From positions 12,216,001 through 12,280,000 of the forward strand of contig CM075990.1 of NCBI GenBank assembly GCA_038087875.1: DNA of 64,000 nt, read 5' to 3'. Positions 1-64,000 of the stretch are shown in pieces (the first letter of the stretch is position 1; every line of letters starts with the position of its first letter). Origin of the DNA: Malacoraja senta (taxonomy: Eukaryota). Under the pieces are notes generated by a model that saw only the letters and a program-made list of their open reading frames with translations, was not told where the DNA came from and did no database searches. Position numbers and translations under genes: made by a program.

Positions 1-544
1 AGTCATTAGACTGGATTAATGCTGTTGGAGCAGCCAGTATAAATGTCCTTAAACATCCTCGGGATGGTATTAACCCGTGCAATTTACAGTCTGTGAGTGA
101 AGCTCCACGGAGCATCACTGATTGACATCAATCTGACATTCTGGATATAAGTGGTCTTTTTTTTACACTAAGTGTATGCCTCGACAAAGTGAAAGGAGCT
201 GCATGTATAATGGAGCTTTCAGGCAGACTAATAAACAAATACTCATCAGTCTGGAGAAGGGTCTCGACCCGAAACGTCACCAATCCCTTCTCTCCAGAGA
301 TGCTGCCTGTCCCGCTGAGTTACTCCAGCATTTTGTGTCTACCTTTGGTTTAAACCAGCATCTGCCGTTCTTTCCTACACACAAGTACTCCCTTCAGCCA
401 TAGCCTTATTTTCTCATGCATTTGTAAATATTGAACATAGTACCCCTCCCGTCCCACCTTCCCCCTCCCCTCATTCCATCACTCACGCGAGACATCGCTT
501 TAAATTTTTTTTAAAGTAATCACAAAGTGCTTTTTGCTCAAGGA

Positions 545-843
545 GGCCCAGCGGTAGAGTTGCTGCCTCACAGCGCCAGAGACCCAGGTTCGATCCTGAC
601 TACGGGTGCTGCCTGTACGGAGTTTGTACGTTCGCCCCATGACATGCGTGGGTTTTCTCCGAGATCTCCGGTTTCCTTTCACACTCCAAAGACGTACAGG
701 TTTGTAGGATAATTGGCTTGGTATAAATGTAAATTGACCCTAGTGTGTGGAGTACAGTGCTAGTATGCAGGGATCGCTGGCCAGCGTGGACTCTGTGAGC
801 CGAAGGGCCTGTTTCCGCTCTATATCTCTAAACTAAACTAAAT
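545..843 (+). mobile_element. HE1/V-SINE-like tRNA-derived SINE
   Basis: tRNA-like head (gcccagcggtagag...ggttcgatcc), conserved body (gagtttgtacgttc...gtgggttttctcc), CR1-like tail (gggcctgtttcc) and (CTAAA)n end. Confidence 0.85.
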
Positions 844-2566
844 TAACTGGCTGGAGTAACTCAACGGGTCAGACAGCATCTCTGGAGAAAAAGAATAGGT
901 AACGTTTTGGGTCGAGACCCTTCTTCAGACTTCTAACTGGGCCCCCTGGTCCTCATCCATTGTTAGTGATCGTGGTTTCAAGATAGGGAACGATTGGCAA
1001 AAATACTTCAGTAATTTCCCTTGAATGGTTTTATGGGATCCTCCACAGGCATGGGGACTGTGTTAGTGACCCTTAGCAGCATCCTAGCTGGGGCCTTGAG
1101 TGGCTGATACGGACATTGCTGTCACCTTGCCTTGTCAATGGCACCACATGAAATTCCAATTATAGCTGAACCAAAATAATTAGTTGTCGACGCAAGGAAC
1201 TGCAGCTGCTGGTTTACTGAAGAAAACACAAAGTGCAGAATAACTCAGTGGGTCAGGCCACATCTCCGGAGTGACTTTTGAGGTCGGGACACTTCTTCAG
1301 AATAATTGTATGGGGGGGGGGGGGGGGGTGGGAAAGCTGGAAGAGAGGTAGGGCTCTTGTCCCGCCCCCACCCCTCTTCCACCCCCCCCCCCCTCACAAC
1401 AATCAGTCTGGCTGGAAAAGTAGCCCATCCACGTTCTCCAGAGATCCTACCTGACTCGCTGAGTTACTGCAGCATTTGTGTCTTTTCAAGATAACTAATT
1501 GTTTGATATGCTGTCCAGAATAATGTCTACATTGGACTTGTGTCGCTGGCTGTAATTCACATGCGACTTTATAATTTGTTAGGTCATCCCAATTGCTTGA
1601 TGTAAATTGTACTTGGCAAGTGATAACTCAATATTCTTGGAGAGAATTGCTGGAGGCATTGGTTTGAGCGAAAATAAAACTGTTTGAGGTTTTGCATTTC
1701 AATTCACCCAGTAATCTGCTGTAACCCACTCGTGTCCTGGCTCCTGCTCCAAGCTGCTCCTGACCCAACAGCTCCCCACTGGCTAACTCCCCCTCCAAAA
1801 CATTTGGATTAAAATGACTGCTGCGATCTACTGGGAATAAAGGCTGGGAATCAAGGGATATGGGGAGAAAGCAGGAACGGGGCGCTGATTTTGGATGATC
1901 AACCATGATCATATTGAATGGCGGTGCTGGCTCGAAGGGCCGAATGGCCTACTCCTGCACCTATTTTCAATGTTTCTATATTACTCTATGACTAGACACG
2001 GAAGTGTTCCAAGATCTCCGTAGCCGTGCTGGGGACGGGTGAGTGCAACTGTGCAGGGAGTTTGTTATCCAGAAGGTTGTGGGTTCAAGCCCCAATGTCA
2101 AGTTGCAGACTGACTGACTCCTGCACTTCACCTGCTGCACTGTCGGAGACACCATGCCATGGAGGATCCTCTGTAACTGAGAGTGTTGGTCAGCAATTTG
2201 GGAGTCAGATCTCTGGAGTGGAGTGTCTATGAACACAGAAACACTCCGCAGCTAAGGTAGTGACTGTCAACGAAGGAACATGAATCGCGCATCAGTTAGT
2301 GACATAAAACACACTTTTGTAGGTGGTTCAGAAGAGGTTTTGCTACTTTTTCCATTATTTCAATTGATTTTAATAATATTTTAATTTACATTGGAAAAAT
2401 ATTTTAACAAATTAAATCATTTTTAAGTTTTGAGATTTCAACTATTCATCGTCTATGGTCAATAAACACTGTATAAAGAAATGGAATGGCCGAGTGCAGC
2501 CCAAGATGTCCAGTCACCAACAGGGTGGTCGGTGGATAGAGTCTCGGGACCCACCTGAGAGCTCTA

Positions 2567-2830
2567 TGATTGCCCCGCCCCCCAGTGTTGCCCCACCTCC
2601 CAGTGTTGCCCCGCCCCACCAGGGTTGCCCCGCCTCCCCGAATTGCCCCGCCCCCGTTGCCCCGCCTCCCTATGTTGCTCCGCCCACGGTTGTCCCGCCT
2701 CCCTATGTTGCTCTGCCCATGGTTGTCCCGCCTCCCAGTGTTGCCCCGCCTCCCCAGTGGTGTTCCCCCTGCCCCCTCTAGCTCCACCTACCAGTGATGC
2801 TCCGCCTCCCCATTGCCCCGCCCCAAGCGT
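2567..2830. repeat. GC-rich minisatellite, ~18-bp unit (TGTTGCCCCGCCTCCCAG-like)
   Basis: About 12-14 degenerate tandem units; explains the Pro/Gly-rich ORFs in all frames. Confidence 0.9.
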
Positions 2831-3189
2831 TGCCATGGCAGTGAGATCATGGCCGCCATAGCTAGGTGCCAGTGAAGGTAGAAGCAAGGAGCTGCAGATA
2901 CTGGTTTACAACCAAAGATACAAAGTGCTGGATACTTTGGATACCTCAACGGGTCAGGCAACCTCTCTGGCGAACATGGAATGGTGACATTTTGGGTCAC
3001 GCCCCTTCTTCAGACTGATTGTGGTGGAGGAGGGTTTGGAAAGAAAGCTGGAAGGGAGAGAGGAGGGGCAGGTCAAAGCCTGGCAACTAACAGGTGGTTT
3101 CAGGTGAGGGGGAGAGATGGGAGGGGAGGTAAAGCTGGGGTTTAAATAACCTGAATAGAGCACAATTCTACCTTTTGTTTAACATTGAG

Positions 3190-5084
3190 TAGGAATATTT
3201 TAAAAATTTGAGATTTTTAAAATCAAGCCTGTAATTTATCCCATCAGATAAAGCATAAAAAGAACTTTAATTTGACACCTAATTCACTTTCAGATCTTCA
3301 GTATTAAAATAGTTATGGCCATTTTCATACTCGGAAATTAGCATCTTGTTCCCTATTGCTTTTCCATTGACTTAACACAAAAGCTGTGATCGACGACAGT
3401 CAAAAGCCCATAACGTTCTTAAAAATTAAGAGAACTGAATGAAATTTTCAGTTATTATAGATTGAAGCATTCTGAAACAAATATAAAACATCTTGCTTGG
3501 ATGGCCTGAAATTAAAGCATATAATTAGTTAGTTAACTAATTGTAGCTAATTACAAAATTGACCGTTGTGACGGAAATAGTAATAAACACCCAGACTGCC
3601 TTGAAAATTCAAAAATGTGATATTCTCAAGATCAGAACTTTAATATTATTGTATTATATGCTGTAAGTCCGTAACAGACAGGTAAAGAAATTACAATTTC
3701 TAGCAAAAGACCAAGTCTTTATGGAGAAGATCAGTTGCTAGCTGGTACATTGGCATATCATAATCAGTAGCATCATCATACTCCTCAGATTGTAACCAAT
3801 AAGCAACTCTGTACACCTTGTTTTTCCTCAACTTTTCAATTTTGGCATTGTAAACTACAAGTTTTTGCTCTTCAAACCACGCATTACATGCCTTTCTGCC
3901 CACTACTTTCCCATTAAGAATGTCCTGTAGATCATCACATTTGGAGTAGTCCAAATTCAGATAATCTCTGCAAATGCTGTCTAAATCAGTCTCTTTTGCT
4001 GGGCATTTGGATTGACAATTTTGCATTTCTTCTTCGGAGACATCTGTTTAAAATGTAAAGGAAAAAAAACACTGAACAGCATTAACAGAAACAAGTTATT
4101 ATTTGCAGTTTTAGAAAAAAGGTAGAAATGATCAAGTTAAACGCTAAAACAAATAGTAAATACCCAACAAAAATTTCATATTCATCAGTTTCATCAAATT
4201 AATTAAATTCATCTAATCAATTAAATTCATCTAAATTCAATTAGTAGATCTAAACATCTATCCATTTCTTAAGAAAAGGCAAAAAACTTTAAATCGCCTA
4301 AGTATCCAAATAACAAACTAATCCCATTCACACAAGAATTCACAATATAACATGATTTTTAAATCTCACTGTCATGAACTTATATGCAAAAATGGAAGGA
4401 ATTTAATATTTAATTCCCATAAATTAATCTAAAAACATCCACCGTCAATATAATCAAAATATTATTTTTTGCACAATAGATGTAACTAAAACTGTTGTGG
4501 ATATTTAATATTAAAATATTCAATATGGATAGACAATAACACAAAATATCGACGATTTAGAAGTTCTTATGACATGATTGTCGAAAAAAATGAGGATTTA
4601 AATCATCTTGCGAGCGGGTTTTTCTGGAATGCGATCGATTGGAACGTTGCCGTTGCCGTGAATTTTAAGCCCATATCGGCAGGCAAGACATGGCCGAATC
4701 GTTTGGGGACTAAATAACATTTTTGCATCATAAAATTAGACTAAAGCCACCCCAAGAAGCAAGATTATAAGTGAAATAGACGACTTATCCTTTGTTTTGT
4801 CCTGATATTGCGATCCATCACGTTGAAGGCGTTGAAGGCGTTAGAAGTCGCTTTTTACTTTAATCCAACGATTAAATTGTTCAGCGATTAAAAAAAAAAA
4901 ACGAGAACGGAAGTCCGATCGATTTTTCTTCATCGACTAGCAGCCCGAGGAAATCCCTCTCTGACAAGCGATACAAACCTGCATTTTAATCCCGTCCCCC
5001 CCACCCCTCAAAGGCTCCAGAGTCGCGCACACAGCCAGTGGCAGAACTGCAGCACCGCTGGAGGTAGGTTTTGTAACATCGCTA
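3190..5084 (-). mobile_element. Non-autonomous cut-and-paste DNA transposon, hAT-like (possibly hATw-type)
   Basis: 7-bp direct repeat CATTGAG at 3183-3189 and 5085-5091. TAG...CTA termini with degenerate TIR (TAGGAATATTTTAAAA vs TAGCGATGTTACAAAA, 11/16). Internal coding remnant. Confidence 0.6.
3700..4043 (-). pseudogene. Terminal coding exon retained in the transposon (probable transposase or accessory protein C-terminus)
   Basis: Open frame DVSEEEMQNC...VGRKACNAWF...YRVAYW...LATDLLHKDLVFC*, preceded on the minus strand by a strong acceptor ttttttttcctttacattttaaacAG. Confidence 0.55.
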
Positions 5085-5624
5085 CATTGAGGACCTTTTA
5101 TCAAACTTGGAATCAATATCACTAACTATAGGGCCGAGGGGAAGAGAAAGGAATAAATAAAATATATGTGTGTTTCAATAAAGGATGAAAGTGATTAAAA
5201 ACAAAACAAGTGGGATCATGGAAATGATTTCCAGTATATTTTTTGTTCACATAAAGTGCTGGAGTAAGTCAGTAGGTCAGGCAGCATCTCTGGAGAACAT
5301 GGCTACAAGTCGGGATCCTTCTTCAGACTGATGGGTGATGTTTTAGGTTGCCTCCCTCCTTGCTTTTGTTCACGTCTTCATAGTTAAACTGGACTATGCG
5401 ATCAGGCAACCGAAACATAGCATTGCTCTGATTCCAAATCCATTGCATTAAACACTTCAGCTCACTTCAAAATCCTTGATTAGTTGAACACATCGCAAGG
5501 TAACAGCTGCCGTTGCAGTAGTCTCAGTCTAGTGAAAGAAGATGGGTAGTGGAAAGTGTTGAATGTTTTTAGCTGGACCATCCATCTTGGGGCAGGTAAC
5601 ATTCTGGGCTGTTTATTTCCACAG

Positions 5625-5737
5625 GGAACACCAACAGCATCTTTGCCCTCGACTACATCAGTGGAGCTCTGACTCTCAGTGGACCTCTGGATCGAGAAAA
5701 CCCCCTGTACAGCTCGGGATTTACGTTGACTGTGAGG
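5625..5737 (+). CDS. CDH23: Cadherin-23 internal coding exon (EC3), 113 nt
   Basis: Acceptor tttatttccacAG, donor GTGAGT. Translates (G)NTNSIFALDYISGALTLSGPLDRENPLYSSGFTLTVR, close to recalled vertebrate CDH23 (GNTNSIFALDYISGVLTLNGLLDRENPLYSHGFILTVK). Contains the LDRE Ca2+ motif. Confidence 0.95.
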
Positions 5738-6061
5738 GTGAGTGTCTCCAGTTTGGAGTTTTCCTTCAAAAAAAGGGGCCAGGATAAATTGGTTACGTTC
5801 CGTGCCGGAGAATCGCGCAGTCCACCCACCTCACCACTGCTGCAGCACGCAGAGGGGAACAAAATGAATGCAATGTTTTTCCGCAAAGTCTGCCTGCGAT
5901 GTCTAGATTGTCCTTCATAGAGTGGGGTAAACATATAAACAGGTTTCAGAATTGATTGAGGTCTACTTTCTACTCTGATTAATCGCACTGTAACATTTAG
6001 TTGTATTTCAAGATACGTTTGCAGTGTAACATGATTAAAACTGGGTGCTCCTAACGTACTG

Positions 6062-6299
6062 GGCGGCATGGTGGTGCAGCGGTAGAGTTACTGCCTTACA
6101 GCGCTTGCAGTGCCTGAGACCTGGGTATGATTCCGACTACGGGTGCTGTCCGTACGGAGTTTGTACATTCTCCCCGTGACCGCGTGGGTTTTCTCCGAGT
6201 TCTTCGGTTTCCTCCAACACTCCAAAGACGTACAGGTTTGTAGGTTAATTGCCTTGGTATAATTGTAAATTCTCCCAAGTGCGTGGGTAGGACAGTGTT
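6062..6299 (+). mobile_element. HE1-like SINE, 5' part (continues at 12663-12738 after the L1)
   Basis: The SINE consensus resumes exactly after the second TSD copy. Confidence 0.85.
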
Positions 6300-6615
6300 T
6301 TTTTTAAATATTTTAATTTTATTAGAAGTAAGTACAATTGTATACAATCATATTTTCATAATACATTTTATGTACAGCTTCTTATTTTTTTTTTATAATA
6401 AAGAAGAAAAATAAAAAGAAGTTAGATAATGAAGTATAGAAAAAATGTGAGATATATAGTGTGTGGAAAAGAAAAATAGAAAGTGAAAGAAGAAAGTTAA
6501 AGAATAGAAAATAGGAAAAAGAGAATAAAATAAGTAAAAGGAAGAAAAAGAAAAAAGAACTAAGGAGATCTTATTTATAATCTTGACCATCCCTCGCCCA
6601 GTCACGAGTTAGCTT

Positions 6616-9600
6616 TTACAATTGTGTTGCACCATATGATTCCAAAAAGACGACAAATGGAGACCAACTCGTTGTGAATTGGTCAAATTTATCTATTAGG
6701 AGGAATCGCATTTCCTCAAGATGTGCGGTGTCCAACATACTTGCAATCCACATTTTGAGCGTTGGTATTGGTGTTTTTTTCCAAAATTTAAGTATTAATT
6801 TTTTTGCTATTAAACCATAATTAAAAAATAATTTTTGAGATGGATTCAGTTTATTCCCATCTTCCATTACCCCAAATATAATCAATTCATTATTAGGTTC
6901 CATTTTTATCTTAAATAATTTTGTGAATATTTCAAAAATATCACTCCAAAATCTGTAAAGTTGTATACAGGAAACAAAAGAGTGTGTTATAGTTGCATCT
7001 TGGGTTAAACATTTATCGCAAGTGGGGAATATATTTGGGTAAAATTTATTTAATCTTGTTTTTGAGTAATATAATCTATGTAAAATTTTAAATTGAATTA
7101 GATTATGTCTTGCATTAATCGAACATTTGTGAATGTATGTCAAATACTTTTCCCATGTAACCTTCGTAATTTTAATATTAATTCCCGTTCCCACTCTTCT
7201 CTAATTACTTCTGTCGCTGGTAAATCTATATTTAAAATACTATTATATAAATATGATATTAACTTTTGTGTATCAGCTTTAATATTCATTACTTCTTCCA
7301 ATAAATCAGGAATTATTTTTTGATATCCTTGTATGTATGTCTTCAGGAAATTGCAAATCTGAAAATATTTAAAATAATGATTGTTTTTCAATTTAAATTT
7401 TAATTGTAATTGTTGAAATGATAGTAAATCTCCCATTTCATACATGTCCCCGATCCTTTTAATTCCTAACCTTTCCCATTGATTATATATTTTGTCCATA
7501 AGAGATGGTTTAAATAAAGGATTATTCGCTATTGGTGTTAACAATGATAGGTTTCTTAATTTTAAGGATAATTTTATTTGTTTCCATATTCTTATTGTAT
7601 CCTGTATAATTGGGTTCTTCTTATATATTGTATTGTTCATTTTTTTCGGGGAGAAGAGGATTGTTCCTATATTACAAGGGAAACAATCCTCTTTCTCCAT
7701 TTTTATCCATTCTGTCTGTTGGGTAGAACTATCCAACCAATAAATTATATTTTTAATATATATTGCCCAATAGTAATACAGAAAATTCGGGAGTGAAAGT
7801 CCCCCGACATCTTTTGGTTTACATAAGTGTTGTTTTTTAATTCTATGTGATTTATAGTCCCAGACAAAATTAGTAGTATTAGAGTTTAATTTAGAAAAAA
7901 AATATTTTGGTACATATACTGGTATAGACTGAAATAGGTATAATAACTCTGGTAGAAAGATCATTTTTATAGCGTTTATTCTACCTATTAATGATAAAGG
8001 AAGTGTTTTCCAAAATTTAATCATTATATTAAGTTTATTTATTAAAGGTATAAAATTGACATTGAATAAAGCTTTATGTTTTCTAGTAATCTGAATACCC
8101 AGATATTTAAATTTTTCTGTTGCTATTTTAAAGGGGAACTTCAGTAAGTGTGTAGATTCTTGAGGTTTTAACGTCATGATTTCACTTTTGTTCCAATTTA
8201 TTCTATATCCAGAAAAGGACCCAAATTCCTCTATTAAGTTTAATAAATTTGGTATGCTCGTTTGTGCGTTTGTTATATATAACAGAATATCGTCTGCATA
8301 TAATGAAATTTTATTATTTGAGTCCCTAGTATTATAACCCTGAATATTCGGATGGCTTCTTATACTTTCAGCCAAAGGTTCTATCATAAAGGCAAATAGC
8401 AGGGGTGATAAAGCACATCCCTGCCTATTACCCCTTGATAATTGAAATTTTTGAGATAACATACTATTAGTTAATATTCTTGCCATCGGTTTATCATATA
8501 ATAATTTCACCCATGTAATAAAATTCTCTCCCATATTAAATTTTTGTAATACTTTGTATAAATACTGCCATTCTACCTGATCAAATGCTTTCTCTGCGTC
8601 CAAAGAAATAATTGATATGTCTTCTTCCTCCACTTTATGTGAGTACATTATATTAAACAGGCGTCTCAAATTATTAAATGAATATCTTTTGGGGTATAAA
8701 CCCCGTTTGATCAGGGTTTATCAATTTACTAATATATTTGCTTAGTCTTCTGGCTAGAGTCTTTGCTAAAATTTTCTGATCTGTATTTAAAAGTGATATA
8801 GCTCTATATGAGCCCGGGTCCTCTAGATCTTTATCTTTCTTTGGAATAAGTGTGATAGCTGATTCTGCTAATGTTTCAGGTAGTTTATTTTCTTTAAAAG
8901 CGTGAGTATATAAATTAAATAAATAGGGAGTCGTTATCTCATGAAATTTTTAATAAAATTCATTACTAAAACCGTCTGGTCCCGGTGTCTTACCATTTTT
9001 CAACGATTTTATTGTTTCACCTATTTCTTCGAATGTAATTTGCGCTCCGAGTTCCTCTTGTTCCAAAAGGTCAAGTTTTGGAAGATTACAATTATCTAAA
9101 AAATATATAATTTTACTATCTTCTATTTTAGTTTTTGATGTATATAAATTTTGATAAAATTGAGCAAATCTTTTATTAATATCTTTAGGTAGTATTAGTA
9201 ATTCACCATTCTCTGATTTAATTTTGTTTATAGTATTTTCTTTTTCTTGTTTTTTCAGTTGGCGCGCTAACAGCTTATGTGGTTTATCATCAAACTCAAA
9301 ATGTTCCTGTTTTGTAATTTGGAATAATCTTATTACTCTTGCCGAGAGAATTCGATTAAGTTTAAATTTCAGTAATATTATCTTATTATGTTTATCTATA
9401 GTGGAATCTTTAGCATTATCTAACTCTAACTGTCTTATTTCTTGTTCTAACAACATTTGTTCTGTTTTATTCTTTTTATTTTGAAAAATTTCATATGAAA
9501 TTATAATTCCTCTAATAAATGCTTTAAAAGTTTCCCATAGTAAAGAAGGCGAGGTATCTGGTGTATCATTTATCTCAAAAAATAATTTAATTTGTTGTTT

Positions 9601-10422
9601 TAAGTATTGATAACCTTGTAAGTCATTTAAGATATATGTATTAAACCTCCAAAAAAAGTTTTTACCCGGCATTCCCTCAAATTTTACTGAAAGAGTCAAC
9701 GGAGAGTGATCAGAAATACTACTAATGTGGTATGTTGGATTAATTGTATATGGCATTAATTTCATATCCACTAAAAAATAATCGATTCTTGAATATGTTT
9801 TATGTACCGAAGAGTAAAACGAATAATCCCTTCCTACTGGATTAGCAGATCTCCATACATCTGTTATATTAGTATTTTTTATATATGTATTTAGAAGTTC
9901 ACTAGTCTTAGATTTTAAATTACTCCTTCTTTGTTTTACTGATTTGTCTAAGTATGGATCTAAAACACAGTTGAAATTCCCCCCTATTATCACATTTTGA
10001 TAATTAAACTCTAATATTTTATCTATGATTTCATCAAAAAATTGAGGGTTATCAAAATTCGGAGTGTAAATATTTATCATAGTTATTGGGGTAGCATAAA
10101 TTTCTCCCGAAACTATGATGTACCTTCCCTCTTTATCTGATATAGTATTCTTTAATTTAAAAGGTATACCTTTTCGAATAAGAATAGCCATACCTCTAGA
10201 TTTAGAAGTAAATGATGAATAATATGTTTGACCTATCCACTTCGCCTTTAATCTCATTTGTGTTTGCTGTTTCATGTGGGTTTCTTGCAAGTAAATTATG
10301 TCGCTTTTCAAAGATTTTAGGTGAGCAAAAATTTTACCCCTCTTTATTGGTTCATTGGCACCCCTTATATTCCAACTACAGAATGTGATTCCTCCATTCT
10401 TTATTTGTCTATCGTCTTGCAT
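6616..10422 (-). pseudogene. L1 ORF2 (APE endonuclease, RT, C-terminal Cys domain), disrupted
   Basis: EN motifs SWNIRG, LQETH, SRIDY, SDHSP; RT motifs LDAEKAFD, QGCALSP, YADD; C-terminal CDKC..H..C. In-frame TAA at 8950-8952 and frameshifts near 8690 and 7165-7190. Confidence 0.92.
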
Positions 10423-11384
10423 TGTATATCAAAGTAGTATTCTTGAATCATATGGTGCAAACAAATACCTCAGAATTCTGGGTAGTCATTCCAAGTTTTA
10501 AAGTTTATATTACATCTCCTTCTCCAAAAGTACCTTAGATAAAGAAAGAAAAATTGTGATTTAAAGTTGATTACACAAAAACTAAGCAAATACAAATTTA
10601 TATAGTGATTTTTAAAAAAAAGTGAAGTTAAGGTATCTAAGAGAAGATACCTTAAAGACAAATAGCCACCTAAGGTGGCAAAAAATGTATGGACTTCCAT
10701 TGGTGTTATTTTACATTGAACTCCAATCCCTTATTAACACCTCATAAAAAACTACAGACCGTCTCATATCTTGTTTATTCTTATTTAAATTTATCAAACT
10801 AGCACTAGTAAAAAGCAAAAAGACAGAGAAAAAATATAAAAAAGTAAAAAGAATAAAAAATAAAAACCAAATATAAAACACAACATATTCTCAGTTCTAT
10901 AAGTATTTATACCTTTCCAATTTATCTAACCAACTACCATACGAGCAGGTACCGAGGGGTTAACCTCATTCCTGGATCTTTTCCAAGTTTATGTTGCGTT
11001 CCCACACAAGAAAAATACATTAGTAATATTATAGACATTTTGGTTAATTACTATTTATAAGCAATGGTTTATTCATGATTTGTTCATATTTACTACATAC
11101 ACTCACAAATCATTAGTATTATTAAATTTGTTAAATTAGTTGGTTAATTATAATTAGAATATAATAGTTAGATATTTTCTTAAATCAAGTTAGTATTAAT
11201 ATTATCTCATCCATGTTCCTTATACAGTATCTTCAACATCCTTTTGTTTATCTTTGTGCTTTTCATTCAAGGTGAAACATGGACAATGTTCTCAAATACA
11301 CATTCCAGACAGATAAGCTCGGTAACTGTCTGGAAAAATCCACCATCTTAGCCAGTTCCAACTCTATCTTAAAAGTTAAAAAAT

Positions 11385-12467
11385 TCAATGTTCCTCCTCT
11401 TCGACATCTTCTTCCGATGTTTTCGATGCTTTTCTCACGATATCTTCTGCATACTTAAATGCTTTTTCGGGATCCATAAATGAGCGCTCAGTTCCGTTAT
11501 AAGTAATTTTCATTTTTGCTGGGAAGACCACCCCATATCTGACCTTGGATATTCCTCCCAGTATGTTTCTTGTCTGTGTAAACAAGTTCCTTCTCTGGAC
11601 GACCTCCGGAGGATAATCACGGAAAAATCGAATATTATCCCCACGATATGTCAAATTCTCCCCATGAACAATCTTATTCAGTATAAATTCCACTGAAGAA
11701 ATATCGAGAAATTTCACAATTATCTGTCTTGGAGCAGCATTTATGCCTCTTGAGACACGTCCAACTCGGTGAACAATATCTATTCTTAATTCTTCCGGCA
11801 GTTTAAAAACATCTTTGAGTAAGTCAGCAACAAAAGTACGTGTTTGAGATACATGTCCTTCTCGCCCTTCTCTTACTCCAACAATTCTCAAATTCTGCCT
11901 TCTCGATCTCGCTTCCAAGTCCAAACATTTGTCAGTCATCCTTGCAAGTTTTTCTTCTTCAGCTTTCTTTGATTTTTTCAAACTATTTATTTCCGTAATC
12001 ATCTCTTTCATATAATTTTCCATCTCTTCCATTCTCTCAGCAATGTCGCCCATCTTAGCATTTACACCAGTAAATTTCTTATTATAATCATTTTCGATTC
12101 TAACAAATTCTGATTTAAGTTTTTTATCAAACTCATTATGTTGCTTCTTCAGCTCCTTTAACTCAGCACAAGCACCATCAATTTTATGAGAGAATAGCTC
12201 CATATTAGTCTCCATACTCTGCATCTTAATCTCCATACTCTGCATCTTTTCCAGTGTTGTATTAATTGTAGCAGTCATATCTAAAAGCATTTGCTTTACC
12301 TCCTTCTCCTTCTTTTCTCCTTTTGCAGCCATTTCCAGCACAGCTCCTTGGCTGTAAGACTCTTCTTCTGAGCCTTCTTCTGTTGTTTGCAGAGTATCCA
12401 ACACTTTTTCAAGCTGGAGACTTATAGTAGATTTCTTGGGTGCTCTGGAGCTTTTCTCTCTTCTCAT
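11385..12467 (-). CDS. L1 ORF1p (coiled coil + RRM + CTD), intact 360 aa
   Basis: Long heptad region followed by DLEARSRRQNLRIVGVRE, HRV, PRQIIVKF, IRFFRDYP and FPAKMKI motifs typical of L1 ORF1. Confidence 0.9.
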   Translation of the reverse strand: MRREKSSRAPKKSTISLQLEKVLDTLQTTEEGSEEESYSQGAVLEMAAKGEKKEKEVKQMLLDMTATINTTLEKMQSMEIKMQSMETNMELFSHKIDGACAELKELKKQHNEFDKKLKSEFVRIENDYNKKFTGVNAKMGDIAERMEEMENYMKEMITEINSLKKSKKAEEEKLARMTDKCLDLEARSRRQNLRIVGVREGREGHVSQTRTFVADLLKDVFKLPEELRIDIVHRVGRVSRGINAAPRQIIVKFLDISSVEFILNKIVHGENLTYRGDNIRFFRDYPPEVVQRRNLFTQTRNILGGISKVRYGVVFPAKMKITYNGTERSFMDPEKAFKYAEDIVRKASKTSEEDVEEEEH

Positions 12468-14074
12468 TTAAAAGTCCCGATTTTTACCGTGATTTTAGCG
12501 TTGTTTTCTGATGATGTCACCCTTATGCCAAGCAGCCTTATGCCAAGCAGCTCCGGTGAGTTATTTTTAGAGTCGGTCCCGACTTTAAAACGGATTTTAG
12601 CCATTTTACGGGAGAGGAGCTCAATGCAGAGCCCTTAGTGTTCCATGGCGCTACCGGAAGTCGGGTAGGACAGTGTTAATGTGCAGGGATCGCTGGTCGG
12701 CATGGACTCGGTGGGCGCTGTATCTCCAAAACTAAACCTACGAAAGTTTTGAAAATGATTTTTAACCTATTTTAATATATTTTACCCATTTATTTGAAAC
12801 TCTTTCAATATTGTTGAACGAATTCGGGAAATCGTGGCTATCATGTGCTGAAGGACACAATAGGATATAATCGGCTATAGAAATGGCGGATACATGGCAG
12901 CTAGCATTGAATCTGGGGAACTGTGAGACATTGCACTTTGGGAGGTTGAATGGAAGAGGAAAGTATACTGTTAATGGCGAGGCCTTTAATAACATTCATG
13001 TACAGAGAAATAGAGTCATAGAGTGATACAGGTGGAAACAGGTCCTTCGGCCCAACTTGCCCACACCAGACAACATGTCCCAGCTACACTAGTCCCACCT
13101 GCCCGCATCTCCCCCCAAACCTGTCCTATCCATGTACCTGCTAACTGTTTCTTAAACGTTGGGATAGTCCCGGCCTCAACTACCTCCTCTAGCAACTTGT
13201 TCCACACACCCACCACCCTTTGTGTGAAAAAGTTACCCCTCAGATTCCTATTTCATCTTTTCCCCATCACCTTAAACCTATGATCTTGAGATCCAAGTCC
13301 ATAGTTTCCTGAAAGTGGCAACACCAATAGATAAGGGTGGTAAAAATGGTGTATGGTATACATGCCTTTATTGGTTGGGTCACTCAGTGTAAGTCGGGAA
13401 GTCATGTTGCAACCTTATAGGACTGGCTTGGTCGTATTTGGACCAAGTGCGGCCTTTTGAATGAATCCAAATTTTGTAGAACAAATCCTTTTATTTTTAT
13501 TAGTATGTTTTTGTTTGTCTTTTGTTATTTTTATTTTAATCTTAAAATGAACATATTTAAAATACCAAAGAGTAAAAGAAGATTCAACGAAACAATCCTC
13601 CCCGACTGACGGCCACAATTAAAACATTAGTAAATCATGAGGGCTATTTTAACAAAATAATGTACATTTTGAAGTATATCTAATTGAGGTTTCTGGGATG
13701 CGGCCTTATTAGATTACAGCTAACTTAATGCGGCATTCCAACATGAAAAGGTTCCCCACCCATGGGGTAGACAGTCAGAACCTTTTTTCTCGGGTGGAAA
13801 TGTCAAAGTTTTAGTAGGTTTAATATGAGCGGGTGAAAGTATTTTACACAGGGTGGGTGGAGCCTGGTATGCGCTGCTGCTGGTGGTGGAAGCTGATACA
13901 ATAATGGCATTTCAGACTTTGAGATAGACTTATGGATATGCGGGGAAAGGAATGATATGGATCACGTGTAGGCAGCGGAGATTTGTTTAACTTGGCATCA
14001 TGTCCAGCATTGAACAGCCTTCTCCTGTGCTGTTCTTTGTTCTATGTCAGATTTCAAGAGTCTTGTTTAACTAT

Positions 14075-14480
14075 GGTGACACGGAGGCACAGCAGTAGGG
14101 CTACTGACTTACAGCTCCAGAGACTCGGCTTGGATCCCGACTGTCCGTACAGAGTTTGTACGTTCTCCCAGTGACCTGCGTGGGTTTTCTCCGAGATCGT
14201 CGGTTTCCTCCCACACACTCCAAAGACGTGCAGGTTTGCAGGTTAATTGGCTTGGTGTAAATGTAAAAAAAATTCCTAGTGTGTGTAGGATAGTAGACAA
14301 AAGTGCTGGAGAAACTCAGCGTGTGCAGCAGCATCTATGGAGCGAAGGAAATAGGCAACGTTTCGGGCTGAAACCCTTCTTCAGACTGAGGATAGGATAG
14401 TGTTAGTTTACTAGGACCGCTGGTCGGTATGGATTCGGTGGGCCGAAGGGCCTGATTCCCCGCTGTATCTCTAAACTAAA
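14075..14480 (+). mobile_element. HE1-like SINE interrupted by a Penelope-terminus module (about 14294-14389)
   Basis: SINE head, body and tail present; TAGGATAG is repeated on both sides of the insert. Confidence 0.8.
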
Positions 14481-14963
14481 CTTGAAACTGTTCTAAAACT
14501 TGAGCAAGTCATGGTGAGAATAATATCGACTCATTTGCCGTGATTTGTAATTGTGCTGCTTTCAGATCAGAGCCCTGCGAATCATTGCCAGTTGGAAGTA
14601 CTTTCATTCTAATCAAAATTGCCAAGATCAGAGGAAAGTGTGTGTGTGCGTTGGTGGCCAGATTTGAAAGAGTTCCAGCAGCACTCTGGAGTCTGAATTG
14701 TAAAGGGAGATGTTGGGACATCTTTGGCAGAGATAGGAATCGTGAGTTAGACATTAACACCAGGACAAGTAGAAAATAATATTTGAGGCTCGTTTCCTGC
14801 GTTCAACTTGAGGTTTTACATATTTTAATCGCGTGAATGCAGCTGATGTCTATATATTTAAAATAATCCTGTATAGATCATGTATAAAATCATGAGAGGA
14901 ATAGATCAGGTATATCATATATATGTGTGTGTCATGTACGCACATATATGTTGATAGAATACG

Positions 14964-15390
14964 TTGATAGAATGGCTGGGCTTGTATACTCTGGAATTTA
15001 GAAGGATGAGAGGGGATCTTATTGAAACATATAAGATTATTAGGGGTTTGGACACGCTAGAGGCAGGAAACATGTTCCCGATGTTGCGGGAGTCCAGAAT
15101 CAGGGGCCACAGTTTAAGAATAAGGGGTAAGCCATTTAGAACAGAGATGAGGGAAAACATTTTCAGCCAGAGAGTTGTGGGTCTGTGGAATTATCTGCCT
15201 CAGAGGGTGCTGGAGATCGGTTCTCTGGATGCTTTGAAGAGAGAGTTAGATAGAGCTCTTACAGATAGCGGAGTCAGGGGATATGGGGAAAAGGCAGGAA
15301 CGGGGTACTGATTGTGGATGATCAGCCATGATCACATTGAATGGCGGTGCTGGCTCGAAGGGCCGAATGGCCTACTCCTGCACCCATTCT
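14964..15390 (+). mobile_element. CR1/HER1 LINE 3' fragment
   Basis: LGLYTLEFRRMRGDLIETYKI...RGHSLR...FSQRVV.LWN.LP C-terminus plus gggccgaatggcctactcctgc tail. Confidence 0.85.
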
Positions 15391-16829
15391 CTTTTGTCTA
15401 TTTGGACACATAAAAAACAAACTAACAATCATGCAAAAAGACCAAACCAATGTCCCCAAGACTTTTCGTTGGGCACATTGGAAGTGTAGAGAACAAAGGG
15501 ATATGGATCATGTGCAGGAAGATGAGATCAGTTGAACTTGGCATCATGTTCGGCACCAACATTGTGGGCTGAAAGACCGTTCCTTTGCTGTGCTGCTATA
15601 TGTTCTACGTTCTGTGACATGACGGCCAACACTACAAGACCAAGTGCACTTTGGGTTCCCGAAACGGCCGTCTCAGGAGTTCTCACCTTTGTACTGTTTC
15701 TCTTTAACTGCGTTGTTTCTGGAAACCCCTTTGATGATTTTATTGACTACTTGGGGCAGAGAATATGAACATCTGTGCCTACAGCTTTTGAAATCGGGTG
15801 CCAGACCCCAGTATACAGGTAGATGTGATGCTATGCTTTCAACCCACACCATCTGTTTGAAATAGTGAAAACCAAAAATAAGCAATTTACTTCCAGCCTC
15901 TGATCTTGTCCCTGCAAAGACATGATGGGCAGAATGGCCTCCGTCAGTGCTGTAAATATCTCAGTCTGAATTCTATCGTGCTGGTTCAATGATGTGAAGA
16001 TTGGTTTTCCTATGATGGACCCTTAAGGTTCCCAGGAGCACTAATGTAGTAAGGTTCCACGCAGCACCACCCTACGATGAATTGCCCCAGACACACTCGC
16101 TGTACCATCCCCTTGGTCTTCCGGGCTAGTGCTTCACCTTTCATTCAGTCTACTCACTGTGGGAGGTTGAATGCTCCTGATGCATCACCTCGAACCATCA
16201 GAACCAACCTTTAGTACCATTAAAACCAACCATTAAAACCAACCAACCATTAAAACCTCAAACATGCCTGCCTTAGTAATATTTCTAAAGATAGCCACAA
16301 AAAGCTGGAGTAACTCAGCTGGTCAGGCAGCGTCTCTGGAGAGATTGAATGGGTGACGTTTCGGGTCGAGACGCTTCTTCAGACTGAGAAAGTAATGGTG
16401 ATATTTTTGTGAATTGCCATTCCAGAAGGCGTTTGACAAGGTGAAGTTATCAGAAAACATGGGGTTGTTGGCGATATATTGGTGTGCGTTGAAGACTTGG
16501 TCATGGTCTGAAAGCTATGAATGAGTCATTTTTGGGTTGAGTTGGCTCGGTGTCTCCAGTGGGCAAGTGCAGGGCCCAGCTTTGGAGCTCCAACCGTTCA
16601 CAATGTATGTCAGCTGTTTGGACTAAGGGACTAAGTGTAATGAATCCAAGATTAAAGGAAAAATCGGTTGTTCATTACCTGAATTAATGACACGGGCAAA
16701 GATGGGTGGGGATGAGTGTTCAGAATGTAGAAATAGACAATAGACAATAGACAATAGGTGCAGGAGTAGGCCATTTGGCCCTTCGAGCCAGCACCGCCAT
16801 TCAATGTGATCATGGCTGATCATCCCCAA

Positions 16830-17330
16830 GGGCCTGCAGATGCTGGTTTACACACAACAGGGCTCAAAGTGCTGGAATAAGTCATCAGCTCAGGCAGCAT
16901 CTCTGAAGAACATGGATAGGTGACTTTTTGGGTTGGGACACTTCTTCAGACTGATTGAACGGTTGGTTGGGTGGGGGGGGGGGGGGAGAGGAGAGGTAGG
17001 ACAAAGTGTGGCAGGTAATAGGTCGACACAGGCGAGGGGAGAGCATTGACGTGCACAAGGTTGGAGCAAAGACCAGAAATAAGAATAGTAGGTGTGAGAC
17101 AGGTTTGAAGAGTTGCAGATTATGAAGCCAGGGAGAGGAAACTAGCAGGAAAGGGAGAAGGGTGTGGTGGAGAAATAGGTGGGATACAGGGGAGAGAGGG
17201 GTGTGGGGGAGAAAGGAGTGGGGGGGGGGGGTTAGTTAGAGGTTACCTAAAATTGGAGACTTCAACGTTCACACCGTTTGGTTATGAGCTACCCAAGGGG
17301 AATATGAGGTGCTGTTCCTCCAGTTTGCGT
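16830..17330 (-). mobile_element. Degenerate Penelope-like 3' fragment
   Basis: Same terminus (ctgcagatgctgg...cttcttcagactga), purine-rich UTR and the end of the GIY-YIG region. Similar fragments lie at about 28415-28790, 36690-37090, 44170-44360 and 50595-51110. Confidence 0.65.
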
Positions 17331-17570
17331 TTTACAGTTGTGTTCTAATCTGATTACCTCCAAATATTTGGTTCCCGAGGCAGTAAACAGCCAAATGTGT
17401 TGGTGATAAATACAACAATCGGCCAGAGATCTCACCTGGGGTTAGTACTTATAAAAGGTGAATTTCTACCTCTTGTATATCTAAATTGAGCCATCTCTCC
17501 CCTTTCAATAAGGAATTTCCATGGCCATATTACAGGGAGGGTTCAATTTGTGTTGCTAATTGCTGAAAAT

Positions 17571-17880
17571 AGTTTAGTTTAGAGATACAGCGTGAAAACA
17601 TGCCCTTCAGCCCATCTAGTCCACACCGACCAGCGATCCCCGCACATCAACACTATCCTACAAACACACACGAGAGACTATTTTACATTGATACCAAGCC
17701 AATTAACCTACAAACCTGTACGTCTTTGGAGTGTCGGAGGAAACCGAAGATCTCAGAAAAAAACGCACGCATTCTACGAGGAGATCGTACAAACTCCATA
17801 CAGACAGAGCCCGTAGTCGGGATCGTACGCGGGTGTCTCGTGCTGTGAGGCAGCAACTCTACCGCTGCGCCTCTGTGCCA
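17571..17880 (-). mobile_element. HE1-like SINE
   Basis: Reverse complement of the same SINE. Further copies at about 21062-21345(+), 21519-21808(-), 27866-28180(-), 32771-33062(-), 37880-38172(+), 40488-40815(-), 42043-42350(+), 46877-47637(-), 48285-48515(-), 52984-53358(-) and 62535-63770(-). Confidence 0.85.
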
Positions 17881-19445
17881 CCCCAAAAAAGATTCTGTGG
17901 ACACAGAGGCGGGCTGTTGAATATTAAGTAAATAAATAATCTAGGGGCATATTATATTGATGCCTGTGCGATCTATTCTGATCAGCCCCCTAATTTACAA
18001 CAAGATGGTGAGGATTAACATGCAGTCAGCCCGTCCTCTCTTGATTTGGCTTCTGGGCAGCTTTTCAAGGCCGGGATTTGAGCAAAGCATTTCTCTCTCA
18101 TTAGACCGTTCTTTCCTGGCATTAACTCCTTTGGTCTATATTGATGGAAAACGTTTAAAGTAGCGCTTTGGGACACACAGATCTATAAACAGTTTATCGG
18201 GGAGCTGTAATTACTGAGGTCCATGAGCTAATGTATGCAAATCAGTATCTGTAAAACACACTTGGACCATATACAGTCCATGTGGAAACGGTGATACATC
18301 TCTTTAAAATAAAGAGCAATTCAGGGAATTTGACAAAACGCCAACACTTTAAGAGGGGAAAGAATGGATATGGTATCGATGGCCTCAAACATCCGATTTT
18401 TATTCCAAGCCCCCTATCCAAGAAGTCATAATTATAGCTTCCAGCACATTAATGTGGCAGGAACAATAAGCTTTTAATACCCGATCATAACAGTTCCTTA
18501 ATCCAGCATTAAGTTTAAAGACAATTTTGTACACATTTACATTTCGGAGCAAAATAGAATAATTTAAAACAATTCATTTACTTCCTATTTATCTGCGCTG
18601 TGTGTGTTTCCCCGAGGTCCCACCAACTTGTCTTCAGTGTTGAATGTATCTGTCAGTGTTTCCATCTTTGCATGGCCTCCTATCTGTTCCACCCGAGTAA
18701 AAATGATATCTGGGATCCACATACATTGTCCAAGCGATTTCAGTAAATGTTGCCGCCAAAGTATGCCGTGGCCTTAAAAGAGGCCTTAAAGCCTAAGATT
18801 TCCAAGACCCGGTTGTGTCGTGGTCTAAACTGCAATTAATGCTTCAGGAATTCATTAGCGGTTGAGCATCTAAGACATACCTTGTCCGACCCTGGTTTAG
18901 CTGCAGGGTTATATTTCTTATGTGTAGGAAGGGACTGCAGATGCTGGTTTACACAGAGGATAGACACAAAATGCTGGATTAACTCAGCATGTCCGGCTGC
19001 ATCTTTGGAGAAAAGGAATAGGTGACACTTCAGGTCGAGACCCTTCTTCTTCAGACTGAGAGTCAGGACAACTAGAGGTATGAAAAGTACAAAGAACAAG
19101 GAATGGTACGGTGAGTTGATGGTGCAGAACTACAGTCGGAGAGAGGAGGAAAATTTCTTCAAAGTAGGCGTACCTTGAGGCGATTTCGCAGTGGAGCAGA
19201 CGAAACATGTCGGAAGAAACCGCAGTGGAGCATATATTGCTTCACAGGTTGGTGTTTGGTGTAATTTGTAGAGCAGTGAGTTTAACAAAGGTGAACAGAT
19301 TCAGACAGTGGCTGGACGTAGAATCATACTTCCAATAACGACTGACATCCTGATGGAGCAACACCTGATAACTGACAGGAGGACATTGATTGTATCTCTG
19401 GATCCCAGGTCACAAGCTCGATGTCCTGCCAGTGATCACATCTTA

Positions 19446-19892
19446 GTGTTAAAGAAGGAACTGCAGATGCTGGAAAATCGAAGGTACACAAAAATGCTGG
19501 AGAAACTCAGCGGGTGCAGCAGCATCTATGGAGCGAAGGAAATAGGTAACGTTTCGGGCCGAAACCCTTCTTCAGACTGATAGGGGGTGGGGAGAAGAAA
19601 GGAAAAAAGGAAAAGGCGGAGGAGGAGCCCGAGGGCTGGGGGAGGGGAGGAGACAACCAGATGGCTGATGAAGGGGAGGGGACAGCCAGGGCTAGCAGAA
19701 TTGGGAGAATTCAACGTTCAGGCCACCAGGATGTAGACTGCCCAAGCGGAATATGAGGTGCATTTCCTCCAATTTACGGTGTTGCTCGCTGTGGCCATGG
19801 AGGAGACCCAGGACAGAGAGGTCAGATACGGAATGGGAGGGGGAGTTGAAGTGCTGAGCCACCGGGAGTTCAGGTTGGTTATTGCGGACCGA
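19446..19892 (-). mobile_element. Penelope-like 3' fragment, near-identical to 62620-63060
   Basis: Encodes RSVRNNQPELPVAQHFN...GLNVEFSQFC* with the same 3' UTR and terminus. Confidence 0.88.
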
Positions 19893-22034
19893 CCTTAGTG
19901 TCTGACTCTCACCGGCCAAACAGTTCCAAATCCTCATTGTCTCTGCATGAGGTGAAGGAGAGATCTGGATCTTCACAACAACATCTAGCTGAGTTGTCAA
20001 CTGCTACAGAACTTTAATCTGGAACCTTTGGGTCTTTGTTGGTGCCCAATTATTGTGCCCAATTCTAGTAATGCACTAACATACTTCTAATTCAATTTTT
20101 TAAAGATGTTACAAACTAATATAATAAACTTTCTAGCATTCCTGGTTAGTTTAAAGGGAGCAATGGAAACTAGGTCCTACTATGTTTAAAGGCTGAGAAA
20201 CATGACGCTGGTGAGTTTAAAAGGAGTGCAGGAAAGCAGGGGTGGTGAGTTTCAAGGGAACATGAGAAGCAGAACTCAATGATCCATTTGCTCGATTATT
20301 TGCATTTCAAACGATCCGTTAGCAGATTATGGAGATTTTACTAGTTGAACTGATCTCATAAACCTGTACATAATCCACACCCTTCATTCCCTGCACTTCA
20401 TTCTCTGCCTATTTAAAAAGCCTCTTAAACGCTGCTATTGTTCCTGCCGCCACCACATGTGGCAATGTGACCCAACCCCCCACTACTCTCTGTATATAAA
20501 AACGTACCCCACACATCTCCATTAAAATTTCCCCCTCTCACCTTATAGCTGTGCCCTCTAACGTTGGACACTCCCACCCTGGGAACAAGGTTCTGACAAC
20601 CTAGCCTATCTGGACCATAACTGGCACATACATGCTACACACACGCAATAATGTCACAATCTTTGGCAGTGGAGGAGAGATAGAATGCCTTCAGTTTTCC
20701 AGGAACTGAATCAGAGAAGGGCCATGCTTTTCAGTCTTGTCATCCAAACCACTTTGCAGCCAATGATATATCTTAGAAGTGCGTCTACCACAGCACTGCA
20801 AATATGGCAGGCAGGTTCTACATCGCAAACTGCCAGAAACAACAGTCTGATAATTAATTTCCATTTGGCGTTGTTAATTGAGGAGTAAACATTAGCCAGC
20901 ACACTGGCGAGTCTCACTCACTAATGTCTGATGAAATGCTCTGGGATTTTTTTTATGCCCAAGCAATAGGGCCTGTGCTGAAAATGTCATCCATGAAGCA
21001 GTGCCACTGTGATGGTCAAGCACTCTCTCAGTTCACCACTAGATCCACAGTGTAAAATAAGGCCGGACAATGATGCAGCTGGCAGAGCTGCCGCCTCACA
21101 GCTCTAGAGACCCGGGTTTAATCCTGACCTCGGACGCTGTCTGTGCGGAGTTTGCACATTCTCCCGGTGACTGCGTGGGATTCTGGGTGCTCTGGTTTCC
21201 TCCCACATCCCGAAGACGTGGGTTTGGCCTCTGTAATTTGCTCCTCGTGTGTAAGGAGTGGATGTGAAAGTGGGATAACATAGAACTGATGGGAATGGGT
21301 GTTCGATGGTCAATGTGGGCCGATGGACCTGTTTCCATGCTGTATCTCATTATATTTCTTTTAAAAAATTATGTTTAATTCCATGTGCTGGGATTGGAAT
21401 CCACTGCCCTCCTGATATTCATCGAACTGGTGTGAATGGTTGTTCGATGGTCATTGTGGACTCGGTGGGCCGAAGTCTTGCTTCCATGCTGTGTCTCAAA
21501 ATATATATTTTTAAATTGTTTAGTTTAAAGATACAGCTTGGAAACAGGCCCTTCGGCCCACTGTGCCGACCAGCGATCCACGCACACCAACACTATCCAA
21601 CATATACCAGGGACAATTTCACCATGCCAATTAAGCTACACGCCTATGCGTCTTTGCAGTGTGGAAGAAACCGGAGCACCCGGAGAAAAGCCACGCAGGT
21701 CACGGGGAAAATGTACAAACTCCCGTGTACGGACGGCACACGTAGTCAAGATCAAACCCAGGACCCTGGCGTTGTAATGCAGCAACTCTACCGCTGCACC
21801 ACCGTGCCCTGCCTGTTCTATTATAGGTCAGGCAATACTGCCTAGATCCATATAAAACCATCACTTCTTGGCAGGCTTTGTGTGCTGTATTAAAGATTAA
21901 TGGGCTGAGATGTGTAGCTGCAAATTGGCCTAGAATTGTCAAAGCTTGATTTGAAGCCTTTCGAGTTGCCTGGACAGATGCAGCCTCTGCCACAGTATGA
22001 GTTCATGTTATTGTCACCCACACTAAATATGGGA

Positions 22035-22415
22035 GGACCTCATTGAAACTTACAGAATAATGAAAGGCATAGATAGAGTGGATGTGGAAAGGATGTTTCC
22101 ACTGATGGGAGAGTCTCGGACCAGAGGTCATGACCTCAGAATTAAAGCGTGCTCTTTTAGAAAGGAGGTGAGGAGGAACTTCTTTAGTCAGAGGGTAGTT
22201 AATCTGTGGGACTCACTGCCACAGAGCACTGTGCAGGCCAAGTCAGTGGATCTTTTTAAGGCAGAGATAGACAAATTCTTGATTCGAACAGGTGTCAGGG
22301 GTTATGTGGAGAAGGCAGGAAAATGGAATTAGGAGGCAGAGATCAGCAAAGATTGAATGGCGGAGTAGACTCAATGGGCCGAATGGCCTAATTCTACTCC
22401 TATAACTTGTGAACT
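22035..22415 (+). mobile_element. CR1/HER1 LINE 3' fragment
   Basis: Same C-terminal peptide and tail. Confidence 0.82.
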
Positions 22416-22639
22416 TGTCACCTGTACCAGGGTACAGTGAAAAGCTTTTGTTGTGTGCTAACCAGTCAGGTGAGTGGCTGAATCTGAAGGGGGTGGTTGG
22501 AAAGAGTTGGGGAATGTGGGGAAAATAAAATGGAGTGAGTGTAAGTGTCCACTTGGTGGATGGTGAAGACCTTCATGGGCTGAATAATTCGATGACTCTG
22601 TCCAACCATATATAAGAACGCTTGACTGGTTCTCTATAA

Positions 22640-22923
22640 AGGCCCTGGCCCACTGTACGAGGTAATTCAAGAGTTCTCCCGAATTTCCGCTGATTCGAAC
22701 GCGGATAATGTACATAGCGGGTACGTAGGAGCTCGTGGATGTCTCGTAGCGGCTCGTAATGCTAACGGCAGTTACTCGGGAAACGCAGAAACTCATGAAG
22801 TTTTTTCAACACTGTGAAAAATGTCCGAGAGGAAAAAATACTCGTGATGAACTTACCACGAGTTTGATTTTTTTTTAAACTCGGGAGAGCTCTTGGGTAA
22901 ACTCTCATCGTGGGACAGGGGCT
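22640..22923. mobile_element. PIF/Harbinger-type MITE
   Basis: TIR AGGCCCTGGCCCAC.../...GTGGGACAGGGGCT; TAA TSD. Confidence 0.8.
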
Positions 22924-23892
22924 TAAATTTCGTTGCTGTTTTGCAGCCGCAGGTGGAATTAACTCGGTTTAAGTAGAATTTGAAGAAATATTTAGCAGCA
23001 AGAAGAAATGCCAATGAAAGCAACACTGTGGGGCGAGCTGTGAGCTGCTCTGGTTAGACCACATAACAAGAAAAAGACCACAATAAACAATATTGTGCTA
23101 AGTCTAATACAGCCTGAAATTTAATTATTTCTGTTCTCCTTCAGTCTTTGTGCTTCAGATTCCTCTTATGCATTCCTTAAACTTTCGTCCTCACCAGGTT
23201 TTAGATTGTCCTTGTGTGACTCCATCCCCACCATTGCTCGATAATGTTTCCCCAAAGCCTTTTGCTACATTAAAGACGCAATATAAACTTTGCGTGGTAA
23301 AACACTGTGATATTTCAAGCAGCCATAATATTGACACATTATTCCCTCAGTGGAGAATGCCTTCCACTGACTTGCACACTTCTCAGAGGCTTTATTGAAT
23401 TCTGAGCATTGATTTGCTTCCAAGACATTCCTCAAAAGCTCCTCCCCTGATCTGTCTGCTAAAGCTGTGAAAGTCATGGTATATCGCAATTCCAATGTAA
23501 GGAAAAACTGTGCACAGATTGTGCTGTTAGTGGAAACATCCTTTCATTAATTTCTGCCATTAGTTGGAGATGAGTCTGCTGTTCTAAACTTGCGATGTAA
23601 TTATGATTGGGGGAAAAAAATATCTCCTTGTCCTATTTTTACTGACATCTGGTCCACTCTGTGTTCCTCCATTGGGGCAGAGCTCCTCTAACTCCAACAT
23701 CTTAGTTGTTCTTGAATTTAATTGCACCATTAAGCTCTTCAATCGAGGCTATAAGCTCGGAGGTTCCTTCCCCAAATACCCTGTCCACTTTTCCCTCTGG
23801 CATGTCCCAACAACTGCCCCTTAATCAAACCTTTTGACTGATCTAATATCTGTTTTGACTTTCGTATTGTCAATGGTACTGAAATATCCTTA

Positions 23893-24222
23893 AAGCCCTG
23901 TCCCACGGTACGAGTTCATTCCAAGAGCTCTCCCGAGTTTGCCCTGATTCGAACTCGGAGATTTATGGTAATGGCCACTCGTCAGTACTCAGGGCTCTCG
24001 TGGACATTTTTCAACATGTTGATAAATCTTCACGGGTCTTCCCGTGCTTACCTGCCGTTAGCGAGTCTTCCCGAGTACCTGCCGTTAGCGTTACGAGCCG
24101 CTAAGAGACGTCCCTGAGCTCCGACGTACCCGCTACGTTCATTCTCCGTGCTTACCACGAGTTTGATTTTTTAAAAACTCGGCAGAGCTCTTGGAATGAA
24201 CTCGTACCGTGGGACAGGGCTA
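23893..24222. mobile_element. PIF/Harbinger-type MITE
   Basis: Long TIR AAGCCCTGTCCCACGGTACGAGTTCATTCCAAGAGCTCT; TTA TSD. Confidence 0.88.
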
Positions 24223-24439
24223 TTAGTTTGTTTAAAAACTGCACTTTAATGAAGATTGTTATACAGTTACCTTGTAAATTAGGAATGATTGCACAGTTGT
24301 ATACCTGAAAGGAGTTGATTGGGTAGATACACTCATTTAACGTAGTGAGGAAATCCAGAAGTGGGGCGTAATGTAGAAGCTTTCGTTGCACAGGAGGGTG
24401 GTGCATAGTTTTGGTCTTACAAAAGAAAATATACACCAG

Positions 24440-24770
24440 CATCGGAGGCAGTCCAGTCGTGATTTGCTGGGCTGATTCTTGGATGGGTCAGTTCGGGGAG
24501 AGTTCCCCCCTGCACGGGTACCATGAAATCCCACGCTACCCGCTACATGGTCGGATAGTCGGCGACTAAACCGTCTCCCCCACCTGGTTTGCCAGGTGAG
24601 GAGGGGGCTGTGGAACCCCAGCAGGACCAAAAACAAGACCTGTCAAAGGGCGGGTGAGCTCCTAGCGAGCCAACGGCCATCCACACTTCAGTAGAAGTTG
24701 CGATCACTGTCGTACACGGCATCGTAAGGCACCGTGCCCATTGATGTTTTCAACGATGATGATGATGAGA
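24440..24770 (+). mobile_element. Short retroposon with (GAT)n tail, RTE/RTEX-like
   Basis: GC-rich ~330-bp block in AT-rich context ending gatgatgatgatga. Family assignment is tentative. Confidence 0.35.
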
Positions 24771-26387
24771 GGGTTTGCTATCAGGGTGGCTAAAACGTTG
24801 CTGTATTCGCTGGAGCTGGCAAGAATGAGGGATGAACTTACTGAAACAGACAAGATTGTAAAGGGCACGGCACGAAAGACTTTGGTCCCTTTCCACTTGT
24901 GGGAGAGTCTTGAACAAGGGGGTGAAGTGACAAGTTAAGGGGGCCATTCATTAAAACTATGGTGCGGAGGAAATTCGTCATGCAAATCCTCGACCTCTGA
25001 GGATTGTGGTAGCAGTCAAACAGGAGGCATGCACAATTTTGAAAGATCATAGAATTGATGGTTGTGGGGAATTGGCACAGAAGGGGAGTTGAGGCCCGGG
25101 GGAGATCAGCCATGGACATATTGGGTGGAACAGGTTGGGTGGGCTCCCATTTTCTTGTGTACCAGGGCTAGGTTGTTTGGAAATGAAACTGGCACCCTCT
25201 TGTTCACCCAAAAGTGTGATGGGCGCATACTGCTTTTGTCCTGAAGATAAGACACAGAATGCTGGAGTAACTCAGTGGGACAGGCAGCATCTGTGGAGAG
25301 AAGGAATGGGTGACGTTTCGGGTTGAGACCCTTCTTCAGACCTACACAGTTTGTCTGCTTTTGTCCCAATTGACTTGGATGCCAGGGAACGATTGGACCT
25401 TTCCAGACTGAGACTGATGGATTTCGATGGGGTGGACCATGTCTTGTGGCACAAAGGGTAAATAATTAAATAGAGTCGAGGAGGGAATAATCCAGGATCT
25501 ATCAGAGTGGTGATTCAGGCTGGTGGATTGGGGAGTCATGCTGGTGGGTGCCACAGGAGTCGAATGTCAATGACATGTACCCAGCACCCTAGTGAGGTCC
25601 TCTGTGGTCCTGAATATTACACTGAGAAGCCTTCACTAAGTCGGAGAACGTTTGCACACAAACAAAAGTGATTCACCAAACAACGGGCGCAATTGCAATA
25701 TATTGATGGGCACATTTTGCCCTGTGCTGGGACTCTGTCTTCCATCGACATTTATGCAAGGGCATTGAGCTGAAAACACCTCGGGTAATTACGCAGCGAG
25801 ATAATAGTTTGCTGAAAGGATGCTTTGGCAGTTCAGTGTAACAATGAGGTAAGGCATTCTAGTGCACTCACGTAACCCACAATCGACTGGATGTTAAGTT
25901 TGCAAACATCCTTGTAGAATTTTTTTTTTTCCAGGGATATTCATGGGAGCATCTTCCCCACATATCAAGTAGAAGAACAGGTCCAAGAAGAAGCACCTAA
26001 GCATGTTGTCATCCTATGCTTGCCCCTGTAAATGGTGGAGGGATCTTAGAGAGAGGGAAACAAGTATGGATAATGGCACTGAGATATCCTTAGTGTGTTA
26101 AAAGCCCACTTAAAGGATGTTCTTTTAAGAAAGAAATTAGGAGAAATTTATTTAGTCAGAGGGTGGTGAATCTGTGGAATTCTTTACCACAGAAGGCTGT
26201 AGAGGCTACACCAGTGGATATTTTTACACGGATCATGGATTTTATATTTGAGCCGGAGGAATGGTATTTGTGGGGAAGGATGGGGCTTTTTCCAAGTCAT
26301 GAAACACCTTTATTTGGTCATGGTGGTGAATCTGTGGAATTCCTTGCCACAGAAAGCTGTGGAGGCAAAGTCAGTGGATATATCTAA

Positions 26388-26705
26388 AAGCCCTGTCCCA
26401 CTGTACGAGTTCATTCAAGAGTTCTCCCGAGTTTGCCCTGATTCGAACTCGGAGATTTACGGTAATAGCCGCTCGCAGGTACTCGGGGCTCTCGTGGACA
26501 TTTTTCAACATGTTGAAAAATCTTCACGAGTCTTCCCGAACTTACCGCGTTTCCCGAGTACCTTCCGTAAGCGTTACGAGCCGCTAAGAGACGTCCCCGA
26601 GCTCCGACGTACCCGCTACGTTCATTCTACATGCTTACCACAAGATTGATTTTTTTTTAAACTCGGGAGAGCTCTTGAATGAACTCGTACAGTGGGACAG
26701 GGCTT
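26388..26705. mobile_element. PIF/Harbinger-type MITE nested in a CR1 fragment
   Basis: TIR AAGCCCTGTCCCACTGTACGAGTTCATTCAAGAG; TAA TSD; same family as 23893-24222. Confidence 0.88.
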
Positions 26706-29700
26706 TAAGGAAGTGATAACTGGATTCTTGATTAGTACGGGTGTCAGAGGTTATGGGGTGAAGGCAGGAGAATGGGGTTTGGATGGAGAGATAGATCAGC
26801 CACGATTGAATGGCGGAGTAGACTTGATGGGCCGAATGGCCTAATTCTACTCCTATCACTTATGACCTAGTGGACAACAAATGTTTGAGGAATAGAATGT
26901 TCGTTTTTGCTCGCACAATATCGATCCCATGTCCATTAGCTGAATGAGGTAATTCCTCTCATAATAGATTATTGCTCTCCCAGTGGGGGCAATAATTCCA
27001 ACGGCAGATTTTCTAAATGATGCTGAAGACTTTTCATGAAAAGTACAGCAAATGCTTTCTTCATTTATTTTGGATTTCGAGGGTCTGCATTTAAAAAAAA
27101 GAAATCATTATGAGTTATTCCAGGGTCCATCCAACATTGATCTCTCCACAAACATTGCCATTATTTGTTCTGTGCTTTCTCTTGCTCTTTGAGGCACTTG
27201 CAGTGTGCCCATTATCTGCTGAATTTTCTACATTACAACAGCGACCACACTTCAAAAAATACACCAATGGCTCTAAAAACCCTTCGGAGAAGTGAAATCT
27301 CTCTTTTATTATTGTTGGGAAGTAGCAAAGTGGAATCCCTGCTGGACAGAACAATTTCCTTCTGTGAACAACTCTCACAAAAGAAAGTATTAAATTACTT
27401 GGATAGAAAAATTGCAGTTGCATTTAGTCGGAAAAAATTGATCGGAGGGGATAAAGTGCTTAATCAAAAATGGGACTTTGAGATACCGGATTGTTCAGGC
27501 ATTTGTTGCGAAGGTGTCCCATGCCAACTTTTTATTCAGTCAATTCCATGGTCATTACATCAAGCAGTGAGATTAATTTAATAGATGCTGCTCCATAGAT
27601 GCTGCCGCACCCGCTGAGTTTCTCCAGCATTTTTGTGTACCTGAGATTAATTGAATGCACCTTGTGATTTCATTCAAGGTTTGTGCTCAGTTTTATGCAG
27701 CACCCATGGATTGGAGAAGCAGATTAATTCTGGACATTGGTTTCATTCTGATTGCCACTCTGCTACAAAGTTAGATCTTGAGCATGTTGATGAACATGGC
27801 CGTACGCTCATGGTGTGAGGCGAACATCCAATTATTTCAGTTAATGTTTCATAATATAGTTTTTTGTTTAGTTTAGAGATACAGACAGCGTGGAAACGGG
27901 CCCTTCGGCCCACCGAGTCGCGCCGACCAGCGATCCCCGCACATGTTAACACTATCCTACACACATCTAGGGACAATTTACACATACACCAAGCCAATTA
28001 ACCTACAAACCTGTTCGTCTTTGGGTGTGGGGGGAAACCGAAGATCTCGGAGAAAACCCACGTGGTCACGGGAGAACGTGCAAACTCCGTACACACAGCA
28101 CCCGTAGCCGGGGTCGAGCCCGGGTCTCCAGCGTTGCGAGCGCTGTAAGGCAGCAACTCTACCATTGCGCCATTGTGCCGCATGTTGTGTTCTCAAGACC
28201 CAGATCCCACTTCCCTTTGCCTACTGCTCTCCCACGCTGCCTAACTACCGTCTATCTTCTTTCCGTGCTTTTATGCCAGGGCAGGTATTTGTGATGTTTA
28301 CACTAGGAACCTAAAGCTTTAGATGATCTCCACTTGGGCACCACTGATGATGACCGGGGCATGTACATCTCGTATCCTGGTCAATAACTTAATCTTACTG
28401 ACATTCAGAGAGAGGTGGACACAAAATGCTGGAGTAACTCAGCGGGACAGTCAGCATCTCTGGATAGAAGGAATGGGTAACGTTTATGGTCGAGACCCTT
28501 CTTCAGACTGAGAGTTAGGGGAAAGGGAGACACAGAGATACGAAGTGTAAGGTGTGAAAACGAGACATCAAAGGGGATGCAATTCAAGGAAAATGTAGAA
28601 TAGACATTGTAGCTAGGAGAAGTTGACACGAAGCATACAGTGATAAAATGTAATCAGGGGGTCAGTAAGACTGGTTGGAGAACTGGAAGGGGGAGGGATG
28701 GATGAGAGGGAAAGCAAGGTTTACTTGAAGTTAGAGAAGTCAATGTTCATACCGCTGCTGTATAAGCTGCCCAAGCAAAATATGAGAGGTTACTGTCTTG
28801 ATTTCAAGATAAGGCAGCCAACATTACAAAGGACCATTTACACCTCGACCATTCCTCTAGCCTCTCGTGTTGAGCAGAAAATACAAAAGCTGGAAAGCAC
28901 ATACCACCATATTCAGGAACAGCTCCTTCCCTGCTGTTGTCAAACTCATAAGCAAGGTTGTAGTCCCGATCTCCCAACCTGCCTCTTTGCACCCTTGCAC
29001 TTTTTAAAATCTGCATTTCCTTCCTAACTGTAACATTAACAATATAACGTTGCAACACCAGATCCTACACTCTGGTATTTTCTCTGCCCCTGTGGACCTT
29101 GTGTATAGCATGATTGTACTCATGTATATTATGATTTGACTGGATAGCATGAAAACAAAGTGTTTCACTGTATTTGAGCGCACTTGACCATAATAAACCA
29201 ATAGTAATACCATCCCAAAGCTAGTCAGATAACCCAACTGGAATGGGCAATGTTAGTCTTTGGGGAAATGTCAGTGAAGGTTGTAATTCACTCTGTGATG
29301 TGTAATCGCAAACTTGTCATTGTAGCAAGTAAATTGAGCTTTGATAATTTGGAAAGCATGACCTTAATAAATGTCAATAAAAACTGTTAGTGAAATTATT
29401 AAAAGTTAATTTTTTTTAAAAAGCATTGTTGTGAGGACTGTGCTTAAACCAGCTCACTCTGACACTGTCCTCCCATATTAATGTGATGTGGTGAGTTTGC
29501 CTGACCATAAATCAATACCACAGGGTCATTCATTTGAGGCAGCGCTCCAGGATTTATAAAGCTTTACAAAGTAAAATATGTTCTGTACTCTGACTTCACT
29601 TCAGGAGGCACTGCCTTAAATCTTTTTTTATCTCATTGTTCTCCTGATACTGAATAACTCAAATCCATTCACGTTGTGACTATGACAGACACAAAATGTC

Positions 29701-31159
29701 AGAGTAACTCAGCGGGTCAGGCAACATCTCTGGAGAGAAGGAATAGGTGACGTTTCGGGTCAAGACTCTTGTTCAGACTGACCTGACGCTCATCCATGGA
29801 AGGGTCTTGACCCAAAACTCCACCTATTCCTTTTCTCCAGAGATGCTGCCTGACTCGCTGAGTTACTCCAGCATTTTGTGTCCATCTTCAATGTGCAGTT
29901 CCTTCTTCACCGTTCTATCCATTCTTAGAACAAAGCAAGAGTAGTCCTACCTACAATGAAGAGGCATCAAAGAAAGATCGGGCTGTCGATTCGGAAACAA
30001 CGGCTTACCTGCTGTTACCAGACTACTGATTGGACTCTCATAGGTTCAGTGTGGTCATGATCTTCCAACCTGCCTCATTGTAGCCCACTTTTTCTTTTTT
30101 GCTAACTGCATTTCCTCTGTAGCTGCAATGCTAAAAGCGCTGTATTCTGTTCTCAAAAGAAGGGACTCCTGACCTGAAACATCATCTACCCCGACATCAA
30201 GGTGATTGCTGGTCGACCCGTACTCGATGGGCCTGTTTCCATGCTGTGTCTCTAAAGTCTATCCATGTTCTCCAGAGATGCTGTCTGACCGGCTGAGTTA
30301 TTCCAGTGTTTTGTGTCATTTTTATACACCAGTATCTGTAGTTCCTTGTTTCTACATTCTGGTGACACTTCAGCACAAAGCAGAGAAATTAGGTATGATC
30401 TGTGATTGTATTTTCTCTCAATCTTATAAACTGGAGAGGAAAGATGGCCAAGGATAGATGTGCTCAATATTTTTGAGATGTTGTGTAAACAGACATTGTA
30501 CATACATGATAGGTGGAGTATTCAGCGTGCATATCTGTGGAACGTTTGCATTTATTATTTTATTCAGGAAACATTGGAGCTGAAGAGGGAGAAGTGAGAG
30601 TGTATGACTGGCTTTATTTAATGCAAGGTCAGAAAGAAAACAACATTGACATTCAAAGCCAATTAATCATGTCTCTATTAAGTCTACCACCAGGAAGGCT
30701 CCAAGTCGGTGGCTTGCATTGGGAAAGGCACTCTAATTGTGTAGGGAAGACCTGCAGATGCTGGCTTACACCAAAGATAGTCACAGAATGCTCGAAACAT
30801 CACCCATTCCTTCTCTCAAGAGATGCTGCCTGTCCCGCTGAGTTACTCCAGCATTTTGTGCCTCTCTAGTTATTTCTCACTACCTGTAATATGCATTGTA
30901 CTCATGCATGGTATGATTTGACTGGGTAGCACTCCAAGTTTTCACTGTATCTCGGTACACATGACAATAATAAACCACGACCAGTACCAAGAGTAACTCA
31001 GCGGGTCAGGCAGCATCTCTGAAGAAAAGGAATAGGTGACGTTTCGGGTCGAGACTGGATGAAGGGTCTCAACCCGAAATGTCCTTCTCTCCAGAGATGC
31101 TGTCTGACCCGCTGAGTTAGTCCAGCATCTGTAATTCCTTCTTATACCAAGACGTCATG

Positions 31160-31410
31160 TCCTAAGGTGGTGGAGATCCTTGATGTTAGATGCCTCCTTC
31201 TTGAGGTAGAAGCTTTCTATGGAGGGGTGGCCTGTGCCCATGATGGTGCGGGCTGAATCCACCACTCCGTGCAGCCTCTTGTGTTCCTGTGCCTTGGTAT
31301 TGGAGTACCAGGCCGTGATGTCACATCGATCAGACATGATACTTTCTGCTGAGCATTTGCAGATGTTGGTCAGAGTATTCGGCGACAAACTGCATGGAAA
31401 GTAGAAGCGC
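31160..31410 (-). mobile_element. Rex1/Babar-like LINE fragment
   Basis: CSAESIM...ITAWYSN...KRLHGVVDSARTIMG...PSIESFY. Confidence 0.6.
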
Positions 31411-33172
31411 AATGGGGATAGTGAGACCAAGCAAAATAGTGTAAGAAAGGCTGGTAAAGTTTGAGTAGGGAGAACTGATGTGTAAGGGGAAGTATGATTT
31501 TGGAGTACTGGGAGGAAGATGAATCTAGGTGGAGACTGAAATTACAAGATTTAGAGTCTTACAGCATGGAAATGGGCTCTTTGGCCCAACATGACTATCT
31601 ACACTAGTCCCACCTGCCTGCGTTTGGCTCACATCCCTCTAAACCTGTCCGATCCATGTACTGTCTAAATGTTTCTTAAATGTTGCAATAGTCCCTGCCT
31701 CAACTACCTTCTCTGGCAGCCTGTTCGATACACCCACCACCCTTTGTGTGAAAACGTTACCCCTCAGATTCCCTTCACCTTAAACCTATGTCCTCCGGTT
31801 CTCGATTCCCCTACACTGGCCAAGAGACTCTGTGCATCCGATCTATTCCTCTCCTGATTTTGTACACCTCTATAAGATCAACCCTCATCCTCCTTCACAG
31901 GTTATGGTGAAGCAGTTTGGTGCAGAGCTTGAGAAAAGAATGTAGTTCAGATGTCTCAGTTGAAACAAATTTATAGCTCCTGGGAGTTATATATATGTTT
32001 GCTCCTGGGAGGGCAGGAGCAAACAATGATTTTCAATAAATGCCATGCAATAGAAACAGAATTTTGATTCCTTCAATCACAAGGGACTCAATAGTTATCA
32101 GTTTGTCTTTTTATTCAACCCCTCTGCTATTTTTAGGTCTCCATTCATTCGCTAAATTAAACCTGAAAGTTCTAATAAAATGTGCATTGAAGCATATGCA
32201 CACCATAAAAAGTGCTGACTTATCTATTTTGGATTTATGTTTAACTCCCAGGAATTCTTTTTTAATTAAAATCAATATGAGAATTGGTGGACTCACAGAA
32301 TACATATTTGTTAAATATGGATTTATGACTCGAATACTGGTTGTCATCGATTCTGCGAGCCTAACAGCTGGAAAAGTATTAAAAGAAACATTTATTACAC
32401 CTCAACAAATGTTACATATTTAGGGCTTGAACGAGGTGCATAATCACGAACTGGCTGTCTTCACTGCCACAGTTGTACGTTTATATTACGGTTGGATTCC
32501 GTCAATAAGTAGTCCTCATCATAAAATGATCCATCATAATCCATTGTAGTGCACAGTTGAATTGATGGAGCCTGCAGTCCTTAGAGGGACATTTGATCAA
32601 GTTCCCATCTCTTCTGGTATCAGTGATTCTCAGACTCTCTTCCAGGAAAGCTGAGAATGCTTCTGATATCCTGGCAAGTATTCATCTTGAAGTCTGCACC
32701 ATCATTGCATCAATCACCGGTCATTTATTGGGGGGGGATTTTGCTGCGTGCGACATGCCCACTACATCTGAGTTTAGTTTAGAGATACAGTGTGGAAATA
32801 GGCCCATCGGCCCACCGAGTCCGCGCCGACCAGCGATCCCTGCACACTAACGCTATCCTGCACACACGCGGGCCAATTTACAGTTTTGCCAAGCCAATAA
32901 ACCTAGGAACACGTACGTTTTTGGAATGTGGGAGGAAACCGGAGATCCTGGAGCAAACCCACGCAGGTCACGGGGAGAACGGACGAACTCCGTACTGACA
33001 GCACCCGTATCCAGTATCGAACCTGGGTCTCAGGCGCTGTCGAGCAGCAACTCTACCGCCCTGTTAATATAGACTTCTGCTTTCAATTGTCAATGGTTCA
33101 AAAAAACGTTTTGGAAACGATATATAAACTCTTGTCCTCATTGACACATTATCTTTTTCATCTTCACCGTAG

Positions 33173-33361
33173 GGGACTGAGCTGAACGATGACAGGACGC
33201 CATCAAACGCCACCGTTTCCACCACGTTTAATATCCTGGTCATTGACGTCAATGACAATCCTCCACAATTCAACCAGTCTGAATACATCGTCAGCATCAC
33301 GGAACTGGCCCAGGTGGGCTTCGCTCTCCCGCTCTTCATCCAGGTGCAAGATAAAGACGAT
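33173..33361 (+). CDS. CDH23: Cadherin-23 internal coding exon (end of EC3/start of EC4), 189 nt
   Basis: Acceptor tctttttcatcttcaccgtAG, donor GTAAGT. Translates GTELNDDRTPSNATVSTTFNILVIDVNDNPPQFNQSEYIVSITELAQVGFALPLFIQVQDKDD, with DxNDN and DxD motifs. Joins the previous exon in phase 0. Confidence 0.96.
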
Positions 33362-33635
33362 GTAAGTAGCAAAGTACAGCCTGTGGAGCTCTCAACCCCC
33401 TGGGGTTGGGCCATTGATGCCCTTTTGCCGTGCGCCGTAAACCCAAGCCAGTTGTTTAATTTATTGTCACTTGTACTGAGGTAACCATGAACAGCTTTTG
33501 TCGCGTGTCATCCAGTCAGCAGAAAGACAATACAGGATTACAATCGAGCCATTCACAGTGCACAGATTACATGATAAGGGAATAACGTTTAGTGCCAGGT
33601 TGAGCCAGCAATCTCCGTGGATTATCTCCGTGGAT

Positions 33636-34022
33636 TGTCACCTTGTCGGGTGGAGAAGCTTGTGTGGACCTGAGATCCTGAGAGCGATGCCGTCTGGAGC
33701 GATGCTCCTGGTAGGGCCACCCATGGCGGTAAGGTCGAGGGGGAGGTCTCTGACAAAGAGCAATCCAACCAAGACCTCAACGGTGGAACAGGCGGAGGAC
33801 GATGGCTGACCTTAGTGGAGCGTCACAACGGCTGGGAAGGCGGATGAAGGCTGCAGCAGAAAAGGGTCTCCGGTTGTCTTGGACTCCATGCCACTGGATC
33901 CTGACCCAGATCTGTCAAGGACCATGAGGTGGCTGTCTGTGCACCAGTCTCCCCACGCTAAACAAAGTCACGCACAGGCGTCCTCCATATAGGGAATAGC
34001 ACCCTGGAGACACCCATGGTCA
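33636..34022 (+). mobile_element. RTE-clade LINE 5'UTR-like fragment
   Basis: caccttgtcgggtggagaagcttg...gatgccgt...agggccacccatggcgg..ggtc...ctgacaaa resembles the recalled BovB/RTE 5' end. Confidence 0.5.
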
Positions 34023-34364
34023 GGGGGGCAAAGAGAAGCCAGCAAAGTTTGATCAAGGTCCATTAGGGTCCATTGTCATGGAGAGGTCAACATATCACAT
34101 CGATGAGCCACACTGTGGTGCAGCGAGTAGAACCTTTGCCTCATGGTGCCAGAGAACAAGATTCAAACCAAACCTCGGTGCTGTCCCTGTGGAGATTGCA
34201 TTGTCCTCATCTTCAGCCCGAAGGAGGGTCCCGAACCAAGACGTCACCTATCCATGTTCTCTTGAATAGATTTCTTATAAGCACATGATGAATTCACGAT
34301 CCTCCAATTTCCCTCACTGCGGCCCGTGTGTTCTTTTTAACATGCATTTTCACTGTAAGTGTAA

Positions 34365-35412
34365 AGGGCCTGTCCCACTTGTGTGTCCTTGGCACGCAAA
34401 TTGGCACCTTTTGGTCGCGTTGAGCCACGACGGTCCCGCGAAGATCGGGCGCGATTACATGCGTACGCACAGCCGTCTGGAGCGCGTGACGTCATTTGAA
34501 GATGGACACAAAGCTGGAGTAACTCAGCGGGACCGGCAGCATCTCTGGAGAGAAGGAATGGGTGACGTTTCGTGTCGAGACTCTTCTTCAGTCTGAAAAG
34601 AAGGGTCTTGACCCGAAACGTCACCCATTCCTTCTCTCCAGAGATGCTGCTGGTCCCGCTGAGTTACTCCAGCATTTTGTGTCTATCTTCAATTTTCTTG
34701 GCCCCGCTCTGGAAGTAGAAGTGGGGGCGGATCCGGACCGCCACGGCCGTGAGCCCCAGGCCGAGTTCGGCGATCGTTTGCCTGCTTCTGCTGCTGTTGG
34801 AGATGAGACGTTGCGCCGCGCCAGGGTCTTGGGCCTGTCCCACTTTGGCCGTCAGTTCCGCGACAGGCCGTCGGCGCGCGAAGATTTCGTTCGCTACAAA
34901 AATTTCGGAGCCCCGCGCGATAATAATAATAATAATACATTTTATTTATGGGCGCCTATACAAAAGTCTCAAGGACACCTTACAAAATTTAACAAAGAAA
35001 CATATAATCAGAGTAAAATAAGTTATAAAGACATCACCAATACACAAATTAAAGACAGAAATTCGATCCAAAAAACAAAAACAAAACAATTCAGAGACAC
35101 AATGTGAAGAGAGAGCAGCGGCAGCTAAACCGCGCCAGCGTCCACTCTCCCTTCCGACCGCCATCTTGGACACAGACTAACATAGACACTACACACTACA
35201 CTCAAAAATCATCCCCCCCACAATGGTTACCACTGTGGGGGAAGGCACAATGTCCAGTCCCCAACCCCAATGCGATGTCGCGCACAACTACATACCCCTC
35301 CGCGCTTCTAAGTGGGACCGGCCCCACACGGCCATACGATGCCCGTGCGCCTCAACGTGACCACGAGGTCGCGTAATTTGCGTGCCAAGGACACGTAAGT
35401 TGGACAGGCCCT
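34365..35412. mobile_element. PIF/Harbinger-type non-autonomous element with nested insertions
   Basis: ~38-bp TIR AGGGCCTGTCCCACTT..GTGTCCTTGGCACGCAAATT; TAA TSD. Contains a Penelope palindrome (about 34496-34692) and a minus-strand LINE 3' end with (TAA)n (about 34921-35270). Confidence 0.85.
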
Positions 35413-36579
35413 TAACAATATATATGCACTCTGTTTATTTATCCTCTTAGACTACCTAATGTATGATTTGTCTGAATAGCACGCAAAACGTTGTTTCGGA
35501 AGTTTAGAGCTGATCTGAGGGGACTTTTTTAAATTCAGGGAGTGGTTGGAATCTGAAGTCGGATACTTTGTTTTTCACTATTTGTTGGACTTAACAATAA
35601 TAAGCCAACAAAGTGGCAGCAAGCAAAAGGGTTTCATTGTTCCTGTTCATATTCAGTGCCGATGATAAATAAGCAGTCTTCCCTGTTGATTCTGCTGGGA
35701 GATTAAGTTGCAGAGAATCTGTAAAGGTGAACCATTGTACATCGATCACCAAGACAAAAGCCAGGTTAATTGACTTTTTCTGTTCATCCACACACAGTGT
35801 TGTCACACTATCTCGCCTCCCAGATTCAAAAGGCATTGCAATCTCTTCCTGCCGTCACCTCTCCTCCTCCTCGCCAGCTACCATGTGTCAATGTCTCGTC
35901 TATAAACTCTCTTGAAATAGAGCACCAAATATTTTAAACATTGAGGCTTTTGTACAAATGCAAACGTGTGGCTTCCTCGACCATTGTGCTTCACTGCGGC
36001 CACAGCACAAGCACTCGCCATTTGACACAACCAGTCCACGCTGCTGTTTAATCCCACACACAAATCTCCTGCCACTCCTGTTTGGTCTTACGCCCTTTGG
36101 CCCGTCACATCCATGCAGACCATTGCACCCAATATCACCCAAGTCTCGACACGAAACGTCACCCAAATGTCATACATGTATATATGTATGTAGTTTGTTT
36201 TGTTTATGCTATTCTTATAACAAATGTAAAGCACTTTGGCCGACGAGAGTTGTTTTTTAAATGTGCTATATAAATAAATGTGACTTGACTTGACTTGACT
36301 TGACCCATTCCTTCTCTCCAGACAGAGACTCTGGGTTACTCCGGCTTTTTGTGCCCAGCTTTGGTTTAAACCAACATTTCCTTCCTGCACCCAATATACT
36401 AATTCCATTCACCCATACGAGGTAGAAACGAGGAACTGTCGATGCTGGTTTACAAAGAAAAGGCACAAAGTGCTGGAGTAACTCTGCAGGTCAGGCAAGC
36501 ATCTCTGGGTCGAAACAATTAAATGTTTATTTGGTGGAAGTTGGTCTTGTCTGGCATCCCTGGGGCTCCATAGAGATCA

Positions 36580-36615
36580 GCACTGAAGAAGGGTCTCGAC
36601 CCGAAACGTCACCCA
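36580..36615 (+). ncRNA. Minimal hammerhead-ribozyme motif in a Penelope terminus (representative sense-strand copy)
   Basis: CTGAAGA-A-GGGT(CTCG)ACCC-GAAAC-GTC: CUGANGA core, stem II, GAAA, palindromic ACGT mini helix III and GUC triplet. Helix I is very short. More than 20 related copies occur on both strands. Confidence 0.65.
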
Positions 36616-37684
36616 TTCCTTCACTCCGGAGATGCTGTCTGACCCACTGAGTTACTCTAGCTTTTTGCGCCTATCTTCAGCACCACATGTGTGTAGGAAA
36701 GAACTGCAGATGCTGGTTTAAATCAAAGATAGACACAAAATACTGGAGTAACTCAGCGGGACAGGCAGCATCTCTGGAGAGAAGGAATGGGTGACATTTT
36801 GGGTCGAGAGCCTTCTTCAGACAGATGTCAGGGGAGTGGGCGGTACATAGATAAGGAAGTTTATAGAAAAGGAAGTGAAAGGTGTGAAAACGTGACCAAG
36901 GGAATGGAGATCAAGGAAAATGTGGAATAGATCATTGTTAGTTGGGAGAAGGTGACAACAAAGCAGACAGATAAAATGTAGTCAGCGACAGTAAGACTGG
37001 TCGGAGAACTGGGAAGGGAGAGGGGATGGAGAGAGAGGGAAAGCAAGGGCTACTTGAAGTTAGAGAAGTCAATGTTCATACTGCTGGGTATTCAGCACTA
37101 CATATCTCCATTGGAAGTTTATTTACAATGTCTTGGGCAACTCCACAGGGACACGGGAGCAGATCGCTGCAAGGAAGATTTAATTTGGCTCGGGCTGCAC
37201 GGCAACGTACCAAGAAATAGATTGAAAGGGAGGGGGAGGGGGGGGGGGGAGAAAATCAATGGCCCTGGCCATCAAGCAGAGATAAGCTGGGAACCTGTTG
37301 AGTTTCATTGATCTCTCTCCTGTATCTGTCTGTATGGAAACCCAAGTGATAATTCACAAGGGTGACAACAGAACAAGAGAAATAGCAGAATTGTAATGAT
37401 TCGCTCACTCGCGTTAACTGCTAGAATAAGGCACGGAACACTTGTCCACGTCGCTGCCTTAGCCGCACATTTAATTAAAAATGTGGAGGATTGAAACTCA
37501 AAAGGGAATTCTTTGTATTTTTTTTCGAAATTTCCAAACACTTCAACTCAATTCTATTTTAAAAGCAGGAATTACCATTTGTTTTTGACCAGCATTTTGT
37601 TATATTTTCTTCGGTCTTTTTCACTCCTGTCATGATCCCAACCGATGAGGAATAGATGACCTGCTGCTTCTCCGTGTCGTTCGC

Positions 37685-37770
37685 CCCCTAGAGCTTGTAT
37701 CCAGCGTGTATCTGATCCCAACTCTTCCCCTAGAGCTTGTATCCAGCGTGTATCTGATCCCAACTCTTCC
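37685..37770. repeat. Perfect 42-bp tandem duplication
   Basis: CCCCTAGAGCTTGTATCCAGCGTGTATCTGATCCCAACTCTT x2. Confidence 0.92.
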
Positions 37771-39124
37771 TCAATGGAAGAGTCTGAAGAAGGTGTCTCG
37801 ACCCGAAACGTCACCTATTCCTTCTCTCCAGAGACGCTGCCTGACCCGCTGAGTTACTCCAACATTTTGTGTCTCTTCCTAGAGTTGCTGCCTCACAGCG
37901 CCAGAGACCCGGTGTCGATCCTGGCCTCGGTTGTTGTATGTATGGAGTTTCTGCGAATTTCCCATGACCGCGTGGGTTTTCTCCAGGTGCTCCGGTTTCT
38001 TCCCACACTCCAAAGACGTACAGGTTTGCAGGTTGATTGGCTTTGTTTAAAAATTGTAAATTGTCCCAAGTATGTCGGATAGTGTTGGTGTGCGGGGATC
38101 GCTGGGCAGCATGGACTCCGTGATCCGAAAGGCCTGTTTCCGTGCTGTATCTCAAAACAAAACAAAACTAAAATTCATCAACGCCGATTCTTTCAAAAAG
38201 GTGGATGTTTACTATTTAATCTCAGTGGGCAAACATTCCCCCCCCCCCCCCCCCCCCTTCCCCGCCATAAATTGGGAAGCTGCTCACGGTAACACGGTCA
38301 GCCCGCACACATCACAACCCTTTACAGCAGCAAGCTTATCTTGGAACCTGTCGGATTCCTGGTGAACGCAAAATGCTGGAGTAACTCAGCGGGACAGGCA
38401 GCATCTCTGGAGAGAAGGAATGGGTGACGTTTCGGGTCGAGACTGTCGGATTCCTGCCTGTCTCCAGCATGGCTACGATCTGGGATGGGGCAGCAGCAGG
38501 GATGGTGATTTGACCATCACACAGCTGCTGGTGCCAGTAGCAGCTGATTACAGAAACCATTGACGTTGCAGTTGGTGCTGGTGGGACATCTGGCGTGGTG
38601 CAATCTGGTGCTCAGTGCCTGGGTCACCATAGAACATAGAACAGCATAGGAACTGGCCCTTCGGCCCACAATGTCTGTGCCAAACATAATGCCAAGACCA
38701 ACTCCTATCTCCCTGCATGCAATCCATGTCCTCCATTCCCTGCATATAAATATGCCTTTTCTGAAGTCTCTTAAATGCCTCAAGATGCATCATATCTGCC
38801 ACAACCACCATCCCTGGCAGCTTATTCCAGGCACTCACCACCCTCCGTGTAAAAGATAAACTTGCCCCGTACGTCATCTTTAAATTTCCCCCTCCCCTCT
38901 CACCTTAAAGCTGTACCCTCCTGCATTTGATATTTTTATCCGGGGGGGAAAGGTCCCGACTGTCAACCCGAATAGAACCCAGGGTTCAACAGGGCGGAGA
39001 TAGTCACAAAGTGATGGAGTAACTCAGCAGGTCAGGCATGCATCTCTGGAGAAAACGAATGGGTGACATTTAGGGTCATGACCCTCCTTCAGACTGAAAG
39101 TAGTGGGGAGGGAACTGGAGGCAA

Positions 39125-39610
39125 GAGTTCACAAGTTATTGTAGAATTCGGCCATTCAGACCATCGAACCCACTCCGCCATTCAATCCTGGCCGATCTCT
39201 GCCTCCCAATCCCATTTTCCTGCCTTCTCCCCATAATCCTTGACACCCGTTCTAATCAAGAAATTGTCTATCTCTGCCTTAAAAATATCCACTAACTACC
39301 CTCTGGTGGAAGAAGTTCCTCCTCACCTCCTTTCTAAAAGAGCGCCCTTTAATTCTGAGGATATGACCTCTGGTCCTGGACTGTCCCACCAGTGGAAACA
39401 TCCTTTCCACATCCACCCTATCTACGCCTTTCATTATTCTGTAAGTTTCAATGAAGTCCACCCTCAACCTTCTAAACTCCAGCGAGTACAGGCCCAGTGC
39501 TGTCAAGCACTCATCATACGCTAACCCACTCATTCCTGCGATCATTCTTGTCAACCTCCTCTGGACCCTCTCCAGAGCCAGCACATCCTTCCTCAGATAC
39601 GGGGCCCAAG
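39125..39610 (-). mobile_element. CR1/HER1 LINE 3' fragment
   Basis: LERVQRRLTRMI...LGLYSLEFRRLRVDFIETYRI. Confidence 0.85.
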
Positions 39611-42600
39611 AGGTTCAATAATGTGATCTCAATGATAATATCATCAGTAACTTCTTCCATGGATTTGTGAATTTCCTGGAATTCCCATCCCATCCTCCAC
39701 TGACCCTTCCAGCTTTACGGATAAATGTCCTGTATTAACTGGTCCAATCTTCCAATTGCACTGTGGACTCTAGATTGAGTAGTCTGTCTTCTTACAACAC
39801 AGAAACAGACCCATCAGTCTGAAGAAGGGTCTCGACCCGAAACATCACCCATCCCTTCTCTCCAGAGATGCTGCCTGTCCCGCTGAGCTACTCCATAATT
39901 TTGTGTCTATCTTCGACAGAAACAGTCTCTTCAGCCCACCGTGTCAACCCCAGCCATGAAGCACGCGATTACACGAATCCTATTATCTCCCCTCATTCCC
40001 ATCAACACCCCGCCCTCCAACTCTTCCATTTGGTTACATTTAAGGGACAGTTTACAGCAACATATTAAGCTGGCAGCCTGCATGTCCTCGTGGGGTGGGT
40101 GGAAACCGGCGCACCCTCGGGAAATCTCTGTGGTCACAAGGAAAAGGTGAAGATTCCACGCAGGCACGTACCCGACCGAGGTCAGTATCGAACCCGGATC
40201 ACTGGAGCTTTCAGGCATGTGCTGTGCTGGCTGCACCACTGTGCTGCCCCCAAATTTGTTGGAACAGTAAAATCAACAAGCACAGTTAATCTCACCCGAA
40301 GGTGCGAGGAAGTCACTTCTCGCAAATGTCCTGTGACCCGTTTTATCTTTGCTGAATTAGTTTTGATTTGTTTTAGCTGCTTTTGTGGTCTTTTGAGGAT
40401 TACTTTGATGTGAGGTCTGAACTGTAATATGAAAAGTTGTATTCACTTCACTTTCTACATTGTCATAGTAGTAGAAGCTCAAAGGTTTATTTAGTTTCGA
40501 GATACAGCGTCGAAACAGGCCCTTCGGCCCACCGAATCCACACGTACACTAGTTCTATCCTAATTTACAGAAGCCAATTTACCTCCAAACCTTTGTTTAA
40601 GAAAGAACTGCAGATGCTAGTCAAATCGAAGGTAGACACAAAATGCTGGAGAAACTTACTTCCAAACCTGTACGTCTTTGAAATGTGGGCGGAAACTGGA
40701 GCATTCCAGAGGAAACCCACGCAGTCACAGGGAGAAGATACAAACTCCATACAGTCTGCACCCGTGGTCAGGATCGAACCCAGGTCTGTGGTGCTGTGAG
40801 GCAGCAGCCCCACTGTGTCTCGACCCAGTCCTGGTGATTGTAACCTTGTTTCGGTAAAGCTGGAAGGTTTGGGGAAAACCCTTGCCCTGCAAAAGTCGAG
40901 GACAGCCGCTGAACTCGCCTCCAGGGTCCTTGATCTTTGTTTTCGACATGCATGGGTTAAGAATGTTGCAAGCAGGAGCAGAAACAGCCGACCAAGCCCG
41001 CTCGGCTATTCAGTAAAGCCACAGCTAATTCTGTTTCTCATCACTTTCCTGACAATTCCCTTCATCGATTCAGGTCCCAGTCAGAATGAAGGTGCGGGTG
41101 TTCCTTGGTGCTCATGTTGAATGTGGTCTGGTCCAAGTTACATCAGTCGGCTCTGCCCATGTTCATTAACAGAGGTACAGATGACGGGATGGATGATGGT
41201 GCCGGAGAGGCAGGAAAGGGGTATTTGATGGGAAAGAAAGGAAGAACTGCCTTTATTATGGGATGAACGATTTGCATTGGCAGCAAATTCATTTCAAATA
41301 GGTTTTAAAAGCGCTCTCTTTCTCTTGCGCCAACCCCACCCCCTCTTCCCTCACCCCCAGATTCTCAGACCCCTTAACCCCCTCCCTCGCCCCCCCCCTT
41401 CTCCTGCCCCCACTCCCCCTCCTTGCCCCCCCACTGCCCGCACTTCCTGGCCCCATTGCCCCCACGGTCCAGCCACCCCTTGCCCCCTCGCCCCACACTC
41501 CCGACTCAGCACCCCACATCCACTTTCTACCTCCACTCGAGACACCCTCTCCGTTGTCCACAATCCCAGACTCTCCTACGCGCACGCGTGCTTCCGGGCG
41601 CTGACAGCCGGCTCGCTCCCTGCTGTTGCCGTTGTCGAGGCCGAGCTTGCTCTCGGTAGCCTATGCAGCCAGAGGCTGGAGGCCCAGGCACATCCCAGTC
41701 ACACTCAGCCAGTTTACCCATTAGTGGCACTCCAAGCTTGAAATTGGACACCGTTTCCTCACCCTCTCCACTTGATTCCGAAGAATTCTGATTACACGCT
41801 GTTAGTTTGTGCCATTATGTTGCATAATTCTGACATCAGTTTGGCTTCCTCACTCACCACCCTTCCCCTGCCCAATGTTTCTAACAAGATGGCGCTGGCG
41901 AGTGGTGGCATTGTGCAGGGTAGCAAGCCCGGAAACGCTTGTGCCCTCACCTTGTAAACATTTTAAAGCTGAAATCTGCAGCCTGTGCACCAGCAATTGG
42001 AAATTGACTTTTTAACCAGTATCCACAGTTCTTTGTTTCTAAAGGGCGGTAGAGTTGCTGCCTTACAGCACTTACAGTGCCAGAGACCCAGGTTTGATCC
42101 CGACCACGGGTGCTGTCTGTACGGACTGTGTTCTCCCCGTGACCTCGTGTGTTTTCGCCGAGATCTTCGGTTTCCTCCCACACTTCAGAGAGGTACAGGT
42201 TTGTAGGTTAATTGGCTTTCTTGGTATAAATGTAAATTGTCCCTAGTGTGTGTAGGATTGTGTTAACGTGCAGGGATCGCTGGTCAGTGCGGACTCGGTG
42301 GGCCGAAGGGCCTGTTTCTGCGCTGTATCTCTAGACTAAACTAAACTAAATCAAATGCATTAGCGATCGTACGTTCGATCGCCTGACAACAACTGGAGAC
42401 ACTAGGCTACAGGAGCTGGAACCTTGAGCAAAACAAACTGCTGGAGGAACGCATCAGGTCCGGCAGCATCTGTGGAGAAAATGGAGAATGGTCCCAACCT
42501 GAAATCAGCATCGCTCCGAAGAAGGGTCTTGACCCAAAACGTCACCCATTCCTTCTCTCCAGAGATGCTGCCTGTCCCACTGAGTTACTCCAGCGTTTTG

Positions 42601-43180
42601 TACCTGTCATGTGTCACAGATGCGGCCTGTCCCACTGTGTTCCTCCAACTCTTTGGTTTTCACACTGAGAGGTAACTTTTTCACACATAGGGTGGTGGGT
42701 GTGCCTGTCAGTGGAGGTAGTCGAGGCGGGGACTATTGCAATGTTTAAGAAACAAATTGACAAGTCATGGATAGGACAGGTTTGGAAAGGTATGGGCCAA
42801 ACACAGGCAGGTAGGACTAGTGTAGATGGGACATGTTGGTCGGTGTGGGCAAGTTAGGCCGAAGGGCCTGTTTCCATGCTGTATGACTCCATGACTCAAA
42901 AACGTAACTACCATGGACTTATTCTCCAACTTTTTTGTTTGCACTAATGTCTTACTTTGCACATTATTTTTCTTTGCACTGTCTTGTATAATTGATGTCT
43001 AACTTATGTTTCGAGTGTTGAGTCTAAGTATGCGTGATGCTGCTGGAGAAAGGGTTCCTCTGTACCTCACTGTATTTGTGCCTGTGACAATAAACTCAAC
43101 TCAACTGTTGCACAAGCCCAGTGATTTGGTCAGGGTGAGTTGACAGTGAGTTTGTGAGGTACAGTGAAAAGCTTTTGTTG

Positions 43181-43602
43181 CTAGAATTTAGGAGATTGAG
43201 AGGGGATCTTATAGAAACGTACAAAATTCTTAGGGGGTTGGACAGGCTAGATGCAGGAAGATTGTTCCCGATGTTGGGGAAGTCCAGGACAAGGGGTCAC
43301 AGCTTAAGGATAAGGGGGAAATCCTTTAAGACCGAGATGAGGAAAAACTTTTTCACACAGAGAGTGGTGAATCTCTGGAACTCTCTGCCACAGAGGGTAG
43401 TTGACGCCAGTTCATTGGCTATATTTAAGAGGGAGTTAGATGTGGCCCTTGTGGCTAAAGGGATCAGGGGGTATGGAGAGAAGGCAGGTACGGGATACTG
43501 AGTTGGATGATCAGCCATGATCATATTGAATGGCGGTGCAGGCTCGAAGGGCCGAATGGCCTACCCTGCACCTATTTTCTATGTATCTATCTATGTATCT
43601 AT
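43181..43602 (+). mobile_element. CR1/HER1 LINE 3' fragment
   Basis: LEFRRLRGDLIETYKILRG...EKAGTGY*, followed by the tail with tctatgt repeats. Confidence 0.87.
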
Positions 43603-43951
43603 GTTGCGTGCTAACCTGTCAGCGGAGAGACAGCACATTGTTACAATCAAGACATTCACAGTGTACAGGTATACAAAGGGAATAATGTTTAGTGTAAGAT
43701 AAAGCATGTAAAATCTGATCAAAGATAGTCCGAGAGTCTCCAATGAGGTAGATAGCAGTTCAGGACTGCTCTCTGGTTGCAGTAGGGTGGTTCACTTGCC
43801 TAATAATAGCTGGGAAGAAACTGTCCCTGAACTTGGAGGTGTGCGTTTTCACACTTCTATACCTTTTGCCTGATGGGAGAGGGGAGCGGAGGGAAGAGGG
43901 TGTTGACAATCCAAATCATCATAACCACTACTCTACACGATTTCTTCCCAG

Positions 43952-44101
43952 GTTCCCAACAACATGTTTGACGTCCAGCTCATTGGAAACAACTCTGACC
44001 ACTTCACTATTTCCCCGACGTCCGGCCAGGGCAAGATCGATATCCGGATGCGAGTGGCCGAGCCCTTGGATTACGAGCGCATTGCCCACTACCAGTTTTC
44101 A
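43952..44101 (+). CDS. CDH23: Cadherin-23 internal coding exon (EC4), 150 nt
   Basis: Acceptor tttcttcccAG, donor GTAAGT. Translates VPNNMFDVQLIGNNSDHFTISPTSGQGKIDIRMRVAEPLDYERIAHYQFS, with the LDYE motif. Phase 0/0. Confidence 0.95.
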
Positions 44102-45419
44102 GTAAGTTGCCTCGGTTACATCTTGCTTCACGAGCTGTACCTTTGGAAAAAATACATACAGGCGTATTAGACACAAAATGCTGGAGTCTCTGGAGAGAAG
44201 GAATGGGTGACGGTTGGTGTCGAGACCCTTCTTCAGACTGATGTTAGGGGGGTGGTGGGAGATATATAGATAAGGAAGTGTAAGGTGTGAAAATGGGGTC
44301 AAGGGAATGGAGATCAAGGAACATGTAGAATACATCATTGTTAGCTGGGAGTAGGTAACCTGAGATCTTGTCATTCATCCACATGCCAGCCATGGGTAAT
44401 GTATTAACAGAGACCCTCCCTCACTTCCAGTGAACCATTTTCAGTATACAGTATAGCTAATGATCGCGACCTGAAACTTCACTTGTCCACTACCTCCAGA
44501 GATGCTGAGTTACTGAACTTCAATTAATAATTCCACGGAAGACAGACACAAAAGTGCTGTAGTAACTCAGCGGGTCGGGCAGCATCTCTGGAGAAAAGGA
44601 ATAGGTAACGTTTCGCGTCGGGACCACGGCCTTTTTCAAAGAGGTTCAGGAGGTGGAGATTTTCCTGAATACTCTCTGACAAGCTGCGTAGTTTTGTTGT
44701 TCCAAAAATGGCTACTATATTCATCTTGTTAATAGTCACCGCTGGAGGCCAGCGTGAAGCAGGGTTGGAATTTTCCTCAATGGCCAATTTTCCTTTGAGT
44801 TGCTTAATTGTTCCTTCAGCTTTTTAATAGCTAGCGATTTTCAGGTTTATCAGCCCCAAGTATCTTTATGGCTCATAGCTGCTAAAACATGGAACAGCTT
44901 AATAGTTCTTATTTATAATGCAGACATATCTGAGGCAGGCCTTGTGTCTTAATGTTAGTTGAGCTGAGATCCGTCATTAACCAGTATTATACGAGGCCAT
45001 ATGTGCACAGCATGCTTGTTTGTGTGTGGTTGTAATTGCCTCGTCAACCAGTGTAATGAGGTGGATAAAGTTAGGTTCCTTTAAAAGTCCCTCAAAAGGA
45101 GTTGACTTGCAGGGTTGATAACGTAATAATCGCGATGATTGGACTATAATTCTTGCACAAATATTGGAACTGCAGAGTGAATGTTCTCGGAGATAAGGCT
45201 GTTTCCATTAAAAAAAAACACAGCGCAAAAAAGGAGCTATTTAGTCCAATTACTATGAATTAATTCCCCACACATGCCTCCTTCCATCCAGCAGTTCTTT
45301 CTCCTGATGTACTTGACCACCTTTCACTGAGCATCTTCGTTGATATGGAGAACCCAGGAGAGAGACGGCAGGCCCACATGAGGAGGAATCTCCTCTCTTT
45401 ATGAAAAATGAATGAATGG

Positions 45420-46072
45420 ATCAACTGGGCTTATTTATATTCACTGGAATTTAGAAGGATGAGAGGGCATATTACAAAAACATATAAAATTCATAAGCTA
45501 GACAAAAGTGCTGGAGAAACTCAGCGGGTGCGGCAGCATCTATGGAGCGAAGGAAATAGGCAACGTTTCGGGCCGAAACCGTTCTTCAGATCCTTCTTCG
45601 GACCTTCGGCCCGAAACGTTGCCTATTTCCTTCGCTCCATAGATGCTGCCGCACCCGCTGAGTTTCTCCAGCACTTTTGTCTACCTTCGATTTTCCATCA
45701 TCTGCAGTTCCTTCTTAAAAATTCATAAGGGATTGGGCAGGCTAGATGCAGGAAATTTTTTCCCAGTGTTGGGGGAGACCAGAACCAGGGGTGACACTTT
45801 AAGAATAAGGGGTAGGCCATTTAGGACTGAGATGAGGAGAAACTTTTTCACCCAGAGAGTTGTGAATCTGTGGAATTATCTGCCACAGAAAACAGTGGAG
45901 GCCAATTCCCTGGGTGTATTCAAGAGAGAGTTAGATATAGCTCTTGGGGTTGACGGAATCAAGGGATATGGGGAAAAAGCAGGAACAGGGCACTGATTCT
46001 GGATGATCTGCCATCAGCTGGCTCGAAGGGCCGAAATGCCTACTCCTGCACCTACTTTCTATGTTTCTATGA
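45420..46072 (+). mobile_element. CR1/HER1 LINE 3' fragment interrupted by a Penelope palindrome
   Basis: The CR1 peptide resumes after the insert; AAAATTCATAAG occurs on both sides. Other CR1 pieces lie at about 1850-1980, 26140-26865, 55985-56330, 57665-57865 and 59390-59615. Confidence 0.82.
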
Positions 46073-47005
46073 ATGAACGATAGTTGATTGTCACATGTGA
46101 CAGGTCATAGTAATATTCTTTGTTTTTAGAGTACCCAAGGTATGCAAAGAGTCACCACAGAAAGGGCGCTGATAAGGTTACAAGATTCTTTCTGTCCATC
46201 TTGTTGCCAAATGTCGGCCTCGCTGTCATCGTCCGTCCTGAAAAGGACGCAAGCTTCCGGCGACAATCAGTGGAAGCCATCACTTGTAATCGATGATGGT
46301 GGTAGCAGAATTAGCTCGGGATACATCCATTTTCCAGCCCCGCAACGATGATTTTTTGTGGATTATGAATCCTTTATGAAATTCTGAATCTTTGGAACTC
46401 GTAACCCCAGACAGCCTTCATTTGGTCTGTTTTCCTCTCCTGCTCCAGCAGATAGCGAGCTCCGTGTTGTCAGCAGCTGCGAGATACTTCACGGTCGAAT
46501 CCTCCAACAAAACGTCGCTCACTCATTCTGTTAGTCTGTTTCAGAACTCGTCATTTCCAGCTGTCATCGTTTGGGTTCAGCCTTTCTTATTTTATTTGTT
46601 TAGGCAGGCATGTCCCACAGCCTCACCATTCACAATTCAACTTACTGTGCACTGTGTAATTGTTCTAATTAACTCACCTAACTTGCCTTATCAGAGACAA
46701 TCACTTTTACTCATCCCTCCCCCATTTTCTCTGACAATGGAAGCTAAATTATTTTCCTATCTTTGCCAATTCAAACATCGAAACCTGCACCTGAGAGATT
46801 AACTATTTATCTTTCCACTACTGCCTAACCTGCTGTCTCTTGCATATCTCTATGGTCTTTGTAATAGGTAGCGCAGATTTAGTTTAGTTTAGAGATACAG
46901 TGCGGACACCGGTCCTTCGACCAGCGATCCCCACATATTAACACTATCTCACACACACTGGGGACAATTTTTACATTTTCCAAGCCAATTTACCTACATA
47001 CCTGT

Positions 47006-47493
47006 TTAAGCAGGAACTGCAGATGCTGGAAAATCGAAGGTAGACAAAAATGCTGGAGAAACTCAGCGGGTGAGGCAGCATCTATGGAGCAAAGGAAATA
47101 GGCAACGTTTCGGGTCGAGACCCTTCTTCAGACTGATGTGAGGGTGGGGGGTGCGGGAGGAAGAAAGGAAGAGGTGGAGCCAGTGGGCTGAGGGAGAGCT
47201 GAGAAGGGGAAGAGAAAGTAAAGACTACCTGAAATTAGAGGTCAATGTTCATACCGCTGGGGTGTAAACTGCCCAAGCGAAATATGAGGTGCTGCTCCTC
47301 CAATTTACGGTGGTCCTCACTCTGGCCATGGAGGAGGCCCAGGACAGAAAGGTCAGATTCGGAATGGGAGGGGAGTTGAAGTGCTGAGCCACCGGGAGAT
47401 CAGGTTGGTTATTGCGAACCAAGCGGAGGTGTTGTGTGAATCGATCGCCAAGCCTATGCTTGGTCTCACCGATGTGGAGCAGCTGACACCTAG
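47006..47493 (-). mobile_element. Penelope-like 3' fragment nested in a SINE
   Basis: Encodes CQLLHIGETKHRLGDRFTQHLR...VAQHFN. Flanked by an ~18-bp imperfect duplication of SINE sequence. Confidence 0.85.
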
Positions 47494-49825
47494 ATTTACC
47501 CACGTACCTGTACGTCTTTGGAGTGTGGGAGAAAACTAAAGATCTCGGGGAAAACCCACGCAGGTCACGGGGAGAACGTGCAAACTCCATACAGGCAACA
47601 CCCATAGTCGGGATCGAACCCGGGTTTCCAGCGCTATAACACCATGGTCGAGTGAATGAATAATCTGCACGCAGTATGATAGAAGTATAGTTCTCAATGG
47701 TTGCTCTGCCATCGAACTACCAGATGCTCACCACCAGACTCAGGAACAGCTTCCTCCCCTTTTCTATCAGGTTTCTGAACAGTATGGGTCTCGACCCGAA
47801 ACGTCACCTATTCCTTTGCTCCATAGAAGCTGCCTCACCCACTGAGTTTCTCCAGCTTTTTTGTCTACCATAACCCAGGGTACCTTTTGATTTGCCACTA
47901 CCCCAATGTGGACATTGGACTTTGTCTATGAAACAGGTGCGCTACAATGCTATCTGAACTATATTTCACACTTTGTCTCTTCTCCTGTGCTCTACCTATT
48001 GTACTTGAATTTGGCTTGGTTTTATTTTATGTGGTATTATCTGATTTGATTGGATAGCATGCAAAGCAAAGCTCTTCACTGTACCTTGATGTGACGATAA
48101 TGAATCTAAAAGCTAAAGTAATTCTGCCGCACAGTTTTCACTTTTGGCAGCTTTGTTACCTTTCTTTGGCACATTTACTGAATTCTGAATCGGGATTCTT
48201 GGATTCATTTGCTCCTCCATCTCATTTTCTAAATTTTCCAAGGGTTGCGTAACCTCCTCCAACCAAAATACACCTTTTCATCATTTAGTTTAGTTTCGAA
48301 ATACAGCGCGGAAACAGGATCTTCGGTTCACTGAGTCGGAGCCGACCAAGGATCCCCGCAAAGGTACACTATCCCACACACACTTGGGGACAATTTAGTA
48401 TTCTACCAGGCCAATTAACCTACAAATCTGCACTCTTTGGAGTGCATGAGAAAACCGGAGCAAACCCATGCAGGTCACGGAGAGAATGTACAAACTCCAT
48501 ACAGTCAACACCCGTAACCATCTTGCCAACGAGGGTTTTGTCACTGCAGAAGAATCTGTCCCTAGATAGACAAAAGTGCTGGAGAAACTCAGCGGGTGCA
48601 GCAGCATCTATGGAGCGAAGGAGATAGGCAACGTTTCGGGCCGAAACCCTTCTTCAGTTTTATAGATTATTTGGCTTTGGTAAAATTGTAAATTGTCCCT
48701 CGGATGTAGCATAGCGTTAGTGTATGGGGTGATTGCTGGTCAGCACAGACTTGGTGGGCCGAAGGGACTGTTTCCACGCTATCTCTTGAAACTTTAGAAA
48801 AACATTGGCTTTTGAAAATTGTCCCTTCTTCAGACTGATGAAGGGTGTGGGGAGGGGGGTGGGGGAGCGGGGAGAAGATTTTCCAGCATCTGCAGTTCCT
48901 TCTTAAACAGGTAATTTCCCTAGATTGGAATGGCCTGATGCCAAGCTCCCTTTCAGCATTCTCTAATATCCTTCAGTTTGTCGCTAGTGTTTGCTTTTTA
49001 CAGGCTCATGTATAAACATGCATGCCTTTGGGTCTCAATTAGGAATGGTGCTGTGTATTCACATCCCATTACCAAGGGAGTAATGGAAATCTGCTGTATG
49101 ATTGAGTAGTTTAGATTCATTTATTAAGATACGTAATTGGAACCAACTGTACATTCTGATACCAAATGCAGGCGCTTTGCTGACTGCCAGTGTTGCATGC
49201 TGTAGTTTTGGAAAAGAACACAAATGTGGCTGGGTTCAAAGGTTCTTTATTTGTGACATACACCAATTGTTGTAGTGAAATGCAGATTGCCATTGCAGCT
49301 CATCAAAAAGAATACAACATAACAATAATAAAGAAACTTAAACATAAAAACATCCCCCCACAATGGTTCCCATTATGAGGGAAGGCACAAAGTCCAGTCC
49401 CCATCCCCATGTCCACCCATAGTCGGGCCTATTGAGGCCTCCGCAGTCGCCTTTACGGAGGCCCAATGATCCAGGTCCTTCTCGCCGGATGTTGGTGCTC
49501 CGGTGTCGGGAGAATCCTCTCAGCGGCATGGGATACCTGGAACGGCCGCTTCCTTACCCTGAAAAGCAGTTCCCCCCCACCCCCCCACATAAAAAAGACT
49601 AAACCTCCAAAAACAAAACACTTTAACTCACTAAAAATAAGAAAAAGAGGTGAAAAAACGGACAGCTGCAGGCTGGGCAGCCATACCCATACAGGACGGC
49701 GCCCCCTGTTTCATAATTTGTCCAACTCATGTCTTTTACAGTGAAATAGTTTTAAATACAGCAGAGCCTTGGAGCATTGAGACAAATTTGTAATTGAGTG
49801 TTGTGAATGGACAGTGTTTGAAATG

Positions 49826-50298
49826 TGTAGATTGGTTATTTCCTCCTAGCCAGTTGTAGTGCTTGTTAGTACCACGCCCAGTTGGGTCCCGGTTCTCTCC
49901 CCGGTCACTTCTCCGGTGAAAGGAGGTGAGGCGGATTCGTACCGCACATGTGCCGGACGGGTGAGGAGGCCACCCATTAGATCCGGTGATTTTGTGTAAC
50001 TATATAAACTTCCCATATGCGTTATTAACGTTCCGCTTCCTATATCGCTCAGCCACCATGTTCCCACGTATCGATGCTTTCTTTTTGATTCCACAAGGAA
50101 AGATGTAGATTGGTTATTTCCTACTAGCCAATTGTAGTGCTTGTTAGAAGTTGCTCCGCCTAATATGCGATTACCGAGAGCTTGCCTACAAGAGTATGAG
50201 TAGCTTCTTGGAACTGTAATGTCCTGCAGACCGATGCTGTAAGTGGATTTAATAAACATGTGTTGTATCTTGATGTGTGTTTCACTCGACTCATTACA
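49826..50298 (+). mobile_element. Solo LTR (BEL/Pao- or Gypsy-like)
   Basis: TGTA...TACA termini; flanks AAATG/GAATG (5 bp, 1 mismatch); internal TATATAAA (~50001) and AATAAA (~50251). Confidence 0.65.
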
Positions 50299-50354
50299 GA
50301 ATGGGCTTCTCCAAATGCCAGAACCAGAGCATAAGTTGAAGAGTTGATGAGTTA

Positions 50355-50591
50355 AGGGCCTGTCCCACTTTCACGACCTAATTCACGACCTTTTTTACTC
50401 GTGGACATTTTTCATCAGGCTAGAAAAACGCCCCGAGCTACTTGATGCCACGAGTACCTACGACTAGCATCACGGCCTGCTACGACCTACCTACGACCTC
50501 CTACGGCCTCATGACGACCATGCTGCGAGTATGAGTCAAGGGCAAACTCGGCAGAGGTCGTGAATTAGGTCATGAAAGTGGGACAGGCCCT
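50355..50591. mobile_element. PIF/Harbinger-type MITE
   Basis: TIR AGGGCCTGTCCCACTTTCACGACCTAATTCACGACCT; TTA TSD. Confidence 0.88.
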
Positions 50592-51121
50592 TTAGCATCT
50601 CATATTTCGCTTGGGCAACTTACAACCCAGTGGTATGAATATTGATGAGTGTATGAAGGAACTGCAGATGCTGGTTTAAACCAAAGGTAGACACAAAATG
50701 CTGTGGAACTCAGCGGGACAGGCAGCATCTCTGGAGAGAGGGAATGGGTGACGTTTCAGGTCGAGACCCTTTTTCAGAACCGAAGGAACCCAAAGAAGAC
50801 CTGAAGAAGGGTCTCGACCCGAAACGTCGCCCATTCCTTCTCTCCAGAGAAGCTGCCTTTCCTGCTGAGTTACTCCAGCATTTTGTGTCTATCTTTGGTA
50901 TGAATATTGATTTCTCTAACTTCAAGTAACCCCTGCATTCCCTCTCTCTCCAACCCTCCCCCACCCAAGTCACACCAGCTTCTCACCTAGCAAAAGCCAA
51001 CAAAGGCCTGTTGCCCTTATCATCGTTCCTTTTTTGCATATCTTTCATTCATTTGTTCTATATCTCTCTACTTCCACGTCTATAAACTCTCATTTCCCTT
51101 TCCCCTGACTCTAGTCTAAAC

Positions 51122-51530
51122 CAAAGATCCTATAGCGAGCAAGATAGACCACTCGACGAAAAAGACGTAGTACGGTCATGGGCAGATTCATGGGTAATTT
51201 AAGGCCCCATTTCCGTAACCGGCTTCCATCTCCGCACCAAAGATCCCATAGCGGAGCAAAGATACTAGTGCGGAGACGGAAGGCGGTTACGGAAACATCC
51301 TCGTAAAAATAAAAGTTATTTGGTAAAAATCTTCTCATTTTCAGAATTTAAATTTATTAACACAAACTGTTCCCCCGCCATAACGTTGATTACACTGCGA
51401 GTCGGGTCGGGTCGGGTTGGGTTACGGAAATGGATGAAAAAAAGGCCCACGTTCTGTTCCGTTGCGTACTACACGTCAGCACATTGCATTTAGCAGGAGT
51501 GGTCTATCTTGCTCCACTATAGGATCTTTG
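51122..51530. mobile_element. MITE with ~32-bp TIR and 8-bp TSD (hAT- or P-like)
   Basis: TIR CAAAGATCCTATAG(C/TG)GAGCAAGATAGACCACT; flanks GTCTAAAC/GTCTAAAG. Interrupts a Penelope terminus. Confidence 0.8.
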
Positions 51531-51794
51531 GTCTAAAGGTCTCGACCTGAAACGTCACCCACTCCTTCTCTCCAGAGATGCTGCCTGTCCCGCTGAGTTA
51601 CTCCAGCTTTTTGCCTCTGTTGACAATTGAAGCCTCTTGACTCTTCTGTCTTGAGGCAGTGTTTGGGGGTGGTGGCGATGATAGTGGCTGTGTTCTGGGG
51701 TGCCGGGGTACCCCGGGTCCCTGAACCTTCACCAAAAGTGCAGTTTGAGTCCACTCGTTTCACACACCAATTTCTTCCTCCGTCCCACAAACAG

Positions 51795-51953
51795 CTCTTT
51801 GCGAACGAGACCTTCTCTGATCACGTTGGGTTTGCACGCGTGAAGATTGCCCTCGTCAATGAAAATGACAACCGACCAGTATTCAGCCAGCCGCTCTACA
51901 ACGTAAGCTTGTACGAGAACGCCACAGTCGGAATGATGGTTGTCGATGTCCTC
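51795..51953 (+). CDS. CDH23: Cadherin-23 internal coding exon (end of EC4/start of EC5), 159 nt
   Basis: Acceptor tttcttcctccgtcccacaaacAG, donor GTGAGT. Translates LFANETFSDHVGFARVKIALVNENDNRPVFSQPLYNVSLYENATVGMMVVDVL, with the NENDNRP linker typical of CDH23. Confidence 0.96.
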
Positions 51954-54900
51954 GTGAGTACCACTTATTTTGTTTTGGAACAGCAAGTTAGGAAATAGTT
52001 TTATGCGGAGTGAGATGATTTTCCCCTGAAGAAATGCAGTAAATGTTCTTAAGCGGTTGACAAGAAATTTAAAAATGGTGTTACCTGGATCTTCCAATAC
52101 TCGACGACACAAGGAACTATAGATGCTGGAATCTTGAGTAGGTTTCAATGTGCTGGAGTACCTCGCTTCTGAAGAAAGTTTCCAACCCGAAACATCACCT
52201 ATCAATTCCCTCCACGGATGCCGCCTGACCCGCTGTGTTACTCCATCATATTCTTCCAATGCAGTCCACGTTGTTGGTCATATGCATGCCTTGATCTGCT
52301 TACTACTTTGCCAAGAAGTGAGAGAAAGTAATGATTTTGATGAGATGGTTTTTAACAAACAGGTAAATTAAATGCAAGGGTCTTTGAATTATTCTAGTCC
52401 TCATATTGTCTATGACGTTTGCCAAGAAACATCAGGGAGCTCTGATATTCCTTGTGAGGTGCTTGTTGCTGCTGCACCTGCAGGTCTATCGAAGAAGCTT
52501 TTCCTTTGTCCTCTTCTGAGAAATAGTGGTCACTTCCAGTTGTGGTTGGTAATTATTGCCGTGAGAGTAGTTCACTCGTTACACAAATTTGATGTTGAAT
52601 GGATATTTTCCAACACTCTCCAAGAATTTGATATAAGGAAGGAAGAAAGTCTAACAAAGATGGGCCACCGTGGGATCTACAGATGGTCTTAACAAATAAT
52701 AATTTTCTGGAATTGTACCGCATCCTGTGAAATCAGACGCATTGGAACTGAATCTAAATCAGGGAACATTGTTGTGTTAATTATGGTCCATTTCAAGAAA
52801 TTTCTGGTTCAATTAGTGGCTGGTGTGTGTTGGTTTTTTTTAAAGGAAAATAGAATAGGATGGGACACCTGTTGAAATTGTCAGCAGTACATGTGTGCAA
52901 TAATTTATGGTACGGTTGATATTTTTAGTACAGGCTGAGCAGATGTTATCCTTTATCAAAATAATAGGAAGAAAGAAATAATTGTTTAGTTTAGTTTAGT
53001 TTAGAGATACAGTGCGGAAACAGGCCCTTAGGCCCACCGAGCCTGCGATCCCCACACATCAACACTACCCTACATACACTACCCTACGCACATTAACACT
53101 ACCCTACATACAATTGTTTTACATTTTACATGTTGTTTTGTTTAGCATGATGTGTTTTACAATTCACATTTATACCAAGCCAATTAACCAACCAATCTGT
53201 ACGTCTTTGGAGTGTGGGGGGAAACTGAGGATCTCGGAGAAAACCCACGCAGGTCACGGGGAGAAGGTACAAACTCCGTACAGACAAGCACCCGTAGTCA
53301 GGATTGAACCCGGGTCTCTGGCGCTGTAAGGCAGTACCGCTGCACCACCGTGCCACCCCGGTTCTCTGCGGACACCACTGCTGTGTGGTTCCATTCTATG
53401 TTATACATTTTCCTAAGGCTGAACCGGCCTTTGCAGTTTTATTTTTAACTTACGGTGGGGTTTATGAGCAACAGTCCACACCTTTACTGTGGTTTCAATG
53501 TTACCCATGGTCGCTGAAACATGCACTGTCTTTGTTTTTACCAAGTTTGGTATTTCAGCAGCCTTTGACTAATTTGTCATCTTCAACCCTCCATTAAACT
53601 CAAACCTGTCCAAAACTCTTGCTTGGTCTGTAGCTAGCACCAACTCTTCCATCCAGCTCCCTGTATCGAGTGACCAAACTCTGATCATAAAAACTTGGCC
53701 TTAAATCCCACCCTGGCTCTTGTATTTTTATCTCTATGATTTCTTCCAACGCAACAAGCCTTTGTACCTCTCCAATCCATAGGTCCATGTGATAGGAGCA
53801 GAATATAAAGACAATAGACAATAGGTGCAGGAGTAGGCCATTCGGCCCTTCGAGCCAGCACCGCCATTCAATGTAAACATGGCTGATCATCCCCAATCAG
53901 TACCCCGTTCCTGCCTTCTCCCCATATCCCCTGACTCCGCTATTTTTAAGAGCCCTATCTAGCTCTCTCTTGAAAGCATCCAGGGAACCTGCCTCCACCG
54001 CCCTCTGAGGCAGAGAATTCCCCAGACAAAGATAGCGGAGTCGGGGGATATAGAGAGAAGGCAGGAACGGGGTACTGAGTGTGGATGATCAGCCATGATC
54101 ACATTGAATGGCGGTGCTGGCTCGAAGGGCCGTATGGCCTGCACCTATTGTCTCATTAGGCCATTCGGCCCATCAAGAATTCCTCATCTCCTTCACAAAG
54201 AAGTGTCCTTTAATTCTGAGGCCATGACCTCCAAGTCTCTCCCACCAGTGGAAACATCCTCTCTGCATCTACTCCATCTAGGTCTCCAGTACAATCCAGT
54301 AAAATCATACAGCAGACCTCACCTAGGCAGTATACAAAGAGTCGACTAAGTTACAAAAGTCCATGAGCCACCTTGTTTACAACAGCGAGCATGAAGGACA
54401 GCGTACGTATCAACAGCCTGTGTGTTCATTCCCGTCATATACTCCTCCTGCCTTAACAACAAAACATTTAAATAGGAGTAATGCATATTATTATTTACAA
54501 GCTCATTTTAAAACACTAATCCCATTTTAGATTTTAAATGTTAATTAGTACCACTTTCAGCCGCTCTCAAGAGTTGAGATCTCATTTGAACCACTTGTTA
54601 GAATACTTATAGCCTCATAATCATTCCCAGGTGTCCATTATTTTCTCTGTTCCATTGCAACAATGGTCTGTAAATTTTTACATCAAAATTGCGCTGCTGC
54701 GGCCCGCAAAACAGTGGGGGGTTTGTTTGCTTTTCCAAAGTAGGGGAAGACAGAATTTATTTGTGATTATTTTATAAACAGATGGTTTTGAATTAGGAAT
54801 TGCACACAAGATGGCCACATTTGGCAGGTGTAATTACCTGAAACAGATGCTCAAATTTTCTAATTGCTCAGCCATTAACAAGAATAACGTGGTACCTTCT

Positions 54901-55432
54901 GATTTTAAATCCAGCAGACCAGCAGGGCAAGCTGGTCGACTCCTTCCAAGCTATTAGTTGGTAGTTAAGGCGTCAGTTGGAGCTATTGACAACATAACAA
55001 TGTGCGAAATACAACAGGCCTAGGTCACAAAACCATCAAGTCTGTTCCTCTACTTAAAGATTACGACTGACCCATTATCTCCTCCGTTCCCCTGCCTGGT
55101 CTCTGTATCCCCTTGGTTCCTGCGATGTCCAAGACTCCATCAATCTCAAGATACAAGAAACATTTATTTGTCACAGGTACCAATTGGTACGGTGAATTGT
55201 GTGGTCGCCATACAGCCACACGGATAATAAAGAGGACAGAACAACGATAGTCTTTAACACAGACATCCCCACACAGCGGGATCAAAGTTTCCCACTGTGA
55301 GGGAAGGCTCCAAAATTCAGTCATCCTCCTCTGTTGTCCTCCCGTGATCGAGGGGGCTCCCGAACCCTCCGCTGTCGCCTCTATGTGCGGCCCAATGTTC
55401 AGGCCCGCTCGCCGCGGTGATGGAAGTCCCAC

Positions 55433-55512
55433 GTCGGGACTGGAGGACGTCGGGACTGGAGGACGTCGGGACTGGAGGACCTCGGGACTGGAGGACCTCG
55501 GGACTGGAGGAC
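55433..55512. repeat. 16-bp tandem repeat (G/C)TCGGGACTGGAGGAC x5
   Basis: Read directly; adjoins a minus-strand LINE-like 3' fragment. Confidence 0.9.
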
Positions 55513-57481
55513 GTCCTCAGCAGCTTGGACATTACATCTCCATCTTTGTTATAGTGACTGGAAGTCTTCCTACACCACCCCCCCCCCCCCCCCACCTAGA
55601 GGATGCTGGAAGATTTGCTACTCCGTTTCACCTCATCTCCATCCGAACCGGCTGACCCCCTATCCCTATTCCTGACTCTGAACACCATCGGGAAACATTT
55701 AAAGCTGATTTATGGAACATCACCACCAAAGTTACGACACAGACATCTTAGTGAATCTTTCACATCAGCAGCAATTCTCAACCCTCTCATTTCCTTCAAG
55801 TGCCTTTTTACATAATTCTTTATTGTTACTGTGGTCTCTGCTAACTCTGGCCTTGGCATCCACAGCTTCAAAAGGTTTTCTCCCGCCCTCTGCCCTAAAT
55901 CTCCAACACTTACCAAGTACCACATTAACTCATTATCAGCAGATCATCAGCAAAGTTTTTATTTGCTTAACAGCTAACCCTCATAAGTTCATAAGTGATA
56001 GGAGCAGAATTAGGCCATTCGGCCCTTCAAGTCTACTCTACCATTCAATCATGGCTGACCTATCTCTACCTCCTAACCCCATTCTCCTGCCTTCTCCCCA
56101 TAACTTCTGACGCCCTCATACTAATCAAGAATCTATCTCTCCCCCTAAAAAATATCCATTGATGGCCTCTGCAGCCTTCTGTGGCAATGAATTCCACAGG
56201 TTCACCACCCTCTGACTAAAGAAGTTCCTCCTCATCTCCTTCTAAAAGCGATGTGCTTTAATTCTGAGGCTATGACCTCTGGTCCTAGACTCTCCCACTG
56301 ATGGAAACATCCTCTCCACATCCACTCTACTCTACTTAAGGAATACCTGCAGAATCCTTACTGTTTCAAACTCAATCCTGGCAGATCTGATTAGTCCACC
56401 ATTAGAAGTTTTGAATAATGGCATCAACTCGTTGTCAGGATTTATGGATTACTCTGCAGTGACATTGGAGACCAAACCTTCTCTGAGATTCAGCAAAGGA
56501 ATTCAAAGGATTTGACGACCAGTACAAAAATTGGAGGGCCCTGTGTTGCATTGGCAGTGGACAAGCAAGGTGAATCAACCTACTGTACTTATGGTGGATT
56601 GAAGAGCACAATCCAAAGAGTTGAGCTGAATATAAACTTCTGTGCTAAATCCAGGTGGTTGGATCTCCTGTCTTGATCCATAATGCCAACTAGTTGGACT
56701 GATCATCCATGTCTATCAAGCCTAACTTCACAATCAGTGTCTTCAGCCTGCTACCAGCCACTGTGCCCATCTGTCTATAACTTCAAAAACAGTGTTGGTA
56801 AGTTCCTCTGATGAAAACACATGTTTGGATGCAGGAAACTAAAGTAGGTTGAATTCCTTTATAACAACTTAGGATAGGATCATGTGTGGAATGGTTGTTT
56901 TTGTTGGTGGGATGGTGGGGGTGGGTGGGTGGGGGTGGGGGGGGGGTGGAATGTAGGGGACTTAGTCCTCCAAAAATCATCATGAAACTCAAGGTTATGG
57001 AACCTCTGCACATGTAGAGGATCCAAATGCCAGAGGCTGAATCCTTACTGTCCGCGGGACTTACCTTAATGGCCTCGGGACTTACCATCGGGGACTTTGA
57101 CATCGGGAGAAGAATGAAGAGCAGGGGAGAGACAAGACTTTGCCTTCCATCACAGTGAGGAGGAGATTCACTGTGATGGATGTTTGTGTAAACTGTGTTG
57201 GTGTTGTGTCTTGGTTCTTTTCTTGTTGTATGACTGCAGAAACCAAATTTCGTTTGAACTTCATTTGTGGTTCAAATGACAATAAACGGTATTGTATTGT
57301 ATTGAACCTGCTCCTGATGTACGAATGTTGAAAGCTGTGGATATCTCGAGATTCAAGATTCAAGAGAGTTATTGTCCATGTGTCCGTCCCAGATAGGACA
57401 ATGAAATTCTTGCTTTGCTTCAGCACAACAGAATATAGTAGCCATAAATAAATACAGAACAGATCAGTGTGTCCATATACC

Positions 57482-57486
<5 letters not shown>

Positions 57487-57522
<36 letters not shown>
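57487..57522. repeat. (AT)n(AC)n microsatellite
   Basis: Read directly. Confidence 0.9.
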
Positions 57523-58420
57523 GTAAATAACCAGATAATGTGCAATAGGCTATTAAAGTTCAGATTTTTGTTTGAGTTGATCTGAAATAGAAACTGAAAA
57601 TGCTGGACGCACTCAGCAGGTCAGGCAGAATCTTTGGAAAGAGGAATAACGTTAATGTTCTGATTGCCACAGAAGGCTGTGGGGGCCGAGTCAATGGATA
57701 TTTTTAAGGCAAGGATAGAAAGATTCTTGATTAGTACGGGTGTCAGGGGTTGTGGGGAGAAGGCAGGAGAATGGGGTTAGGAGGGAGAGGTAAATCAGCC
57801 ATGATTGAATGATGGAGTAGACTTGATGGGCCGAATGGCCTAATTCTGTTACTATCACTTATGAACTTATGAAAGGAAGGAAACAAGTCTGTTTTCAGTT
57901 GCAAATAATGTGGGGGGACTTTCTCATGACCTGAAAATCTGCAGCCTATAAAAACTAGAAATCTGAAGTGTAGCACGGAGAGCTGGGTTTTGCGTGTTTT
58001 TGAATTTTACTTGAGTGCTGCTTATAAAAATTGCAACCAGCTGTCAAAATGTCTGTGCAAGACTGAAGTGAGTTCGGTGTTTGCATTGGGGTTCCTCATG
58101 GTGCGCGGATTAAAATGTTTTGAACTGCCTCTCCAAAGGTTTCGGGGGCAGAAAGGTGATGGTGGGCTTGAGGGCATCATTGGGAAGCGATACTTGGGAG
58201 CCAGTTAGAATCTGGTTTATCTATTGATCGAGGCTTACTCCATGATGGTGGTTCTCTCTCAACTATTAACACTGTCTGCCGTACTCCAGACAAAGGTCTG
58301 TCTCAGATCATTGCAACCTTAACTGGGGAAGGCTAAATTTATTTTCCCTGTACGAGAGAGCACACAGTAACTGTTTTCCTGCTTTTTTACTTGTTTGGTT
58401 TAGTTTATTATCACGTGTAA

Positions 58421-58620
58421 NNNNNNNNNNNNNNNNNNNNNNNNNNNNNNNNNNNNNNNNNNNNNNNNNNNNNNNNNNNNNNNNNNNNNNNNNNNNNNNN
58501 NNNNNNNNNNNNNNNNNNNNNNNNNNNNNNNNNNNNNNNNNNNNNNNNNNNNNNNNNNNNNNNNNNNNNNNNNNNNNNNNNNNNNNNNNNNNNNNNNNNN
58601 NNNNNNNNNNNNNNNNNNNN
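58421..58620. other. Assembly gap (200 N)
   Basis: Run of N of fixed round length. Confidence 0.99.
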
Positions 58621-60974
58621 TTGTTTGCTGCTTTTGTACTGGGAGATCAATGTAAGCAAACATTGTATACCAGCTATACTCTGGACAATTGCCTTGTACA
58701 TAGGCTGGATGGGAGTTATAAGCCAGATATTTTGTTTCACTGTTGTACTGTAAAACTGATTGCTCCAGGATTTTAAACTGGACTAGTATATGTCTTGTTC
58801 AAGAAGGAACTGCAGATGCTGGAGAATCGAAGGTGGACAAAATTGCTGGAGAAACTCAGCGGGTGGGGCAGCATCTATGGACCGAAGGAAATAGGCAACG
58901 TTTCGGGCCGAAACCCTTCTTCAGATTGTGTAGGAAGGAACTGCAGATGCTGGTTTACACCAAAGATAGACACAAAATGCTGGAGTAACTCAGCGAGTCA
59001 GGCAGAAACTCTGGAGAGAAGGAATAGGTGACGTTTAGGGTTGAGACCAAGAGGTAACTCTCTCTCCCCTGACGCTCAGTCTGAAGAAGCGTCTCGACCT
59101 GAAACGTCAACTATTCCTTCTATCCAGGGATGCTGCCTGACCCGCTGAGTTACTCCAGCATTTTGAGTATAATTGTCTTTTTGGTAGAATTGTTACAGTC
59201 GTTGAGTCACAATGTGGAAACGGGTCCTTTGTCCTATCTAGTCTGCACCAGCATTCTAGCAGGGATGTGTAGAACAAGGAGAATGTCTCTGATACTGAGA
59301 GTCCAAATGCCTTAAGGGAGGGAGGTAACAGCACATTACGTTTCTGTGGTCAGTGTGATGTGTTGTAATTGGTGAGGCTGTGTTATACAAGTTAGTGATA
59401 GGAGCTGAATTAGGCCATTCGGCCCATCAAGTCTACTCCTCTGTTCAATCATGGCTGATGTATCTCTCCCTCCCAACCCCATTCTCCTGCCTTCTCCCCA
59501 TAACCCCTGGCACCCGAACCAATCGAGAATCTATCTATCTCTGCCTTAAAAATATCCATTGACTTGGCATCCACAGCCTCCTGTGGCAATGAATTCAACA
59601 GATTCACCACCCTCTGATATATATGCAAATATATGAACAGAGTAATAACGGCCAACATTACAACAGGCAGAAATGTCCAGGTGTGATTGACACAGGAGGA
59701 GGGTACGAGTTAACAAAGTTGGAGAATTCTGTAGCGACCGATCCTATCATCAGTGAAATGGGATGAGTAGAAGGGTCTCGACCCAAAACGTCGCCTATTC
59801 CTTCAACTTCTTTTGTCTACCTCCGATTGTTCCAGCATTTGCAGTTCTTTCTTAAATATCAGTAGTTACATTGATCAATCATCTTTCTTTTGCAATTGGA
59901 TAAGAATTAGAGGAGAACATTCAGCCCTCAAAACTTGTTCCACTATTCAATTAGATCATGTCTGATTCATACGGTAGCTTTTTACTGCCTTGGTTCTGTT
60001 ATCTTTAATAACTTTAATTCCAGTCGAAGTGGAAAGGAAGGGAAAAAATACACTCCAGTAAGTTGATGATTAGCTGAAATAAATAGAGATATAATCTACA
60101 TTCAAATCTCTAATTCTGGTCTCGCTGCAGCATAATTGCTTCATTATAACCTCTCATAAATCAGGTGACAGTATTATTCCTTGGAAATGGCTTCGCGAGC
60201 CTTTTCACTCATCAATAAGTATAATTTAAGTTTCATGTTTCGCTGTGATTTGAATTTTCAAGCTGTAAGACGGTAGGAGATATTGTTAAATGCCTTGAAA
60301 ATCAGAGCTGTAAAATGGTCGTTTGGTCTGGCCGTTCTGCTGAGATTCGTTAATAGCTGGAGATTAATTTTGTGTTGCAAATTAAAAGGTATTCACTCTA
60401 TTTCATTGCTGCAAAGGTAACATGTTTTGGTTCCATTGTACATCATAAAATGAACAAGCTGGTGCCTGATGTGGTTGAGTTTGTAGCAATTGCTTTCTTG
60501 AGGTAGAAATTGGCCTCTATAAATGACCCCAAGCATTATTTATAGAGGCCAATAAATAACACCTCTATTTACTGTGGGGGAGTTGTGAAAATGGGAGAAC
60601 ATGTAGCGAGTGTGAGTGGGCGATCGTATGGATTCGGTGGGTCGATGGACCTGTTTCCATGCAGTGCCTTTTAATCAAATCATAGGTTCTACATTTAGGC
60701 TTCAATTTAGAGACTTGGCTGTTGCAAACTCTAGTACTGAGGGACTGCCGTGCTGCCTGAGGTGCTGTGTTTTACATGGCTCTCTCAGTTTAATGCATAA
60801 GATGCCATTCTCCTGCTTTGAAGATTGGGATATTCTCCCTACTGCTGCACGATGTTTATTATTTATTCAACGTCACTGCAGCACAGAATCTGTATATAAT
60901 TTCATTTCTGACTGTGGGAGTTTTCTGCACATGTATTGATTCCCCTTAACGGGATTGCCCCCCCCCCCCCCACC

Positions 60975-61190
60975 CTCCCCCATATCAAAAATCTTCTAAC
61001 CCACCATTCTACCTCCAGGTCCCTCAGGTCGGCCGCCTTGGGGCCACTGACTATCCCGCGGTCTAGGTTTAAGCTCAGGGGTGACCGCGCTTTTGCGGTT
61101 GCAGCACCTGGACTGTGGAACAGCATCCCGCACCTCATCAGAACTGCCCCCTCCATCGACGCCTTTAAATCAAGGCTCAAAACCTATTTC
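60975..61190 (+). mobile_element. L2-clade LINE 3' coding fragment
   Basis: RSLRSA..LTIPRSRFKLRGDRAFAVAAPGLWNSIP..IRTAPSIDAFKSRLKTYF. Confidence 0.75.
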
Positions 61191-61398
61191 TGGAGGTCCG
61201 AGGCCATCTGGAAATTAGTTTATCTCGGCATCATGTTCGGCACAGACATTGCGGGCAGAAGGGCCTGTTGCTGTGCTGTACTGTTCTACGTTCTATCTTG
61301 GGATAACACTGTGAAGTAGGTTCATGATCCACTCCAGAGGACTCAATGGATGTGGTGGGTGAAGATATGCAGGCGAGACTGGGTGAGGACAGTAGGTA

Positions 61399-62514
61399 TC
61401 TATATAATTAAAAGTCTCATCTTGACCACTTCCTGTCTGCGCTGTAAATTGATTTTAGAAAAAATGCTACCCTGTATTGCTGTGATTTTTGGCCATCTTA
61501 CTCACAGTCCTCCTCTGCTGAGCCAGCCCCAAGGGTTTTTCCCATCGATGAAAAATAAAAAAGTTATGAGTGTTTAAAAAACCGTAAGATCAGCTGATTG
61601 GTCCTCTCGCCTGTCAATCACCGCGATGAAGGAAACGCCCCTTCCGGGAGGGGGGGCAGGACTATAAAACCCCGGATGCCTGGACGTGAGTTAGTCACTC
61701 TGCAAGATCGCGAGGGAGAGGCCGCGATTGTCATTCTAAGCTGTGAATCAACTGAACTGTGAGTCTGCAATGTACTTGCATTAAATGATTTGTTAGCCCT
61801 TAATGACAATGCCATGAGTTGTTTGGCCTGCTGCCCTGTCTGTGCTTGAAAGTGCAATGCTTAATTGGAAATGAAATGAAATGAAATCACAATACCATGA
61901 GTTGTTTGGCCTGCTGCCCTGCCTGTGCTTGAAACTGCAATGCTTTATTTGGTCCGACTGTGTTTGGAAGGAATAAATGCTTTATTAGGTCCGACTGTGT
62001 TTGGAAGGAATAAATGCTTTATTAGGTCCGACTGTGTTTGGAAGGAATAAATGCTTTAATAGGTCCGACTGTGTTTGGAAGGAATAAATGCTTTATTAGG
62101 TCCGACTGTGTTTAGTCCAAAAGTTCCGCTTACTGGACAGGTCCCGCTGATTATGTAATTTCCGGTGAGTGCAGAGGTCGCGCTGATTGCGTAATTTCCG
62201 ATAAGTGCAGAAGTCACGCTGATTGCGGAAGTGCCGCTGACTGCGGAAGCCCCACAGTGGAGAGGTCGCGCTCAGCCATGTGAGTAGATTCACGAAGGGT
62301 TACTGTCATATATATGGTGTGCGAGTCAGTGTGTGTGTATGTGAGTGAGTGTGTGTGTTTGTGTGTGAGTGTATGTGTTTGTGCGAGGTGGAGGATGTGT
62401 GTGAGTGAGTGTGTGTGTGAGTGTACATTGGAATTGGTGGAGAGGTGGAATATTGCATTGGGGGACCAGCCCTCCCGTGTGAAGCTGGGACCCAACGGGT
62501 CCCACTTAGTCTAG
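61399..62514 (+). mobile_element. Non-autonomous Helitron
   Basis: Sits between A and T, starts TCTATATAATTAAAAG, ends CTAG. Subterminal hairpin TGGGACCC-AAC-GGGTCCCA at 62486-62504. No TSD; internal tandem repeats. Confidence 0.85.
61941..62113. repeat. 37-bp tandem repeat, ~4.5 copies, inside the Helitron
   Basis: GGTCCGACTGTGTTTGGAAGGAATAAATGCTTTATTA starting at 61951, 61988, 62025, 62062 and 62099. Confidence 0.92.
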
Positions 62515-62617
62515 TCCTAATTATAAAGACAGGCTTAGTTTAGTTTAGAGATACAGCACGGAAACAGGCCCTTCGGCCCACCATGTCCGCGCCGACCAAC
62601 GATCCCCACACATTGTT

Positions 62618-63562
62618 GTGTTAAAGAAGGAACTGCAGATGCTGGAAAATCGAAGGTACACAAAAATGCTGGAGAAACTCAGCGGGTGCAGCAGCATCTA
62701 TGGAGCGAAGGAAATAGGCAACATTTCGGGCCGAAACCCTTCTTCAGACTGATAGGGGGTGGGGAGAAGAAAGGAAAAAAGGCGGAGGAGGAGCCCGAGG
62801 GCTGGGGGAGGGGATGAGACAACCAGACGGCTGATGAAGGGGAGGGGACAGCAAGGGCTAGCAGAATTGGGAGAATTCAATGTTCATGCCCCCAGGATGT
62901 AGACTGCCCAAGCGGAATATGAGGAGCATTTCCTCCAATTTCCGGTGTTGCTCGCTGTGGCCATGGAGGAGACCCAGGACAGAGAGGTCAGATACGGAAT
63001 GGGAGGGGGAGTTGAAGTGCTGAGCCACCGGGATGTCAGGTTGGTTATTGCGGACCGACCGGAGGTGTTCGGCGAAACGATCGTCAAGCCTCCGCTTGGT
63101 CTCACCGATGTAGATCAGCTGACATCTAGAGCAGCGGATGCAATAGATGAGGTTGGAGGAGATGCAGGTGAACCTCTGTCGCACCTGGAACGACTGCTTG
63201 GGTCCTTGAATGGAGTGGAGGGGGGAAGTGAAGGGACAAGTGTTGCATCTCTTGCGGTTGCAAGGGAAAGTACCAGGGGAGGGGGTTGTATGGGAGGGAA
63301 GGGAAGAATTGACAAGGGAGTTACGGAGGGAGCGGTCTTTGCGGAAGGCAGACATGGGGGGAGATGGGAAGATGTGGTGGGGTCACGTTGGAGGTGGTGA
63401 AACTGACGGAGGATCACTTGTTGTATGTGACTGCTGGTGGGGTGAAAGGTGAGGACTAGGGGGACTCTGCCCTTGTTGTGAGTGGTGGGATGGGGAGAGA
63501 GAGCAGTGTTGCGGGGTATGGCAGAGACCCTGGTGCGAGCCTCATCTATGGTGGAGGAGGGG
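62618..63562 (-). mobile_element. Penelope-like retroelement, 5'-truncated, inserted in a SINE
   Basis: GIY-YIG ORF plus a 3' terminal region with hammerhead core. Flanks on both sides are parts of one minus-strand HE1-like SINE. Confidence 0.9.
62858..63355 (-). pseudogene. Penelope-like GIY-YIG endonuclease domain (truncated ORF)
   Basis: CNRKRCNTC linker; LIYCIRCSRCQLIYIGETKRRLDDRFAEH...VAQHFN...RKLEE...GMN. Confidence 0.9.
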
Positions 63563-63772
63563 CATTACCACCATCCGACACACACTAGGGGCAGTTTACA
63601 ATCATACCAAGCCAATTAACCTACAAACCTGCACGTCTTTGGAGTTTGGGGGGGAAACCGAAGATCTCGGAGAAAACCCCATGCAGGTCGCGGTTGAGAA
63701 CGTACAAACTCCGTACAGACAGCACCTGTAGTCGGGATTGAACCCAGGTCTCCAGCTCTGCAAGCGCTGTAA

Positions 63773-64000
63773 AGTGCCTGTCCCACTGTACGAGGTAATT
63801 CAAGAGCTCTCCCGAGTTTAAAAAAAAATCAAACTCGTGGCAAGCACGTAGAATGTACGTAGCGGGTACGTCGGAGCTCGGGGACGTCTCCTAGCGGCTC
63901 GTAACGCTAACGGCAGGTACTCGGGAAACACGGTAAGCTCGTGAAGACTCATGAAGATTTTTCAACATGTTGAAAAATGTCCACGAGAGCCCCGAGTACC
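63773..64000. mobile_element. PIF/Harbinger-type MITE, truncated by the window end, inserted in a SINE head
   Basis: TAA followed by AGTGCCTGTCCCACTGTACGAG; body is the reverse complement of the 23893/26388 family. Confidence 0.8.

Follow-up and report, generated by a model that had tools for sequence, protein, structure and literature searches.

The 64-kb window analysed here, i.e. the whole stretch of 64,000 nucleotides from the skate Malacoraja senta, lies within CDH23, the host gene already proposed in a first-pass annotation made from the sequence. Its exons are on the + strand: the one at 5612-5737 has a cadherin-23 chain as its best match (phmmer, E 1.1e-18), and the one at 33173-33379 (ends approximate) encodes a cadherin repeat whose residues 2-29 continue the same chain. 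Dispersed through the window there is a short module, for which an HMM search returned 53 copies or fragments (23 on the + strand and 30 on the - strand) and no match in any of five block shuffles of the window. All 20 module positions listed in the first-pass annotation coincide with a match on the strand given there. Its figure of more than 20 hammerhead motifs holds for the module, which it under-counted, and fails for the ribozyme, because a strict minimal-hammerhead descriptor is passed by only 8 of the 53 copies (6 on - and 2 on +). The module was also studied in an even 800-kb sample (360 matches) and in the CDH23 region (283 matches), together 643 matches in 1.18 Mb. Extrapolation from this sampling gives roughly 0.9 million modules genome-wide; the short copies, or stubs, occupy about 4.6% of the sampled DNA and the family about 4-5%.

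The origin of the module in Penelope was correctly recognised, as it is the pLTR end of abundant GIY-YIG Penelope-like elements (PLEs); the coding parent is young and also present in very large numbers. All eight fetched loci contain open frames, 681-1093 aa long, in which DKG and YIDD motifs were recognised by eye, and there is a single ORF with reverse transcriptase (RT) followed by GIY-YIG, as in EN+ PLEs. The full-length element L023 carries both a 5' and a 3' pLTR, and the partially tandem pLTR, the tail, the inverted 5' copy and the target site duplication (TSD) of EN+ PLEs are all present. The translation of 62858-63382 contains the linker CNRKRCNTC, which fits the CX2-5CxxC motif between RT and EN given for Neptune/Nematis in the portion of PMC8557442 covered. 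In the parts of PMC8557442 and PMC3846280 consulted, EN+ PLEs of this type share with the skate elements RT followed by a CX4CxxC linker and a GIY-YIG domain, a partial-tandem pLTR, a 30-40-nt tail at one end, an inverted 5' copy and a TSD, whereas the skate arms are mostly cut down to ~100 nt, with 5' ends concentrated at one place.

Three copies linked to GIY-YIG lie on the - strand where they had been reported. The first (19445-19894) is a family-B 5'-truncated PLE, 98% identical to L023, with a GIY-YIG C-terminus, a 117-nt UTR, an intact minimal hammerhead and a tail; the second (47003-47494) is a family-C 5'-truncated PLE with part of GIY-YIG, a ~100-nt UTR, an intact minimal hammerhead and a tail. 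The third (62618-63562) is the longest PLE copy in the window, 96.5% identical to L023, and consists of the CX4CxxC linker, the GIY-YIG domain (Pfam match with E 6e-5, above the cut-off), a 110-nt UTR, a module that has lost C15.2, and a tail. Two further ORF-linked modules had not been listed, both on the - strand: at 16953, in an old family-D 3' end (16834-17326) with a GIY-YIG C-terminus, a ~295-nt UTR and a decayed module, and at 28510, in a family-A 3' end (28418-28786) with a GIY-YIG C-terminus and a ~216-nt UTR. Among subfamilies the UTR ranges from 90 to 340 nt and differs in sequence; conservation nonetheless begins at TCAGT. An ATG at +50 (positions are counted from the hammerhead core) opens a 37-codon frame that reaches a likely splice donor. 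Only 27 of the 643 sampled matches lie directly behind a GIY-YIG C-terminus, in agreement with the earlier claim that short copies far outnumber ORF-linked ones.

Solo copies in the window are found in different states of preservation. The core is intact in a family-B module antisense to CDH23 (14281-14389, -), in a family-A module starting at -2 (25242-25341, -) and in a family-B module without helix I (48546-48665, -), and also in a family-B-type module on the - strand that adjoins a head-to-head pair (58796-59175, an interval without a single strand). It is broken by a change of A6 to G in a family-A copy (241-375, +), G12 is lost in a copy starting at -3 (845-931, -) and G16.2 in a sense copy with a 10-bp TSD (39814-39919, +). 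The stub at 38348-38456 (-) starts in stem II and is flanked by a 14-bp TSD (38348-38361 and 38443-38456). The first-pass annotation did not notice the head-to-head arrangements, to which no single strand is assigned and whose arms make up 18 of the 53 copies. One of them (29684-29897) has one tailed arm, another (34496-34693) has its junction at the TCAG(T/A)CTGA palindrome with a 9-nt overlap, and a third, of family B-type (45486-45729), has arms 99% complementary, a tail on the right arm and a 12-bp TSD (45486-45497 and 45718-45729). In the neighbours at 36460-36681 the core is intact in the sense arm, which has a 0-bp helix I and is predicted to pair with the other arm, whereas the pair at 50631-50911, inserted with a 16-bp TSD (50631-50646 and 50896-50911) inside the ORF end of an older PLE, is predicted to form a hairpin of -179 kcal/mol that covers the sense core. 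In RNA of related organisms the module is covered 20-fold or more above its flanks on either strand; loose ends occur at -6..-2 and where the tail ends, and among the read starts listed there is no pile at the cut site. These are fragmented polyA reads, which cannot show starts or cuts, and the coverage is a sign of passive transcription only.

With regard to the motif itself, the proposed minimal hammerhead of Penelope origin, with a palindromic ACGU helix III and a 2-bp helix I, is borne out at the sequence level. Its layout is CUGAAGA-A-stem II-GAAACGUH, and the core CUGANGA ... GAAA ... UH does not vary in five subfamily consensus lines. The strict descriptor gave 58 matches in 1.18 Mb, all within modules, and none in five shuffles. 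An extra base follows A9 in 57 of them, and the 15.2-16.2 palindrome is ACGU in 58/58, although the descriptor permitted four pairs; the G10.1-C11.1 pair is unvarying in the consensus lines, the descriptor itself having demanded it. Helix I has 2 bp in 37 matches, 3-4 bp in 3 and 0-1 bp in 18, and its predicted pairing probability is below 0.01 in all four folds. Rfam models gave no hammerhead family match at E up to 1; their only matches, weak ones to miRNA models, fell on hairpins or on stretches of G/C. The two stem-II variants and the GUC and GUU triplets described earlier exist, but the stem-II difference is one-sided (U-A to U.G) and without compensation. The subfamilies differ in the motif at five positions (+12, +13, +16, +27 and +28), all tolerated transitions (rough p 0.01) and none two-sided; with 5 of 35 positions variable in the motif and 16 of 63 downstream, there is no clear excess of conservation over the downstream part. 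Judging from these changes, all of them tolerated, the source elements probably keep the ribozyme motif.

Similar hammerheads have been described in the pLTRs of metazoan PLEs (Cervera and de la Peña 2014, PMC4209133), with the same core boxes, extra base between A9 and G10.1, G10.1-C11.1 pair, palindromic 15.2-16.2 and pLTR location, and mainly as dispersed single motifs from truncated PLEs together with close pairs on opposite strands. Both the ribozyme motif and the way the stubs are laid out were thus already known, and the claim of the first-pass annotation is for this reason not new. The skate motif differs in a helix II of only 4 bp and a helix I of only 2 bp, helix I having 4-5 bp in S. 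mansoni and 2 bp in D. virilis, and in a copy number far above those cases: exact cores of two variants number 13,276 and 19,101, compared with ~4,000 motifs in coelacanth and ~9,000 in Xenopus. Minimal monomers were inactive in vitro (PMC4209133), and the skate motif would be expected to cleave only as a dimer or with the help of a protein.

The first-pass annotation gave weight to the sense copies as part of the CDH23 pre-mRNA, and this could not be upheld: there is no strand bias and the sense copies are broken or locked in hairpins. Five of the seven listed (250, 34592, 37783, 39819 and 59081) fail the strict descriptor; the other two, at 36583 and 50801, have an intact core, but they lie in head-to-head hairpins and their helix I has 0 and 1 bp, respectively, so that no sense copy of the window combines the core with a 2-bp helix I. 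Between the first and last CDH23 exons found, no depletion of the sense strand was observed (114 sense and 116 antisense modules), and intact cores number 10 sense and 14 antisense. The idea that sense copies act as ribozymes in this pre-mRNA, altering its processing or level, could appeal to the copy density (7.4 per 10 kb in the CDH23 region versus 4.5 in the even sample) and to the intact solo cores (5 sense versus 12 antisense, p 0.14); set against the even strand counts, the unpaired helix I of the folds and the inactive monomers, it is highly improbable, and the genomic stubs would not cut the CDH23 pre-mRNA.

The 5' ends of the copies are enriched about tenfold within -10..+7 of the core, where an initiator-like TCAGTC lies: the rate of 5' ends per nucleotide is 0.067 at -5..+7 and 0.045 at -10..-6, over a background of 0.004-0.010 at -100..-11 and +25..+69. 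The pile-up is alike in the even sample (266 of 360 copies usable) and in the CDH23 region (230 of 283), and solo copies share the edge, with a peak at -3/-2. Copies extending beyond -10 are 79 of 496, so that short ones outnumber long ones about 5:1. No 5' end falls at +26..+28, as a cut after +27 would leave, in any of 268 solo copies, and a peak there, looked for as a fossil of in vivo cutting, is absent. Where the base preceding A(-3) is not C, it is genome-wide G in 1507 cases, A in 1155 and T in 1085, a G:A ratio of 1.30 where base composition predicts 0.78. Copying of a cap would leave such an excess, although the one seen is modest and uneven, being missing in the first 100 matches listed (first 76 Mb of C1; 28 G, 44 A and 28 T), and the control position is possibly skewed by a subfamily (18 G and 82 A in the first 100 of 1376). 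The edge is not an artefact of a missing template, because the flanks before it are not UTR-like (2 of 140 are pyrimidine-rich, versus 27 of 27 parents), and an all-against-all comparison also excluded it. TCAG as a splice acceptor was rejected as well, since most copies retain -5..-2 and have no common upstream exon. In D. virilis, according to the portions of PMC2377424 and PMC4209133 covered, the transcription start is separated from the hammerhead by an intron and lies a good way upstream of it.

Head-to-head pairs of one subfamily comprise about 40% of the copies. Among neighbours in the 643 matches, 138 pairs are head-to-head and 41 tandem, some of the latter being split matches. In 68 of 93 pairs the tail is on exactly one arm (45 expected, p 5e-6), the arms belong to the same subfamily group in 81 of 93 (shuffled mean 40, maximum 55), and a TSD of at least 10 bp surrounds 22 of 93 (controls 0-2). 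The head-to-head pairs are single events. Two types of 3' end exist, with and without a ~35-nt tail, which is absent in 62% of solo copies; an exact adjacent TSD is rare among short copies (13 of 312).

The edge is not narrow (it spans -5..+7), and it falls together with a palindrome, with the stem-II hairpin and with the point where a C-rich tract ends; any of the three might halt RT or divert it. The same stubs could then reflect a structural stop instead of an RNA start, with RT stalled, or the cDNA folded onto itself, at the hairpin of the hammerhead, at the TCAG-T-CTGA palindrome or at the C-rich tract; the inverted arm would come from self-priming. Self-priming, possibly on an antisense template, has been published as a model for the inverted junctions of PLEs (PMC3846280), and pair junctions in the skate do cluster at self-complementary sites (-5, +10 and +15), with 2,557 exact TCAG(T/A)CTGA junctions genome-wide. 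However, solo copies end at the same edge, a G excess precedes A(-3), and a simple fold-back would leave the second arm without a tail, whereas in 41 of 62 pairs it is the arm with the shorter 5' reach that is tailed. A stop of this kind is rather unlikely.

The first-pass annotation also suggested a retrozyme-like non-autonomous family. Short copies with their own internal promoter and RT-binding site would in that case descend from short masters, perhaps through ribozyme-cut or circular RNA; the 5:1 excess of short copies, a sharp common 5' edge (typical also of a SINE) and the abundance of the module in RNA of related species agree with this. Nevertheless, the window contains no tandem arrays of the module, cut-site ends are absent, most solo copies lack the tail, and the RNA reads are about equal on both strands. 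In 212 of the 643 matches, short and long copies share subfamilies and are equally diverged (in small groups), and no short-specific allele appeared in five families (1 of 470 column tests at p<0.01, the groups being small and of limited power). Metazoan non-LTR retrozymes (PMC7229834; bioRxiv 10.64898/2026.07.22.740005) have likewise a type I hammerhead, PLE ancestry and short non-coding units with many monomers. They differ in forming head-to-tail arrays with units of 150-450 bp, in having canonical hammerheads that are active and in their circular RNAs, whereas the skate stubs are solo or head-to-head, form no such arrays in the window and, in the matches compared, have no non-coding lineage apart from that of the coding parent. 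A family of this kind is accordingly improbable.

We consider it probable (roughly 0.6) that each stub is a dead and very short insertion of ~100-135 nt from the end of a PLE, probably generated by reverse transcription of an uncut RNA as far as its 5' end. Reverse transcription would start at one of two internal sites, and the transcript likely has its first nucleotide at the A in TCAGTC, 3 nt ahead of the core, so that the pile-up would mark the transcription start. For the head-to-head pairs, the two nicked strands of the target would both prime, each at one of the internal sites, and microhomology in the palindromes that surround the core may join the two cDNAs; longer copies would need a template continuing into the 3' UTR, and genomic stubs would decay neutrally. 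More tentatively, at slightly less than even odds, the family could be seen as ~1 million 'strong-stop' RT products ending at the start of the capped, uncut transcript, often with simultaneous synthesis from the two strands of the target.

In this respect, the in vitro system of the Anolis Poseidon PAc (Frangieh et al. 2024, PMC11167929) is a close parallel. In the portion of that paper covered, two internal RT starts bound the tail, both target strands are extended, uncut RNA is the main template, the hammerhead is protein-assisted, insertion does not need its cut, and the ORF start is near the hammerhead. PAc belongs to another clade, and a genomic pile-up of 5' ends before the core is not described in that portion. 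A literature search (titles and abstract starts, outside subscription papers and Repbase/Dfam) found no treatment of Penelope strong-stop, twin-priming or chondrichthyan stubs.

These results address the integration mode of PLEs and the role of their hammerhead, for which hundreds of sampled insertions discriminate among models through the absence of cut-site ends, the ends at an initiator-like site, and the single tail and single subfamily of each pair. If the strong-stop reading is true, the start site would be mappable from DNA alone, RNA cut by the hammerhead would not usually serve as the template in vivo, and the head-to-head layout of PLEs would be explained by priming on two strands with a dimeric protein and not by self-priming on antisense RNA. 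Besides, the family puts hairpins of ~100 bp into many transcripts, which matters for the annotation of cartilaginous-fish genomes.

The module, a terminal pLTR piece of about 100-135 nt of GIY-YIG Penelope-like elements (PLEs), is present in the window as 53 copies or fragments (23 on the + strand, 30 on the - strand), found with a regular expression and with an HMM trained on 14 of the window's copies; five block shuffles of the window gave no module matches. All 20 places named by the first-pass annotation were recovered among them, and the recurrence that it described is real, although its tally was too low. An even sample of eighty 10-kb stretches, spaced regularly along contigs C1-C17, contains 360 matches, or 4.5 +/- 0.37 per 10 kb, which extrapolates to about 0.87 million in the 1.94-Gb host genome; two genome-wide counts of exact cores gave 13,276 and 19,101. 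The CDH23 region is richer in modules (283 in 384 kb). Another highly abundant repeat, which has tRNA-like A/B-box motifs and is presumably a tRNA-derived SINE, occurs at 540-845, 53100-53300, 63590-63770 and many other places, and often adjoins the module or is interrupted by it. A near full-length L1-type LINE, interrupted by frameshifts, lies in AT-rich DNA at 6616-12467 (-), antisense within a CDH23 intron, with ORF1 at 11385-12467 (-; weak L1 RBD-like match), APE endonuclease at 8950-10428 (-) and RT at 7140-8717 (-). An older copy of a PLE is interrupted within its hammerhead core by a MITE-like element of about 415 bp (51117-51535), which has inverted repeats both at its termini (ACCAAAGATCC...) and internally; 50570-51616 holds four nested insertions, and 58421-58620 is a run of 200 N.

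The window's own parent element has a Pfam GIY-YIG match above the cut-off, in the frame at 62858-63382, downstream of a CX4CxxC linker, which is given in the available text of PMC8557442 as a mark of the Neptune/Nematis type. A genome-wide search for parents yielded 97,442 candidates at first look, of which 150 were scored: the copy in the window itself and 149 others that are 96-97% identical, their open frames reaching up to 1093 aa. All eight fetched parent loci end in UTR and module, and one of them, L023, is complete: 5' pLTR, tail (a 3' extension of about 35 nt present on some copies), likely splice donor, ORF and 3' pLTR. At L023:1802-1915 a 37-codon frame starts with an ATG at +50 and runs through the tail up to AAG/GTATGC, likely a first exon and splice donor; in family A this frame is possibly different. 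At 18953-19250 (-) there is an internally deleted PLE copy, in which the 5' region around the likely splice donor is fused directly to the 3' UTR end and module. A GIY-YIG C-terminus lies upstream of 36 module hits in the sample, 27 of which were kept as parents, the other nine being neighbouring, nested or distant copies. The parent UTRs (90-340 nt) vary from lineage to lineage, yet the last bases ahead of the core are (T/C)(C/T)AG-like in every one of them, and such parents are present in all five module subfamilies.

The first-pass annotation had proposed a retrozyme-like non-autonomous family. Retrozymes are described, in the accessible parts of PMC7229834 and of a 2026 preprint (bioRxiv 10.64898/2026.07.22.740005), as tandemly arrayed elements whose hammerheads are active and which have circular RNAs. 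The proposal is not borne out: no arrays of the module were found in the window, and short and long copies within each subfamily, in small groups, are equally divergent and have no diagnostic differences beyond chance.

The hammerhead motif itself (C3 of the core taken as 0) consists of TCAGT (-5..-1) followed by CUGAAGA, one additional A, a stem II that pairs GGGU with either ACCC or GCCC around a 4-nt loop, and GAAA-C-G-U-H, with the cut after +27, a layout that agrees with the minimal hammerhead of metazoan PLEs as far as it is set out in the available portion of PMC4209133. A strict descriptor has 58 matches in 1.18 Mb of fetched DNA, every one inside the 643 module hits and eight of them in the window, and none in five shuffles; an Rfam scan gave no hammerhead match. 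Helix I is indeed 2 bp long, as first noticed, in 37 of the 58, and in four folded examples its predicted pairing probability is below 0.01, stem II losing to competing pairings in three. Majority lines of the five subfamilies, built from the 212 of 643 hits of sufficient length, differ at five sites within -5..+29. Two of these are in loop 2, two turn U-A into U.G and one is H17; all are tolerated changes (rough p 0.01). Covariation backs the hammerhead structure only modestly, because these lines contain no two-sided (compensatory) change and conservation is not clearly lower in the 63 nt downstream (16 variable positions).

Cadherin exons lie on the + strand of the window, where the one at 5612-5737 has cadherin-23 as its best match (E 1e-18), and in window coordinates the series of exons spans -47 kb to +263 kb, again on +; this makes + the CDH23 sense strand. 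Between the outermost exons found there are 114 sense and 116 antisense modules, 62 and 64 solo modules (those outside head-to-head pairs), 10 and 14 intact cores, and 5 and 12 intact solo cores (p 0.14). Neither a depletion of sense copies in CDH23 introns nor a relevance to its pre-mRNA agrees with the near-equal module counts; neither of the two intact sense cores in the window has a complete helix I, and both are predicted to pair with their inverted neighbours. In RNA data from related species, both strands of the module are covered by reads. Inside CDH23 on contig C14, at ~12437000-12452000 and ~12487000-12512000, there are local duplications, each of about 13 kb and either real or an assembly artefact; one of them contains a second copy of two cadherin exons, at window offsets 221505/234476 and 222447/235418.

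The 5' ends of copies were analysed in the 496 of 643 hits with a usable 3' end and flank, aligned to the parents. The end rate per base is 0.004 at +30..+69, 0.008 at +25..+30, 0.015 at +8..+24, 0.067 at -5..+7, 0.045 at -10..-6, 0.010 at -50..-11 and 0.006 at -100..-51, a profile that agrees between both sub-samples. For solo copies the commonest starts are -3 and -2; of 268 such copies, none begins at +26..+28, around the cut. Pyrimidine-rich bases precede the 5' edge in 2/140 copies versus 27/27 parents; the sequence before the copies' edge is ordinary flank. TCAGTC resembles an initiator whose +1 would be A(-3). The available sections of PMC3846280 and PMC2377424 mention Inr-like sites in pLTRs. 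Among exact matches with a base other than C before A(-3), G (1507; A 1155, T 1085) is commoner than composition predicts, as cap copying would give; this lends it weak support, since G is not in excess among the first 100 listed (28 G, 44 A, 28 T) and the control position (18 G, 82 A in the first 100 of 1376 matches) is possibly skewed by one subfamily. On contig C1, copies with A at this place are much denser in the first 130 Mb than later, and G copies are evenly spread.

Neighbouring hits at most 150 nt apart form 138 head-to-head, 22 tail-to-tail and 41 tandem pairs, and head-to-head arms make up 146/360 hits in the even sample and 18/53 in the window. This layout is already known (PMC8557442 and PMC3846280, in the parts available). 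Among the 93 of 138 head-to-head pairs with a tight junction and full 3' ends, a few of which, in the CDH23 region, are counted twice owing to the local duplications, 68 carry the tail on exactly one arm (45 expected), 81 have both arms in a single subfamily group (mean after shuffling 40), and 22 are enclosed by an exact 10-16-bp TSD (controls 0-2). Each pair therefore represents one insertion and has two 3' ends. In 41/62 pairs the tailed arm is the one that extends less far 5', an arrangement that simple fold-back of a single cDNA does not produce. Exact TCAG(T/A)CTGA junctions number 2,557.

According to the accessible text of PMC11167929, two internal RT starts bound the tail, both strands are extended, the protein is a predicted dimer, uncut RNA is the main template and the hammerhead is protein-assisted. 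Priming would take place from both nicks of the target, one at each internal RT start, and the two cDNAs would be joined at microhomologies such as TCAG(T/A)CTGA, which fits the pair data and these published features. Strong-stop ends combined with two-strand priming are proposed with somewhat less than even probability (about 0.45). In predicted folds of families B and C, AGAUGCUG at +47..+56 pairs with CAGCAUCU in the tail; the resulting stem, flanked by the two 3' ends, is possibly an RT-binding or start signal. The remaining value of the module copies is that of a quantitative record of RT start and stop sites.
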